The notes: a model not told the origin generated them from the sequence alone. A stretch of 63,856 bases of DNA from an uncultured Alphaproteobacteria bacterium (GCA_944392205.1 CALXVV010000028.1:1-63856); one strand, 5' to 3'. Counted from the first letter of the stretch, positions 1 to 63,856 are shown. Program-made: numbers and translations.

Positions 1-678
1 TTTGACCACAAAAAGTTTTTTAAATACCCTGATTTCGTTTTCGCTCACTTGACCGTCGGCTTTAGCCACTTTTGCGGCCAAACCGGCCATAGATTGAATA
101 AAAGAAACATGGCGGGCCTCTTTGGAGTGTCGCCAAAGCTTTAAGGGATTAATACCTTTCCAAAAATGCCTGATGGAATCAATCGGAATAAGGGTGGCGT
201 TCTCCATCCGATAATAGTCAACAAAGAACCCTATAATCACGCCACAAAAAAGGATAATCCGGCTCTGGCAGATAAAGCCGATGATCGCCCCGCCGATTTT
301 GCCCCAATGATTATCCCAAAAATGGTCAAATTTTTTGCGCCAACGAGTTGCATGGTGGCTCTTGGGCGTATCAAAAACAAAATGCCCGACAATAAAGAAC
401 AGAATAAAACCATCAACACCCCACAAGGTGCCGCCCAACAACATACCCCAGATTTTGCCCCAGAAGTTGCCGTCCAAACGGTTGTAGTAACGATAATATT
501 TATACGGCAGCATTAGGCGGATATTGTCATCAATAATGCTCAAGCGGCGCTCCAAGGAAACAATCAAATGCGTCCGATCAATCAGCATATGCCCCAAAAA
601 CATGCCGGCAAAAAAGCCCTCCGCGCCAAAAAGACGCAGACCAATAAGCGCGAGTGTAAGTTTTCCCAAAGGAGACAT
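1..678 (-). CDS. djlA: DjlA-like/TerB-domain co-chaperone, N-terminal part (runs off the window start; not in ORF track)
   Basis: Manual translation from ATG at 678 is open to position 1: MSPLGKLTLALIG...WGKIWG...GHFVFD...MAGLAAKVAKADGQVSENEIRVF. AKVAKADGxVSxxEI is the DjlA/TerB motif. The J-domain would lie outside the window. Confidence 0.75.
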   Translation of the reverse strand, partial: MSPLGKLTLALIGLRLFGAEGFFAGMFLGHMLIDRTHLIVSLERRLSIIDDNIRLMLPYKYYRYYNRLDGNFWGKIWGMLLGGTLWGVDGFILFFIVGHFVFDTPKSHHATRWRKKFDHFWDNHWGKIGGAIIGFICQSRIILFCGVIIGFFVDYYRMENATLIPIDSIRHFWKGINPLKLWRHSKEARHVSFIQSMAGLAAKVAKADGQVSENEIRVFKKLFVVK

Positions 679-754
679 TTAAGACATCAAACTTGTTACA
701 ACAATAAGACTGATTATAATCAATTTTTGCAAAAATAAAAGCTTTATTGCCCAG

Positions 755-1513
755 TTATAAGACGATTGCGCTCATTTCCACCGGAAAAGCGCCTTTTTGC
801 GTGACCAATCCGCGCAAAGTATTGCGCCTGAAGCTAAAATAGCCGTTAGCTTCATCAAAAGTATCAATGCCGGAGGCGGAAATATCCTTAATCCCCAGTG
901 TTTGCAATCGGCTGACGCAAAAGCCTTCCAAATCAAACTGCCAATGCCCCGGGCGCCCCGGCACAAAAAAACGTGCAAATGTTTTATCTTTGCTCACAAA
1001 AGTTTGGTAAAAAGTCTCATCCACTTCATAAGATTTTTGGCCGATACAAGGGCCCACCGCGGCGGCGATATTCTCAATTTTTGCGCCTTTTTCGAGCATG
1101 AGAGCGACAGTGTTTTCAATCACGCCGCCAAAAGCCCCGCGCCAGCCGGCATGAGCTGCGCCGATAACCCCGTGCTGATAATCTGCAAGCAAAACCGGCG
1201 CACAATCTGCCGTGCGAATACAAAGAACCGTGTCTTTTTTATCCGTCACCACGCCATCAACCTTCAGCCAATCAGGCGTTGGGGATTCGACATAAGCCAC
1301 ATTGCTTGAAACATCTTGTTTCAAAAGATTCAAACGGTCTGAGTGCAGACCAAAATAAGCCGCGACTTTCTCAAGATTTTGCCACACATGGGTGATATTA
1401 TCAGTGCCCTTGGTGCTGACATTTAAGCTAGCATAAATCCCTTGCGAAAAACCGCCTTGACCATCAAAAAAGCAATGTTTTTGCTTAGGCAGATTCGGAG
1501 CAAACCAACTCAT
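755..1513 (-). CDS. pgeF: PgeF/YfiH family purine nucleoside phosphorylase / laccase-domain protein
   Basis: Motifs TADCAPVLLAD, GAAHAGWRG, GPCIG..SYEV and YFSFRR. Confidence 0.9.
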   Translation of the reverse strand: MSWFAPNLPKQKHCFFDGQGGFSQGIYASLNVSTKGTDNITHVWQNLEKVAAYFGLHSDRLNLLKQDVSSNVAYVESPTPDWLKVDGVVTDKKDTVLCIRTADCAPVLLADYQHGVIGAAHAGWRGAFGGVIENTVALMLEKGAKIENIAAAVGPCIGQKSYEVDETFYQTFVSKDKTFARFFVPGRPGHWQFDLEGFCVSRLQTLGIKDISASGIDTFDEANGYFSFRRNTLRGLVTQKGAFPVEMSAIVL

Positions 1514-2715
1514 TTTCCCTCGCTCAAAAAAGATGTTCCATATTCAAAAGGCTCTAGCTTAAAGAATTCTGCCAAAGTCTGAGCAATATCGGCAAAAGTC
1601 TTGCGTTGACCGATATTAGCAGGTATCACCTTTTTGCCAAACATCAAAACCGGCACTTGCTCTCTGGTGTGATCTGACCCTTCCCAAGTGGGGTCGTTGC
1701 CATGGTCAGCAGTGATAAAGACAATATCATCATCTTGCAAAAGCGGCTCAATTTCAGGCAGGCGGCGGTCAAAACACTCCAAAGCTCTGGCATAGCCTTT
1801 CACATCGCGCCGATGCCCGTAAAGCATATCAAAATCCACAAAATTGGTAAACACCAAGCTACCCTCGGGCGCGGTTTTAATTTCATTTAAGGTTGCGTTC
1901 CAAAGTTCTTCCAAACCGCTGGCCAAAACCTTTTTACTGATACCGGAGCCGGCATAAATATCGCTGATTTTGCCAATGGCAATCACCTCATGGCCGGCAT
2001 CTTTGAGCTTATTTAAGATTGTCGGTGCAAAAGGCTTAACCGAGTAGTCATGACGGTTTTTGGTGCGGACAAATTCGCCTCTTTTCTCCCCCTCAAACGG
2101 GCGAGCAATAATACGGGCGATTCGATAAGGTTTAACCGCCTCAAAAGCAACCTCGCACAAATCATAAAGACGCTGCAAGCCAAAATATTTTTCATGAGCG
2201 GCAATTTGCAAACAGCTGTCTGCCGAGGTATAAAAAATCGGCTTTCCGGTCTTAATATGCTCCTCGCCAAGTTCTTGAATAATCTCGGTACCAGAGGCGG
2301 CTTTATTGCCCAAGATACCGTCAATCTTGGCATGAGCACAAATAGCATTAATCAACCCTTGCGGAAAAGAGGGATATTTCTTGGGAAAATAGCCCCATTC
2401 CTGCAACACCGGCACCCCGGCCATTTCCCAGTGGCCGGAGGTTGTGTCTTTGGCTTTGCTCATTTCCATGGCATGCCCATATTTGGATGGCAGTTTGAGC
2501 TTAGGCAAATCCTGGATTCCGATTTTAGCGGAATGTTTAACAGCCTCTCTGGCGGCCTTTGCAAGCCCAAGCTCCACTAAGTTTGGAACATTGAGCCCTA
2601 GATTTACTTGCGCGATATGGCCAAAAGTATCAGCCCCTTCATTGTCAAACAAACAAGCATCCGGCGCGCCGCCGATACCAAAAGAGTCCATCATTAAAAT
2701 GATTGCCCGAGCCAT
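1510..2715 (-). CDS. deoB: Phosphopentomutase
   Basis: MDSFGIG, KDTTSGHWE, FTNFVDFDMLYGHRRD, TADHGNDPT and HTREQVP. Confidence 0.96.
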   Translation of the reverse strand: MARAIILMMDSFGIGGAPDACLFDNEGADTFGHIAQVNLGLNVPNLVELGLAKAAREAVKHSAKIGIQDLPKLKLPSKYGHAMEMSKAKDTTSGHWEMAGVPVLQEWGYFPKKYPSFPQGLINAICAHAKIDGILGNKAASGTEIIQELGEEHIKTGKPIFYTSADSCLQIAAHEKYFGLQRLYDLCEVAFEAVKPYRIARIIARPFEGEKRGEFVRTKNRHDYSVKPFAPTILNKLKDAGHEVIAIGKISDIYAGSGISKKVLASGLEELWNATLNEIKTAPEGSLVFTNFVDFDMLYGHRRDVKGYARALECFDRRLPEIEPLLQDDDIVFITADHGNDPTWEGSDHTREQVPVLMFGKKVIPANIGQRKTFADIAQTLAEFFKLEPFEYGTSFLSEGK

Positions 2716-2792
2716 GATAAACCTCCCACTATTAAAGTCTATAAAGATTGTAGCAGGGATAGATTAATTTTCCACTTAAATTTAACACAACT

Positions 2793-3066
2793 CCCAAACA
2801 AGGCACCCAAAAATTTCGGCTGGTGGAATTTATAGAGTAATTTTGAAGGCGTTATACAACCTTTTGCAAAAAGGTTGGAGAATGGTTCAGATAGAGCGAT
2901 TTGAAAGGCAAAAGTATCGGAACCCAAACAATGCACCCAAAAATTTCGACTGGTGGAATTTATAGAGTAATTTTGAAGGCGAGAAAAATTCCAGTGTACA
3001 AATAGGTACATGAATTTTTCGAGACCGCACAAAATTTCATCTCAGAAAACCTCCAGACGGAATTTT
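2793..3066 (+). repeat. Mosaic cluster of RPE-like palindromic elements: type-A left half, type-B right end and left half, complete type A (2939-3066)
   Basis: 59-bp direct repeat at 2793-2851 and 2923-2981. Core GTGTAC-aaatag-GTACATGA. Segments match the 40019-40146, 55328-55452 and 63589-63753 copies. Confidence 0.85.
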
Positions 3067-4875
3067 TTATTGGTCGCCGATACGCAAAGCCTCAATAAAC
3101 GCGCTTTGGGGAACTTCAACCTTGCCGAACTGCCGCATTCTGAGCTTGCCTTTTTTCTGCTTATCCAAAAGCTTACGCTTACGAGTGACATCACCGCCAT
3201 AACATTTGGCCGTCACGTCTTTTCTCAAAGCAGAAATGGTCTCACGCGCTACAACTCTGCCGCCGATGGCTGCCTGAATGGGAATTTTGAACAAATGCCT
3301 GGGAATGAGGTCTTTAAGCCGCTCGCAAATTTGGCGTCCTCTGGATTCGGCCTCGCTTCTGTGGCACAAAAAGGCCAAGGCATCAACAGCTTCTTCATTG
3401 ATAAGAATTTGCACCTTAACCAGGTCAGATTCCTGATAGCCGGTCAGCTCATAATCAAAGCTGGCATAGCCGCTGGTGATAGATTTTAGTCGGTCATAAA
3501 AGTCAAAAACGATTTCGTTGAGCGGAATATTGTAGACAACCATCGCTCTGGAGCCGACATAGGTGAGTTCCACCTGCTCGCCGCGGCGCTCGGTACAAAG
3601 TTTTAAGACCGCACCAAGATAGGTGTCCGGCACCAAAATAGTTGCCTTAACCATTGGCTCTTCAATGGAGCGGATAAGCGTCGGGTCAGGCATATCGGCA
3701 GGGTTGTGGAGCGTGATGTTCTCACCGCTGGTCAAGTGAATCTTATAAGCCACAGAGGGGGCGGTTGTAATAAGATCAAGGTCAAATTCGCGGCCCAAAC
3801 GCTCTTGGATAATTTCCATATGCAAGAGGCCCAAAAATCCGCACCTGAATCCCAGTCCCAAGGCGGCGGAGTTTTCATTTTGATAATCAATGCTGGCATC
3901 ATTGAGTTTGAGCTTTGCCAAAGCATCTTTCAACAAGTCATATTGACTGGAATCAACCGGAAATATGGAGCAAAACACAACCGGCACCGAGGGCTTAAAG
4001 CCTTTGAGTGGTTCTGCGCAAGGTTTTTTATTATCGGTAATCGTATCTCCGATATGACAATCCCCGACACTTTTGATACTGGCAGTGATAAAGCCGACCT
4101 CGCCCGGATAAAGAGCCTCGACATCCGTCATTTTCGGAGAGAAAACGCCAACTTTTTCAACCTGATAAGTTGCGTTGTTAGACATCATTCTGATTTGTTG
4201 TTTTTTGCGCAAGATGCCATCGTGAATACGCACCAAAATAATCACGCCCAAATAGCTGTCATACCAGCTATCAATAAGCAAAGCCTTAAGCGGAGCATTT
4301 TCCTCGCCTTGGGGAGCGGGCAACCTGTGCACGATAGCTTCCAAGAGCTCCGGCACGCCAAGCCCGGTTTTGCCGGATGTTTCTATGGCATCAGAGGCAT
4401 CAAGCCCGATAACATCTTCAATTTGTCTTTTAACCTTTTCCGGATCAGCTGAAGGGAGGTCAATTTTATTTAAGACCGGCACAATTTCGTGGTTGTTCTC
4501 TATGGCCAAATAGACATTAGCCAAAGTCTGTGCTTCCACTCCTTGAGTAGCATCCACCACCAACACAGAGCCCTCACAAGAGGCCAGAGAACGAGAAACT
4601 TCATAAGAAAAATCCACATGCCCGGGGGTATCCATAAGATTGAGCTGATAAGTTTTGCCGTCTTTAGCCTTATAATTAAGACGCACGGTCTGAGCCTTAA
4701 TGGTAATACCGCGCTCTTTTTCGATATCCATATTATCAAGCACTTGCTCGGTCATTTCTCTTTTTTCAAGCCCGCCGCAAGCCTCAATCAACCTATCTGC
4801 CAGTGTAGACTTTCCGTGATCAATATGCGCAATGATTGCAAAATTACGAATTAGGTCCAGATTATGTTCACTCAT
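3067..4875 (-). CDS. lepA: Elongation factor 4 (LepA)
   Basis: [32 protein letters not shown] and C-terminal [14 protein letters not shown]. Confidence 0.98.
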
Positions 4876-5038
4876 TTTTTGACTTTAATCCCCAAAACTT
4901 CTCATAAAATTATTATTGAAAATACCCGAAAAAATAAATTTCGCAACCTAAATTTAATCAGATAATTTTCTATGGATTGACTATGAAGTGAAAATATGAC
5001 TATAATCAGAGTATAGGTATTATTTGGAGTATAATCAG

Positions 5039-5476
5039 ATGAGAAAGATGATTGACATTGATTTCGGCTCCACTCGCTATGATGAGTTGGTTGAACTGCG
5101 TTATAAAGTCTTACTGGAACCCTTAGGACTAAAATTCTTGGATTCGCACCGCCAAAAAGAGATGAATTATTTGCACATTGGTTGTGTTGAATGCTTAGAC
5201 GATAAATTAGTCGGAGGCCTAATGCTGGCTCCCGTGGATAATGACACTGTTCGCCTGCTTCAAGTGGCGGTAGATACCAAGTACCAAAGAGAAGGCATCG
5301 GCCGTGCCATGGTAGAATATGCCAAGCAGCGCGCCCGTGAGGCCGGTTATAAGAAGATGTTTATTCATGCCAGACTAACCGCCATTCACTTTTATGAAAA
5401 GATAGGTTTTCACCAAGAAGGTGATATTTTTGAGGAACAAGGCCTCACCTTTGCCAAAATGGTGATAGATTTATAA
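5039..5476 (+). CDS. GNAT family N-acetyltransferase
   Basis: QVAVDTKYQREGIGRAMV acetyl-CoA motif and FYEKIGF. ATG at 5039 follows GGAG. Confidence 0.88.
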   Translation: MRKMIDIDFGSTRYDELVELRYKVLLEPLGLKFLDSHRQKEMNYLHIGCVECLDDKLVGGLMLAPVDNDTVRLLQVAVDTKYQREGIGRAMVEYAKQRAREAGYKKMFIHARLTAIHFYEKIGFHQEGDIFEEQGLTFAKMVIDL

Positions 5477-5482
5477 AAATAG

Positions 5483-5503
5483 ACCCCGCAATTTGCGGGG
5501 TTT
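5483..5503. terminator. Intrinsic terminator hairpin between convergent GNAT and ettA
   Basis: ACCCCGCAA-t-TTGCGGGGT followed by T-rich sequence. Confidence 0.6.
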
Positions 5504-5510
5504 ATTGTGC

Positions 5511-7190
5511 CTAGCGCTCAAGTTTTTTATAGCGGATGCGGTGCGGCTTGGCAGCCTCCTCACCCAGACGGCGAACTTTGTCTTTTTCATATTCCTCAAA
5601 GTTGCCCTCAAACCATTCAACATGGCCGTCATCTTCATAAGCCAAAATATGGGTGGCCAAGCGGTCCAAAAACCAACGGTCGTGTGATGTCACGAGCACA
5701 CAGCCCGGATAGTTCATGATTCCTTCCTCAAGCGAGCGGAGAGTGTCGACATCCAAGTCATTAGTCGGTTCATCAAGCAAAATGACATTGGCTCCTTTTT
5801 TAAGCATTTTTGCCAAATGCACACGGTTTCTCTCACCACCTGAGAGCTGGCCGACCTTTTTCTGCTGATCGCCGCCCTTGAAGTTAAACTGCCCCACATA
5901 GGCGCGGGATGGAACCTCTTTTTTGCCCAATTGAATCATATCCAATCCGTCAGAAATTTCTTCCCACACGGTCTTGTTGGGATCAAGCTCATCTCTTGTT
6001 TGGTCGACATATCCAAGGTCCACGGTCTCGCCCAAGCGGATTTCGCCGGAGTCTGGTTTTTCCTGCCCGGTAATCATCTTAAACAGCGTAGTCTTGCCGG
6101 CGCCATTAGGGCCGATAATGCCCACAATTGCACCCTTGGGAATTTTGAAAGACAAATCATCAATCAAAACCCTGTCACCAAAAGATTTACTGATATGGTT
6201 AGCCTCAATCACCAAATCCCCCAAACGCTCGGTCATCGGAATTGTGATATTGGCGGTTGTAATTTTATCTTTGGTGGATTGTGCCAACAATTCATCATAA
6301 GCATTAATACGAGCCTTAGACTTTGCCTGTCTGGCTTTGGGATTTTTCTGAATCCACTCAAGCTCATTGGCCAAAATCTTTTGTCTGGCAGTTTCTTCTC
6401 TGGCCTCTTGCTCAAGACGTTTTTGTTTTTGCTGCAGCCAAGAAGAATAGTTGCCCTCATAGGGGATTCCCTGCCCGCGGTCAAGCTCCAAAATCCACCC
6501 CGTTACGTTATCCAAGAAATAGCGGTCGTGAGTAACCATAACCACTGTTCCTTTATAATCCTTAAGGTGATTTTCAAGCCAAGCAACCGATTCGGCATCC
6601 AAGTGGTTGGTGGGCTCATCCAAAAGCAACATATCCGGCTTTGAGAGCAGTAGGCGGCAGAGAGCCACACGGCGCTTCTCACCACCTGAAAGTTTGGTAA
6701 CATCCGTATCAGCCGGCGGGCAACGCAAAGCATCCATGGCAATCTCAATCGTGCGCTCCAAATCCCAGCCATTGCAGGCATCTATTTTTTCTTGCAGTTC
6801 GGCTTGCTCATTAATCAGGTTGTTCATTTCCTCATCGGTCATTTCCTCGCCAAAACGCATGGAAACTTCCTCAAACCTTTTGAGCAAATCTCTGGTTTCT
6901 GCCAAACCATCCATGATGTTTTCCATCACGTTTTTGCTTGGGTCAAGTTGTGGCTCTTGCTCCAAGTAACCAACCTTAATACCGTCTGCAGCCCAGGCTT
7001 CACCGTTAAAATCCTTATCCACCCCGGCCATAATCTTAAGCAAAGTAGACTTACCGGCACCGTTCACACCCAAGACACCGATTTTTGCCCCCGGCAGAAA
7101 GGAAAGTGTAATTCCCTTAAAAAGCTCTTTTCCGCCCGGAAAGACCTTGGTTAAATTTTGCATGACAAACACATACTGAACTGCAGCCAT
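5511..7190 (-). CDS. ettA: ABC-F translational throttle protein EttA
   Basis: Two ABC domains ([16 protein letters not shown]; [16 protein letters not shown]), SFLPGAKIG and C-terminal PHRIRYKKL. Start moved to MAAVQYVF based on SD spacing. Confidence 0.95.
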
Positions 7191-7255
7191 TTTCATCTCC
7201 CAAAAATTATCAGATTGGCTTTGACTATACAGGTTAAAAAACAAAAAGCAACTTT

Positions 7256-7819
7256 TTAATTGCGGCGACGGCTGATTCGGCCGATTGTCGGCGGCGGCAA
7301 CTCGGCTCCGTTAGCCTGCGCAATCGCATCATCTTGAACTTTCACTTCCGTAATGGTGGCTTTAGAGCCGTTATAAATAGCCTTGGCCGCCTCACGATCT
7401 TTGTTGTTTTTATAAATATAGCGGGCATCATAAGGTTTGCGGGGCGTAAGTATTTGCCCGTCAGGCATTTTAATGGTTCCATCCACATAGAGCACCGCCT
7501 TAAAAATCTCTTGTCTGTCAAAACGGCGGTTGATTTCCGCACACTCAAAAAAGCCGTCTAATTCTTTAGAGATATAGGCATTGGCTTTTTCCTCGGAATA
7601 AGCATAGATAGCATCATTTTGGAGTTTGTCAGAAGGAGATTTGGTGAGCAATATTGCTCTGGCCAGCATCTCAAACGTATCATATTTTGAGGATCCGCAA
7701 GCCAACCCCTGCCCGGCGATTGCCCCCAGAGCGCGCACTTCTTCAATATAGGGCATTTGGGCATTGGCAAAAGCAACCGGCCACCAACAAAAAAGAGCAA
7801 GCAAGCACCATTTTTTCAT
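7256..7819 (-). CDS. Hypothetical exported protein
   Basis: 187-aa ORF with SD and signal peptide [20 protein letters not shown]. Confidence 0.7.
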
Positions 7820-7975
7820 CTGATATCTCCCGTTAAACTGTGCTCATTATATAAGATTTATCCCAAAAATCAAAAGCTATTCTCATTTTTTTAATAAAGA
7901 ATCTAAAAATTAAGTTGACAAAGCGTCTTATTTGTCATAAGTTGCGGATAACTTTTGACAGGTAAGGATAGAGAA

Positions 7976-8101
7976 ATGAAAATTTACAGCTCTTTAAAAA
8001 GCAAAAAAACTCGTGACAAGGACTGCAAAGTTGTCCGCCGCAAAGGTCGCGTTTATGTCATCAACAAAAAGAACCCTAAGTTAAAAGCACGTCAGGGCTA
8101 A
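7976..8101 (+). CDS. rpmJ: 50S ribosomal protein L36, zinc-free type B (not in ORF track)
   Basis: Translation [48 protein letters not shown] upstream and terminator at 8129-8158. Confidence 0.95.
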
Positions 8102-8128
8102 TTTGTTGTTTAGCTTTTATGGTTTTTG

Positions 8129-8158
8129 AAAAACCCGCTGTTTTCAGGCGGGTTTTTT
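8129..8158. terminator. Bidirectional intrinsic terminator between rpmJ and pyk
   Basis: AAAAACCCGC...GCGGGTTTTTT. Confidence 0.7.
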
Positions 8159-8243
8159 AGTGTTTTAAATTTGATTTTCTATAAATTTAGCGCGCAGTTT
8201 GACCTCTGCGCGCATAAACTTTATATCCTTTATCAATAAAGAA

Positions 8244-9668
8244 CTATTTGATATATACGGTATGGAGCATATTGGTCCGCCCTTTGACATTGAGCGGGAA
8301 CCCTGCGGTGATGATGATATGGTCGCCAGATTTGGCATAACCATTTTCAACCGCCACCTTAACCGCCGAGTCCTCAACATGGTCAAAGCTCTTAAAACTT
8401 GTTTTGTTAATAAAAGGTCTGACCCCCCAAACCAAAACCAATCGGCGCGCCACCGCGATATCAGGTGTCAAGGCCAAAACCGGCAAATATGGGCGCTCTC
8501 TTGCGGTCAAAAAGGTTGTAAGGCCTGATGTCGTGTAGCTGACGATAGCCTTTACGTTTTTCAAGATACAAGAAAGCTCGCTGGCGGCAAAGGTAATGGC
8601 ATCAGCCTCTCCGCTATTGCACGGACGACGGCGAGAAGTCTGCATAAGTTCAAAGAACAGTGGATCCCCTTCCACCTGGCGAACAATTTTATGCATCATT
8701 TGCACCGCCTCGGTCGGATATTTTCCGGCGGCAGTTTCTGCCGAAAGCATGACCGTGTCGGCTCCGTCATAAACAGCCGTAGCCACATCGGAGACTTCTG
8801 CTCTGGTGGGGGTTGGGTTATTAATCATGGATTCGAGCATTTGGGTGGCCACAATCACCGGTCTGGCGTATTTGCGGCAGGCGGCCACAATTTTCTTTTG
8901 CAAAACCGGAACATTCTGGATTGGGCATTCAACACCCAAATCACCACGTGCAACCATAATGGCATCAGATTCTTGAATAATGGCATCCAAATCATCAATC
9001 GCGCTTGGCTTTTCAAGCTTAGAGATAACCCAGGCTTTTCCGCCAATGAGCTTTTTGGCCTCACGCACATCTTCTGCTCTTTGCACAAAAGACAAGCCAA
9101 TCCAATCAACCCCGAGCTTCAAAGCAAAGGCCAAATCTTCACGGTCTTTCTCGGTAATGGCAGAAATATTGAGCTGGGTATTTGGCAAATTAACACCCTT
9201 GTGGCTGGAGATATAACCGCCGACTTTAACTTTTGTCACCGCATGTTTTTTATCACAGCTCTTAACGGTTAAAACAATATAGCCGTCATTAACCAACAAA
9301 TCATCACCGGGTTTCAAAGCTTCAAAAATTTCCTTATGAGGCAGGCAAACACGCTTGTCATCACCGGGTTCCGGATCCATATCCAAGGTAAAGATCTGGC
9401 CTTCTTTGAGCAAGACCTTATCTTCTTTGAAAGTGCCCACACGCAATTTTGGCCCCTGCAAATCTGCCAAGATAGAAATGAAACGCCCCTTTTCTTTCTC
9501 CAATTGGCGAATAATTTTTACACGCTGTTTGTGTTCGGCATGGGTGCCATGACTAAAGTTAACGCGAAAAGCATCTGCTCCGGCATCTATCAATTTTTCC
9601 AGTTGTTCGCGGGTAGCAGAAGAAGGGCCGATAGTGGCCAAAATTTTAGTGTGTGTATCTGTAGGCAT
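8244..9668 (-). CDS. pyk: Pyruvate kinase
   Basis: TKILATIGPSS, FRVNFSHG, DLQGPKLR, MVARGDLGVE, ATQMLESM and MLSAETAAG. Confidence 0.97.
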   Translation of the reverse strand: MPTDTHTKILATIGPSSATREQLEKLIDAGADAFRVNFSHGTHAEHKQRVKIIRQLEKEKGRFISILADLQGPKLRVGTFKEDKVLLKEGQIFTLDMDPEPGDDKRVCLPHKEIFEALKPGDDLLVNDGYIVLTVKSCDKKHAVTKVKVGGYISSHKGVNLPNTQLNISAITEKDREDLAFALKLGVDWIGLSFVQRAEDVREAKKLIGGKAWVISKLEKPSAIDDLDAIIQESDAIMVARGDLGVECPIQNVPVLQKKIVAACRKYARPVIVATQMLESMINNPTPTRAEVSDVATAVYDGADTVMLSAETAAGKYPTEAVQMMHKIVRQVEGDPLFFELMQTSRRRPCNSGEADAITFAASELSCILKNVKAIVSYTTSGLTTFLTARERPYLPVLALTPDIAVARRLVLVWGVRPFINKTSFKSFDHVEDSAVKVAVENGYAKSGDHIIITAGFPLNVKGRTNMLHTVYIK

Positions 9669-9826
9669 ATAAATTCTCCTCACATAAAAGATAGCACCAA
9701 TGTATATCATAATAAGTTAACAAGCTGTTATTTTTAACAGGTGATGCACAAAAAATTATCACTTGTCAAACAGATTCAAATTTGCTAGCTTCCATAACAA
9801 TATAGTTACCAAAAAAGGAGATTAAA

Positions 9827-10084
9827 ATGAGTGAAGAGAACAACCCTGAAGTCGGTGGCATTGCCGTAGATCGTTTGCGTTCTTTGGTTGAAAGAATTGA
9901 GCATTTGGAGGAAGAAAAGGCCGCTATTGCCTCAGATATCAGAGATATTTTTGCTGAGGCCAAGTCAGCCGGTTTTGATGTTAAGATTATGCGCGCCGTC
10001 ATCAAACTGCGCAAGATGAACGCAGCCGACCGCGATGAGCAGGAACTATTGCTTGAAACTTATCGTAAAGCACTTGATATCTAA
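9827..10084 (+). CDS. gapR: GapR-like nucleoid protein (DUF2312/UPF0335)
   Basis: RLRSLVERIEHLEEEKAAIASDIRDIFAEAKSAGFDVKIMR. Confidence 0.9.
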   Translation: MSEENNPEVGGIAVDRLRSLVERIEHLEEEKAAIASDIRDIFAEAKSAGFDVKIMRAVIKLRKMNAADRDEQELLLETYRKALDI

Positions 10085-10114
10085 AAGTAAGGCCCCTCTC
10101 AAAAGGGGCTTTAT

Positions 10115-10633
10115 TTATAACTGTAATACGATTCCCAACACCGCGGAAATGCAAAGATAAAAGATTGGACTCTTTTTCCAAAAGTGGATTGAGGCCAGAA
10201 GAATGGCAAACACCATTCCTGAGAGCAAGTCAGCCAAAGACAATTTGGCAATCTGCAATCCGGCAAATAAGATAAGCGCCAACACGGCGGGGCGTATTCC
10301 CGAGAGCACAGTCTGCACTCTGCTGTTGCACTGGTATTTATTCATCAATTTTGCCACCAAAATAATAACGATAACCGAAGGCGTCACCAGCCCCAAAGTA
10401 GCAATAACCGCTCCCAAAAGACCGGCACTGTTATAACCGGCATAGGTTGCCATATTCACACCCAATGGCCCGGGGGTCGATTCGGCAATGGCAATCATAT
10501 CGGCCAATTCTTTGGCCGAAAACCAACCGTATTTGGCAGAGAGATCGAACAAAAAAGGCACCGTAACCAACCCGCCGCCAATGGCAAACAAACCTATTTT
10601 AAAAAACTCATAAAACAAGAGCAGGTATATCAT
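10115..10633 (-). CDS. Short-chain chromate transporter (CHR family), second subunit
   Basis: FFKIGLFAIGGG and AESTPGP motifs. Confidence 0.9.
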   Translation of the reverse strand: MIYLLLFYEFFKIGLFAIGGGLVTVPFLFDLSAKYGWFSAKELADMIAIAESTPGPLGVNMATYAGYNSAGLLGAVIATLGLVTPSVIVIILVAKLMNKYQCNSRVQTVLSGIRPAVLALILFAGLQIAKLSLADLLSGMVFAILLASIHFWKKSPIFYLCISAVLGIVLQL

Positions 10634-11175
10634 TTTTTCTTATACCTCCGAATCTCACCCATACCAAGAGCAAACAAGGCTGCGAGCACCACAATCCAAA
10701 CCGCGCTTAAGTTAAAGACCCCAAGCAAGATGAGGGCGCCGACAAATATGGCCACGCTTTGATAGCCGCTCACATTTTTCTTCCAAAGCCCGTAGACAAT
10801 ATCGGCAATCAAAGCCACCACGCAGATTCTAATCCCGGCAAAAGCATAGGCCACATAGCGGTTATGCATATAGCGGGAAAGCACCGCGGCAATCAAACAA
10901 ATAATGATAAGCGAAGGCAAAATCATACCCAAAGTGGCAAAAACAGCACCCCAAACACCCTTTTGCCGATACCCGATAAAGGTTGCCACATTAACGGCAA
11001 TAATCCCCGGCGTACACTGACCGATAGAATATAAATCCAAGAGTTCTTCCTCGCTCAAAAATCGGCGTCTGATAACGACCTCATCTCGCAAAAGCGGCAA
11101 CATGGCATAGCCTCCGCCAAACGTAAACAAGCCGATTTTGAAAAACAGCATGAGTAAATCAATTAAACTTCGCAT
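10630..11175 (-). CDS. Short-chain chromate transporter (CHR family), first subunit
   Basis: FFKIGLFTFGGGYAM and GQCTPG. Overlaps the paralogue by 4 bp. Confidence 0.9.
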   Translation of the reverse strand: MRSLIDLLMLFFKIGLFTFGGGYAMLPLLRDEVVIRRRFLSEEELLDLYSIGQCTPGIIAVNVATFIGYRQKGVWGAVFATLGMILPSLIIICLIAAVLSRYMHNRYVAYAFAGIRICVVALIADIVYGLWKKNVSGYQSVAIFVGALILLGVFNLSAVWIVVLAALFALGMGEIRRYKKK

Positions 11176-11259
11176 AATTTTCCGTTTTTGATTGTTAAAT
11201 ACCTTAAACGCGACTATATTTAATTTAGTTTTACATATAGTTAAAATCGAGTAGCCAAA

Positions 11260-12381
11260 ATGATTATTGCCGTCTTAAAAGAAATCACCGCCGGGGAGCA
11301 ACGAGTTGCCGCCACCCCTGAAACCGTCAAAAAATATACAGACCTTGGTTTTAAGGTCAGAGTCGAAACCAATGCCGGACTTGCGGCCGGTTTTGATGAT
11401 GAAAGCTACCTGGCCGCCAGTGCAGAAATAGCAAAAACGCCGGAGCAAACAACCAAAGGTGCAGATATCATCATCAAAATTCATGCCCCCTTGGTTTCAG
11501 AGGATTCGCTGTTTTGCAAAGGACAAAACATCATTGCCAACTTTGATGCCTTATCACAAAAAGAGCGGATTAAAACCATTGCTGCCCTTGGGGCTAATGC
11601 CTTTGCTCTAGAGCTCTTGCCACGCATTTCCCGCGCTCAAAGCATGGATATCTTATCTTCCCAAAGCAATTTGGCCGGCTACAAAGCGGTTATAGAGACA
11701 TTCAACCTTTTGCCCAAAGCCGCCCCGCTGTTGATGACTGCGGCAGGCACCAATGCCCCGGCCAGAGTTTTGGTTTTAGGTGCCGGCGTCGCCGGTCTGC
11801 AAGCCATTGCCACCGCCAAAAGATTAGGCGCCGTAGTCTATGCCTCAGACGTGAGAATAGCGGCCAAAGAACAAGTTGAATCTCTGGGGGCCAAGTTTGT
11901 GGAAGTTGCCGCGGATGAAGATATGGAAACCAACGGCGGCTACGCCAAAGAAGCCTCAAAAGACTACCTCAAACGCCAAAAAGAGGCCCTAACCGAGAGG
12001 CTAAAGCAAACCGATATTGCCATCACCACCGCGCTTATCCCCGGCAAACCGGCACCAAAATTAATTGATGCGAAGATGCTAAAGCAAATGCCCAAAGGCT
12101 CGGTTGTGGTTGATATGGCTGCAAATTCCGGCGGCAATGTTGAGGGTAGCAAAAAAGATTCCCTAATTGATATTGATGGCATCAGAGTTTTGGGCAACAG
12201 TAACTTGGCCTCAAGCATACCCTATTCTGCCAGCCAGCTGTTTGCCAAAAACATTTTTAATTTTTTGAATGCGCAATACGATAAAGAGAAAAAAGAATTA
12301 AAATTTAATTTTGATGATGACCTGGTATCTCAAACCTGCATTTGCCGCAATGGTCAATATTTGTTGGAGGATAGAAAATAA
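11260..12381 (+). CDS. pntA: NAD(P) transhydrogenase alpha subunit part 1
   Basis: [38 protein letters not shown] and TTALIPG. Confidence 0.95.
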
Positions 12382-12665
12382 TGGAAATTTGGATGCTTTT
12401 AACCATATTGGTCTTGGCGTGCTTTATCGGTTATTTTGTGGTTTGGGGTGTCACCCCGGCGCTTCACTCCCCGCTGATGAGCGTCTCCAATGCCATCTCC
12501 GGTATTGTTGTCATCGGCGCTTTGGTCACAGCCGGCGTGGCTGATGCAAGTATCGCAAAATTTTTGGGCTTAATTGCAGTGTTTTTGGCTTCCGTCAATA
12601 TTTTCGGCGGTTTTGCCGTCTCTCACCGCATGCTCCTGATGTTTAAGAAAAAGGAGAAAAAATAA
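12381..12665 (+). CDS. pntA: NAD(P) transhydrogenase alpha subunit part 2
   Basis: [18 protein letters not shown] and NIFGGF. Confidence 0.95.
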
Positions 12666-14029
12666 TGTCTTGGTTGCTTCCTTTATCTTATATTTTATCG
12701 GGCAGTTTGTTTATATTTTCCATCCGTGGTCTGGCCTCTCCCAAAACTGCCCGGAGCGGAAACCTGCTTGGCATGCTGGGGATGATATTAGCTATTGCCG
12801 CCACCATGTTTTCTCCCCTGGTGAGTGATTGGCTGTTGCCTTTTGGCGTTATCTTGTTGGGCGGCATGGTTGGAACTTATAGTGCCTTAAAAGTCAAAAT
12901 GACTTCTTTGCCGCAAATGGTGGCAGCCTTCAACGGCTTAGGCGGTTTGTCATCGGTTTTTGTTGCTTTGGCAGAGATTATCTCTGGCTCAAGGGCTTAT
13001 TTAGACAACAGCATCGGGCTGATTATCGGTGCCGTTGCTTTCTCCGGCTCCATGGTTGCCTTTGCCAAACTGCAAGGGCTAATATCTGCCAAGGCTCTTA
13101 TATTTAAGGGACAACAATTCTTAAATCTGGTGTTAGCCGTTGCCATGTTTGGCTTGTGCGGATACTTCATTTGGAGTGGAGATTTGGAAATTTTCTATTA
13201 TCTGGCCGCACTGACAATTTTGCTTGGTGTCCTTTTGATTTTGCCCATTGGCGGAGCAGATATGCCGGTTGTCATTTCCATTCTCAATGCCTATTCCGGC
13301 TGGGCAGCGGTAGGCATTGGCTTTTCGCTTAACAATGTTTTGCTGATTATTGTCGGCGCCATTGTCGGTGCCAGCGGTGCAATCTTATCTTATATCATGG
13401 TGAAAGCCATGAACCGCTCTTTGTTGAGTGTAATGCTCGGCGGATTCGGGGCAGAAAAACAGGGGAGCACATCAGAACTTGGGCAAGACAAAACCGCTCG
13501 CTCGGGCAATCCGCAAGATGCCGCTTTCATTATGGAAAACGCCAATAAGGTCATCATTGTTCCTGGCTATGGCATGGCGGTTGCCCAGGCCCAGCATATC
13601 CTAAAAGAGATGGCCGAGGACTTGCACAAAATCTATGGTGTAGAGGTTAAATTTGCCATTCACCCTGTTGCCGGCCGCATGCCGGGCCACATGAATGTTT
13701 TGCTGGCAGAGGCCAATGTTCCATATGAAGATGTTTTTGAGCTAGAAGAGATAAACCGCGAATTTGCCACTGCTGATGTTGCTTATGTCATTGGCGCCAA
13801 CGATGTCACCAACCCCTTGGCCAAAACCGACCCCGGCTCTCCCATTTATGGCATGCCGGTTCTAGATGTTGAAAAAGCCAAGACCGTATTTTTTGTAAAA
13901 CGCTCTCTAAATAGCGGTTATTCCGGGGTTGAAAACCCGCTGTTCTTTGCCGAAAACACCATCATGCTTTATGGTGATGCCAAAAAAGTAACCGAGGAAA
14001 TTGTCGCCGCCCTGGAGCAAAACAAATGA
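12665..14029 (+). CDS. pntB: NAD(P) transhydrogenase beta subunit
   Basis: IGGADMPVVIS, VPGYGMAVAQAQ and HPVAGRMPGHMNVLLAEA. Confidence 0.97.
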   Translation: MSWLLPLSYILSGSLFIFSIRGLASPKTARSGNLLGMLGMILAIAATMFSPLVSDWLLPFGVILLGGMVGTYSALKVKMTSLPQMVAAFNGLGGLSSVFVALAEIISGSRAYLDNSIGLIIGAVAFSGSMVAFAKLQGLISAKALIFKGQQFLNLVLAVAMFGLCGYFIWSGDLEIFYYLAALTILLGVLLILPIGGADMPVVISILNAYSGWAAVGIGFSLNNVLLIIVGAIVGASGAILSYIMVKAMNRSLLSVMLGGFGAEKQGSTSELGQDKTARSGNPQDAAFIMENANKVIIVPGYGMAVAQAQHILKEMAEDLHKIYGVEVKFAIHPVAGRMPGHMNVLLAEANVPYEDVFELEEINREFATADVAYVIGANDVTNPLAKTDPGSPIYGMPVLDVEKAKTVFFVKRSLNSGYSGVENPLFFAENTIMLYGDAKKVTEEIVAALEQNK

Positions 14030-14496
14030 AAAAAAGGATGTTTACTTCCCCGCTGGGACCAATATGCCTCACAGAAGAAAACGGATTTTTAACCGGCGTT
14101 GGTTTTTGCGCCGCCAAAGCAGAGGCGGCAGAAGATAGTCCTTTGCTGGCGGAAGCGAAACGCCAATTGGATGAATATTTTTTAGGCCTCCGCCAAAATT
14201 TTGATTTGCCGCTAAACCCCAAGGGGACAGCTTTTCAGCAAAAAGTTTGGCAAGCATTATTGCAGATTCCCTATGGACAAACCGCAAGCTATAAAGAGAT
14301 TGCCTGCAAAATCGGCAATGAAAAAGCTTACCGCGCCGTAGGCCTTGCCAACCACAACAACCCCATTGGCATCATCATTCCCTGCCACCGAGTTGTGGGC
14401 ACAAACGGCTACCTCACCGGATATGCCGGCGGGCTTGAGAAAAAACAAAAATTACTGGAGCTGGAACAAAGAGTTATTTCAAACCAAAAGGCTTAA
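14026..14496 (+). CDS. ogt: Methylated-DNA--protein-cysteine methyltransferase
   Basis: GTAFQQKVW and IPCHRVVG active site. Confidence 0.95.
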   Translation: MKKRMFTSPLGPICLTEENGFLTGVGFCAAKAEAAEDSPLLAEAKRQLDEYFLGLRQNFDLPLNPKGTAFQQKVWQALLQIPYGQTASYKEIACKIGNEKAYRAVGLANHNNPIGIIIPCHRVVGTNGYLTGYAGGLEKKQKLLELEQRVISNQKA

Positions 14497-15688
14497 CCAC
14501 TCTCTCAAGCACACCCTGAGTTTTAGAGATTGCCACTCCATAGTTGGTAATCGGCACACCTCTGCGCACACATTCTTTGAGGCGCCTCAACATCTCCATA
14601 CGGTTGAGCATACAGGCTCCACAGTGAACAACTAAGGCATATTTTTCCAAATCCTCAGGAAAATCTCCGCCATGGCAAAACTCAAATTCCAGATTCTTAC
14701 CGGAATATTTCTTGAGCCAGTTGGGGATTTTCACTTTGCCGATATCATCATCCATTGCATGATGAGAACAAGCTTCAGCAATCAGGATTTTATCTCCGTC
14801 CTTGAGATCATCAATCGTCTTGGCACCGGCAAACATTGTTGGCAAATCACCTTTATTGCGGGCAAAAAGGATGGAAAATGTGGTAAGCGGGACATCAAGA
14901 GGCACAATCGGCGCCACCTTCATCACCACCTGAGAGTCTGTAATAACCAAAGCGGGTTTGGTTTTGAGCTGAGAAAGCATCTCCGAGAGCTCGCTTTCTT
15001 TAACAGCAATCGCTTTGGCGCCCTTATCCAAAACCTCACGCAACACCTGCACCTGCGGCAGGATTAAGCGCCCCTTGGGAGCAGAAAGGTCAATCGGCAC
15101 CACTAACAAAACGATATCTTTGGCCTCAAACAAATCTCCGGCCAAAAGCGGTTCTTTTTTCTGGTCTTCCGGCACCAAAGAGATAATAAGAGTTTTCAAA
15201 GCATCAAGATTATCATGAGCTGCCGCAGAAACGACCTCAAAAGGCACATTTTTAGCTCTGAGCCAAGCCAGATCAGCCTCTGCCGGAGCAGAGATGTCTT
15301 TTTTATTAAAAGCCACTGCCAAAGGAATTCTAAGAGCCAAAATATCTTCAATAATCTCTTTGTCTTTGGCCTGCAAACCATCTTCACCGACAACCGCCAC
15401 GGCAACATCTGAACGGCACAGAACTTTTTTAGTAGCTTTGATACGCTGTGCGCCCAATTCACCTTCATCATCAAGCCCGGCAGTATCAAAAAATGTCACC
15501 GGTCCCAGAGGCAAAAGTTCATAAGGTTTGGCCACGGCATCGGTTGTTGTTCCGGCTTGGGGCGAGACAATAGCCACTTCCTGCCCGCACAAGGCATTAA
15601 TCAAAGAAGATTTTCCGGCATTTCTGCGTCCGACAATACTGATAATCGTTCTCAAAGCTCGCGGTGTGGCGGCAGCATTTTCACTCAT
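14474..15688 (-). CDS. hydF: [FeFe]-hydrogenase H-cluster maturation GTPase HydF
   Basis: GRRNAGKSS, DTAG, NKKD, APKGRLILPQVQ, and EACSHH...HCGAC (CxH...HCxxC). Confidence 0.95.
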   Translation of the reverse strand: MSENAAATPRALRTIISIVGRRNAGKSSLINALCGQEVAIVSPQAGTTTDAVAKPYELLPLGPVTFFDTAGLDDEGELGAQRIKATKKVLCRSDVAVAVVGEDGLQAKDKEIIEDILALRIPLAVAFNKKDISAPAEADLAWLRAKNVPFEVVSAAAHDNLDALKTLIISLVPEDQKKEPLLAGDLFEAKDIVLLVVPIDLSAPKGRLILPQVQVLREVLDKGAKAIAVKESELSEMLSQLKTKPALVITDSQVVMKVAPIVPLDVPLTTFSILFARNKGDLPTMFAGAKTIDDLKDGDKILIAEACSHHAMDDDIGKVKIPNWLKKYSGKNLEFEFCHGGDFPEDLEKYALVVHCGACMLNRMEMLRRLKECVRRGVPITNYGVAISKTQGVLERVVKPFGLK

Positions 15689-15855
15689 TTAGCGGTTCTC
15701 CCCATTGAATTAGTATTAAAACATGACTATAACTTTTAGCAAGATTTGATAAGTGAATCAAGAATCACGAGCAAAAAATGCACCTCGTTTTTATCAATAA
15801 TTAAGTTTTTTAACCTAAAATACCGCAAGTTTTAATTTGAAAGACGGAATAAAAA

Positions 15856-17790
15856 ATGCATTCAATTCACGCTCTGATGATAGACCTGACGTTAATCACC
15901 ATCTACGCCGGTATCACCACGCTTATTTTTAAGAAACTGAAACAGCCGATTGTTTTGGGCTATATTTTGGCAGGTATCTTTGCAGGTCCGTTTTTCAACT
16001 TTGTTCCAACCGTAACTGATAAAGAAAACCTGACTCTCTGGGCGGATATCGGTGTTATATTTTTACTGTTTGGCTTAGGCCTGGAGTTTAGCTTTCGCAA
16101 GATGATAAATGTTGGCAAATCAGCGATGATAACCGGCATGGCCAACATTTTATTTATGCTCTTTTTAGGCTATAACACGGGCATTTTGCTTGGTTGGTCG
16201 GTAACAGACAGCTTTTTCTTGGGCAGCATGATATCCATGTCCTCCACCACCATCATCATCAAAGCCTTTGATGACTTAAATATCAGAAAACAAAAATTCA
16301 CCAGCCTGGTATTTGGCGTTTTGGTGGTTGAAGACATTGTCGGAATTTTGATGCTGGTTTTATTGCCGACCATTGCCTTAGGTAGTGCCATAGACAGTCA
16401 AGAACTGGCTGTTAGCACCTTAAAACTTGTATTCTTTTTAGTCTTGTGCTTCATTATCGGGATTTATTTGGTACCAACACTGTTAAAAAAGATCACGGAG
16501 TTTTTAAATGATGAGCTATTATTGCTCATCACCATAAGCCTTTGTTTCGGGATGGTTTTGCTGGCGACATACTCAGGCTTTTCAGCCGCCCTTGGCGCTT
16601 TCATCATGGGTTCCATTTTGGCGGAAACAGAAATTGTAGGACGCATAGAAAATGTCCTAAAACCGCTGAAAGACTTTTTTGGCGCAGTATTTTTTGTTTC
16701 TGTCGGCATGATGGTAGATCCCGGCATGTTCATCACTTATGCCTGGCCGATTTTAGTCATCACGTTTATCGTCATTGTCGGTAAAGTTCTGTTTTCTTGT
16801 TTGGGATTTTTGTTCTCCGGCCAAACCCTAAAAACAGCCATTCAGGGAGGTTTTTCTTTAGCGCAGGTTGGAGAATTTGCATTCATTATCGCCAGTCTTG
16901 GCATGAGCATCGGCGTGCTGGATGCTCGTGTATATCCGATTATTGTCGCCGTATCGGTCATCACCACCTTCTTAACCCCGATGATGATAAATTCAGCCGA
17001 TTCTGCCTATAAGAAGATATCTAAAATCATCCCCGAACAATGGGAAAAATACATCGAGCGCAACACCTCTCTGGCAAATGAGTCCAAAATGGAAGAACGC
17101 CGCTGGAAATTGTTGTTTAAGAACTATTCCTTGCGTTTAGTTTTGTTTTCCATGATATTGACAGGCATTTTAGGGCTTTCCATTTACTTCCTAAAACCAT
17201 TTTTAGACAACCTTCTGCCCAATTTGGCAGCGAGAATTTTAGCCACCATAATCACCTTTGCAGCCATGGCCCCATTCCTAAAAGCGCTGATTGGTTGGGA
17301 AGCAATATTGCCGATTTTCCTCAAAGAAAAAATAGCTGCCTTTCTGTGCAAGATTAGCGCTCGTTCTGCCGCTGAAAGCGAGGAAACCAAACGCGGCATC
17401 ATTCAAAAGATCGAGGACAAATTTGGCATTTGCCTTGTCGGCGATGAGACAGAGAATGCAAAAAACTTCTTTATTTCCAACCACAAAACGGCCGCTCTCT
17501 ACTACAAACTCTGGACGGCCAAAAAACTAAACCGTGTTCCACTGATGTTGCTCACCAGTTTCCGGCTTTTGGTTGTGTTATTTTTTATTGTCACCGGAGT
17601 GCATCAACTTCTGACCGAAGATCCACGGGTAACGCTGTTGATGGTTATTGGTTCGGTTTTAATACTTCTGCAATCTCGCTGGCTGTTTAACCAATACATG
17701 AAAATAGAGAGCCAGTTTTTAACCAACCTCAACGGCAATAAAAAAACGGAAGAAGAAAAAGATTCAACGGACGGAGAAGCAAAAGCATAA
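15856..17790 (+). CDS. CPA2 family cation:proton antiporter
   Basis: LKQPIVLGYILAG, LFGLGLEFS, SMSSTTII, DFFGAVFFVSVGM and QVGEFAFII. Confidence 0.9.
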   Translation: MHSIHALMIDLTLITIYAGITTLIFKKLKQPIVLGYILAGIFAGPFFNFVPTVTDKENLTLWADIGVIFLLFGLGLEFSFRKMINVGKSAMITGMANILFMLFLGYNTGILLGWSVTDSFFLGSMISMSSTTIIIKAFDDLNIRKQKFTSLVFGVLVVEDIVGILMLVLLPTIALGSAIDSQELAVSTLKLVFFLVLCFIIGIYLVPTLLKKITEFLNDELLLLITISLCFGMVLLATYSGFSAALGAFIMGSILAETEIVGRIENVLKPLKDFFGAVFFVSVGMMVDPGMFITYAWPILVITFIVIVGKVLFSCLGFLFSGQTLKTAIQGGFSLAQVGEFAFIIASLGMSIGVLDARVYPIIVAVSVITTFLTPMMINSADSAYKKISKIIPEQWEKYIERNTSLANESKMEERRWKLLFKNYSLRLVLFSMILTGILGLSIYFLKPFLDNLLPNLAARILATIITFAAMAPFLKALIGWEAILPIFLKEKIAAFLCKISARSAAESEETKRGIIQKIEDKFGICLVGDETENAKNFFISNHKTAALYYKLWTAKKLNRVPLMLLTSFRLLVVLFFIVTGVHQLLTEDPRVTLLMVIGSVLILLQSRWLFNQYMKIESQFLTNLNGNKKTEEEKDSTDGEAKA

Positions 17791-17802
17791 GATTCATGTT
17801 TT

Positions 17803-18069
17803 TGCCTGCCCCTTGTAGTGACCCCCTCCCTCGGGGGTTAAAATCCGCCTATCCTCAACAATTATAAAAAAGCCACCTATACAAGGTGGCTTTTTAGGAG
17901 GGATTGACTCTGCGCTTCGCTTGAGTTGCCTCTGCGGTGCTGCCCTTTGGGCACCGGCATACTTCCGTCTGCCTGCCCCTTGTAGTGAACCCCCTCCCTC
18001 GGGGGTTAAAATCCGCCCATCCTCAACAATTATAAAAAAGCCACCTAAATAAGGTGGCTTTTTTATAAT
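17803..18069 (-). repeat. tRNA-Ser-linked repeat (TRIP/rtT-like): duplicated terminator plus tRNA 3'-end fragments
   Basis: ~93-bp direct repeat at 17803-17895 and 17970-18063, each with a GCCACCT..AGGTGGC terminator. The T-arm copy is split at 17896-17905 / 17986-17994. Confidence 0.8.
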
Positions 18070-18161
18070 TGGCGGATGAGGAGGGATTTGAACCCCCGAT
18101 ACAGGTTTCCCCGTATACACGATTTCGAGTCGTGCGCATTCAGCCTCTCTGCCACTCATCC
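18070..18161 (-). tRNA. tRNA-Ser(CGA)
   Basis: GGATGAGTGGCAGAGAGGCTGAATGCG CACGA-CTCGAAA-TCGTG, long variable arm, GGTTCAAATCC and terminal GCCA. Confidence 0.95.
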
Positions 18162-18304
18162 AGTATATTTTCAAATTTCAAAATAATTTTTTGTTTCAAG
18201 TCTCAAACTGTTGCGCGCTCCTCCGGGCTAACGCCCTCTCGCGCTTAATTGGCTTGGCGTTCTTTCAGAGCCGCCGGCGCCGATCTCCGCTATAGCTACG
18301 ATTC

Positions 18305-18325
18305 CAGCCTCTCTGCCACTCATCC
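18305..18325 (-). repeat. Exact 21-bp copy of the tRNA-Ser 5' end
   Basis: cagcctctctgccactcatcc is identical to 18141-18161. Confidence 0.9.
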
Positions 18326-18392
18326 AAAGCATTTTATCTGGCCTCAGTATTAAAGGCATTATTTTTATTTTGCAAGCAGTTTTTGTAAAAAA

Positions 18393-18767
18393 CTATCTCT
18401 CGTTTTCCGGCCGAAGTTTCACATTAACCATATCCGGCAACACCTTAATAAAGAACCCAACGGCATTTAGCTCTTTTTGAATATCTGCCGGATAAACCCT
18501 GTTTAACCTGATCATGATTTCTTCCTTATCATGATATCCCAAGGCCTGCGGAGTCACGGCATCAACCAAGTCGTCAAAATTATCAAAAATCGCAATGCCG
18601 ACAACTTCACATTCAAGTTTTTCACCCGTTGCCGCATTTTGCATTTCCAAGATATCATGCAACTTGACTTGTTGCGCTTTTTTATCAAACAAATGTACGC
18701 CGATTTTGCGGCTTCCGCTTTTGATTTTGTTAAAAGAAAACTCATGAACGACCAAAGAATATTTCAT
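18393..18767 (-). CDS. ASCH/PUA-like domain protein
   Basis: FNKIKSGSRKIGVHLFDKKAQQVKLHDIL resembles the ASCH N-terminal pattern. GGAGG SD. Confidence 0.7.
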   Translation of the reverse strand: MKYSLVVHEFSFNKIKSGSRKIGVHLFDKKAQQVKLHDILEMQNAATGEKLECEVVGIAIFDNFDDLVDAVTPQALGYHDKEEIMIRLNRVYPADIQKELNAVGFFIKVLPDMVNVKLRPENER

Positions 18768-18818
18768 AATGCCTCCCAAAAAACTCGAGAGGCATTATAA
18801 CAAAAATTTCTAAAAAGT

Positions 18819-19688
18819 CTACAATCTCTCGATGAGTAAAAGAGCCGCACCGAGCATTCCGGCATTATTTTCAAAATGAGCCTGTTTCAAAACAAACGGT
18901 TGTGTCAAAATATCTTCATTGGCTTGTTTGTTAAGTTTTTCATACTCCACAAACTGTGCCATTGAGCCGGAGAGGACAATGACTTCAGGGTCAAAAATAT
19001 TTGCCATCATCACCAAGGTATTTTCCAAACATTCCTGCCAATGATCAAATGCCGCTCTAGCCTTTGGGTTACCCTCTTTTAGGCCGCGGATAACGTCATA
19101 GCTGGTGGCATCTGGCGCAAGATAAATCTTGGCATCGGTAGACAGAGCCGTACCCGAAACATAAGTCTCCAAACAATCCCAAAGTCCGCACCCGCATTGA
19201 CGCTCATGCCCAAAGCTAAAACGTACATGCATTTCACCGGCCGAGCCAGATTTGCCCTTGAGCAACTTGCCGTTAACAATAATACCAGACCCAACGCCTG
19301 TTCCCAAAGTTAAGATAACGGCATCTTTTGTGCCTTTAGCCGCACCGATTTTAAACTCCGCCCAAGCGGCGGCGTTAGCATCGTTTTCAAGCAAAATAGG
19401 TTTTTCCGTCAAAGACAAAAAGTCAGTTTCATCATAGCCCTCAGGCAAATTTCCGACCCGTCCGATGATTTTATTGTTTTCATTATTAACCGGGCCTGCG
19501 GTTGCAATGGCAACACCGTCGATTTCATCTTCAGAGCCTTTGATAACGGTTTTCAAAAGCTCATAAATACCGGAAGATGTTTTTGGTGTGGTAACCTTAA
19601 TAACTTCGTTGGTAAAATTTCCTTTTTCATCAATAATGGCATAAGCGATTTTAGTGCCGCCGATATCAAAAGCTAAAACTTTTTTCAT
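18819..19688 (-). CDS. ROK family sugar kinase (glucokinase-like)
   Basis: FDIGGTKI, ENDANAAAWAE, TLGTGVGSG and GEMH..CGCG..DCLE. Confidence 0.92.
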   Translation of the reverse strand: MKKVLAFDIGGTKIAYAIIDEKGNFTNEVIKVTTPKTSSGIYELLKTVIKGSEDEIDGVAIATAGPVNNENNKIIGRVGNLPEGYDETDFLSLTEKPILLENDANAAAWAEFKIGAAKGTKDAVILTLGTGVGSGIIVNGKLLKGKSGSAGEMHVRFSFGHERQCGCGLWDCLETYVSGTALSTDAKIYLAPDATSYDVIRGLKEGNPKARAAFDHWQECLENTLVMMANIFDPEVIVLSGSMAQFVEYEKLNKQANEDILTQPFVLKQAHFENNAGMLGAALLLIERL

Positions 19689-19775
19689 GTGAACCTTCCT
19701 TCAAGTAGAAATATAATCAATAAATCTGATTATAAAACGGTTTTACTAAAAAAGATTAAACTTTCCACCTCAAAA

Positions 19776-20930
19776 CTAAAGAGTATCAAGCAATTTCACA
19801 AATTTTTGAAGCACAAAATCTTCATCAAATCGCAGCAAAGATTGCCTGATTTCCTCCGGTGATGGTAAAGAAGCTTTTCCGTTCCAAACATCATCCAGTT
19901 TGAGAGCCAAATCTTTATAATTTCCCGGCTCAAACAACAAACCGATTCTCCCCTGTTCCAAAATTTCTGCCGGAGCAGCCGGGCAATTTGCGCAGACGAC
20001 CCTTGTTCCCACAGCCAAAGCCTCCACCAACACACAACCAAACCCCTCATTTTTAGAAGAGAGAAGCAGGGCCTTGGCGTGTTTCATCCACACAAACGGA
20101 TTCTCTTTCTCTCCCAAAAATTTAATGTGTTTTTGCCACCCCGTTTCTTCAACACGTTTTTGATGTTTAATTCTGTCAGGACCATCACCGATGATATAAA
20201 GCAACGGAATTTTTCCCTTTTTATCTTGTGCAAAACAGATATAGGCATCAATAAGAGTTTTGATATCTTTATCGGGAGCCACTCTTGAAACATGCACAAA
20301 ATAGTCTTGAGCCAACAAATTGTCATCATCTTCCGACAAAGTCGCGACATCATCTGCCAAAGCCCTAATTTTTTCAAGTTGGAACGGATTATACAAAACG
20401 GAAATCTTACCCTTTGTCCAAGGAAATTTGGCCTCACATTCCGTTTTAAAGGCTTGTGACAAAGCAATAATACAATCATATTTTTTAAGAGCCGTTTTGG
20501 AACATCTTTTCTGGCAGCTTTTAACCGCCCCATGGAACCAAACCACCATTTTCTGATGCGGATAAGGAACAAAGGATTCCAGTGTTTCTCCATTTTTAAA
20601 ATCGACAATAATATCGGCAAATTTTAAGATTCTCCTAAACAACCAAATATCATAGATTCGAAAAAACAGCGCCCGCAATTTCCAAAGCTTGCGTTTCAAA
20701 GATGTTTTTGGTTTGTTCATTATTTGCTGACGCAAAAATATTTTATGAACCTTGGGGCTTATCTGGCTTAGCAAAAAGCCCTCATCAACAAAGCCGCTTA
20801 TAAGCAGGCTGATATCATAATTTTTGAACTCTGCCAGCGCATTCAGATAGGTGACGGCAACTCGTTCTACCCCTCCGGTAATAAAAGAGGGCAAACAAAA
20901 AACAATTTTCTTTTTATTCTCAAAATTCAT
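19776..20930 (-). CDS. Glycosyltransferase family 4 (GT-B)
   Basis: GGVERVAV, IIGDGPDR, and SKNEGFGCVLVEALAVG (ExF...E motif). Confidence 0.9.
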   Translation of the reverse strand: MNFENKKKIVFCLPSFITGGVERVAVTYLNALAEFKNYDISLLISGFVDEGFLLSQISPKVHKIFLRQQIMNKPKTSLKRKLWKLRALFFRIYDIWLFRRILKFADIIVDFKNGETLESFVPYPHQKMVVWFHGAVKSCQKRCSKTALKKYDCIIALSQAFKTECEAKFPWTKGKISVLYNPFQLEKIRALADDVATLSEDDDNLLAQDYFVHVSRVAPDKDIKTLIDAYICFAQDKKGKIPLLYIIGDGPDRIKHQKRVEETGWQKHIKFLGEKENPFVWMKHAKALLLSSKNEGFGCVLVEALAVGTRVVCANCPAAPAEILEQGRIGLLFEPGNYKDLALKLDDVWNGKASLPSPEEIRQSLLRFDEDFVLQKFVKLLDTL

Positions 20931-20955
20931 AACAACTTCCTTTGGATTTAAAAAT

Positions 20956-21150
20956 CAAAAAGTCGCCGGATGAGAGCGACTGGAAGTTGAGAACTATTTA
21001 CACGAATAGTGCGACATATTGACTGGAACAGCTTATTTTGCCGCCTTCCAGTCATATAAAAAGACTTTCTGGCGTGCAAATTTTCGTCCTACACTAAGAC
21101 GCGTGTAAAGAGGTTCTCACACCTCAGACAAGACATCCCCCTGTCCGAGA
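20956..21150 (-). promoter_or_regulatory. Structured leader/attenuator upstream of the glycosyltransferase (C4/CI-antisense-like)
   Basis: Multiple hairpins, complementary boxes 21102-21119 vs 20988-21004, and terminator GTCGC-tctcatccg-GCGAC-TTTTT. Putative promoter TTTACT-N17-TATAGT at about 21154-21182. Confidence 0.65.
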
Positions 21151-21285
21151 ATGACTATATTTATAAATATCAAATAAGTAAAGAAAATTTTTCCTCTTGC
21201 CCCATACTTTGATGATGAACCGATAAATCCCGTCCGTTGAAGGCGAGCCTTTTAAGGCGAAGACTGAAACGGCGCCCGCAAAGAA

Positions 21286-21313
21286 AAAAGCCGCTTAAAA
21301 AAAAGCGGCTTTT
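21286..21313 (-). terminator. tRNA-Gly terminator
   Basis: AAAAGCCGCTT...AAGCGGCTTTT. Confidence 0.75.
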
Positions 21314-21317
21314 GAAT

Positions 21318-21392
21318 TGGAGCGGGCGAAGGGATTCGGACCCTCGACATCAACCTTGGCAAGGTTGCGCTCTACCCCTGAGCTACGCCCGC
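21318..21392 (-). tRNA. tRNA-Gly(GCC)
   Basis: GCGGGCGTAGCTCAGGGGTAGAGCG CAACC-TTGCCAA-GGTTG ... GAGGGTCCGAATCCCTTCGCCCGCTCCA. Confidence 0.93.
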
Positions 21393-21485
21393 ATCGGCAG
21401 AACGGAATACTTAATAACATATCTTAAAAAAATTGCAAGAGCTATTTTTTAGTTTTTTCATTTTTTTTCTTTTGCCACCCAAGAA

Positions 21486-21947
21486 TTACTGTATATCTAT
21501 AACCATTTCTTCAAAATCAGGCTCATCAATAACCAATGAGCTATAAGAAAAAGCCAGAGCCAGCACGACAACCGTTGCCGCTTTTAGGCCGAGAATCACC
21601 GAACGTCTGCCGCTAAAAGGAACTCCGTTTGCCCCCTTGCCGACAAAGAGCAACTCCAGCAAAACCCAAATAGAGACAAAGGACACCGGAACATATAAAA
21701 ACCAAGGAGCAATCAGAGTCAAACAAAGCTGAGAAAGTGCTCTGCCCCAATAACCTGCATAAAAATTATGCAACCCGAGCGAGCCCAAAAAGAAAGCCAA
21801 AAGGATATATATGATTCCGTTTTTAGGCGGCAGTTTTTTATTTTCCTGCATTATTTTTGCGGCCAAACGTTTTTTTTGCACCACAAACTCTTCCTCGCTT
21901 AAATCTCCGTGGTCATACATCTCTTGCAATTTCTCGGCATCAAGCAT
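21486..21947 (-). CDS. SHOCT + TM2 domain membrane protein
   Basis: LQEMYDHGDLSEEEFVVQKKRL (SHOCT) and YILLAFFLGSLGLHNFYAG (TM2). Confidence 0.85.
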   Translation of the reverse strand: MLDAEKLQEMYDHGDLSEEEFVVQKKRLAAKIMQENKKLPPKNGIIYILLAFFLGSLGLHNFYAGYWGRALSQLCLTLIAPWFLYVPVSFVSIWVLLELLFVGKGANGVPFSGRRSVILGLKAATVVVLALAFSYSSLVIDEPDFEEMVIDIQ

Positions 21948-22005
21948 GATTCTCTCCCAAAACATTTGATTCTAATATAAGCCATAATTCCAAATTTCCA
22001 AGCAC

Positions 22006-22038
22006 AAAAAAAAGAGATTCCGAAGAATCTCTTTTTTT
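22006..22038 (-). terminator. groESL terminator
   Basis: AAAAAAAGAGATTC-cgaa-GAATCTCTTTTTTT (TTCG loop on the minus strand). Confidence 0.8.
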
Positions 22039-22055
22039 AACTCAAGCACTAACGC

Positions 22056-23702
<1,647 letters not shown>

Positions 23703-23715
23703 TTATCCTCACAAA

Positions 23716-24006
23716 TTAATCTTCAATAATACCCAAAATTTCCGATTCCTTAATCAGCAAACGTTCCTCGCCGTTTACCTTAACTTCAGAGCCGGACCAT
23801 TTTCCAAACAAAACTTTATCGCCGACTTTTACCGTCATCGGGATTAATTTTCCCTCCGGGCTGACCATTCCCGGTCCGACAGCCTCAACCAAACCCTCGC
23901 TGGGTTTTTCTTTAGCCGTATCGGGGATGATGATTCCGCCGGCAGTTTTTGTATTTTCTTCCAAACGTTTAACCAAGACACGGTCTTGCAATGGTCTGAT
24001 TTTCAT
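23716..24006 (-). CDS. groS: Co-chaperonin GroES
   Basis: [28 protein letters not shown]. Confidence 0.99.
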
Positions 24007-24049
24007 TTTTGCTTACTCCGTTAGATTAGATTCAAAATTTCTACTGATT

Positions 24050-24078
24050 ACTTAGGTACTGAATTTTGCGATGTCAAG
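24050..24078 (-). promoter_or_regulatory. Putative RpoH (sigma-32) promoter of groESL
   Basis: CTTGAC-N16-CCTAAGT matches the alphaproteobacterial CTTG...CCTATAT consensus. The same pattern precedes htpG. Confidence 0.65.
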
Positions 24079-24147
24079 CACACGCGCCAACTTTTATAAA
24101 AAAAAGTGCCGAAATCGCTTTCGGCACTCATAAGAGATTGATATCAG

Positions 24148-24903
24148 CTAATTTTTTGTATCCATGATTTGCCTGATAGCGCTGACCACAAAACTGACCA
24201 CAATCAAGAAACCAAGGACAACAAGCGATGCAAAATATATCCACGCATGCGGGAACACCAGCATAACCGGCCGTGCAATGGTAGAAGCCCAGCCATCCAA
24301 AGTCAGGGCTTGCAAGAGCGTAAACATGGCTGCCCCCACACTTGAAAACGCGGCAAAGACATCGCCAAACAAGCTCACGGCAATAATTGCAAAGGCATAG
24401 GAGAAAATCACCGACACTGCCAAAAAGGATAAGAATGTCGGCAACAGCTCAATAAATACTTGCACCAAGTTATGCAACCGAGAGAAACGGTTAACATACT
24501 TAAACAGCCTAAACAATCTAAATGTTCTGAGAACGATGAACGTGCTTGCCGCCGGCACGGAAGAAACCGCCACAATCACCAAATCAAAAATATTCCAGCC
24601 GGATTCGAAAAACTTTTTCTTAAGCGCATAAATTTTGAGAAACATCTCAACAATAAATATGGCCATAAACAAGCGATCAAGCAAGAACAAGATGTTATGA
24701 AAATAGAGAGTGATTGAATCAGAGGTCATTAGCCCCAAGACAATGGCATCAGCCAAAATCACGCCCATAATAAACATATCAAAACTAAACCCGCTGACAA
24801 GTTTAGCCAAACGCCGTTGCTCATCTTTGTAAAAAAGTTTTTTAACAATTTTCTTTTTTACCTTGGCAACCTTAGAAGTTTTCTCTTGTGCATTTTCTTT
24901 CAT
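24148..24903 (-). CDS. Bacterial voltage-gated cation channel (BacNav/Ion_trans family)
   Basis: S2 IFIVEMFLKI, S3 WNIFDLVIV, S4 LRTFRLFRLFK and pore QALTLDGWAS. Confidence 0.88.
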   Translation of the reverse strand: MKENAQEKTSKVAKVKKKIVKKLFYKDEQRRLAKLVSGFSFDMFIMGVILADAIVLGLMTSDSITLYFHNILFLLDRLFMAIFIVEMFLKIYALKKKFFESGWNIFDLVIVAVSSVPAASTFIVLRTFRLFRLFKYVNRFSRLHNLVQVFIELLPTFLSFLAVSVIFSYAFAIIAVSLFGDVFAAFSSVGAAMFTLLQALTLDGWASTIARPVMLVFPHAWIYFASLVVLGFLIVVSFVVSAIRQIMDTKN

Positions 24904-24944
24904 AAGTTTTACCCCTCACAAAAAAACGTTGGCTTTATTTTAGC

Positions 24945-25616
24945 TTAAAAAAACAGGAATGCAACAATTATCGCCGCAAGAGACAATGCCGGCCCAAAGG
25001 CCACCGTTTTCTGCCGCCGCAGCAAGGTATAAACAAGCATCAAGACAGAAGCCGCCGCAATAACATAAAGCAAGAGTTCAAATCCGAGCCAAGCGCCGAT
25101 AGCCGCCAAAAGTTTGATATCACCGCCGCCAAAAGCATCCTTGTTTTTCCACACCAACAGCAAGCTCACCAAAACCGGCAACAAATAGCCGGCAACCGCA
25201 CCCAAAGCACTCTCGGCACCGATAACCCAGCCATGCCCCCAGGCGGCGCAAGCAAAACCACCGATAAGTAACGGAACCGTCAAAATATCAGGCAGCAAAA
25301 ACATCCGCCAATCAATTTCGGCCAACAGCAACAAAGTCCACAGATAAAAGACACTCCAGCCAAAATTCTCCGCTCCGAACCGCCAATAATAAGCATATGT
25401 CAAACAAGCCGTAAATAAAGCGGCCACAAAAGAGCGCCAATAATAGGTTTTGGCAAGTTTTTTATAGAGATCGTTTTGTTTCTTGGCGCTTTGCCCCGGC
25501 CGAAATAGCTGGCACAAGGCATACGCAGGGGTTGCCGGCATAAATTTGGCAAACCGCCTGGCCATATAGGGAATAAGTCCCCCAAAAACAAAACCGGCAA
25601 AAACATAATAAAGCAT
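24945..25616 (-). CDS. Type IV prepilin peptidase (A24 family)
   Basis: EIDWRMFLLPDILT, FGGGDIKLLAAIGAWLG and VAFGPAL. Confidence 0.9.
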   Translation of the reverse strand: MLYYVFAGFVFGGLIPYMARRFAKFMPATPAYALCQLFRPGQSAKKQNDLYKKLAKTYYWRSFVAALFTACLTYAYYWRFGAENFGWSVFYLWTLLLLAEIDWRMFLLPDILTVPLLIGGFACAAWGHGWVIGAESALGAVAGYLLPVLVSLLLVWKNKDAFGGGDIKLLAAIGAWLGFELLLYVIAAASVLMLVYTLLRRQKTVAFGPALSLAAIIVAFLFF

Positions 25617-25727
25617 TGAAAAATCCTCCTCAAATAATAAGAAAAGATATTTCAAAATAAATAAAATTTAATTAACTCCCGTACAAAAAAACAGCCGCTT
25701 GAAAAAGCAGCCGTTTTCTTTGGAAGA

Positions 25728-27566
25728 TTAGAGTGATTTCAAAATAAAGTCGCTCATCTTTTCGCTAAAGAAGGAAGGATCGCTGACAGCCTCTCCTTCG
25801 GCGATTTTGGCCTGGTCCAGCAACAGCTTTGCCACATCTTCCACCTGTGCACGTTTGCCCTCATCCATGCTCATGTCTGCCAATTTTATAATCAACGGGT
25901 GATATGGGTTGAGCTCCAAGATTCTGGTGCTGGCAAAGGCGGTTTGCTGCTGGTGGTTGCGCATCAAGCGCTCTAAGTGCAGGCTCATCTGTCCGTTTTC
26001 AACCGTCAAGCTGACAGGAGATTTGGTAAGTTTTTCGGTTGTAGTGACCTTGCCGACTTCATTTTTAAACATCTCGCTCATAAGGTCAGTGAGCTTTTTC
26101 AAGCTCCCCTCGTCGGCTTTTGCCTCCTCACGCTTCCATCCCATATCAGCTTCTGCTTGAGTAATATGTTTAATAGCAAAGCCTTTATAGTTGGGCAGCA
26201 CTTGCGGCCAAAACTCATCAATCGGGTCAGTTAAGAGCAAAACCTCGATTCCTTTCTCAAAGAAAGCCTCCAACTGCGGATTATTTTTCAAAACCTTAAC
26301 ATCATCGCCGGTAATATAGTAGATGGCCTTTTGGCCTTCTTTGGCTCTGGCAATATATTCATCCAAAGTCGTCAACTTATCATCGCTGAAAGTAGAAGAG
26401 AAATAAGATAATCCGGCAATTTCCTCACGGTTTGAGAAGTCTTCGTAGATTCCCTCTTTCAAGACAACCCCGAAGTTTTTCCAAAACGTCATATAATCAT
26501 CATAGTCCTTGGTGCGCTTTTTAAGTTCCTTGAAGATTCTTGAAACCACACCATGCTTAATTTTTTCAATCAACGGTGAATGTTGCAGCATTTCTCTTGA
26601 GATGTTAAGTTGCAAATCTGCCGAATCAATTACGCCTTTAACAAAGCGCAGATAGTTGGGCATCAGTTCTTCAATCTTATCAGAGATAAACACTTTGTTG
26701 ACGTAGAGTTTCAGGCTGTTTTTGCGATCAGGCTGGAACAAGTCATAGGGAGCGGCGGAAGGAATAAAGAGCAGCCCCGTGTATTCAATATTACCCTCGG
26801 CCTTAAAATGAAGAGTAAGCCACGGATCATCAAAGTTATGCGAAATGTGATGATAAAACTCTTTGTACTGATCCTTTGTGATTTCGGATTTATGGCGTGT
26901 CCACAAAGCAGAGGCCGTGTTAACCGTTTCTTCTCCGGCCTTGCCCAAATCAAGCACAATCGGATAGCTGATATGGTCGGAATAAGTGCGGATAATCTGA
27001 CGCAAATAAATTGTATCAACATAGTCTTTGGCATCAGATTTCAAAAACAACTTGATGTCTGTGCCGTTCGATTCTTTTTTGGCGGCGGAAATCTCAAAGC
27101 CGTCCACCCCGTTTGAGGTCCACTTCCAAGCCTCATCCTCTCCGGCCTTACGGGTAATGATTTCAACTTTATCAGCCACCATAAATGCGGCATAGAAACC
27201 AACGCCGAATTGGCCGATAAGCTCCACTGCCGAGCCGTTTTCAGCAACATTTTTAACAAACTCGGCCGTGCCTGACTTGGCAATCGTCCCCAAATGATTG
27301 ATTAAATCCTCCTTATTCATGCCGATTCCGTTATCGGAGATGGTCAAAGTATTAGAAGCGGCATCCGGCGTTATTTTAATCTTCATCTGTCCGGAATCCT
27401 TAGCAATTCCCGGGTTTGTCAGCGCCAAATATTTCAGCTTATCACAAGCATCGGATGCATTTGAGATAAGCTCTCTTAAAAATATCTGTTTTTCGGAATA
27501 AAGAGAGTTAACCACAATATTGAGCATTTTGCTGACATCAGCCTGAAAAGACATTTTATCTGACAT
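25728..27566 (-). CDS. htpG: Chaperone HtpG (Hsp90)
   Basis: FLRELISNASDA, DNGIGM, IGQFGVGFY and LNISREMLQ. Confidence 0.97.
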   Translation of the reverse strand: MSDKMSFQADVSKMLNIVVNSLYSEKQIFLRELISNASDACDKLKYLALTNPGIAKDSGQMKIKITPDAASNTLTISDNGIGMNKEDLINHLGTIAKSGTAEFVKNVAENGSAVELIGQFGVGFYAAFMVADKVEIITRKAGEDEAWKWTSNGVDGFEISAAKKESNGTDIKLFLKSDAKDYVDTIYLRQIIRTYSDHISYPIVLDLGKAGEETVNTASALWTRHKSEITKDQYKEFYHHISHNFDDPWLTLHFKAEGNIEYTGLLFIPSAAPYDLFQPDRKNSLKLYVNKVFISDKIEELMPNYLRFVKGVIDSADLQLNISREMLQHSPLIEKIKHGVVSRIFKELKKRTKDYDDYMTFWKNFGVVLKEGIYEDFSNREEIAGLSYFSSTFSDDKLTTLDEYIARAKEGQKAIYYITGDDVKVLKNNPQLEAFFEKGIEVLLLTDPIDEFWPQVLPNYKGFAIKHITQAEADMGWKREEAKADEGSLKKLTDLMSEMFKNEVGKVTTTEKLTKSPVSLTVENGQMSLHLERLMRNHQQQTAFASTRILELNPYHPLIIKLADMSMDEGKRAQVEDVAKLLLDQAKIAEGEAVSDPSFFSEKMSDFILKSL

Positions 27567-27600
27567 ATCAATCTCCCACAAAACATAAATTCTGATGTCT

Positions 27601-27629
27601 ATGTAGGGACCGTTTTGAGTATTTGCAAG
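27601..27629 (-). promoter_or_regulatory. Putative RpoH promoter of htpG
   Basis: CTTGCA-N16-CCTACAT, same spacing as the groES promoter. Confidence 0.65.
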
Positions 27630-27706
27630 ATTATGCTTGATTTATTTGAGAAATTGGCTAAAGTTGGTTTTGATTTTTGAAAATAACCAACCATGGAGTT
27701 AAACGA

Positions 27707-27946
27707 ATGGTATCTGTAGTAAATGACGCTTGCGTAAAATGCAAATCTTGTGCTGATGTATGCCCGGTAGATGCTTTCCACGAGGGTGAAACCCAATTGG
27801 TTGTAGATCCCGACACCTGCATTGATTGCGGCGTTTGCATTTCTGAATGCCCGCAAGAAGCCATCACTTCTGACGATGAAGCTGATGAAAAATGGATTAA
27901 ATTCAACGCTGAAAATGCAAAGATTTGGCCGAACGCCAACGAATAA
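27707..27946 (+). CDS. Dicluster ferredoxin (FdxA-like)
   Basis: [12 protein letters not shown] and [18 protein letters not shown] upstream. Confidence 0.93.
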
Positions 27947-28073
27947 TTTTTCAAGTTTGAAGAAAAATAAAAGCTCTTGCTTTGGCGAGAGCTTTTTTAT
28001 TGCAAATAAAAAATTTATCCGTTAGATTTAAGCTTAATTTGATGGCTTAAAGAATAAGGAAACAAGAACAAAA

Positions 28074-29090
28074 ATGAGCAAGACAGAAACATATTATGAC
28101 ATCGTTGGTATCGGCAACGCAATTGTAGACGTTTTAGCCAAAGTCGGCGACGGTTTCTTGAAAGAGAGAAATTTGCCCAAGGGCTGCATGACCCTAATGG
28201 ATGCCAAAACCGCGGGTAAAATTTACGCCGACATTGTGCCTGAGCGTGAGGTCCCCGGTGGTTCTGCGGCCAACACGGTTGCAGGCATAGCCTCTCTGGG
28301 CGGTACCCCGGCCTTTATCGGCAAGATTCATGATGATGAGCTGGGCCAGGAATTCACCCGCGATATCGGTGCCGCCGGTGTAGACTTTTTTACGATTCCC
28401 CTAAATGAGGGACCGGTTACAGGGCGCAGTGTCGTTTTAGTCACGCCCGATGCCGAGCGCTCAATGTTTACCTACCTTGGCGCAGCCACTCACTTAACGG
28501 AAGAAGACATTGATGAAGAAATCATTCAGGCCGGCAAAATTACTTACATTGAGGGCTATTTGTGGGACACGGATAACTGCCAAGGGGCACTAATCAAGGC
28601 TTGCCAATTGGCCCACAAACACGGACGCAAAATTGCCTTTACTTTATCAGACACCACCTGCATCACCCGCAATCGGGAAGCAATCTTCAACTTTGTCAAA
28701 GAATATGTAGACATTCTTTTTGCCAATGAAGAAGAAATAAAAGCCCTGTTTGCAGAAAGTGATTTTTACAAGAGTCTGGACTTAATCAAGCCACATGTAG
28801 AAATCGCCGCCATCACCAGAGGAATAAAAGGCTCCGTGGTTGTTAACGGCCGCACCAAAACTTTTGTTGAGGCTGAGGTTGTAGAAGACGTGGTTGACAC
28901 CACCGGTGCCGGAGATTTGTATGCGGCAGGCTTCTTGTTTGGCATGACTCAAGAACGCAGCCTTGGCACCTGTGCCATGATAGGCTCCATCGCCGCTGCA
29001 GAAATCATCACCCACTATGGTGCCAGACCGGAAGTTTCCCTGCGCGGCTTGGTTCGCAACAAATTGCTGTCTTATGGCAAGAAGGCTTAA
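28074..29090 (+). CDS. PfkB family adenosine/nucleoside kinase
   Basis: GIGNAIVD, GGSAANT and DTTGAGDLYAAGFL. Confidence 0.9.
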   Translation: MSKTETYYDIVGIGNAIVDVLAKVGDGFLKERNLPKGCMTLMDAKTAGKIYADIVPEREVPGGSAANTVAGIASLGGTPAFIGKIHDDELGQEFTRDIGAAGVDFFTIPLNEGPVTGRSVVLVTPDAERSMFTYLGAATHLTEEDIDEEIIQAGKITYIEGYLWDTDNCQGALIKACQLAHKHGRKIAFTLSDTTCITRNREAIFNFVKEYVDILFANEEEIKALFAESDFYKSLDLIKPHVEIAAITRGIKGSVVVNGRTKTFVEAEVVEDVVDTTGAGDLYAAGFLFGMTQERSLGTCAMIGSIAAAEIITHYGARPEVSLRGLVRNKLLSYGKKA

Positions 29091-29201
29091 AAATACACGA
29101 CAAGACAGCTTACACTGATAAAAAAATTTCATTAGGTTATTGAAATTTAATTTTAAAAGTGTATTGTAAGGCGAATTTACAAAATTGAAGAGCTTACAAA
29201 A

Positions 29202-29429
29202 GCACGGCGTTTTCTTTCATAAATGGCCGTGCTGGAAGTAAATTTGTTGACGACGTGTACAAAAAGAGGTACACGAGGAAACAAATTTGCTTCACTGACA
29301 ACCATTTAGGGCACGGCGTTTTCTTTCATAAATGGCCGTGCTGGAAGTAAATTTGTTGACGACGTGTACAAAAAGAGGTACACGAGGAGACAAGTTTGCT
29401 TCAATGACGACCATTTAGGGAAGAAAACG
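29202..29429 (+). repeat. Tandem duplication (109-bp period) of an RPE-like palindromic element in the typA leader
   Basis: Units 29202-29310 and 29311-29419. Arms CGTTTTCTT/AAGAAAACG, TAAATGG/CCATTTA, GAAGTAAATTTGT/ACAAATTTGCTTC, core CGTGTAC-aaaaagag-GTACACGAGG. Confidence 0.9.
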
Positions 29430-29432
29430 AAG

Positions 29433-31250
29433 ATGAATATGAGAAATATTGCCATAATAGCTCACGTTGACCACGGCAAGACCACGCTGGTTGACGGGCT
29501 CCTAAAACAAAGCGGAACCTTCCGCGATAATCAAAAGGTAGAAACCTGTGTTATGGACAGCAACGAGCTGGAAAGAGAGCGTGGTATCACCATCCTTTCA
29601 AAATGCACCTCTGTTAACTGGCACGGGACTCACATTAACATTGTGGACACTCCGGGCCACGCTGACTTTGGCGGCGAGGTTGAGCGCATTCTCTCCATGG
29701 TTGATGGTGTTGTTTTGCTGGTTGATGCCTCTGAAGGCCCAATGCCGCAGACCAAGTTTGTGCTGGGCAAGGCATTAAAATTAGGGCTCTGCCCGATTGT
29801 CGTTATCAACAAAGCCGACAAGCCGGATGCCCGTTGTGATGAGGTATTAGACGAGGTCTTTGACCTTTTTGTCAGCTTAAATGCCAACGACAAGCAGCTT
29901 GATTTTCCGGTTCTTTACGCTTCCGGACGCAATGGTTGGGCGGTTAAAGAGTTAGAAGATGAGAAAAAAGATTTAACCCCCTTGTTTGAGCTGATTTTGT
30001 CTTATGTTCCTGAGCCTGCCTGTGAGCCGGACAAACCTTTTTCAATGCTGGCCACCACTTTGGAATCCGACAAATTCATCGGCCGTTTGCTAACCGGAAA
30101 GATTCAATCAGGCACCTTGCATTTGAATGATACGGTAAAAGTTTTGGATGGCCAAAACAACGAGATTGAACGTGTCCGCATCAGCAAAATTTTGGCCTAT
30201 CGCGGGCTCAACCGAGAATCTCTGACCGAGGCTCATGCCGGAGATATTGTGGCAGTTGCCGGTGTTGTCAAGGGCACCGTAGCCGATACGATATGCGCTT
30301 TTGAGGTTAATGAGGCCATCAAAGCTCAGCCGATAGATCCTCCGACTTTGGCCATGACTTTTTCAATCAACGATTCGCCTTTGGCCGGCCGTGAGGGGGA
30401 TAAAGTTACCTCTCGTATGATTTGGGACCGTTTGTGCAAAGAAGCCGAAGGCAACATCGCCCTCAAGATTTCCCGCACCGACAGCAGTGATTCTTTTGAG
30501 GTAGCCGGCCGCGGAGAATTGCAGTTAGGCGTGCTGATTGAGACCATGCGCCGAGAGGGCTTTGAGCTTTCCATCTCTCGTCCGCGTGTATTGATGAAAA
30601 AAGATGAAAACGGCCAACTTTTGGAACCGATAGAAGAAGTTGTTGTCGATGTTGATGAAGAGTTTTCCGGAGCTGTTGTTGAGAAATTAGGACAAAGAAG
30701 AGCCGAGATGGTAGATATGATTCCTTCCCAAATTGGCAACAAAGTCCGCCTGATTTTCAACGCTCCTTCACGCGGTCTGATTGGTTATCACTCAGAATTT
30801 TTAACCGACACCCGCGGCACCGGCGTCATGAACAGATTGTTCAAATGCTATGAACCCTACAAAGGAGAGATTGAAAGCCGCCGCAACGGAGTTCTGATTT
30901 CCTCAGAAACCGGCACAGCCATTGCCTATTCTTTGTGGAAGTTGCAAGAGCGCGGCCCCATGTTTATTGACCCGGGTGTTCCGGTCTACACCGGCATGAT
31001 TATCGGTGAACACACCAAACCAAATGACTTGGAAGTCAACCCTTGCAAAGCTAAGCAGCTGACCAACATCCGTGCAGCAGGCAAGGATGAGGCCATAGAT
31101 TTGGTTCCGCCTCGCAAGCTGACTTTGGAGCAAGGCTTGTCCTACATTCAAGAAGATGAACTCTTAGAGGTTACACCCAAGACTTTGCGCCTGCGCAAAC
31201 GGATTTTGGACCCGATAGCCCGTCGCCGTCAAAAACCAGGTGATTTGTAA
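29433..31250 (+). CDS. typA: Translational GTPase TypA/BipA
   Basis: MRNIAIIAHVDHGKTTLVD, DTPGHADFGGEVER and GRGELQL. Confidence 0.97.
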   Translation: MNMRNIAIIAHVDHGKTTLVDGLLKQSGTFRDNQKVETCVMDSNELERERGITILSKCTSVNWHGTHINIVDTPGHADFGGEVERILSMVDGVVLLVDASEGPMPQTKFVLGKALKLGLCPIVVINKADKPDARCDEVLDEVFDLFVSLNANDKQLDFPVLYASGRNGWAVKELEDEKKDLTPLFELILSYVPEPACEPDKPFSMLATTLESDKFIGRLLTGKIQSGTLHLNDTVKVLDGQNNEIERVRISKILAYRGLNRESLTEAHAGDIVAVAGVVKGTVADTICAFEVNEAIKAQPIDPPTLAMTFSINDSPLAGREGDKVTSRMIWDRLCKEAEGNIALKISRTDSSDSFEVAGRGELQLGVLIETMRREGFELSISRPRVLMKKDENGQLLEPIEEVVVDVDEEFSGAVVEKLGQRRAEMVDMIPSQIGNKVRLIFNAPSRGLIGYHSEFLTDTRGTGVMNRLFKCYEPYKGEIESRRNGVLISSETGTAIAYSLWKLQERGPMFIDPGVPVYTGMIIGEHTKPNDLEVNPCKAKQLTNIRAAGKDEAIDLVPPRKLTLEQGLSYIQEDELLEVTPKTLRLRKRILDPIARRRQKPGDL

Positions 31251-31258
31251 GAAAACGG

Positions 31259-31291
31259 AAAACCCTCGATACAAAAATATCGAGGGTTTTT
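31259..31291. terminator. Bidirectional terminator after typA
   Basis: AAAACCCTCGATA...TATCGAGGGTTTT. Confidence 0.8.
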
Positions 31292-31296
31292 CATCT

Positions 31297-31590
31297 TCAA
31301 ATTTTAGAGTTCTTACTCTCTGGTGCGGAAATCATTCCAAACAAGGAACATACCCCTATGGCCAAAGCATAACTGATGAGCTGAGAAACCAGCACCAACT
31401 CATCTTCGGTTTGCCAATGGACAAAAAAGAGTGGAAGGATCATGATGGCGGCAATCAAAAAAGCATGCATTTTTCGCACATGAAACCGATGTTCCAAAAC
31501 GCGCAAACGGCTCTCAAAATGGAAAAGCATAAACACGGCCAACAAAACAACCACTATGAGTTCTTTGGGCTGAGGTAGAATAAACTCCAT
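31297..31590 (-). CDS. Orphan small membrane protein (about 3 TM)
   Basis: 97-aa hydrophobic ORF filling the gap between two terminators, with an AT-rich leader lacking a clear SD. Confidence 0.6.
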   Translation of the reverse strand: MEFILPQPKELIVVVLLAVFMLFHFESRLRVLEHRFHVRKMHAFLIAAIMILPLFFVHWQTEDELVLVSQLISYALAIGVCSLFGMISAPESKNSKI

Positions 31591-31730
31591 AACCTATAAT
31601 ATTTAAATTGTTTGTATTTAATTGTGAACTGCAGTGATGTATAGCACCAAAAGATTAAAATTCAATAAAAAACTCCGGAATTTTTCCGGAGTTTTTAAGC
31701 CATGTCGTTTATGGAGAAATCAAAAAAATA

Positions 31731-32036
31731 TTATCGTCCGCTGTTACCTTTATCTGTATTAACAAAATGAACTTTCTTAGGCTTAAATGGTGCCTTAACG
31801 GTATTAATCAGAGAAGCCACTCTATCACTCATAGATGGTTTTCCGTGAGCAGCTTTTTCCAAACGAGGAGAATACCCCTCAAACGTCTTAGTATTTCCGT
31901 TTTCCCCCAAAGAATTAAAATCAACATACAACTTCTTAGGGCTCAAATCAAACTTTATCTCATAATCGCCAGGACCGGAAGCCAGATGCTTAGCCCCGTC
32001 CTCAATACGTGTCATGGTTTCTTTAATATCAGTCAT
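31731..32036 (-). CDS. Orphan hypothetical protein
   Basis: 101 aa from ATG 32036 with GGAG SD, followed by terminator ACTCCGGAA..TTCCGGAGT. Confidence 0.65.
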   Translation of the reverse strand: MTDIKETMTRIEDGAKHLASGPGDYEIKFDLSPKKLYVDFNSLGENGNTKTFEGYSPRLEKAAHGKPSMSDRVASLINTVKAPFKPKKVHFVNTDKGNSGR

Positions 32037-32228
32037 AACATTTCTCCACAAACAAAATCTCATCTCTTTTGTCTATTATCGCAATTTAAAAGCATTTTGT
32101 CAACTAAAAAACTTTAAAAAATGGCGAAAAACTTAGGCAAAAGTTGATATTTAGTGTTTCATTATTGGAAATAATAACCTATAATCTCTTAAAATCAACT
32201 TAATAAACCAATTAGGCCACAAAATATA

Positions 32229-33812
32229 ATGAGTTTATTCAAATCTATTGCCACCTTTGGCAGTTTTACGCTCCTTTCCCGCATAACCGGATTCTTTCGT
32301 GACATGGTTTTGGCCAACTTTCTGGGCGCCGGCATGATTTCCGATGCTTTTTTTGTTGCTTTCAAGCTGCCAAACCTGTTTCGCTCTTTGTTTGCAGAGG
32401 GGGCTTTTACCTCTGCTTTTGTGCCGATGCTTTCTCACAAACTGGTGACCGACAGCAAGCAAGACGCCATAGATTTTGCCGCCCGAGCAATATCGGTTTT
32501 GGCCTTCTTTTTGGCGATTTTTGTAATCATAATGGAGTTGTTAATGCCCTTTGTGGTCCAGCTTCTGGCGCCCGGGTTTATTGATGACCACGGCAAGATA
32601 GAGCTGGCAACCGAGCTTTCAAGAATTACTTTTCCGTTTTTGCTTTTTATATCTATTGTTTCTTTCCAATCTGGGATTCTGAATGCGCTTGGCAAATTTG
32701 CCGCCCCGGCAGCCGCTCCGGTTATTTTGAATGTGATGATGATTTTATCCGTTTTCATTTTTGTACCGTTTGGCAGCACGCCGGCGCACGGCATCGCCAT
32801 TGGCGTAACCGTTGCCGGTTTTCTAGAGATTTTGTGGCTGATGTTCTTTTTGCACCGCCAGCAGGTCTACCTAAAGCCGGATTTCAAGATTTTATCTTTA
32901 CTCAAAGACAGCAGCATTCGCACACTTTTTAAAAGAATTGCCCCCGGCGTATTGGGCGCCGGTGTTTACCAAATCAACATGGTGGTAGACACCATTTTGG
33001 TCTCTCTGGTGGGAACCGGTGCCATATCATGGCTGTATTATGCCAACAGATTGCAACAACTGCCTTTAGGAGTGGTCGGTGCCGCCATTGGTGTTGCGGT
33101 TTTGCCGATTCTCTCACATCATCTAAAAGCCGGAGAAATTGACGAGGCCGGACGTGTGCAAAACAAGGCTTGGGAGTATGGGGCCCTGCTTTCGATTCCG
33201 GCCGCGGTTGCCCTGATTTTCCTGGCCGAGCCAACGATTAACATTCTTTTCCAACACGGCAAATTTGGCAGTTTTCAAACTGATATGACCGCCAAAGCCG
33301 TCATTGCCTATGCCATAGGTTTGCCTGCCTATGTCTTGGTCAAAGCCTTGGCGCCAAACTTTTTTGCCAGAGGAGATACGAAAACGCCGGTCAAATACAG
33401 TATCGTGGTGCTGCTCACCAATTTGTGTTTTTCGGTTATCTTAATGAAACCTTTTGGACATGTGGGCATAGCTATGGCCACCACAATAGCAGCTTTTGTA
33501 TCATTGGGGCAATACATTCATGGTCTCAAAAAACGAGGTTTCTGGGCTTGTCCAAAAGAACTCTTGATACAAACGGCAAAAATTCTGGCATGCTCAATTG
33601 TGATGGGAATAATAATTGATTTTGGCGAGATTTTATTGAATATGCATTACGGCAACTGGCTAAACCTTTCCATATGGTCCAAACTATGCTGGTTCTTGCT
33701 TTTGTGCATTTTGGGTGTTGCAACTTTTGCAATAACCGCTAAACTAAGTGGTACCTTTGATATTAAAGAGCTAATAAAGATGCTTGGCAAACGGAGTGGC
33801 AAAAATGCGTAA
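32229..33812 (+). CDS. murJ: Lipid II flippase MurJ
   Basis: LSRITGFFRD, AFKLPNLFRSLFAEGAF and LYYANRLQQLPLG. Confidence 0.96.
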   Translation: MSLFKSIATFGSFTLLSRITGFFRDMVLANFLGAGMISDAFFVAFKLPNLFRSLFAEGAFTSAFVPMLSHKLVTDSKQDAIDFAARAISVLAFFLAIFVIIMELLMPFVVQLLAPGFIDDHGKIELATELSRITFPFLLFISIVSFQSGILNALGKFAAPAAAPVILNVMMILSVFIFVPFGSTPAHGIAIGVTVAGFLEILWLMFFLHRQQVYLKPDFKILSLLKDSSIRTLFKRIAPGVLGAGVYQINMVVDTILVSLVGTGAISWLYYANRLQQLPLGVVGAAIGVAVLPILSHHLKAGEIDEAGRVQNKAWEYGALLSIPAAVALIFLAEPTINILFQHGKFGSFQTDMTAKAVIAYAIGLPAYVLVKALAPNFFARGDTKTPVKYSIVVLLTNLCFSVILMKPFGHVGIAMATTIAAFVSLGQYIHGLKKRGFWACPKELLIQTAKILACSIVMGIIIDFGEILLNMHYGNWLNLSIWSKLCWFLLLCILGVATFAITAKLSGTFDIKELIKMLGKRSGKNA

Positions 33813-34824
33813 AATCCAAATAAAAGAACGGATACTTGCACTAAGGATTCCTCAACGATTAAAGGTATTGCTGCGCCCTTGGCCGCGCTTAAGAAATTTG
33901 GTTAACACCTGGCCCAAGCTGATTTTGCTGTTTATTGCCGCTTTTATCTTTTTGTACTACCCCTTGGGTGCCATGGTTAGTGAAAATATTGATAAAAACA
34001 CCGACTATGAATTTCACAAAAAGGGCTCTCAATCCGCAACAATCGGAGCCATGGCATTTTTAATTCGCCGAGAAGTCTATGATAAGAGCTGGACGCCGAG
34101 CCTTCCCTTTGTGTTTCCGGCCTCCATGCTGGATAACATGCCCTCTTTTCAGCTGGGGCTGATGTCTTCAATCGGCACTCTCTCCAAAGCCCTTGCCCAA
34201 AGGATAGACATGCCATCCCAAGAAGAATCTCCTCTGCAGACAGCTGCAGATTTATTGCAATATCCCGGCACGATTTGGATGTTTTCTCCAGACAATAATT
34301 TGGTTCCGGCCCCCTCTTCCAACAGCCAGTACAGAAGAGCCCGCAAACAGTTGCAAAACTACAATCGTGATTTAGCTGAAGGCCAGGCAGTGTTCATCAC
34401 CAAAGCAGAAGACCTGAGTTATTTTCTGAAAGCCATTCAAAAAGACTTGGCCAAGAGTTCTCGCAAACTGGAAACACAAATCAGAGAACACAGCACCGAT
34501 TTTTATGACGGCAAGGCTGACGATGTTTTCTACTATGAGCAAGGCAAGTTATATGCCTACTACCTGCTTCTAAAAGCTCTCGGCACAGACTACAAAGAGA
34601 CCATCTTACAACACAACATTTACCAGACCTGGACATCGCTGTTAAAGACGCTTGAAAACGCAAGTCTTCTTTCACCGACAATTGTTCGCAACGGAGAATT
34701 AGATAGTCTGACAGCCCCCAACCACCTGGCATCGCTCGGATATTTTAACCATAAAGCAATTGCTCTTCTACAAAACATGCAAGCAATGCTTAATCGCCCT
34801 CAAACACAAGGAATAGCAAAATGA
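33805..34824 (+). CDS. DUF2333 family protein
   Basis: LDNMPSFQLG, LQYPGTIW and KADDVFYYEQGKLYAY, with an N-terminal TM anchor. Confidence 0.75.
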   Translation: MRKIQIKERILALRIPQRLKVLLRPWPRLRNLVNTWPKLILLFIAAFIFLYYPLGAMVSENIDKNTDYEFHKKGSQSATIGAMAFLIRREVYDKSWTPSLPFVFPASMLDNMPSFQLGLMSSIGTLSKALAQRIDMPSQEESPLQTAADLLQYPGTIWMFSPDNNLVPAPSSNSQYRRARKQLQNYNRDLAEGQAVFITKAEDLSYFLKAIQKDLAKSSRKLETQIREHSTDFYDGKADDVFYYEQGKLYAYYLLLKALGTDYKETILQHNIYQTWTSLLKTLENASLLSPTIVRNGELDSLTAPNHLASLGYFNHKAIALLQNMQAMLNRPQTQGIAK

Positions 34825-35363
34825 TTATAGAAACTCAGCCCACTCCGGACAAAAACGTGCTGAATTTTTTTCCACCACAGCCGGTTCTCAAGGCCGGGCG
34901 AGCAGAATTTGTAGACGCCAAATCCCTGCGCAAATCACCTTTAGCGGAACATATTTTTGACCTTGGCGGCATTGTCTCTCTTTTTATCACGGCCGAGATG
35001 ATATCTGTCACCAAAGAAGATACTGCCTCATGGGAGGAGCTAAAGCCCCAAATTTTAGCAGAAATTATGGATCATCTTTCTACCGGAGAAGAAACCATCA
35101 CCGCTTCTGCCGCAGAAGAGAACAATGTTGTAGACCAAATAAAAGGCCTGCTCAATGCCAGGATTCGTCCGGCAGTCAAACAAGATGGCGGAGATATCGT
35201 TTTTAGAGATTTCAAAGATGGAGTTGTCTATGTGGAGATGCAGGGCTCCTGCAAAGGATGCCCCTATGCCCTTGTCACTCTGAAAGAAGGGGTTGAAAAG
35301 ATATTAAAGACCTATATTCCACAAGTAAGAGAGGTTAGGAATCAATCGGCTGAAGAGGAGTGA
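34821..35363 (+). CDS. NifU/Nfu Fe-S scaffold protein
   Basis: IETQPTP N-domain, RIRPAVKQDGGDI and MQGSCKGCP. Confidence 0.92.
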   Translation: MIIETQPTPDKNVLNFFPPQPVLKAGRAEFVDAKSLRKSPLAEHIFDLGGIVSLFITAEMISVTKEDTASWEELKPQILAEIMDHLSTGEETITASAAEENNVVDQIKGLLNARIRPAVKQDGGDIVFRDFKDGVVYVEMQGSCKGCPYALVTLKEGVEKILKTYIPQVREVRNQSAEEE

Positions 35364-36289
35364 GAATGAGATACCTTCTCTTTGTTTTATATCTTTTGTT
35401 GGCCCTGCCTGTTCCGGCAAAAGCGGCAGATGCTTTGAACCTAGGCAAAATAAGCGTTGCCGAGTTAGAAGAAATTTACGATTTTTACGATTATCATGGG
35501 GAAAAAGACTATCTCATGATACCGAGTTATCACTACCCGCCGATTTTCTTAAAATATTTTCCGAGTGATTTTGCCAAGATAACTGATGAAAAAAAGCGCA
35601 ACGCGATGTTCATCAAGATTTTAGCACCGCTAACGATGAAGTTAAACAATGAAATTTTAGCAGAAAGAAAAGAAATCTTAGCGGTTTTAAAAGACTTTCA
35701 AAAGCATCAAGAACTCAGCAGCGAACAAGAAAAATTTATTGAAGATAAAGCCACAAAATATGATGTATTCACCCGTCTTCAAGGATATCGAAGATACGCC
35801 TATTTTTTAGATGAATTGCTGAAAAAAGTTCATGTTATTCCGCCATCAATTTTAATCACGGCATCAGCCCTGGAAACCAACTGGGGAACATCGCGTATTG
35901 TCAAAGAGGGTAATTCTCTATACAAAGCGCTCAACTGGTATAGCGACGAAGGTCTAAAACCGATAGGAGAAAAAGAAGATGACAGCTATCGGATAAAAAC
36001 CTACCCAGATATTTACAGTTCGATGCAAGAATTTGCCTTAAAACTTAACTCCAGTATTTCCTTTAAGGAATTAAGAGGATTTCGCGACAAAATTTTAGAC
36101 CGCCGCACTCCATTGCTTGGCACCATGTTAGCACCGCACATGGTTTGGAACTCTCCCTTACAAAACTATGCCGGACTTTTTGACTATACTCTTGCGTATT
36201 ACGAGCTCAATATAATTGACAAATCCGTGCTAGATAGTAAGATGATAGAGAAATCATTGCCTAAGAAGCTGCAAGATTTGGCCTTGTAA
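35360..36289 (+). CDS. Exported glucosaminidase (GH73/Bax-like)
   Basis: Signal peptide, KRNAMFIKILAP and VIPPSILITASALETNWGTSR. Confidence 0.75.
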   Translation: MRMRYLLFVLYLLLALPVPAKAADALNLGKISVAELEEIYDFYDYHGEKDYLMIPSYHYPPIFLKYFPSDFAKITDEKKRNAMFIKILAPLTMKLNNEILAERKEILAVLKDFQKHQELSSEQEKFIEDKATKYDVFTRLQGYRRYAYFLDELLKKVHVIPPSILITASALETNWGTSRIVKEGNSLYKALNWYSDEGLKPIGEKEDDSYRIKTYPDIYSSMQEFALKLNSSISFKELRGFRDKILDRRTPLLGTMLAPHMVWNSPLQNYAGLFDYTLAYYELNIIDKSVLDSKMIEKSLPKKLQDLAL

Positions 36290-36364
36290 CAAAACTGTCA
36301 TTAGAATTTGGCAGCATTTGGTATTATTATATACTTTAGGACAACCACTTTTTGGCATATAACC

Positions 36365-37471
36365 ATGAACAAAACGCCGTTAACAAAACAAGATGTTGAG
36401 AATTTATCTTTGCACCCCGGGCTGGGTGCAAAAACGGTTGTTGCCCAAAAGGTAAGCAACTATTATAACGGCACCACGGTTACGCCCAAAGGGTTGAAAC
36501 TGGCAGAAGATATTTTCCGCATTATGGTTAGAGACGTAGAGTTAAAAGTTCGCGAGGTTTTGGCTGAAAGCTTAAAAAACTGCCATAATTTACCTGAAGA
36601 TATTGTTGATTCCGTCATCAGGGATTCTGACAGTGTTGCCATTCCGTTTTTGAAATACTATTCCAGCTTGAGCAACAATGATTTAATCCGAATTTTAAAC
36701 ATTTCCGGCATCAATAAGCAGATAGCAGTTGCAGAAAGACTAAATCTCCCGCATGAGATCTCGCAATATATTGCCGAAAAATGCCCGGAAGAGGTCGTCG
36801 GAGCACTGATATCAAATGAAACCGCTAATATTCATGAAAAGACCTATGACACAATTTTAGAAAAATATCACGAAAGTGAAGACATTAAACGCCGCCTGGT
36901 TTATCGTACGGAAGTTCCAACCTCTGTAATTGAAAAAATTGCCAACTCCCTGTCTGAGGAGCTGAAGAAACATCTGATTTTGACACATAACCTACCAGTT
37001 GATATGGCAACAGATTTGGTTGAGGAAGTGAGAGAGAAGACGACCTTAAAGATATCTGAGGAATATAGTTCCGACAAACAAATAGAAGAACTGGTACATC
37101 AACTATATACATCTAACCGCCTCACCGCTAATTTGGTTGTTCGCGCCATCTGCATGGGAGATTTGAAATTTTTTGAATATGCTATTGTGTACTTATCTAA
37201 CACGCCGATTTTAGAGGTCAGAAAAACCTTGTTTAACCCCACGGCAGATTTCATGGTTCGCAACCTTCTGCGCAAAGCCTACATTCCCAAGACGATGTTT
37301 CCGGCAGTTTTCTCGGCCTTAAAAGTTATAAAAGATATTAAATTTGATTGCAAAAGAAGCAATCGTCAGTCTTTTGCGCACAAGGTAATTGAGCGAATTT
37401 TATCATACACCCCCGGCAATGATGAACTAAGTGAAGAAGATATTCGTTATCTTGTATCTAAAATCAGCTAG
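36365..37471 (+). CDS. DUF2336 domain protein
   Basis: LAEDIFRIMVRDVELKVREVLAESLK, VAIPFL and LVVRAICMGDLKFFE. Confidence 0.8.
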   Translation: MNKTPLTKQDVENLSLHPGLGAKTVVAQKVSNYYNGTTVTPKGLKLAEDIFRIMVRDVELKVREVLAESLKNCHNLPEDIVDSVIRDSDSVAIPFLKYYSSLSNNDLIRILNISGINKQIAVAERLNLPHEISQYIAEKCPEEVVGALISNETANIHEKTYDTILEKYHESEDIKRRLVYRTEVPTSVIEKIANSLSEELKKHLILTHNLPVDMATDLVEEVREKTTLKISEEYSSDKQIEELVHQLYTSNRLTANLVVRAICMGDLKFFEYAIVYLSNTPILEVRKTLFNPTADFMVRNLLRKAYIPKTMFPAVFSALKVIKDIKFDCKRSNRQSFAHKVIERILSYTPGNDELSEEDIRYLVSKIS

Positions 37472-37528
37472 GCTTATATTTTTCTTAATAAATATTGTTT
37501 ATACTAGGCGGCTAAGGAGGACAAACTT

Positions 37529-39211
37529 TTGCCGAGCGAAAGAGACATAATTTTAAATGATTTGTTAGCCCTAAACACGGCTATTGCCAAAGATACAGAT
37601 ACCCAAATCTTGGTAGAAAAAGTCATGAGGGTTGCAGCCAAAGCGGCCTCTGCCGATGGCTGTTTTTTCTTTGAGATTGGGCAAGACAAGTTTATGTCCC
37701 TCACCTACAGCAACATCAAAAGCCTAAGAGAGCGCCAGGTTGGTTTTGACAACCTAGACTTTTTTGAACCGATAGCTTTGGTAGATATAAAAAACAAAGC
37801 AGCCAAACGTCCGGCAGAAATCTGCGCCATAAACCGAGAAATCATAAATACCGACAACATTTACAATGATGACGAAATAGATACCTCATTCATCTCAGGA
37901 TTTGACTACAAAAATGACTATGCCACCGTTTCTGTTTTGGCCCTTCCGCTGATTGACAGAAAGGATAATCTCATCGGTGTGGCGCAATTTATCAACGCCA
38001 TGGACAACAACGGCAAAGTGATAAACTTCACCTCTGAGACGGTCAACATGCTGTTATCCATTTGCCAATTGCTTGTTGTTGTGCTGGAAAACAAAGGATT
38101 AAGAGAGGCATATTCTCAGCTTTTGGAGTCTTTTATTGAGGTTTTGGCGCGCGCCATTGATGCCAAATCACCTTATACAGGCAGCCACTGCCAAAAAGTT
38201 CCGATTATCACCAGGATGTTGACCACCGCAGCCACGGAAGAAACAGAAGGCCCCTTAAAAGATTTTGAGATGAGCGATGACGACTGGTATGCTCTGCACA
38301 TTGCCTCTTGGCTGCATGACTGCGGCAAAGTCACCACTCCGGAATATATTGTCGATAAGGCCACCAAATTAGAAACCATAAACAATCGCATTCACGAGAT
38401 TCGCAATCGGTTTGAGATTTTAAGAAGAGATGCCCACATTACCTACCTGCAGAAGCGTTTGGCAGAAGTTGACAGCAAAGAGAATCTACAGGCAGAGTTT
38501 ATAGCAAAAGTAAAGCAATTAGAAGATGATTTTGCCTTTGTAGCCTGGTGCAACACGGGAGATAACGAGATAAGCAAAGCCGATCAACAACGCCTAGATG
38601 AAATCGGCAAGCAGACATTTACGAGATACTTCAACCGCATGTTGGGACTTTCCTGGGCGGAGCGCAATGCCGTCACAACGCCTGAAATTTATAATCACCC
38701 CTGCCAAGAGCAGCTCTTGCAAGACAGGCCCGACCATTTGATGGACGGCTACAACAGAGGAGAGCTATACAATCTCAAGATAAAACAAGGAACCATCAAT
38801 AAGGAAGAAAGGGAAAAGATCAACGACCATATTGTTGTGACCATTGATATGCTAAAAGCGCTACCTTTCCCCAAAGAGCTTGCCAACGTGGTAGAATACG
38901 CCGGCTGCCACCATGAATGGGTCAACGGCAAAGGATACCCCAACCACCTGACCGGAGACCAGATGTCGATTCCGGCTAAAATAATGGCCATTGCTGATGT
39001 TTTTGAGGCCCTCACGGCCAAAGACCGCCCCTACAAGGAGCCTAAAAAGTTATCAGAAGTTTTGCGAATTATGCAAGAGATGAAAAACATCGGACATTTG
39101 GATCCTGATTTGTATAGAGTATTTATCACACATAAGGTTTACTTGGACTATGCTGAACAATATATGAATAAAGAACAAATAGATGAAATTAATCCCGAGG
39201 AGTATTTATAA
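37529..39211 (+). CDS. GAF + HD-GYP cyclic-dinucleotide phosphodiesterase
   Basis: GAF segment (SVLALPLID..LIGVAQFIN), AIDAKSPYTGSHC, WLHDCGK, HHEWVNGKGYP and IADVFEALT. Confidence 0.92.
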   Translation: MPSERDIILNDLLALNTAIAKDTDTQILVEKVMRVAAKAASADGCFFFEIGQDKFMSLTYSNIKSLRERQVGFDNLDFFEPIALVDIKNKAAKRPAEICAINREIINTDNIYNDDEIDTSFISGFDYKNDYATVSVLALPLIDRKDNLIGVAQFINAMDNNGKVINFTSETVNMLLSICQLLVVVLENKGLREAYSQLLESFIEVLARAIDAKSPYTGSHCQKVPIITRMLTTAATEETEGPLKDFEMSDDDWYALHIASWLHDCGKVTTPEYIVDKATKLETINNRIHEIRNRFEILRRDAHITYLQKRLAEVDSKENLQAEFIAKVKQLEDDFAFVAWCNTGDNEISKADQQRLDEIGKQTFTRYFNRMLGLSWAERNAVTTPEIYNHPCQEQLLQDRPDHLMDGYNRGELYNLKIKQGTINKEEREKINDHIVVTIDMLKALPFPKELANVVEYAGCHHEWVNGKGYPNHLTGDQMSIPAKIMAIADVFEALTAKDRPYKEPKKLSEVLRIMQEMKNIGHLDPDLYRVFITHKVYLDYAEQYMNKEQIDEINPEEYL

Positions 39212-39963
39212 TGCCAGAGATACACACGGTCCTGTGCCGGGCCGGACAGATGGATAACTACAGCTATATTTTGCATGATAAAAAAAGCGGCATTACAGCG
39301 GTGATAGACCCTTCGGAAAATGCGCCGATAATAAAGAAACTGCAAGAGCTGGGGCTGAGGCTTGACTATATCTTAAACACACATCACCACTTTGACCACA
39401 CAGATGGCAATTTGGAACTAAAAGAGCTGTTTGGCGCCAAAGTTATCGGCGACCAAAAAGATGCGCGACGCATTCCTGGACTGGATTTTGGCGTTGAAGA
39501 TGGGCAGACTTACAGCCTGGATAAAAGGGGCTTAGATTTAGCAGACAAGAAAAAAGATACTGATTTTATTTTTAAGGTTATAGATGTTTCTGCCCACACC
39601 CAAGGACATGTTTTATATTATTTTCCTCAAGACAAGACTGTTTTCACCGGAGATACCTTGTTTAACCTATGTGTTGGCGGGTTATTTGAAGGAACGATTG
39701 AGCAGATGTTTACCGCGCTGTCAAAAATCAGAGCTCTGCCTGAAGACGTGAGATTTTACCCCGGGCATGAATATACTTTTGGCGGAGCCCACGAGGCTTA
39801 TAATTATTTTGGCGGCAATGAGGATATCCAGAATTATTTGAGCCAAGCCCAGATGAGGCTGAAACAGGGGCTTTCGGCCGGCCCTTTTACGCTTGGCGAG
39901 GAGAAGAAATGTAACCCCTATCTGGCAGCAGATAGCTTGGAAGAGTTTAGAAAATTATTTTAG
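39211..39963 (+). CDS. gloB: Hydroxyacylglutathione hydrolase (glyoxalase II)
   Basis: THHHFDH, HTQGH, FTGDTLF and YPGHEY. Confidence 0.9.
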   Translation: MPEIHTVLCRAGQMDNYSYILHDKKSGITAVIDPSENAPIIKKLQELGLRLDYILNTHHHFDHTDGNLELKELFGAKVIGDQKDARRIPGLDFGVEDGQTYSLDKRGLDLADKKKDTDFIFKVIDVSAHTQGHVLYYFPQDKTVFTGDTLFNLCVGGLFEGTIEQMFTALSKIRALPEDVRFYPGHEYTFGGAHEAYNYFGGNEDIQNYLSQAQMRLKQGLSAGPFTLGEEKKCNPYLAADSLEEFRKLF

Positions 39964-39972
39964 GGTTTAGCG

Positions 39973-40146
39973 GGACACTTTTGAGCCTCTCAAATTGCTC
40001 TAGATGCGCCGGCATACATAAAAATTTGGAGAATGGTACAGATAGAGTGATTTGAAAGGCAAAAGTACCGGAGCGTACATTAGAGGTACGTGAGGACACT
40101 TTTGATCTTGCAAATTGCTCTAGATGTGCCGTTATACAAATTTTTA
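39973..40146 (+). repeat. RPE-like palindromic element type B (complete copy 40019-40146, preceded by a right-half fragment 39973-40011)
   Basis: TAAAAATTTG/CAAATTTTTA ends, GGTACA-GA-TAGAG/CTCTA-GA-TGTGCC, core CCGGAGCGTAC-attagag-GTACGTGAGGA. Confidence 0.88.
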
Positions 40147-40218
40147 AGACAAAATGTTGGACAAAATTGTTTTTATATGCTACTATATGATTAGAAATAA
40201 GAACTTCGGAGAACCAAA

Positions 40219-41505
40219 ATGGCAGAATATTTTTTTCCAAACCTTACAGATGACGATTATGAATTTTTATATAACGCTGTTTCTCCCGCAACAAAAGACG
40301 GGCTTGACAATTATAAAAATCGATTTTCAACTGCTATAAAAAATCCAAGCCAAACAGCCGAAGAGACCAGAAAAAATCGCATGGATGGTATCATTCTGTC
40401 CATCCAAAAGTACCTACAAGCACATAGTGGAAAGGGAACAGCAGACAACGAACTGCCGGAAATTCTCAAAAGAATAGAAGAATTAGGTTCCCGTTGCCCA
40501 GATGATTTAAAGGCAGAAATAGCTAAGGCTCTCAAAGAACAAGCTCAAAAAGAGGAAATCTCTGAAGAAGAAAAGAAAAAGCTGGAAGCCTCTGCCGAAA
40601 ACATTGAAAAAGGCGATGATGATAATGTCATAACCGTTGATGAAAATATCTCCGAAGCAAAAGAAGACGACGGCTGGAAAAAAGAAGTCAGAGAAGCGGT
40701 TAAAAAAGCCAACACTGACCTCAAACAAGAATTTGAAGAATATAAGAATGAAGAACACCCAGAACATCTGTTCTTCAAAGACAAAAAGAACGATAAAAAC
40801 ATCATTGCTTTTGCCAGCAAATCTGAGGGCTATGTTGAAGGTGAGCAAGCCGCTTTTGATGAGTTAGTCAAAACCGCCCAGAACATGGGCAAAGAGACCG
40901 TTAACTTTGGTAAATTTGAAAAACATCCGGAATACAAAGCCCGCTTATATCTTGCCTGCCTCAAATTCGGCATGAAGATGAAAAACGCCCCGGAGATTGA
41001 AGAACTGAAAGAATACCCGGAATATCGTAACATTGCCAGTTTCTACGCAACAAAAGCCCGTAAAGAATATAACGAGGCAAGAGCAACTGCTGACAAAGAT
41101 AATGGATTTCTAAGATTGGAACAACAAGCTTATGAATACGGCAGAAAACACAAAGAAAACCCCAATGATGAAACAATAAAAACGGACTATGAAAGAATAA
41201 AAAAACAATTAAACGAGCACCCTCTGCAGCAGAAACTGCAAAAGGCAGAAAAGGAATTCACACACTACGCAAAAGAAATGATGGATCACTACATCGAATA
41301 TGGTTCAGGTGCCAATGATACCCGCACCAAGGAACAACGCAAAGAAAGAGTATCAAAACATATGAAAGAATATCTATCAGGGGACTTTTATATGCAAAAA
41401 GTTGATGAAACCAAGAATCTAGCTGTTGCACCTAAAGCGAATACATATCGGCAAATAGAATTCAGAGCAGCAAGATTAGTTCAAAATGCCAACCGCAGCC
41501 GCTAA
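40219..41505 (+). CDS. Orphan charged helical protein with possible LPD7-like domain
   Basis: 428-aa ORF with GGAG SD, E/K-rich. Segment DELVKTAQNMGKETVNFG...PEYKARLYLACLKFGMKMKNAP. Confidence 0.75.
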   Translation: MAEYFFPNLTDDDYEFLYNAVSPATKDGLDNYKNRFSTAIKNPSQTAEETRKNRMDGIILSIQKYLQAHSGKGTADNELPEILKRIEELGSRCPDDLKAEIAKALKEQAQKEEISEEEKKKLEASAENIEKGDDDNVITVDENISEAKEDDGWKKEVREAVKKANTDLKQEFEEYKNEEHPEHLFFKDKKNDKNIIAFASKSEGYVEGEQAAFDELVKTAQNMGKETVNFGKFEKHPEYKARLYLACLKFGMKMKNAPEIEELKEYPEYRNIASFYATKARKEYNEARATADKDNGFLRLEQQAYEYGRKHKENPNDETIKTDYERIKKQLNEHPLQQKLQKAEKEFTHYAKEMMDHYIEYGSGANDTRTKEQRKERVSKHMKEYLSGDFYMQKVDETKNLAVAPKANTYRQIEFRAARLVQNANRSR

Positions 41506-41586
41506 GCAAATAGGGGACAAAAAAAATCACGACGACATAAACAACAAAATAGAATCCGCAGTCGTTCCTCTCAGGCGGCTGCGGAG

Positions 41587-42051
41587 TTATTTTTTCCACC
41601 TGGTTTGGCGCAAAGCCTCGCCAACAACCATGGTCGCAGACACCGCCACGTTAATGGAGCGAGCTTTCTCATTCATGGGAATCAAAAGCCTGGCATCGGC
41701 GATTTGATGAACTTCTTCCGGCACACCGGCAGATTCGCGCCCCATTAAGATAATGTCATTTTCCTTAAATTCAAAATCAACATAAGGCTTGCTGGCATGG
41801 GTTGTAAGCAACACAATGCGGCCATATTCGGCAGGATGCTCGGCCCGATATTGCAAAAAATCTTGCCAGGAATCATGGCGGCGATAATCAACCATATCCA
41901 AATAATCCATCCCGGCACGGCGCATGGCCTTGTCATTAAAGATAAAACCACACGGCTCAATAATGTCTATGGGCAAATCCACACAAGCGCACAAACGCAT
42001 TAAAGTCCCGGTATTTTGCGGAATATCCGGCTGAAACAAGGCTAAACGCAT
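41587..42051 (-). CDS. trmL: tRNA (cytidine/uridine-34 2'-O)-methyltransferase TrmL
   Basis: LFQPDIPQNTG, RRAGMDY, MGRESAG and RSINVAVS. Confidence 0.93.
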   Translation of the reverse strand: MRLALFQPDIPQNTGTLMRLCACVDLPIDIIEPCGFIFNDKAMRRAGMDYLDMVDYRRHDSWQDFLQYRAEHPAEYGRIVLLTTHASKPYVDFEFKENDIILMGRESAGVPEEVHQIADARLLIPMNEKARSINVAVSATMVVGEALRQTRWKK

Positions 42052-42137
42052 TTCTTCCCTCTCAATTTCACACAAAGAATTTATCAACGACCGACGCTGC
42101 GCCGATTATCGAGCATGATCGACCCTCTTGCAAGCTC

Positions 42138-43247
42138 CTAAACGTTGAATAAGAAATTCAACAAATCTCCATCCTGCACCACATAGTCTTTACCCTCGGA
42201 GCGCATTTTGCCGGCTTCTTTACAAGCCTGCTCGCCACCGAACTTGACAAAGTCATCATAAGATATGGTCTCGGCGCGGATAAAGCCTTTCTCAAAGTCA
42301 GAATGGATAATTCCGGCGCATTGCGGGGCTTTTGAACCCTTTAGAAAAGTCCAGGCACGCACTTCTTTTGGTCCGGCGGTAAAATAAGTTTGTAAGCCAA
42401 GCAAATCATACCCGGCACGGATAATTTTGGTAAGCCCGGTTTCCTCTAGCCCCAGCGCACCCAAAAATTCTTTTTTCTCCTCCTCGGTCTCCAATTGAGC
42501 GACCTCGGATTCTATCTCGGCAGAAATAATCACCGCCTGAGCATTTTCCGCTCTTGCTTTTTCAAACACTCTCTTTGAATATTCATTGCCGGAAGCCGCC
42601 GATTCCTCATCCACATTGCACACATACAAAACCGGTTTAGAAGTCAAAAGTTGCAGCATCTTATAAGCTTTGCAGGCATCTTTGTTGGAGGCATCAGGAG
42701 CCGCGGTGCGAGCCGGTTTTCCGGCCTTTAGAGCCTCAATCACAGAGGCCATTACGCTCACATTGACAATAGCTTCTTTATCACCGCCTTTGGCTTTTTT
42801 CTGAGCCTGATCAAATCTCTTTTCCAAGGATTCAAGGTCGGCAATCATCAACTCTGTTTCCACGATTTCGGCATCACGAATAGGGTCAACGCTGCCCTCA
42901 ACATGGGTGATGTTTTCATTTTCAAAACAGCGCAACACATGGATAATGGCATCCACCTCGCGGATATTGGCCAAAAATTGGTTGCCCAACCCCTCGCCCT
43001 TGGATGCGCCTTTAACCAGACCGGCAATATCAACAAACTCCAGCTGTGTCGGCACCACATTTTTGGGTTTAACCATCTCAACCAACTTATCCAAGCGTTT
43101 ATCAGGCACCGCCACCCGCCCGGTGTTGGGTTCAATCGTACAAAACGGAAAATTCGCTGCCTGTGCTGCAATGGTTTGGGTCAGAGCATTAAACAAGGTT
43201 GATTTTCCGACATTAGGCAAGCCGACAATACCGCAGTTAAATCCCAT
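42138..43247 (-). CDS. ychF: Redox-regulated ATPase YchF
   Basis: [21 protein letters not shown] and [20 protein letters not shown]. Confidence 0.97.
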
Positions 43248-43259
43248 AATCAAAACTCC

Positions 43260-43835
43260 TTATTGTTTTCTCAAAACATCGCCGAGCTTATTGCAAAAAG
43301 CGGCGATTCCATCTTTCATCAAGACCTCGATTAAAGAGGCCACAATTTCTATCTCATTATAAATAACATCTTCATCGGCCTTGCCAAAGCGTGACAACAC
43401 ATGGTTCACCACCGCTTCGCCGCCGGTTTGCGGATGTCCCACCCCGATTCTGATACGGTTATAATTAGGGCTGATGGCCGCATCAATAGACTTGATTCCG
43501 TTATGCCCACCGGCACCACCGCCGATTTTAGCCTTAACCTTGCCGACCGGCAAATCCATATCATCATGAATAACGATAATATTTTCAGGCAAAATCTTAT
43601 AAAAATGAGCAGCTTTCACCACCGAATTTCCGGATAGGTTCATATAAGTTTGCGGTTTCAAAAGATAAACCTTTTCCCCACCTATTTTACCCTCGGCAAT
43701 TTCACCGTCAAACTTATCTCTAAAAGGTGAAAAATTAAACTTCTGGTACAAGAAATCTGCCGCCATAAATCCAACATTATGACGTGTGCCGGCATATTCT
43801 GCCCCCGGATTTCCCAAACCAACGATAAGAAACAT
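43260..43835 (-). CDS. pth: Peptidyl-tRNA hydrolase
   Basis: [26 protein letters not shown] and GGHNGIKS. Confidence 0.97.
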
Positions 43836-43923
43836 CAAAAACTCTTCAATCAGATAAAATAAATTGGCGGGCCATCATGCAACAACCGCACACTCCGGCA
43901 CCGCCAAAGACAATCACTCCGAA

Positions 43924-44214
43924 TTATTTGCGGAGAAAATCTACATGGATAGGCATATCGGTAACCGGGTGGAATTGAACATCCTGGCATTTAACCTTGT
44001 GTTTTTTGCCATCCAAAACGATCTCGATATCAGCCTCATAAAGACCGGCGGTATTCAAAGCTTTTTCAAGCTCAACCGGGTGCAAAGAGATCATGATAGA
44101 CTCTTGTTTGCCACCATAGATAACGGCAGGGATACGCCCCTCACGACGACATGCACGAGCTGCCCCCTTACCTGCTTTCTCACGCTTTTCAGCATTAAAT
44201 GTAATATTTACCAT
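43924..44214 (-). CDS. rplY: 50S ribosomal protein L25, short single-domain form
   Basis: GKGAARACRREGRIPAVIYG and QFHPVTDMPIHVDF; position upstream of pth. Confidence 0.93.
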   Translation of the reverse strand: MVNITFNAEKREKAGKGAARACRREGRIPAVIYGGKQESIMISLHPVELEKALNTAGLYEADIEIVLDGKKHKVKCQDVQFHPVTDMPIHVDFLRK

Positions 44215-44338
44215 GTTAAAAATCCTCAAATAAAATTAAGACTCTATCCAAACCTCCAGGGGTGTCTGAATAGTGACTCCAGACATACACCGTTTTATTT
44301 TATTTTTCAAGGACTTTTTAAAAAGCCAAAGGGCCGGC

Positions 44339-44869
44339 TTAAACCGACCCTTCTGCAACTTTCTGAGGACATATGACAACCTGGAGCTCCAAAAAATCTC
44401 CATTGTCATCAAGCTCGACATAAGCAAACGAAGGCTCTTCTTTGCCAAGCTCATACCTAGCATTGGCATCGACATCAATACCAACGGCACTCATCACCTT
44501 GCCATTGATATTTATTGTGCCATAAAAGACACCCTCATCTTCTTCATCCTCGCTTTCCGGCACAAAAAATCCGACCGGATTGTCTTTCAGAAAGAAAAAC
44601 AACTGAGAATAAAGGTTATCTTGAGCTTTCTTTTGCAAGACAACGCCTACACAAACCAGCGACAACATATAAAAGCTTGTATCCCGAGAGATCTCAAAGA
44701 AGTAGTTGCCGGCAATAATGGCAAACACCATTATCAGATACACCCATGGCATCATGTGTTTAAAAAGGGCAATTTCTTCAATCGAGAGAACAATTTTGGA
44801 AATGCAGGCCAGAAGCAGAAACAACGTAACTGCTCCCAGCACCAGCCATAAAACTGTTTCCATAATCAT
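44339..44869 (-). CDS. Orphan membrane protein
   Basis: 176 aa with three N-terminal hydrophobic segments and an acidic C-terminal domain. Confidence 0.6.
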   Translation of the reverse strand: MIMETVLWLVLGAVTLFLLLACISKIVLSIEEIALFKHMMPWVYLIMVFAIIAGNYFFEISRDTSFYMLSLVCVGVVLQKKAQDNLYSQLFFFLKDNPVGFFVPESEDEEDEGVFYGTININGKVMSAVGIDVDANARYELGKEEPSFAYVELDDNGDFLELQVVICPQKVAEGSV

Positions 44870-44875
44870 AAAAGT

Positions 44876-45133
44876 TTAATGTTCAACAATCTCGACTTGC
44901 CAAAGCACATCTCTAAAATCAATGCCGATAACCCTGGCAATCAAAACATCAGGTAGCTCCCCTTCATAGTAGAAATACCCTTCTCGCAATTTTCCTCGCC
45001 AAAAGAACTGGCAGTAATATTCTCCCTCTTTGATTATCTTGACCTCATAAAGCCTGACAATAATCAAAAATCTATCAAAGAAGTGAAATCCTGCCGCAAT
45101 CAAGGCAATTATCAATAATATCCATCCACTCAT
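44876..45133 (-). CDS. Orphan small membrane-anchored protein
   Basis: 85 aa with an N-terminal TM and its own promoter TTGACT-N17-TAATTT. Confidence 0.6.
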   Translation of the reverse strand: MSGWILLIIALIAAGFHFFDRFLIIVRLYEVKIIKEGEYYCQFFWRGKLREGYFYYEGELPDVLIARVIGIDFRDVLWQVEIVEH

Positions 45134-45203
45134 AAGCTTTAGGTTTTAAGTTAATAATTTTTTTCTTTCTTCAAAATTAGACAAAAAGAAGACAAGAGTC
45201 AAC

Positions 45204-45234
45204 AAAAAACCGCCGGAGATTTTCACCCCGGCGG
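45204..45234 (-). terminator. pnp terminator
   Basis: CCGCCGG...CCGGCGG-TTTTTT on the minus strand. Confidence 0.75.
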
Positions 45235-45264
45235 CGTTGAAAGGTTCAAGTTAAACCTCAAAAA

Positions 45265-47385
45265 TTATTTTTCGAGATCTTCACCTGTTTCTTGGTTTAC
45301 CCTCTTGGCAGAAAGCTTAATCTTGCCGCGATTATCACTGCCCAAGCACTTAACCCAGATTTGGTCACCCTCTTTGTAGAAGTCAGAAACAGAGGCAATA
45401 CGCTCGTTCTTAACTTCAGAGATATGAACCAATCCCTCGGTATTGCCAAGAAAGCGGACAAACGCACCAAAATCCATGATTTTGGTAATGGTTCCGTGGT
45501 AGATCTTGCCGGCCTCCGGCTCTGCCACAATACCCATAACCCATTCCAGAGCGGCATCGCCTTCTTCTTTCTTCATTGAGGCGATTTTAACCACACCGTC
45601 ATCAGAAATATCGATTTTTGTATGTGTCTTTTCAACAATCTCTCTGATAACCTTACCGCCGGTGCCGATAACCTCACGGATTTTATCAACCGGGATCTTA
45701 ATGGCAACGATTCTCGGAGCCCGGTCAGAAACATGCGGACGCGGCTCAGCAATAGCTTTTGCCATCTCGCCCAAAATATGAATTCTGCCCTCATGAGCCT
45801 GAGCCAAAGCTGTTTTCATAATATCTTTGGTGATAGAGGTGATTTTAATATCCATCTGCAAAGCAGTAACACCGTCTTTTGTTCCGGCGACCTTAAAGTC
45901 CATATCACCCAAGTGATCTTCATCACCCAAGATATCTGTCAAGACGGCAACACGCCCGTCGTCTTCCTTAATCAACCCCATGGCAATACCGGCAACAGGT
46001 TTAGCCAAAGGCACACCGGCAGCCATCAAAGACATCGTGGTTCCGCAAACGGTAGCCATAGAAGAAGAACCGTTAGATTCCATGATCTCAGAAACAACAC
46101 GCACCGTATAGGGAAAAGCGTCCTTGTCTTTTGGCATCATCGGATGAATAGCGCGCCAAGCCAATTTTCCGTGTCCGATTTCACGGCGTCCGGGACTGCC
46201 GATACGGCCACACTCGCCAACTGAGAACGGCGGGAAGTTGTAGTTGAGCATAAAGTCTTCTTTATATTCATCCATCAAACCGTCAACAACCTGAGCATCC
46301 TCGCCAGTACCAAGGGTAGTAACAACCAATGCCTGAGTTTCACCACGGGTAAACAAGGCTGAGCCGTGAGCTGTCGGCAAGACATCAACCTGGCAGGCAA
46401 TCGGGCGCACGGTCTTGGTATCGCGGCCATCGATTCTATGTCCGGTTGTCAATACCGCTTCGCGCATAACTTTGTGCATCAATTTCTCAATAGCATCTTG
46501 AGCATAGCGTTGTTCAAACTCATTTTCCGGATCAAGCGTTGCCTTGAATTTCTCAGAGGCAGCCGCAATCAGCTCACCGCGCTTAAGTTTATCTGTTTCT
46601 TTGAAAGCTGTTTCAAATTCAGCTGTAAAATCTTTAGCCAATTTGGCATAAAGCTCATCAAACTCCGGTGGGAAGGTTGGAGTTTCCCACTTTTCTTTGC
46701 CAGCCTCATTTGCAAGCTCGGCAATCATCTTAATAACCGGCTGGAAGCTCTCAAAACCGAACATAACAGCACCAAGCATAGTGTCTTCAGAAAGCTCTTG
46801 GGCCTCAGATTCAACCATCAAAACGCCCTCAGATGTTCCGGCAACCACCAATTCCAGGTCAGTATCTTTGAGCTGCTCCAAAGTTGGGTTCAAAATATAT
46901 TCACCGTTTTTATATCCAACTTTTGCTCCGCCAATCGGCCCCATAAACGGAATACCCGAAACAGCCAAAGCGGCAGAGGCCGCAATCATAGCCGGAATAT
47001 CGGAGTCTGTATTTTGGTCATGAGCCAAAACGGTACAAATGATTTGCACCTCATTTTTGAACGCATCAGGAAACAGCGGACGAATAGGTCTGTCAATCAA
47101 GCGAGAAAGCAAGACCTCACGCTCGGATGGTTTACCCTCACGCTTCATAAAACCGCCCGGTACCTTACCGGTTGCATAGTATTTTTCCTGATAATTAACT
47201 GTCAAAGGAAAGAAATCCTGATCAGCATTTACCTCTTTTGCGGCACAAACCGTTGCAATAACCTGCGTTTCACCATAAGTAACCACAACCGCACCCTGTG
47301 CCTGTCTGGCCATTTTACCTGTTTCCAAAACCAACTTGCGGCCGCCCCATTCCATTTCTTTGCGGCACACTTTAAAATCGATCAT
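45265..47385 (-). CDS. pnp: Polyribonucleotide nucleotidyltransferase
   Basis: [47 protein letters not shown] and S1 domains. Confidence 0.98.
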
Positions 47386-47504
47386 ATTTCTTTACCTTTC
47401 ATATAAAAACCTCTACCTGCCCCATGCAGGATTTTTTTATAAAGAACGGCGGGGCTCATTCCTCCGCGGCTCAAATATTCCTTAAAGCACAACTTTAGGA
47501 AAAA

Positions 47505-47622
47505 GGCGCGTTTTAGGCAGATAGATAAAGTCAAGACACGGAGCGCAAAAACGGAGCGTACTAAAATGTACGAGAGTATTTGAGCACCGGATTTTGGCTT
47601 TAGATGCTGCATAAAACACGCC
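47505..47622 (+). repeat. Diverged RPE-like palindromic element (type D) between rpsO and pnp
   Basis: GGCGCGTTTTA/TAAAACACGCC, GA-TAAAG/CTTTA-GA, core CGGAGCGTAC-taaaat-GTACGAGAG. Confidence 0.8.
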
Positions 47623-47629
47623 GACAACC

Positions 47630-47899
47630 TTATTTTCTCAGGTCTAACTTTTTAATCAAAGCCTGATAGCGCTCTTCGCTCTTACCCTTGAGGTAATCCA
47701 ACAGGTGGCGACGACGGCTAACTTTCTTCATCAAACCCAGACGAGAATGAGTATCCTTAGCGTGGGTTTTGAAGTGCTCAATCAGGTTATTGATTTCTGC
47801 GGTCCAGATAGCGATCTGAACTTCCGGAGACCCGGTATCATTGGGGTTCAAGCCATAAGCTTTAACCAATTTTTGTTTTTCTTCATTAGAAATCGACAT
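47630..47899 (-). CDS. rpsO: 30S ribosomal protein S15
   Basis: [19 protein letters not shown] and RRHLLDYLK. Confidence 0.98.
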
Positions 47900-47914
47900 C
47901 TTTTAATCCTTTAT

Positions 47915-48826
47915 TTAATTAAAGTTAAAAACACGAACCGGAGAGATACGTCCCTCATCGATTCTCACCACTGCCACCAATGCTCCGTTGCAAGTAGCAA
48001 CCACCTCTTGCCCCAACAGGTGAAACACCTGATAAGCCCTTGGTGAAAGCCCCTGCCCCAAACGCAGTTTGGCGGCATCTGCCTCGGTTACGGCAATATC
48101 CGCGATGTCGCGCAGACATGTTATTACCGGAAGCAAAACTTTTTGGCGTTCCTCAACATACTCTATATTTTTCAAATTTTCCAGCAAAATCTTCTCTGAA
48201 AGGTCAAAATTTCCGCATTTTGTGCGTCTCAAGGCCTGCAAATGGCCGACTGTACCGAGTTTTGCGGCAATATCCGCCCCCAACGTGCGGATATACGTAC
48301 CCTTAGAGCAGCCGACAAGACAACGGAGCAGATTTTCCTGCGGACGTTCCAAGATTTTGATTGAATGGATTCGCACCTTGCGTGCCGGAACATCCACGTT
48401 TTGGCCTTTGCGCACCAAATCATAGGCTCTCTGCCCGTTGATTTTTATGGCCGAATAGGCGGGCGGCACTTGGGTAATTTCTCCCACAAACTGCGGCAAC
48501 ACCGATTCGATTTCTGCCAAGGTCGGAATTTTGGAGTTGGTCTCGATAATTTTGCCGTCACAATCGAGTGTATCGGTAGCCTCGCCGAACTTGAGCAAAA
48601 ACTCATATTCCTTGTCACCGTCTGTCACATAAGGAATAAGCTTGGTAGCCTCGCCAAAAGCCACCGGCAGCACCCCGGTTGCAAACGGATCAAGCGTTCC
48701 GCAATGGCCGTTTTTATTGGCATTAAGCAACCTTCTGGTTTGGCTCACCACCTGGGTAGAGCCCATACCGGCAGGTTTATCAATAACCAGCCAGCCGCTG
48801 ATTTTATCACCTTTTTTATGCTTCAT
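47915..48826 (-). CDS. truB: tRNA pseudouridine(55) synthase TruB
   Basis: IDKPAGM, GHCGTLDPFATG, QVPPAYSAIK and CSKGTYIR. Confidence 0.97.
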   Translation of the reverse strand: MKHKKGDKISGWLVIDKPAGMGSTQVVSQTRRLLNANKNGHCGTLDPFATGVLPVAFGEATKLIPYVTDGDKEYEFLLKFGEATDTLDCDGKIIETNSKIPTLAEIESVLPQFVGEITQVPPAYSAIKINGQRAYDLVRKGQNVDVPARKVRIHSIKILERPQENLLRCLVGCSKGTYIRTLGADIAAKLGTVGHLQALRRTKCGNFDLSEKILLENLKNIEYVEERQKVLLPVITCLRDIADIAVTEADAAKLRLGQGLSPRAYQVFHLLGQEVVATCNGALVAVVRIDEGRISPVRVFNFN

Positions 48827-48925
48827 TTTTGCTCCTTATACAGGAGTTGATACTGGAGCTTTTCTTCTTTGTCAAATTTAAAACAAAAAAGCCGACGTTG
48901 TCTTAAGCAACATCGGCTCTTTCCG

Positions 48926-49378
48926 TTATTCATCCCAACTGGTGAGAAAGCAGTCCTGATGGCCATCCAAATCCGGCTCATCATAACTATACTCGTAAAC
49001 TTTCGTCTTTCCGCTCAGCATTTTGATTCGAGCAGAATCCTCTGCCAACTCATAATCCTGAGCACAAACGAAATGTCTTTCATAACTTAAGAGAAGGAAA
49101 ACAGCCTTAAACGGAAGCTTGAGTTGAGAGGTATCAAACATCCGAAGTATACCAGACGCAACCCCGTCCGAAAGGACGACCTCTCCTTCACCCAAAGGAT
49201 AGAGTTTACCCTCATAGGCAAAATAATAGTTCGAATCCGCCCGCAAAAACGCGTCTTCATAAACAGAATATGCCTTACAGGCACACACCTTTTCAAAGCG
49301 GTCATTCTCCTCGTTATAAAAACGAACGACAATCCGGTCTCTTTCGACCTGGACGAACTGAAACTTAGATACTTTCAT
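48926..49378 (-). CDS. Orphan beta-rich hypothetical protein inserted between rbfA and truB
   Basis: 150-aa ORF with its own TTGACA promoter (49436-49441) and terminator (48885-48918). Confidence 0.65.
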   Translation of the reverse strand: MKVSKFQFVQVERDRIVVRFYNEENDRFEKVCACKAYSVYEDAFLRADSNYYFAYEGKLYPLGEGEVVLSDGVASGILRMFDTSQLKLPFKAVFLLLSYERHFVCAQDYELAEDSARIKMLSGKTKVYEYSYDEPDLDGHQDCFLTSWDE

Positions 49379-49484
49379 AAGCTTAAAGAATTAATAGTAA
49401 GACATTTTCTTCAAATTTATCAGCTTTCGCATTTATGTCAACCCGACAAAAAAGCCGCCCCTTTGAGGCGGCCTGTCAAAACAT

Positions 49485-49862
49485 TTATTTCAAGTCCTGG
49501 GCAACTTTGGGGTCACGCAAAAGCTTTTCAATCTTGTCTACCGCTTCAAAACTCTTATCAACTCTAAAGTTTATTTCCGGCACATAGCGCAAAGATGTCT
49601 TGGCCGCCACCTGTTTGCGGAAAAAGTTTGCTGCCAACTGCAGACCGCCCAACACCTCTTGCAAATATTTGTCATTGGTGGTTATAAACCAGACTGTGCA
49701 ATACTTCAAATCCGGAGAAACCGTCACCTTAGTCACGGTTACCATGGTGTCAATTCCTTCCAGATTGTGCACCTCTCCGCGGTCAATAAAATTGACGATG
49801 ATTTTTCTGATTTCCTGTGCCACTCTGAGCTGGCGTTGTGAAGGCTCTTTATTTTCGGCCAT
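49485..49862 (-). CDS. rbfA: Ribosome-binding factor A
   Basis: SQRQLRVAQEI, VTVTKVTVSPDLK and LRYVPEINF. Confidence 0.95.
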   Translation of the reverse strand: MAENKEPSQRQLRVAQEIRKIIVNFIDRGEVHNLEGIDTMVTVTKVTVSPDLKYCTVWFITTNDKYLQEVLGGLQLAANFFRKQVAAKTSLRYVPEINFRVDKSFEAVDKIEKLLRDPKVAQDLK

Positions 49863-49955
49863 AAAATTTCTCCTCAAAATACGTTTAATTCATATATAGA
49901 AAAGAAATAAAAATTATTCAAGCAATTACTTTTCCAAGAAAAGCCCTGTTCTTTG

Positions 49956-52223
49956 CTATATAACCTCTCTTTTGCCGGCGTGGTCGGGAGGAGTGATAAT
50001 TCCTTCTGCTTCCATCCGCTCGATAATGGTGGCCGCACGATTATAACCGATGCGCAAACGCCGCTGAACATAGCTGGTTGAGGCTTTTTTATCGTTCTGC
50101 ACGATTTGCACCGCTTGCCGATATAGGTCATCATCACTGCTGCCGGCGCCGAAATCCCCGTTATCAAACACGGCGCCGCCACCGCTTTTGTCCGAAAGCT
50201 CACCTTCGGTAACCGCCTCCACATATTCTGGCTCACGCTGAGACTTCAAGAACTCAACAATCTGCTCAACCTCACTGTCCTTAACAAACGGTGCATGAAT
50301 ACGATGCGGCCTCTGCCCGGCAGGCATATAAAGCATATCGCCCATGCCCAACAACTGCTCGGCGCCTTGTTCACCCAAAATGGTGCGGCTATCGATCTTA
50401 GATGTCACCTGAAAGCTGATACGGGTCGGAAAGTTTGCTTTGATGGTACCGGTAATAACATCAACGGACGGACGTTGGGTAGACATAATCAAATGTATGC
50501 CCGCCGCACGCGCCATCTGTGCCAAACGTTGAATGGCGGCCTCCACGTCTTTGCCGGCCACCAACATCAAATCGGCCATTTCATCAACCACAATGACAAT
50601 ATAAGGAAGCGGGGTCAAATCGAGTTCTTGTTCCTCATAAATCGGTTTCCCGGTTTCCATATCAAACCCGGTTTGCACCGTGCGGCTGACCTTGCCGCCG
50701 CTCGCGCGCAACTCTTCCAGACGCTTGTTATAGCCGGTGATATTGCGAACATTGAGCTGTGCCATTGCCCGGTAGCGGTCTTCCATTTCTTTCACCGCCC
50801 ATTTCAAGCCGACAACCGCTTTTGAAGGATCGGTAATAACCGGTGTCAACAAATGAGGAATACCGTTATACATGGTAAACTCAAGCATTTTCGGATCAAT
50901 CATGATAAGCTTGCACTCATCGGGCCGCATTTTATACAAAAGCGAGATAATCATGGAGTTAACACCGACAGACTTACCTGAACCGGTAGTACCGGCAACC
51001 AACAAGTGAGGCATTTTCGCCAAATCTGCATAAATATTCTTTCCGCCGATATCTTTACCCAAAGTAATTGTCAACGCGGCTTTGGATTCCTTAAATTCAT
51101 CGCTTTCCAAAAGATCACGCAGATAAACGATTTCTCTCTTGGGGTTGGGGAGCTCTATACCGATGGTGTTAGACCCCGGCACCACGGCAATACGCACGGA
51201 CACGGCACTCATTGAGCGAGCAATATCATCTGCCAAGCCGATAACCCTGGCGCTTTTTGTCCCCGGAGCAGGCTCCAGCTCATAAAGCGTGACCACCGGT
51301 CCGGGGCGAACTTTAACAATCTTGCCATTGACCCCGAATTCCTGCAACACGCCCTCCAACTCACCGGCGATTCTCTCAAGCTCTTTTTGATTAACATTTT
51401 CTGCCTTATCCTTACTTTTGGAGAGCAGATTAATATCCGGAAAACGATAGCCGTCGTCAACTTGTTTAGGTTTGGCGATTTTAATTGTTTCTTTTGTTTT
51501 CTCAGACGGAGCAGAAGTTTCTTCACGCACTTTTGGTTCCTTGCGAACTTTTGGCTCTCTTGTTTTGCGAGGAGCCGGCTCGGAAGAAAGGCTGAACTTT
51601 TCAAAAACAAAACGGCAACCTTTAGCGCACCCTCTGGCAACAAAAGCAACGGCCGCGGCGATTTTTTTGCACACACGCCACCAACCACCGAAAGTTATTC
51701 CGCAGGCAAGATTAAAAGAGACTAAGGCAACAAGGAATAAAGCCGCCGCCAAAATATAATTTCCATAACCAAAAGCATAAATACGGTTAAACAAATTCAT
51801 GCTCTGCTCGGCAAAAAATCTGCCGACAGCGCCCCCGGTCTTAAAGCCATTGATGTGGGGAATAACCAAAGCTAGAGAGGTAGCAAAAGAAAAATTGCCC
51901 AAGATAAAAGCAAACAAACGCCAATAAGGGCGCACCATTTCCCGCAAGCGCAAGAATCCATAGCCCCAAATAACGGGAGCGATAAGAAACAACGGCAGTG
52001 CCACACCCCACCAAGTGAGGATAACATCGGCATTTTTGGCACCATAAAGCCCCAGCCAATTAGCGGCCGGTTTGGTTGTGGCATTACTAAAACTTGGATC
52101 ATAGAAATGATACCCCAAACAGCTGATAATAAGGCTGATTACCCACAACATCAACAGCGCGCCAAACAGACGCCGACAAAGCTTTTTCCACCAGGTTTGT
52201 TCTTTTTTCTTACGTTTTGCCAT
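49956..52223 (-). CDS. ftsK: DNA translocase FtsK
   Basis: N-terminal TM domain, MPHLLVAGTTGSGKS, VVDEMADLM, TQRPSVD and gamma domain QRRLRIGYNRAA. Confidence 0.97.
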   Translation of the reverse strand: MAKRKKKEQTWWKKLCRRLFGALLMLWVISLIISCLGYHFYDPSFSNATTKPAANWLGLYGAKNADVILTWWGVALPLFLIAPVIWGYGFLRLREMVRPYWRLFAFILGNFSFATSLALVIPHINGFKTGGAVGRFFAEQSMNLFNRIYAFGYGNYILAAALFLVALVSFNLACGITFGGWWRVCKKIAAAVAFVARGCAKGCRFVFEKFSLSSEPAPRKTREPKVRKEPKVREETSAPSEKTKETIKIAKPKQVDDGYRFPDINLLSKSKDKAENVNQKELERIAGELEGVLQEFGVNGKIVKVRPGPVVTLYELEPAPGTKSARVIGLADDIARSMSAVSVRIAVVPGSNTIGIELPNPKREIVYLRDLLESDEFKESKAALTITLGKDIGGKNIYADLAKMPHLLVAGTTGSGKSVGVNSMIISLLYKMRPDECKLIMIDPKMLEFTMYNGIPHLLTPVITDPSKAVVGLKWAVKEMEDRYRAMAQLNVRNITGYNKRLEELRASGGKVSRTVQTGFDMETGKPIYEEQELDLTPLPYIVIVVDEMADLMLVAGKDVEAAIQRLAQMARAAGIHLIMSTQRPSVDVITGTIKANFPTRISFQVTSKIDSRTILGEQGAEQLLGMGDMLYMPAGQRPHRIHAPFVKDSEVEQIVEFLKSQREPEYVEAVTEGELSDKSGGGAVFDNGDFGAGSSDDDLYRQAVQIVQNDKKASTSYVQRRLRIGYNRAATIIERMEAEGIITPPDHAGKREVI

Positions 52224-52375
52224 AGTTCTCACAAATCCATAAAACAGACTCTCAATTATGAGAGATAATAGCGCCAAATTCTCAATATTCTCTTAACAAA
52301 TAAGGATTAAAACTTGACTTTTGGCAATTAACGGATAAAGCTTTATAAGCTGTTTAATAACAAGGATATGGATTA

Positions 52376-53329
52376 ATGACTAAAGCTTTTGTTTTTCCCG
52401 GCCAGGGTTCACAATTCATTGGCATGGGAAAAGAACTGGCCGATAATTTTTCATCGGCAAAAGAAGTTTTTAGTGAGGTCAATGAAGCTCTGCACCAAGA
52501 TTTATTCAAACTCATGGTTGAAGGTCCCGAACATGAGCTGACCCTCACGGCCAACGCCCAGCCGGCACTAATGGCGCACTCTATGGCGGTGGTTAGAATT
52601 TTAGAAAAAGATTTCAAAATCAACTTAAGAGATCATGCAAGTTTTGTTGCCGGTCACTCTTTGGGCGAATATTCTGCAGCCTGTGCTGCGGGAGTTTTCT
52701 CACTGACAGACACGGCCAAACTGCTCCGCACCCGCGGCGACGCCATGCAAAAGGCTGTTCCTGTCGGGGTCGGAGGAATGGCGGCGGTTATCGGCGCAGC
52801 TTATACGGATGTTGTTGCTCTGGCGGAAGCCTGCAGTGACAACGGCCGCTACATCTGCGTCGCCGCCAACGACAACGCCGAAGGACAGGTTGTGCTTTCT
52901 GGCCACATGGAGGCCATAGAAAAAGCTGTAGAAATAGCCTCTGAGTTTGGCGCCAAACGCTGCATCAAACTACCGGTCAGCGCACCGTTCCACAGCCCGC
53001 TGATGAAACCGGCGCAGACGGTTATGGCCGCAGCACTAAAAGAGGTTAAAGCCCAAGAGCCGCAAATAGCTCTGATTTCAAACGTGGCAGCTTCGGCAGT
53101 CAAAACCAAAGATGAAATTATTCAAAATCTGATAAACCAAGTCACGGGTTCTGTCCGTTGGAGAGAAACCCTAGACTGGATGAGCGAGCAAGGCGTGGAT
53201 GAAGTATTTGAACTCGGCGCCGGCAAAGTTCTCTCCGGCATCATTAAAAGAAGCCACAAAGAAATGAACGCATCTTCCATCGGCACCATTGCCGAGATTG
53301 AAGAGCTCGCCAACCATTTGAGCAAATAA
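52376..53329 (+). CDS. fabD: Malonyl-CoA:ACP transacylase
   Basis: FPGQGSQ, GHSLGEY and LPVSAPFHS. Confidence 0.97.
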   Translation: MTKAFVFPGQGSQFIGMGKELADNFSSAKEVFSEVNEALHQDLFKLMVEGPEHELTLTANAQPALMAHSMAVVRILEKDFKINLRDHASFVAGHSLGEYSAACAAGVFSLTDTAKLLRTRGDAMQKAVPVGVGGMAAVIGAAYTDVVALAEACSDNGRYICVAANDNAEGQVVLSGHMEAIEKAVEIASEFGAKRCIKLPVSAPFHSPLMKPAQTVMAAALKEVKAQEPQIALISNVAASAVKTKDEIIQNLINQVTGSVRWRETLDWMSEQGVDEVFELGAGKVLSGIIKRSHKEMNASSIGTIAEIEELANHLSK

Positions 53330-53343
53330 GAAAGGAAAACACA

Positions 53344-54081
53344 ATGTTTGAATTACACGATAAAGTAGCCCTCATCACCGGTGCCGCCGGCGGCTTGGGT
53401 GACAAAATTGCCCGCACCTTGCACAAACAAGGCGCCACTTTGGCTCTGACAGATATGCGCCCTGAGCCGATGGAAAAATTAAAGGCCGAGCTTGGCGACA
53501 GAGTAGAAGTTTTCACCGCCAACTTGACCAACCCTGAAGATGTCAAAAATTTGGTTGCCAATGTTGAAGCCAAATTGGGTCGCATTGATATTTTGGTAAA
53601 CAACGCCGGCCTAACTCGTGACAATTTGTTCATCCGCATGAGCGATGAAGATTGGCAGTTGGTTTTGGATGTAAACCTCTCTGCCGGTTTCAAATTAGCA
53701 AAAGCAGCTGTCCGCGGCATGATGAAGCGTCGTTTTGGCCGCATTATCGGTATTGCCTCTGTTGTTGGTGTTACCGGCAACGCCGGCCAGGCTAACTATG
53801 CAGCCTCCAAAGCAGGTATGATTGCCATGAACAAATGCTTGGCACAAGAAGTTGGTTCTCGCGGCATTACCGTAAACTCAATTGCACCGGGCTTCATCCG
53901 TACCCCGATGACTGATGTTTTGCCAGATGATGTCAAAGCAGCCCTTTTGGCCAAGATTCCTGAAGCCAAATTGGGTGAGGCACAGGATATCGCCAATGTT
54001 GTAGCGTTCTTAGCCAGCGATGAGGCGCAATACATCACCGGCCAGACCATCAACATCAACGGCGGTATGGCAATGATTTAG
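53344..54081 (+). CDS. fabG: 3-oxoacyl-ACP reductase
   Basis: TGAAGGLG, NNAGLTRD and GQANYAASKAG. Confidence 0.96.
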   Translation: MFELHDKVALITGAAGGLGDKIARTLHKQGATLALTDMRPEPMEKLKAELGDRVEVFTANLTNPEDVKNLVANVEAKLGRIDILVNNAGLTRDNLFIRMSDEDWQLVLDVNLSAGFKLAKAAVRGMMKRRFGRIIGIASVVGVTGNAGQANYAASKAGMIAMNKCLAQEVGSRGITVNSIAPGFIRTPMTDVLPDDVKAALLAKIPEAKLGEAQDIANVVAFLASDEAQYITGQTININGGMAMI

Positions 54082-54087
54082 TAATTC

Positions 54088-54137
54088 TTGCAATGCAAAA
54101 AACGCTGCCTGGTTTCAGACAGCGTTTTTTATTGCAA
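54088..54137. terminator. Long bidirectional terminator between fabG and the orphan gene
   Basis: TTGCAAT..AAAAAACGCTG...CAGCGTTTTTT.ATTGCAA. Confidence 0.75.
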
Positions 54138-55046
54138 TCAGTCTTTACCAAGACCAAAGAAGTTCTTGATTTTCAGCCATCGGCTCTTGCGAGGATGGTC
54201 AAAATCAACCAACTTTTTACCGACATCTTGGGGATAAATCCATCCGCCGATTTTCACCTCGGCACCCAAGGCACATTTCTTGCCCACACGAATTTGTGTG
54301 CAGCTAGCGTTTTCATCAACCTTATAAAGGATCACAAAGCGGCAACAGCCTCCAAACCCTGTTTTTCGCTGGCCAAACATCAACACGGCATTATTTGCCA
54401 GAACATAACAGTTTTGTATTGATATTTTTTTCCAGCACTTGAGAGCTTGAGACCAGAAAAAAACACCGTTTTTGAAGTCATTCAAATAAAGAGCTTCATC
54501 CGTCGCCCCCATCAATTGCCGAGTACGATAGTAAGCCTCAAAGTAATCATTTCCGAGCGGGACAAGAATGATTTTCTCATCCCAGAATGCATCTCTAGTC
54601 AACAATACCAAAGCTCCCAGATACTCCTTTTGCACCAGAAGCCCTTCGGGATTGATGATAGATAATACAGATTTGTCATCATTGAGAGGCAAATTAAAAT
54701 ATACGGTTGTCCAATCCCAATGAAGAGGCGTACTTTCTCTCTTCTGCCCGAGAAGAATTTCCTTCCCATCATAATAGACATACCACTGACCTTGCCGACA
54801 ATAGATGATTCGCCCATACAACAAGTCAACCTCAATGGTGTTAACCGGAATGACCTGCCACTTGTCTTCAAGACGGCGATAAAAAGAGACTTTTTCTTCG
54901 CTCTCACCTACCAGCCACCCCGGCCCATGCTCTTTAGCATATGCCCCGCAGGCAATTTCGGTAACGGTTTGCTTTGCAAAATCCGCCTCATAGAGATGAT
55001 ACTTTCCATCCAGGAAAAGCAATTGATCGGTATAAACACTTTCCAT
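54138..55046 (-). CDS. Orphan aromatic/beta-rich hypothetical protein
   Basis: 302-aa ORF filling the gap, with an AT-rich SD-less leader. Confidence 0.65.
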   Translation of the reverse strand: MESVYTDQLLFLDGKYHLYEADFAKQTVTEIACGAYAKEHGPGWLVGESEEKVSFYRRLEDKWQVIPVNTIEVDLLYGRIIYCRQGQWYVYYDGKEILLGQKRESTPLHWDWTTVYFNLPLNDDKSVLSIINPEGLLVQKEYLGALVLLTRDAFWDEKIILVPLGNDYFEAYYRTRQLMGATDEALYLNDFKNGVFFWSQALKCWKKISIQNCYVLANNAVLMFGQRKTGFGGCCRFVILYKVDENASCTQIRVGKKCALGAEVKIGGWIYPQDVGKKLVDFDHPRKSRWLKIKNFFGLGKD

Positions 55047-55132
55047 AATAGAAAATTTAATTGGTTTGACACAAAAATTATTTTTGAAACTTTTCTTTTT
55101 GCGCTACGTGCAAAACCTCTCCCTCACTCCTC

Positions 55133-55452
55133 AAAAGCTCGGATAGTGGATTTTATAGAGTGATTTTTCGAGACCGTACAAAATTGCTCTAGAAAACCTC
55201 TAGACGAGCTTTTACGAAAAGGTTGATATGTGAGGCGAATAATAAGATTTAAGGGTGGAAGTACCGGAGCGTACATCAGAAGTACGTGAAGACACCTCCA
55301 CCCCGCAAAATCTTTGCCCAGCCTTCTAAAAGCTCGGATAGTGGATTTTATAGAGTGATTTTGAAGGCGAGAAAAATTTTAATGTACACTGAGGTACATG
55401 AATTTTTCGAGACTGCACAAAATCACTCTAGAAAACCTCTAGACGAGCTTTT
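55133..55452 (+). repeat. Mosaic cluster of RPE-like elements: internally deleted type A (55133-55213), type C (about 55229-55325), complete type A (55328-55452)
   Basis: AAAAGCTCG/CGAGCTTTT ends occur twice. Cores GGAGCGTAC-atcagaa-GTACGTGAAG and ATGTAC-actgag-GTACATGAA. Confidence 0.88.
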
Positions 55453-57937
55453 ATAGTTTGGCTGCAATCTCCTCAATCTCATAACACTCAATAAAGTCGC
55501 CTTTCTGAATGTCGTTGTAGTTTTCAAAGGAGATACCACACTCGTAGCCTTCTTTAACCTCTTTTACATCTTCCTTAAAGCGCTTGAGTTGGCCGATGGC
55601 ACCATCATGAATAACCACATTATCACGCAACAAGCGAATTTTGGCACCACGTCTAACCATACCTTCCGTAACCATACATCCACCGACTTTGCCGACGCCG
55701 GTAATGTTATATACCTCGCGGATCTCGGCATAACCGAGCAATTTTTCTTTGAGTTCGGGCGAGAGCATACCTTCCAAACCTTTCTTGATGTCATCCAAAA
55801 CATCATAGATGATGGAGTAGTACTTAATCTCAACCCCGTCACGGCGAGCCATATCTCTGGCCAACGGATTGGCACGAACGTTAAAGCCGATAACCAAAGC
55901 ATGAGAAGCTTTTGCCAAAGAAATATCTGACTCTGAAATCGGACCGACAGCAGAGTGCAAAACCTGCACGCTGACTTCCTCATTAGAGAGCTTGTTAATG
56001 GTACCCTCAATCGCCTCGATAGAGCCTTGAACATCAGCTTTGATAATAACCGGCAAATGCTTAACCTCGCCGGACTTAATCTTATCAAGCATCAGTTCCA
56101 TCGCCGACTTGGCAGATTTAACCAATTTTGCCTCGCGCTCCTTGCGGATACGATATCCGGTAATTTCTTTGGCCTGGTTTTCATCAGCCACAACCACAAA
56201 ATCATCACCGGCAGAAGGTGTTCCCTGCAAGCCCAAAACCTCAACCGGAGTAGCAGGTTCAGCCTCTTGCACCTTTTGTCCGTTTTCATTAAACATAGCG
56301 CGAACACGTCCCCACTCCTTGCCGGCAATACAAATATCACCGACATGGAGAGTTCCGTTTTGCACCAAAACGGTAACCACGGTTCCGCGGCCTTTTTCCA
56401 TCTTAGCCTCGATGACGGCGCCTTCAGCCTTGCGGTTGGGGTTAGCCTTCAAGTCAAGCATTTCTGCCTGCAGCAAAATAGCCTCAACCAATTTATCGAT
56501 ATTAATGCGTTTCTTGGCAGAAACTTCGGCACACAAACACTCACCGCCCATTTCCTCAACACCGATTCCGTGCTGGAGCAAAGCAGTTTTAACTTTCATC
56601 GGATCTGCACCGGGCAAATCAATTTTATTAATGGCAACCACAATCGGCACCTCTGCGGCCTGAGCATGGCGAATAGCCTCAATGGTCTGCGGCATAATGC
56701 CGTCATTGGCAGCCACCACCAAAACCACAATATCCGTCACCTTGGCACCGCGGGCGCGCATCTCGGAGAATGCCTCGTGTCCGGGGGTATCAATAAAGGT
56801 GATTTTATCACCTGTCTTGACCGTAATCTGGTAGGCACCGATATGCTGGGTAATACCGCCGGCCTCTTTTGCCGCCACGTTAGTTTCACGCAAAGCATCA
56901 AGCAAAGAGGTTTTACCATGGTCAACGTGCCCCATAACCGTAACCACCGGAGGTCTGGGCCGCAGTTGATCAGGTGTATCTTCCTGATGCTGAATAACTT
57001 GCTCGACATCGCTATCGGCCACACGTTTGAACTTATGCCCAAACTCCTCAACAACAATTTGGGCCGTATCGGCATCAATCGGCTGGTTAATGGTAGCCAT
57101 AACGCCAAGAGCCATAAGTTTTTTAATAACATCAGCACTTTTCTCGGCCATACGGTTAGCCAATTCCTGCACGGTAATTACCTCAGGAATAATAACTTCC
57201 TTAATAACCTTTTCTTGCGGTTGCTGGACTTGTTGCACCGGCTTGGGCTGTTTTTTCTTATAGCGTCTGCGCGGACCGCCAAAGCCATAATCATCATCGT
57301 CGTCATCATTCATGCCAATGGAATGGATGCTGATTTTGCTGTTTCTTCTTTGCGGCTCAAAGCTGCTTTTCATAATTTTTTTACGCTCGCGCTCAAAAAC
57401 CTCTTCTTTGCTGACAGAACGATTGGACTTTTTAGAAGAATGTTCATCCTCCTCAAAATCATCGTCATCGTCGTCATCATCATAATCTTTAGATTTTTTC
57501 TCTTTGTTTTTCTGGCGGTTTTCAGCCTCTGCCTCCGCCTCGGCTTTTGCGGCGGCAGCTTTTGCCTCAGCCTCTTCCTTAGCCTGTTTGGCAGCTTTTG
57601 CGGCGGCTTCTTCGGCCTCTTTTTGGCGGCGTTCTTTCTCCTCTGCCTCTTTCTGCTTTTGGCGCAGGGCACTGCGTTCTTCTTCCTCTTGGCGGCGTTT
57701 ATTTTCAAATTCTTTAGCCTCGGCAATCAAACGCAACTTTGCGGCTGTTTCCTCATCAATTTCGACTTTGGGTTCAGGCTTCACTGCGTTTGGCGTGATC
57801 ACGCGTTTTTTGCGTACCTCGACCTGCACCACCTTTTTGCCGTCACGGTTTGAGCGAGCAGCATCGCTGACACCTTTAAGTGTCAAAGTAGACTTGCCTG
57901 ATAATGTTAACTTGCCCTTGGTATTTTCTTCTGTCAT
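55451..57937 (-). CDS. infB: Translation initiation factor IF-2
   Basis: [28 protein letters not shown] and KADVQGS. Confidence 0.98.
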
Positions 57938-57970
57938 CTTAAAAAATTTCTCCGTATTTTCATCCTAAAG

Positions 57971-58543
57971 TTATGAGTTCAGAAAATCAGCCAGTTTTCC
58001 AAACTCACGACTGACCATCTTAGACATTTCACCTTTCAAAAAGGCGGCATGAATTGTATTTACCTTATCAAGTGTTTGATCCAACTCCTCGCTTGTAAAG
58101 AGATTAAATATTTTCAGATTTTGCGCCAAATGCACAATTTTCTGATGTCCGTCTTCAGCGGCATCTTTTGCTTCCAGCAGAAAGGCAACCTTATCTTTTT
58201 TCAGAGCCTCTGCCACCTTGTCCATACCGGTGATAAGCACACCGGCCTTTCTGGCCAAAGAAACGGCATGCAAAGCAGACTGCCGCAACAAATCCTCGGC
58301 CACTTTTTCCAAATTTTCCATTGGTTTAACCTTTTGCTTGAGGCTTTTGGCAAAAAGATTAGCAGCCACCGCCTTATGCAAAAGAGCCGAAGAGTTGGAA
58401 ACATAGACCCCCCTCCCCGGCAATTTATTTTTAAAATCAGGAATAACCACCGCATCCGGCCCCACCACAAACCTGAGCAATGCGCCCTTTTCAAGCACAT
58501 TTCCGGTCACGATACATTTTCTGGTCACATCTTCCTGTTTCAT
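57971..58543 (-). CDS. YlxR/DUF448 + L7Ae-like RNA-binding protein
   Basis: RKCIVTG..LLRFVVGPD..KLPGRGVYV and SLARKAG; located between nusA and infB. Confidence 0.9.
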   Translation of the reverse strand: MKQEDVTRKCIVTGNVLEKGALLRFVVGPDAVVIPDFKNKLPGRGVYVSNSSALLHKAVAANLFAKSLKQKVKPMENLEKVAEDLLRQSALHAVSLARKAGVLITGMDKVAEALKKDKVAFLLEAKDAAEDGHQKIVHLAQNLKIFNLFTSEELDQTLDKVNTIHAAFLKGEMSKMVSREFGKLADFLNS

Positions 58544-58611
58544 AAACGCCTCAACTTCAGAAAGGAGTTTGGAGCAGCTTGCAACAAACTGCTCCCAACT
58601 CTTTCACAAGA

Positions 58612-60129
58612 CTATTCTTGTGTAAACCAATGCTCACGAGCATTCATAATGATCTTATTGGCTTCTTGGATAGAAATTGTGTTTTCGCCCAAAATTTCAA
58701 TAAGTTCATCAGCGGCCAAATCAGCCAAGTCATCAATTGTTTTAATGCCTTTTGCGGCCAGGGTCAAGAGCATGTCGCGATCCAAACCTTCAACAGCCTG
58801 AAGTTTATCGTCAATACCTAAGGTTTTGCTTTTCTCTTCAAACTCTTTATTGCGTTTTTCAACATACTCTTTTGCACGAGATTGCAGCTCTTTGGCCACA
58901 TCCTCATCAAACCCTTCGATGTCTGCCAGTTCTTTCAAATCAACCATAGCGATTTCATCAACATTTGAAAAACCCTCGGCAATCAAGAGATGAGCAATCA
59001 TCTCATCAACATCCAAAGCTTCCATAAAGCGCTGAGAACGAACCTTATTTTCATTCTTGCGACGCTCTTGTTCCTGCTCCTCGGTCAAGACATCAATATC
59101 GCACCCCAAGAGCTGGGAAGCCAACTTAACATTTTGTCCGCGGCGGCCGATGGCAATAGAAAATTGCTCTTGCGGCACAACAGCCTCAATACGATTATTT
59201 TCCTCATCAATAACCACTTTAACAACCTCTGCCGGAGCCAAAGCGCTGACAATATACTGGGCCTTATCCTCAGAATAAGGAACAATATCAATTTTCTCAC
59301 CTTGCAACTCGGTAACCACAGCCTGCACGCGAATACCACGCAAGCCGACACAAGCACCAACGGCATCTATTGTCATATCATCGGTTTTAACGGCGATTTT
59401 AGCCTTAGAACCCGGGTCTCTGGCCACGCCCATAATTTTAACGATTCCATCGTAGATTTCCGGCACTTCTGAAGTAAAGAGCTTAGCCAAGAATTCCGGA
59501 CAAGTTCTAGACAAGAAGATTTGCGGCCCCTTATTTTCGCGACGAACGTCCAAAACATAAGCACGAACTCTATCCCCGTTTTTAAATTTCTCTCTGGGAA
59601 TAATTTCATCGCGGCGCAAAATAGCCTCAGTCTTGCCAATATCCAGAATAACGTTTCCAAATTCGATTCTCTTAACCGTACCGTTGACAATGGTGCCGAT
59701 TTTTTCTTTATATTCCTCAAACTGCTTATTGCGTTCAGCCTCACGAACTTTCTGCACGATAACCTGTTTTGCGGTCTGGGCGGCAATACGACCAAAGTCA
59801 ATCGGCGGCAGCTGATCAATCAAAAACTCGCCGACCTTAATTTTGGGGTCATATGCCTTGGCATCATCCAAACAAATCTGGGCAGCTTCGTTTTCAATCT
59901 CGGCATCATTGTCAACCACTTCCCGATATCTGGCCATGCTGATGGCGCCTGTCTTACGGTCGATATGAGCGCGAATATCATGCTCAAAACCATATTTAGA
60001 ACGTGCTGCCTTTTGAATAGCGATTTCCATTGCTTCAAACACATCGTCACGATCAATATTTTTCTCGCGGGCTACGGTATCTGCCACCAAAACAATTTCG
60101 GGTCTAGGCATATTTTCAGTATTTTCCAT
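58612..60129 (-). CDS. nusA: Transcription factor NusA
   Basis: FGRIAAQTAKQ, ARDPGSKAK, VGACVG and AIGRRGQNV. Confidence 0.97.
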   Translation of the reverse strand: MENTENMPRPEIVLVADTVAREKNIDRDDVFEAMEIAIQKAARSKYGFEHDIRAHIDRKTGAISMARYREVVDNDAEIENEAAQICLDDAKAYDPKIKVGEFLIDQLPPIDFGRIAAQTAKQVIVQKVREAERNKQFEEYKEKIGTIVNGTVKRIEFGNVILDIGKTEAILRRDEIIPREKFKNGDRVRAYVLDVRRENKGPQIFLSRTCPEFLAKLFTSEVPEIYDGIVKIMGVARDPGSKAKIAVKTDDMTIDAVGACVGLRGIRVQAVVTELQGEKIDIVPYSEDKAQYIVSALAPAEVVKVVIDEENNRIEAVVPQEQFSIAIGRRGQNVKLASQLLGCDIDVLTEEQEQERRKNENKVRSQRFMEALDVDEMIAHLLIAEGFSNVDEIAMVDLKELADIEGFDEDVAKELQSRAKEYVEKRNKEFEEKSKTLGIDDKLQAVEGLDRDMLLTLAAKGIKTIDDLADLAADELIEILGENTISIQEANKIIMNAREHWFTQE

Positions 60130-60155
60130 TTTTTCCTCGTTTTTTATTGTTACGA

Positions 60156-60659
60156 TTAAAGTTCTGTTTCAGATGCATCTGCGGCAGCCTCGGCCAACAG
60201 TTCATCGGTTAAAATAAGTTTGGCTTTTGAAACCAGCTCATAGGGAATGACAAATTCCTGCCCATCCATATCAAAAAAGATATTTTGCCCATCACCAACC
60301 TTAAGGATTCGGCCCTTAAAGCGTTTGCGGCCGGCAACTTCGCCGCTGGTTTCGATTCTTGCCTCATAGCCGGAAAAACGCTCAAAATTTTCCAGCTTGG
60401 TCAAAGGCCTGTCAAGCCCCGGAGAGCTAACTTCCAAAGAATACTCTCCCTCAATGGGGTCTGCCTCGTCTAAAACCTGAGAGATTGCACGGCTGACGGT
60501 GGCACAATCATCAACCACCAAATTTTTGCGATCTTTGCGTTCAATCATCACCTGCAGGGTTGGATTCTTGGTGCCGATGGTTTTAATCCGAACGACCTCA
60601 AACCCAAGGCCCTCGACCACCGGGGTCAAAAGTTTCTCAAGCGGATGCGCCTCTGGCAT
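60156..60659 (-). CDS. rimP: Ribosome maturation factor RimP
   Basis: DDCATVSR and YSLEVSSPGLDRPL. Start chosen at the GGAG SD. Confidence 0.95.
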   Translation of the reverse strand: MPEAHPLEKLLTPVVEGLGFEVVRIKTIGTKNPTLQVMIERKDRKNLVVDDCATVSRAISQVLDEADPIEGEYSLEVSSPGLDRPLTKLENFERFSGYEARIETSGEVAGRKRFKGRILKVGDGQNIFFDMDGQEFVIPYELVSKAKLILTDELLAEAAADASETEL

Positions 60660-60683
60660 AGCGATTCTCCTAATTTTTTTAAC

Positions 60684-60710
60684 AAAAGAGCGGGGCTTTT
60701 TGCCCCGCTC
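60684..60710 (-). promoter_or_regulatory. rimP leader terminator-like hairpin
   Basis: GAGCGGGGC-aaaaa-GCCCCGCTC-TTTT, located 25 nt upstream of rimP, the usual site of the rimP-nusA attenuator hairpin. Confidence 0.6.
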
Positions 60711-60775
60711 ATCTAATATCAATTATAATTATGCGAACTATATAACAGAAAACTTTTTAAAAATCCAGCATTTTT

Positions 60776-61882
60776 TTATCCATCCTCCAAATGGAGCAAA
60801 ACAGAAACGGAGATAAGAGTTGCAATCAATGCCGGAGTAGACACAGCCAACCCGACGGGGATATAGCCGTTGATACCAAAAGCATATACAAGTTGGGTCA
60901 AGAAGTAGACAATAAACCCGGTAGAGATACCGCCCACAATCAAAAACATGACCCCGCCGCGGCGGTTGTTCGGACGCAGAGCAAAGACAGCGGCCACCAA
61001 CACCATGGCACACAGCAAGAAAGGCGAAACCAGCAAAGAAAGATACCGCAGACGGTGGCGTTGAGCAGAGAAACCTGACATTTCGTAAAAATGGATAGTA
61101 TCGGGCAAATCCCAAAAAGAAATAGATTCCGGCTCCACAAAATTTTCCTTAATCCGCTCTATATCAAGAACAGTCTTATACTTCAGACTATTTTTAACCT
61201 CTGTCGGATGTCCGGCCCTAAAAATCCTAACATCGCGCAAATCAAAAAATCCGTCTTTCAGCGTTCCGACATAAGCCTCGATTCTTTTTCCCGGCTGGGA
61301 GTGGCGGTCCATCTCCAAAATCGTCACGCCGCGCAGCAACAGCTCACCCTTTTCTTGGCGCAAAGACTTGGCCTGCAAAACCATCACATTGTTTTCATCA
61401 ATAGCTTCCCTGATCCAAAGTCCCTTATCAGAGAACAAGACCGCTTTTGGGTTTCTGGTTTTTAGGCGATATTCAAGCGTTTCATACAAGTCATACATAT
61501 TGGCGGCCACCGGGTTAACCAATGTTACATTAATAACGCCGATAAGAAAAGTCGTTACCAACACCGGCAAAAGGAACCCCCAAATAGAAACCCCTGCAGC
61601 ACGCATAATCACAAACTCATTACTTTTGCTAAGCTTCCAAAAAGTGACCATGGAAGCAATCATAACCACAAAGGGAAAAACCATCTCAATGGTTTTTGGC
61701 ATTTTTGTAATAGCAAGCTCCAAAACAAACCAAAAGCTCACATCCTCCCGCCCTGAGGTGCGGCGCAAAAGTTCCACCACCTCAAAAAGCATAATCACGC
61801 TCAAAACCATCAGCAAAACAGCAAAAAAATTAAACAAGATTTGCTTGGTTAAATATCGTCCGAGAATAGATGTAGGTTTCAT
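60776..61882 (-). CDS. lptG: LPS export permease LptG (LptF/G family)
   Basis: ILGRYLTKQ, LSKSNEFVIMRAAGVSIW and GLWIRE. Confidence 0.85.
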   Translation of the reverse strand: MKPTSILGRYLTKQILFNFFAVLLMVLSVIMLFEVVELLRRTSGREDVSFWFVLELAITKMPKTIEMVFPFVVMIASMVTFWKLSKSNEFVIMRAAGVSIWGFLLPVLVTTFLIGVINVTLVNPVAANMYDLYETLEYRLKTRNPKAVLFSDKGLWIREAIDENNVMVLQAKSLRQEKGELLLRGVTILEMDRHSQPGKRIEAYVGTLKDGFFDLRDVRIFRAGHPTEVKNSLKYKTVLDIERIKENFVEPESISFWDLPDTIHFYEMSGFSAQRHRLRYLSLLVSPFLLCAMVLVAAVFALRPNNRRGGVMFLIVGGISTGFIVYFLTQLVYAFGINGYIPVGLAVSTPALIATLISVSVLLHLEDG

Positions 61883-61973
61883 GTTCTTGCTTCTAGAATT
61901 AAAACATAGGCATAAGTTATCCGCAAAAATATCTCTTGGCAATAGTTTTTATCAAGAGGTTCAAGAACATTTA

Positions 61974-62897
61974 TTACCCCAAGCGGGAAAGATAGTTGTT
62001 GATGGCATCGGGCAAAATTACCACAATATTTTTGCCCTCAAATTCTTTTCTTTTGGCCAATTTGGTTGCCGCGGCAATAGCTGCTCCGGCGGAGATTCCG
62101 ACAGGCAAGCCCTCGCAAAGCGCAATATCGGCAGCGGTTCCCCAGGCCTCATCATCAGCAATGTCAACAACCTCATCAACCAAAGACTTATCATACAAAG
62201 GCGGCACAAACCCGGCACCAATTCCGGGAATATCGTGCATTCCGGCCTCACCGCCGTTTAGGACGGCGCTTTTTTGAGGTTCCACCGCCGCAACATACAA
62301 ATCCGGATTACTTGTTTTTAAGGTTGCTGCCGTTCCGCACAAAGTTCCGGCGGTGCCGACAGTGGCTACCAAGACATCAACCTCGCCTTTGGTTGCTTCC
62401 AAAATTTCAATACTGGTGCCAAAACGGTGAGCATCCAAATTTGCCTCATTACAAAACTGGTCAAACATAATCACATTGGGATTCTTTTCTTTCAACAGCT
62501 CTGCTTTGGCCAAGGCGCCGCGCATACCATCTTCTTTGGGCGTCAAGACCACTTCCGCGCCAAAATAGCGCATCAGCAAAATACGCTCTTTGCTCATATT
62601 TTCGGGCATCATAATCACCAGTTTATAGCCTTTGGCGGCACAAATAGCGGCCAAAGCAATACCGGTATTGCCGCTGGTGGCCTCCAAAAACACGGTGTCT
62701 TTGGTGATTTTGCCTTGTTTTTCTGCCTGCTCAATCATTTTTAGGGCAGCTCTGTCCTTAATGGAAAACAACGGATTATAAAACTCGCATTTTGCCAAAA
62801 TATTGGCCTTAAGCTGATGTTTTTCCGCCCATTTGTGCAAATGGAGCAAAGGGGTATCTCCCACCAATTCGGTCATTGAATCAAAGATTTTCTTCAT
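61974..62897 (-). CDS. cysK: Cysteine synthase A
   Basis: VGDTPL, NPLFSIKDR, EATSGNTG and IPGIGAGFVP. Confidence 0.93.
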   Translation of the reverse strand: MKKIFDSMTELVGDTPLLHLHKWAEKHQLKANILAKCEFYNPLFSIKDRAALKMIEQAEKQGKITKDTVFLEATSGNTGIALAAICAAKGYKLVIMMPENMSKERILLMRYFGAEVVLTPKEDGMRGALAKAELLKEKNPNVIMFDQFCNEANLDAHRFGTSIEILEATKGEVDVLVATVGTAGTLCGTAATLKTSNPDLYVAAVEPQKSAVLNGGEAGMHDIPGIGAGFVPPLYDKSLVDEVVDIADDEAWGTAADIALCEGLPVGISAGAAIAAATKLAKRKEFEGKNIVVILPDAINNYLSRLG

Positions 62898-62993
62898 TTT
62901 ATATCCTTAGTTGTTTATAAGCCGCAAAATATGCTGGCACAGAAAACAAGCTCTTGATATTATTACACTGTTTAAAAAACTTGCAATAAAGAA

Positions 62994-63581
62994 ATGAGAA
63001 CAATTTATCAAATTTTGTGGATTATCCCGCTGTTATTAGGGCTCGGCGCTTCAGCTCACGCCGCCAGCCTTGATGACTTGTACAGAGATATCATCCGCTC
63101 AGACAACGAGGGATATTTGCCCTTATTTGTTCTCAACCGCGCCAATCCGGACGCCGAAAGCAAGAAAGAAGAGGTAACCGTCAAACCAAGTGCCCCTGCC
63201 GCACAAACCAAGAACCCCACTGCCTCCCAAAACAAACCGATAAATCTGACTTATGATTCGCAAGCAGATGAAAGGGCTCAAAAGGCAGCCCAACTAAAAT
63301 GGCAACAAACCTTAAAAGCCGTTGCCGAGAACAAAGTTACGCCAATGGAGCTTTCCGAGATTACCTATCGGGCAGGAAAAGACGACCCCAAAGCGGTTGA
63401 GGTTCTGGCCTGGATGTATACCAAAGGCATCGGTGTGGGCAAAGATTTTGTAAAAGCATTTAGACTTTACCAAAAGGCAGAAGGACTAAAAGTGCCAAAG
63501 GCCAAAGAAAATGCCGCCAAAATTTATAAGGCCATGAGCGCCGAGCAGAGAGCCCAACTCCAAAACAAAAATCAGCAATAA
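62994..63581 (+). CDS. Exported Sel1-repeat protein
   Basis: Signal peptide and AVEVLAWMYTKGIGVGKDFVKAFRLYQKA (SEL1). Confidence 0.8.
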   Translation: MRTIYQILWIIPLLLGLGASAHAASLDDLYRDIIRSDNEGYLPLFVLNRANPDAESKKEEVTVKPSAPAAQTKNPTASQNKPINLTYDSQADERAQKAAQLKWQQTLKAVAENKVTPMELSEITYRAGKDDPKAVEVLAWMYTKGIGVGKDFVKAFRLYQKAEGLKVPKAKENAAKIYKAMSAEQRAQLQNKNQQ

Positions 63582-63588
63582 TATTTAT

Positions 63589-63753
63589 ACTCTAGAAAAC
63601 CTCCAGGCGAGATTTGCAAAAAGATTGGAGAATGGTTCAGATAGAGCGATTTGAAAGGCAAAAGTACCGGAGTAGAGAGCACAAAAATTTCGACGGGTGG
63701 AATTTATAGAGTGATTTTGAAGGCGAGGGAAATTTTAGTGTACATAGAGGTAC
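63589..63753 (+). repeat. Mosaic RPE-like cluster: type-A right end, type-B left half, type-A left half (truncated)
   Basis: 63617-63672 matches 2867-2921 and 40020-40073. 63683-63753 matches 2939-3009. Confidence 0.85.
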
Positions 63754-63856
63754 TTCCCCGCGGGCATACAGTATGGCTACAACGTGTTGGCGGGCTACGT
63801 GGGAGACCTGAAATACCTGTTCAGCTCCGACGGCGTGAAGAGCCTGGGCGGCTTCG
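63754..63856 (+). other. Foreign high-GC coding fragment resembling Bacteroidales RseP; probable chimeric contig end
   Basis: Reads FPAGIQYGYNVLAGYVGDLKYLFSSDGVKSLGGF. 62 of 102 bases are G/C and 30 of 34 third positions are G/C. It starts abruptly inside a repeat. Confidence 0.6.

Follow-up and report, generated by a model that had tools for sequence, protein, structure and literature searches.

The window, by which we mean the whole stretch of DNA analysed (63,856 nt of an uncultured Alphaproteobacteria bacterium, GCA_944392205.1 CALXVV010000028.1:1-63856), carries one repeat family at six loci. A sequence-only reading had proposed these loci as a diverged family of hairpin elements of about five types, and all six hold true members of one family, the complete copies being hairpins of 110–127 nt. 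We counted 13 whole or partial copies in the window, all on the + strand and all intergenic. They are given below with their scores against two covariance models, R1 and R2 (described further below), and the z-score of their RNA fold.

2793–2851, + strand: A-type left arm alone with a 16-nt prefix, ending in ..GAAGGCG
2852–2922, + strand: B-type right end (14 nt), GC, then a B-type left arm (2869–2921) ending right before the tip
2923–3066, + strand: 16-nt prefix and complete A-type element (2940–3066); 100.4 bits; z -6.3
29202–29419, + strand: tandem pair of 109-nt C-type units, 96% alike, borderline family members; R1 19.5 bits, E 0.026
39973–40018, + strand: solo B-type right arm
40020–40146, + strand: complete B-type element with the cross-phylum tip CCGGAGCGTAC-N7-GTACGTGAGGA; R1 118.2 bits; R2 33.9 bits, E 2.9e-7; z -11.3
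47505–47622, + strand: complete D-type element; R1 37.8 bits; R2 E 1.2e-3; z -10.0
55133–55213, + strand: A-type 'mini' copy, centre deleted between two short ATTTT direct repeats; 70.9 bits
55217–55327, + strand: E-type element with a B-like tip and differing arms; R1 30.3 bits; R2 on the tip only, E 3.8e-3; z -4.5
55328–55452, + strand: complete A-type element; 130.6 bits; z -10.1
63589–63615, + strand: A-type right-end fragment
63619–63672, + strand: B-type left arm ending at CCGGAG, directly before the tip
63684–63753, + strand: A-type left arm and tip, cut after the second GTAC; 26.3 bits

Repeat copies and their neighbours in the window

The right end of the A-type element at 2940–3066 adjoins the stop codon of a minus-strand ORF (3067–4875), the final bases of the A-type element at 55328–55452 overlap the stop codon of another minus-strand ORF (55451–57937), and the C-type pair lies directly upstream of an ORF starting MNMRNIAIIAHVDHGK, which we take to be typA/bipA-like. 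The locus at 63589–63753 consists of fragments only, and an intact version of its last copy was found at the end of contig C2. Ordinary short terminators are also present in the window.

The apex pattern GTAC-N5-8-GTACRHGA matched the window seven times, on the + strand in every case, against an expectation of 0.04 (100 shuffles). The A-type copy at 63589–63753 lacks the RHGA because it is cut directly after the second GTAC. A blastn search with six window copies recovered 24 merged loci in the 1.38-Mb draft, and this number is a lower bound, since 5 of the 24 lie at contig ends; the proposed density of one locus per 10 kb therefore holds in the window but not elsewhere in the draft. The D-type element was matched only by itself (a single copy in the own genome), and none of 30 own copies lay within a long ORF. 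Copies of the repeat break assemblies of these gut genomes.

Fold, covariation and spread in the lineage

We refer to the strand written as + in the window as the forward strand. It folds to a rod of about 125 nt with a stem of about 55 bp. Forward copies folded as RNA gave long hairpins in 8 out of 8 cases (z -4.5 to -11.3; an equal fold in 0 of 200 shuffles), with one rod in seven of them and two hairpins in the C-type unit. When the RNA folding energies of the two strands were compared, that of the forward one was lower in 103 of 116 copies from across phyla and in all four window copies tried both ways. The outermost 8–9 bp vary from copy to copy with pairing always kept, and the arms co-vary between subtypes. 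Further inside there are conserved purine-rich mismatches (GAGAA opposite TTATA; CAGAT opposite AGATG), and the tip is a 6-bp stem (GYGTAC / GTACRT), closed by G.U in 77 of 80 copies. In the B, D and E types the tip lies between CCGGA and GAGGA or sequences close to them; the A type has the stem and lacks these loops. An A run and a T run bracket the hairpin.

RNAalifold on 16 own copies gave 34 pairs, and compensatory changes were seen in 16 of these. Across 80 copies taken from the window and from 52 loci in relatives, pairing is kept in 96.7% of cells and both sides change in 28 out of the 34 pairs; on this alignment, which was fitted to the covariance model, the covariation score was 0.489, as opposed to 0.172 for shuffles (0 of 500 reached 0.489) and at most 0.126 for slid partners. 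The types are linked both by this covariation and by R1, whose training set was limited to the A, B, F and G types and which recovered the held-out D type (37.8 bits, E 1e-6) and E type (30.3 bits, E 7e-5) and left the C type borderline (19.5 bits, E 0.026); the earlier count of about five types was fair. R1 matched 133 of 150 other genomes sampled from the GTDB family of the window, in 22 out of 23 genera, and 135 of 150 genomes at order level; at class level, matches were found in just 2 of 149 other families sampled. The second model, R2, was built without ERIC, Rickettsiales or the window's lineage, and its E-values come from a shortened calibration. It matched the B type of the window over its full length (33.9 bits) and did not match the C-type units.

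Polarity, gene ends and turnover

Of 27 own copies, 22 have the forward strand on the C-rich strand. The five exceptions are all copies in flagellin leaders; thus, 17 out of 17 other own copies obey the rule. The same orientation was found in 20 of 20 regions of 20 kb from six relatives and in 31 of the best copies of 33 other genomes. In the usual reading of GC skew, the C-rich strand is the leading-strand template. This polarity, which the sequence-only reading had missed along with the wider kinship to ERIC, sX9 and many phyla, was not seen outside the lineage: 12 of 27 copies followed it in Tisiphia, 12 of 17 in a Rickettsia, 11 of 19 in a beta-proteobacterial MAG (skew under 0.05) and 7 of 12 for E. 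coli ERIC, relative to the known positions of ori and ter. Copies were antisense versus sense to co-directional flanking genes in 24 vs 1, 14 vs 1 and 8 vs 4 cases in three samples, so polarity and gene direction are confounded; only 6 'sense' copies favour replication over transcription, and 2 weak-skew copies point the opposite way. The orientation rule limits the possible mechanisms to those that tell the strands apart at the replication fork or during transcription.

The right end of the element often adjoins or supplies a stop codon: a crude ORF caller placed it -13 to +4 nt from one for 28 of 38 copies and, in a second sample, for 21 of 33. Ten of the 38 copies sat between convergent genes. 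One subtype occupies the 5' leaders of flagellin paralogs; six complete leaders carried a full copy, with a conserved promoter-like block on one side of it and the ribosome-binding site on the other, and four further copies were found at contig ends, while 4 of 14 leaders had no element and 2 of 14 only a stump. With copies in most of these leaders, the element may influence how a major surface antigen is expressed.

The A and T runs around the hairpin, the docking at stop codons, the copies between convergent genes and the flagellin leaders would all suit a cis-RNA that serves the host, i.e. bidirectional Rho-independent terminators or mRNA-end stabilisers together with a flagellin 5'-leader hairpin, kept and multiplied by the need of the cell and not selfish. 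Moreover, sites stay filled between species whose flanking genes are 67–84% identical. We nevertheless consider this account unlikely. The flagellin leaders that lack the element or keep a stump, the free variation between species in how many elements, and of which type, a given spacer holds, and the ordinary short terminators of the window all speak against it; in the common orientation the mRNA of most copies would carry the worse-folding strand, which fits poorly with a selected RNA role; and the core is also a dispersed repeat in many phyla and lies in frame in reading frames of Rickettsia and Tisiphia.

Turnover of the copies proceeds by tandem duplication, deletion of the centre and exchange of inner modules. 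In the close relative G191, the site corresponding to 39973–40018 keeps the single right arm and the following 116 nt are missing. In the two closest genomes (G191 and G599), each examined site was filled, with rearrangement as the sole difference; no empty site or insertion event was found at these sites, and no direct target duplication was seen at the copies examined. The comparison thus gave no sign that the proposed mobility is current.

The polarity might also reflect survivorship among old relics that, with no dedicated copying, multiplied through recombination and through tandem and gene-family duplication. Palindromes with the stabler hairpin strand on the lagging-strand template would be lost by slippage or hairpin cleavage, so that one orientation persists, and the forward strand does fold better and sits on the strand expected to be least exposed as template. 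Deletions are common at the tip or between short direct repeats (mini copies, solo arms, tip-adjacent breakpoints), copies multiply with duplicated genes (flagellin leaders; 16 of 20 copies in G003 lie within a longer repeat), and no transposase was found in the own genome. We still regard survivorship of this kind as quite improbable, because it leaves unexplained the copies in at least 13 separate spacers of the own genome, the near-invariant tip across phyla, and the ERIC and Tisiphia copies without polarity.

The mobilising enzymes suggested earlier (Y1/RAYT, reverse transcriptase and DDE transposases) were not found either: Y1_Tnp (PF01797), RVT_1, DDE_3, DDE_Tnp_1 and rve were absent from the own genome, a 93.5%-complete assembly, and the same searches matched control genomes (6 of 14 for PF01797). 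Insertion sequences are commonly missing from draft assemblies, and absent transposases are therefore weak evidence. An ordinary MITE, that is, an internally deleted insertion sequence whose terminal inverted repeats are bound by a DDE transposase, would agree with the size, palindromic shape and intergenic position of the elements, and reviews class ERIC as a MITE with TA flanks. The window family, however, has its most variable part at the termini and its most conserved part at the centre, the reverse of what an element driven by terminal repeats would have; its flanks are varied and its ends are A/T runs or other complementary 8–9-mers, not TA on both sides. Since target duplications were not seen and the three DDE families were not found in the own genome, we hold a MITE to be very improbable.

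Kinship with RPE and sX9, and an indirect link to ERIC

The family is related to hairpin repeats of Rickettsiales and many other phyla, to the Xanthomonas sRNA sX9 and, by an indirect link, to ERIC. It has the imperfect palindrome of about 110–150 nt and the centre that mark ERIC-like hairpin repeats, namely a purine-rich loop, a G.U-closed 6-bp stem GYKTAC/GTAMRT and a short loop, although the A type lacks the CCGGA/GAGGA loops. The apex pattern was matched 127 times in named genomes from many phyla, and 103 of these matches had CCGGA or CCGCA upstream, bases that lie outside the search pattern, and the cross-phylum alignments have in common GCAAGGCG, CAACG, CAGATG on both arms and GAGAA/TTATC. 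R2 recovered the ERIC site on the predicted strand throughout, in all 12 E. coli K-12 loci at E<1 and in 9 of them at E<0.01, with a best score of 34.2 bits (1.4e-7). R1 applied directly to ERIC reached only E 0.2–5, and a sequence-only profile (nhmmer) matched 1 of the 12 K-12 loci (E 0.07); the direct test from the lineage to ERIC is weak, so the case for membership depends on R2 as an intermediate and on short shared motifs. The resemblance to Rickettsia RPE that had been suggested earlier was borne out by real sequence: the apex pattern drawn from the suggested RPE consensus matches named Rickettsia and Tisiphia records, and R2 gave 17 matches in one Rickettsia genome and 32 and 49 in two Tisiphia genomes. 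Rfam at gathering scores returned two tRNAs only for the window, with no sX9 match, while three gammaproteobacterial copies of the family reach 40.8–43.9 bits with sX9 (RF02228), below its gathering score of 44.

Our preferred explanation, which we hold with somewhat more confidence than doubt, is that the loci represent an AT-rich branch, specific to this lineage, of palindromic intergenic repeats of the ERIC/RPE kind: selfish, copied through single-stranded DNA, with a polarity tied to the fork or to hairpin stability, and with RNA roles at 3' and 5' ends. The copying mechanism probably works through single-stranded DNA. The elements would be non-autonomous and copied rarely via a single-stranded form, and a trans-acting factor, not an ordinary transposase of the own genome, would recognise the forward-strand fold and above all its conserved centre. 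Deposition or survival of a copy would require its forward strand to be the C-rich one. As that is, in the usual reading, the leading-strand template, the step would be tied to the replication fork or to the stability of hairpins on the lagging-strand template. Where a copy follows a stop codon, its hairpin and A/T runs may act on the transcript of the upstream gene as a terminator-like or RNase-processing 3' structure, by analogy with the effect on mRNA that reviews describe for ERIC in Yersinia, and in flagellin leaders the element may form a 5' hairpin. That the mRNA of most copies would carry the worse-folding strand counts against such RNA roles as well.

More speculatively, and with little confidence, ERIC, the coding palindromes of Rickettsia, sX9, the window elements and the look-alikes of many phyla might be one ancient hairpin class, whose near-invariant one-strand centre would dock a widely conserved cellular or mobile machinery that copies or protects single-stranded hairpins at the fork, with no transposase encoded by the element. 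The strict polarity of this gut lineage would then be the first visible footprint of that fork mechanism. For more than 30 years ERIC and RPE have served as typing tools and been debated as selfish DNA. If they and the window elements have one conserved strand-specific core in common across phyla, what recognises it becomes a concrete question. The polarity, the stop-codon docking and the flagellin-leader subtype are new here, and the near-absolute orientation rule by GC skew, together with the docking, offers a handle that the classical ERIC and RPE cases lack.

Compared with known systems, ERIC/IRU (enterobacterial repetitive intergenic consensus, ~127 bp) is alike in length, imperfect hairpin and intergenic position, and real K-12 copies share the tip plan (purine pair, G.U-closed 6-bp stem, short loop) and the arm landmarks (GCAGGAAGGCG left, CAACGC right). 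It differs in the TA flanks reported for it, where the window elements end in A and T runs, and in its 12 K-12 copies without polarity, where the window's lineage is strict. Reviews describe ERIC for Enterobacteriaceae and Vibrionaceae only, and two of them treat ERIC and RPE as separate families.

The RPE and Tisiphia palindromes likewise have alphaproteobacterial hosts and dozens of copies per genome; their tip, CCGCAGCGTAC-N6-7-GTACGTGAGGA, is identical to that of the window family, and their arm landmarks are similar (AGATAG..GGATTTTTAGGAG / CAAAATCACC..CTAGAT in locus L085). They differ in being frequently in frame within genes, as stated in the literature, and the frame was open through the element in 8 of 13 Rickettsia/Tisiphia loci, whereas 0 of 30 own copies lay inside long ORFs. 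The sX9 RNA corresponds to the reverse strand of the left arm and tip of gammaproteobacterial members, and its sense is that in which most copies of the window family would be transcribed. It spans only half an element, and its catalogue entry is for a gene and not for a repeat. As a 75-nt RNA it stands in the source paper's table of Northern blot-confirmed RNAs, so at least one member is expressed.

The REP/BIME/REPIN elements are also intergenic palindromes; they too form mosaic tandem arrays, and their fold is likewise under selection on one strand. REPs are 20–40 nt long with a cognate Y1 transposase, and a strand-specific fold with replication-linked orientation is known from IS200/IS605 single-strand transposition. 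The window family shows both of these last features, as would be expected if it were mobilised by a RAYT (HUH Y1) transposase or were a retro-element with a reverse transcriptase; however, its elements exceed REPs in length four- to fivefold, and searches for Y1_Tnp and RVT_1 matched nothing in the own genome and did match control genomes, so that we give this possibility hardly any credence. Finally, a terminator-like repeat such as the pneumococcal SPRITE (PMC3184786) is alike in its hairpin followed by a T run and its position at gene 3' ends, and differs from the window elements, which have a stem of ~55 bp, conserved internal loops, a cross-phylum core and a fixed polarity.

Hairpin copies in the window and the draft genome

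We found 13 whole or partial copies of one hairpin repeat family at the six loci of the window that the sequence-only reading had named. The complete copies fold into the long hairpins that it had described, with z-scores from -4.5 to -11.3. The tip, i.e. the GYGTAC/GTACRT stem with the loop at the hairpin end, serves as a reference point in the list.

Copies and pieces of the hairpin family in the window
2869-2921, + strand, left arm ending just short of the tip
2940-3066, + strand, complete A type, long hairpin
29202-29419, + strand, tandem C units folding as two hairpins, with the tip as the sole feature in common with the family
39973-40018, + strand, solo right arm starting directly after the tip
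40020-40146, + strand, complete B type, long hairpin
47505-47622, + strand, complete D type, long hairpin
55133-55213, + strand, copy with the centre deleted between two ATTTT repeats
55217-55327, + strand, complete E type, long hairpin
55328-55452, + strand, complete A type, long hairpin
63619-63672, + strand, left arm ending just short of the tip
63684-63753, + strand, copy cut after the second GTAC

The apex pattern GTAC-N5-8-GTACRHGA had 7 matches in the window, all on the + strand (0.04 expected); the copy at 63684-63753, cut after the second GTAC, lacks its RHGA part. At gathering scores, Rfam recognised only two tRNAs in the whole window and had no match to the hairpin family. The last 103 bases of the window (63754-63856), which are G+C-rich by eye, stand where the right half of an A-type copy is expected; another contig end of the same draft (contig C2, 183633-183869) carries the same locus with an intact A-type copy, followed by another B-type left arm. 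The two ends may differ through an assembly join at the repeat, or represent two alleles. We also observed a 75-nt direct repeat, 96% alike, at 17821-17895 and 17989-18063, which comprises a GC-rich segment and an ordinary terminator hairpin, adjoins the tRNA at 18073-18161 and is unrelated to the hairpin family.

The draft genome (1.38 Mb, 45 contigs, 43.4% G+C, 93.5% completeness), of which the window is contig C28, contained 24 merged loci in a blastn search with six window copies, 5 of them at contig ends. When aligned, 16 full copies belonging to four subtypes had a mean column identity of 77%, and RNAalifold recovered 34 pairs, 16 of which showed compensatory changes. A covariance model built from the A, B, F and G copies (R1), the check that had been proposed for the family, recovered the held-out D type (37.8 bits, E 1e-6) and E type (30.3 bits, E 7e-5) in the window, and the C type just barely (19.5 bits, E 0.026). 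Across 80 forward copies (window plus 52 loci in relatives), pairing was kept in 96.7% of the cells, 28 of the 34 pairs had changed on both sides and the tip-closing pair was G.U in 77 copies. Their covariation score was 0.489, in an alignment that was fitted to the model and thereby biased towards the structure; shuffles gave 0.172 (0 out of 500 reached 0.489) and slid partners at most 0.126.

R1 matches were present in 133 out of 150 other genomes of the GTDB family of the window (22 out of 23 genera), where at most 23 candidates were scored per genome and the counts thus saturate, and in 135 out of 150 genomes at the order level. At the class level, where each family was represented by one genome, matches occurred in only 2 of the 149 other families sampled; these followed the same plan, with arms that were different yet complementary.

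Position and strand polarity

None of 30 own-genome copies was located inside a long ORF. The right end of the element lay -13 to +4 nt from a stop codon in 28 out of 38 copies of relatives and in 21 out of 33 copies of a wider set, as counted for the gene transcribed towards the element with a crude ORF caller; the corresponding number in the own genome was 3 out of 17, with 5 copies within 7 nt. In gene sense this end reads AAAAG..GTATAAC; in the -13 class the TAA of GTATAAC is itself the docked stop codon, and otherwise the stop codon overlaps the A run. Between copies the outer 8-9 bp vary and remain complementary, and the 13 nt that follow hardly change, a pattern that is the reverse of what characterises a transposon driven by terminal repeats. 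The outer stem could be locus-specific, e.g. a terminator stem of older date or a palindrome that template switching has lengthened.

The forward strand was the C-rich strand in 22 out of 27 own copies (GC skew over 15 kb on either side). All 5 exceptions were copies in flagellin leaders, and the rule was kept in all 17 others, which represent about 13 separate loci. It was also kept in 20 out of 20 20-kb regions of six relatives, 3 of them with the opposite contig orientation, and within each region every higher-scoring match had the same direction. In 33 further genomes, represented by their best copy, 31 followed the rule (skew over 3 kb or less). This polarity with respect to GC skew is new here. 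GC skew is conventionally read as marking a G-rich leading strand, and we infer from the skew that the forward strand would lie on the leading-strand template. GC skew is unusually strong in this bacterial family (0.05-0.29 over 20 kb in the window and in regions L276-L295 of other genomes), and polarity is therefore easily read.

Polarity is, at the same time, confounded with gene direction. With co-directional flanking genes, the copies of relatives were antisense in 24 cases and sense in 1 (the rest of these 38 lay between convergent genes in 10 cases, between divergent genes in 1 and at a locus edge in 2), those of the wider set of 33 were antisense in 14 and sense in 1, and own copies were antisense in 8 and sense in 4. 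All 6 'sense' copies obey the skew; in two copies the skew is weak and comes from a short window, and these agree with gene direction alone. In one relative (G056) the gene at 3067-4875 is inverted relative to the skew and its degenerate neighbouring copy is likewise inverted.

Outside this group, polarity was not seen in Tisiphia (12 out of 27), in a beta-proteobacterial MAG (11 out of 19, skew under 0.05), in Candidatus Rickettsia vulgarisii (12 out of 17 by skew) or for ERIC in E. coli K-12 (7 out of 12, relative to origin and terminus positions). The 17 matches to our cross-phylum covariance model (R2) in the Rickettsia genome fall in three clean strand blocks of contig C1 (71-651 kb minus, 954-1344 kb plus, 1565-1576 kb minus), whose boundaries are not those at which GC skew changes sign; this genome has either an unusual skew or an unusual assembly.

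Turnover and copies carried by gene families

G191 and G599, the closest two genomes, had flanks 90-99% identical to those of the own genome, except for one 80%-identical stretch in G191, and all their examined sites were occupied, with differing content. G191 lacks one 116-nt period at 39973-40146, and at the first locus it has one extra unit of A-left and B-left arms and ends with a full B copy where the own genome has a full A. At the C2:135092 site, G599 carries two tandem copies, and the same outer arm is combined with an A-type tip and truncated arm in G191 versus a B-type tip in the own genome. More distant congeners had other copy numbers and types in the same spacers, G092 had no copy beside the gene end at 55451, and tandem runs were found in relatives as overlapping matches of about 150 nt every 120-130 nt or so (e.g. 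six in contig C46 of G104).

The comparison of filled and empty sites suggested by the sequence-only reading yielded no clean empty site at five loci in G191, G599, G165, G056 and G092, and no direct target duplication was seen at the examined loci. A difference of about 430 nt near C6:26500 was rejected as an empty site, being an unrelated small gene: both close relatives (G599:C58 and G191:C13) have about 430 extra, small-gene-like bases where the own genome has 13. The mobilising enzymes that had been proposed (Y1/RAYT, reverse transcriptase, DDE) did not turn up either, as Pfam searches for Y1_Tnp, RVT_1, DDE_3, DDE_Tnp_1 and rve were negative in the own genome and each positive in control genomes; this absence is weak evidence, since draft assemblies can lose insertion sequences.

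We identified 14 flagellin paralogs in the own genome (e.g. C13:15145-16759 and C2:10049-11794), and the two members tested had both Flagellin_N and Flagellin_C above the curated Pfam cut-offs. The paralogs are conserved at both termini and divergent in the middle, and several stand at contig ends. They share an upstream block (..ATGTGGAAAAGT..TCTGGCAA..AAAAATATATAATC..) that resembles a common promoter. In 6 complete leaders the F subtype, oriented in sense, follows this promoter-like block and precedes the ribosome-binding site, and the same holds for 4 further leaders at contig ends; the outer stem alone was found in 2 leaders and no element in 4. These copies spread with the gene, ignoring the polarity rule.

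An apparent burst of copies in another relative (G003) is mostly the work of a longer repeat, within which 16 out of 20 fetched near-identical copies are embedded. The single copy examined (C11:1165-4289) has this repeat upstream of a gene whose 341-aa, cysteine-rich product shows a signal-peptide-like N-terminus and a weak Lcl_C match below the cut-off. G003 thus probably has a second multi-copy gene family with the hairpin in its upstream region.

Kinship across phyla and comparison with RPE and ERIC

We scanned the named genome collection (596 Gb) with the apex pattern GCGTAC-N6-8-GTACGTGAGGA and obtained at least 124 stretches, a number to be set against about 200 chance matches possible by our own arithmetic. 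Kinship beyond chance is argued by features outside the search: CCGGA or CCGCA stood directly upstream in 103 of the 127 matches listed, and the 116 listed copies with full flanks had a mean folding energy of -66.4 kcal/mol, the apex match being the tip of a long hairpin in all six structures printed. In the 80 titled loci among these 124, the hosts included several Rickettsia, Tisiphia, a Holosporaceae, gut Alphaproteobacteria, Nitrospirota, Gamma- and Betaproteobacteria, Binatia, Acidobacteriota, Myxococcaceae, Bdellovibrionales, Eubacteriales Family XIII, Alkaliphilus, a Prosthecochloris and others. Alignments of 45 and 25 copies revealed further landmarks outside the search pattern, namely GCAAGGCG in the left arm and CAACG in the right arm, as well as CAGATG in both arms, self-pairing via tandem G.A mismatches, and GAGAA facing TTATC close to the base. 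The window B copy has its own versions (CAGATAGAG / CTCTAGATG and GGAGAATGG / CCGTTATAC). RNAalifold on the MAFFT cross-phylum alignment recovered the tip alone, because the arms do not align column for column.

The forward strand folded better as RNA than its reverse complement in 103 of the 116 cross-phylum copies listed (the reverse mean was -58.8 kcal/mol), and in all 4 window copies tested on both strands. Its mismatches are G.U and G.A, and they are inherited features rather than local decay, since the same positions recur across phyla. Two known motifs were tried and rejected: a K-turn fits the B-type tip (a three-base bulge, then G.A and A.G pairs) but neither the A type nor the CCGCA variants, and the GGA motifs for CsrA beside the B-type tip are absent in the A type and on the right side of ERIC. 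The right half of the tip with the left CCGGAG (window 40066-40099 and cross-phylum tips) presumably resembles, in permuted order, the universally conserved sarcin-ricin loop of 23S rRNA, maybe by coincidence.

The likeness to the Rickettsia palindromic elements (RPEs) that had been noticed was borne out. The apex that the sequence-only reading gave for RPE-1 finds several Rickettsia and Tisiphia, and R2, built from 25 copies (Nitrospirota, Binatia, Beta- and Gammaproteobacteria, a Prosthecochloris and other groups) with ERIC, Rickettsiales and the lineage of the window excluded, had 32 and 49 matches in two Tisiphia genomes and 17 in Candidatus Rickettsia vulgarisii, besides 2 in a Manganitrophus and 19 in the beta-proteobacterial MAG. 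A stop-free frame ran through the element on the forward strand in 8 out of 13 Rickettsia/Tisiphia loci. This fits the location within coding genes that is published as a hallmark of RPEs, from which the own copies differ in lying outside long ORFs. PF12574, a Rickettsia-specific Pfam family, had no match in 400 class-level genomes, controls included.

Three gammaproteobacterial copies scored 40.8-43.9 bits with Rfam sX9 (gathering score 44), which corresponds to the reverse strand of their left arm and tip. sX9 appears as a 75-nt RNA in a table of Northern-blot-confirmed RNAs (PMC3300014), and in a survey among the 20 most often annotated sRNAs (PMC9029176).

ERIC copies in K-12 were located with the ERIC2 primer as a pattern (up to 3 mismatches), which gave 12 copies, against 0 for the reversed control pattern, and these 12 sequences have the same plan as the hairpin family. 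R1 did not reach them (E 0.2-5), and a sequence-only nhmmer profile from the cross-phylum alignment found 1 out of 12 (E 0.07). R2, whose E-values are rough, matched the ERIC site on the predicted strand at E<0.01 in 9 of the 12 loci (best 34.2 bits, 1.4e-7) and at E<1 in all 12, with no reverse-strand match at these sites at E<1. It also matched the window B copy at full length (33.9 bits, 2.9e-7), the D type (E 1.2e-3), the E-type tip (E 3.8e-3) and, no better than at E 0.18, the A-type tip. The link between window and ERIC is therefore transitive, as R1 misses ERIC and R2 matches both. Literature searches found no paper joining ERIC with RPE, and nothing relevant in full text for the 11-letter apex strings; two reviews give ERIC and RPE as separate families (PMC10969869, PMC3184786).

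Fold, kinship, position, polarity and turnover are observed here, and the elements belong to the ERIC/RPE kind as a new variant, AT-rich and strand-polarised. They are probably selfish, and their copying or survival would pass through a single-stranded form, with the conserved centre as the site of recognition. They may also act on transcripts as 3' or 5' hairpins, as their shape and position suggest together with the accounts of ERIC acting on transcripts in Yersinia in the same two reviews (PMC10969869, PMC3184786).
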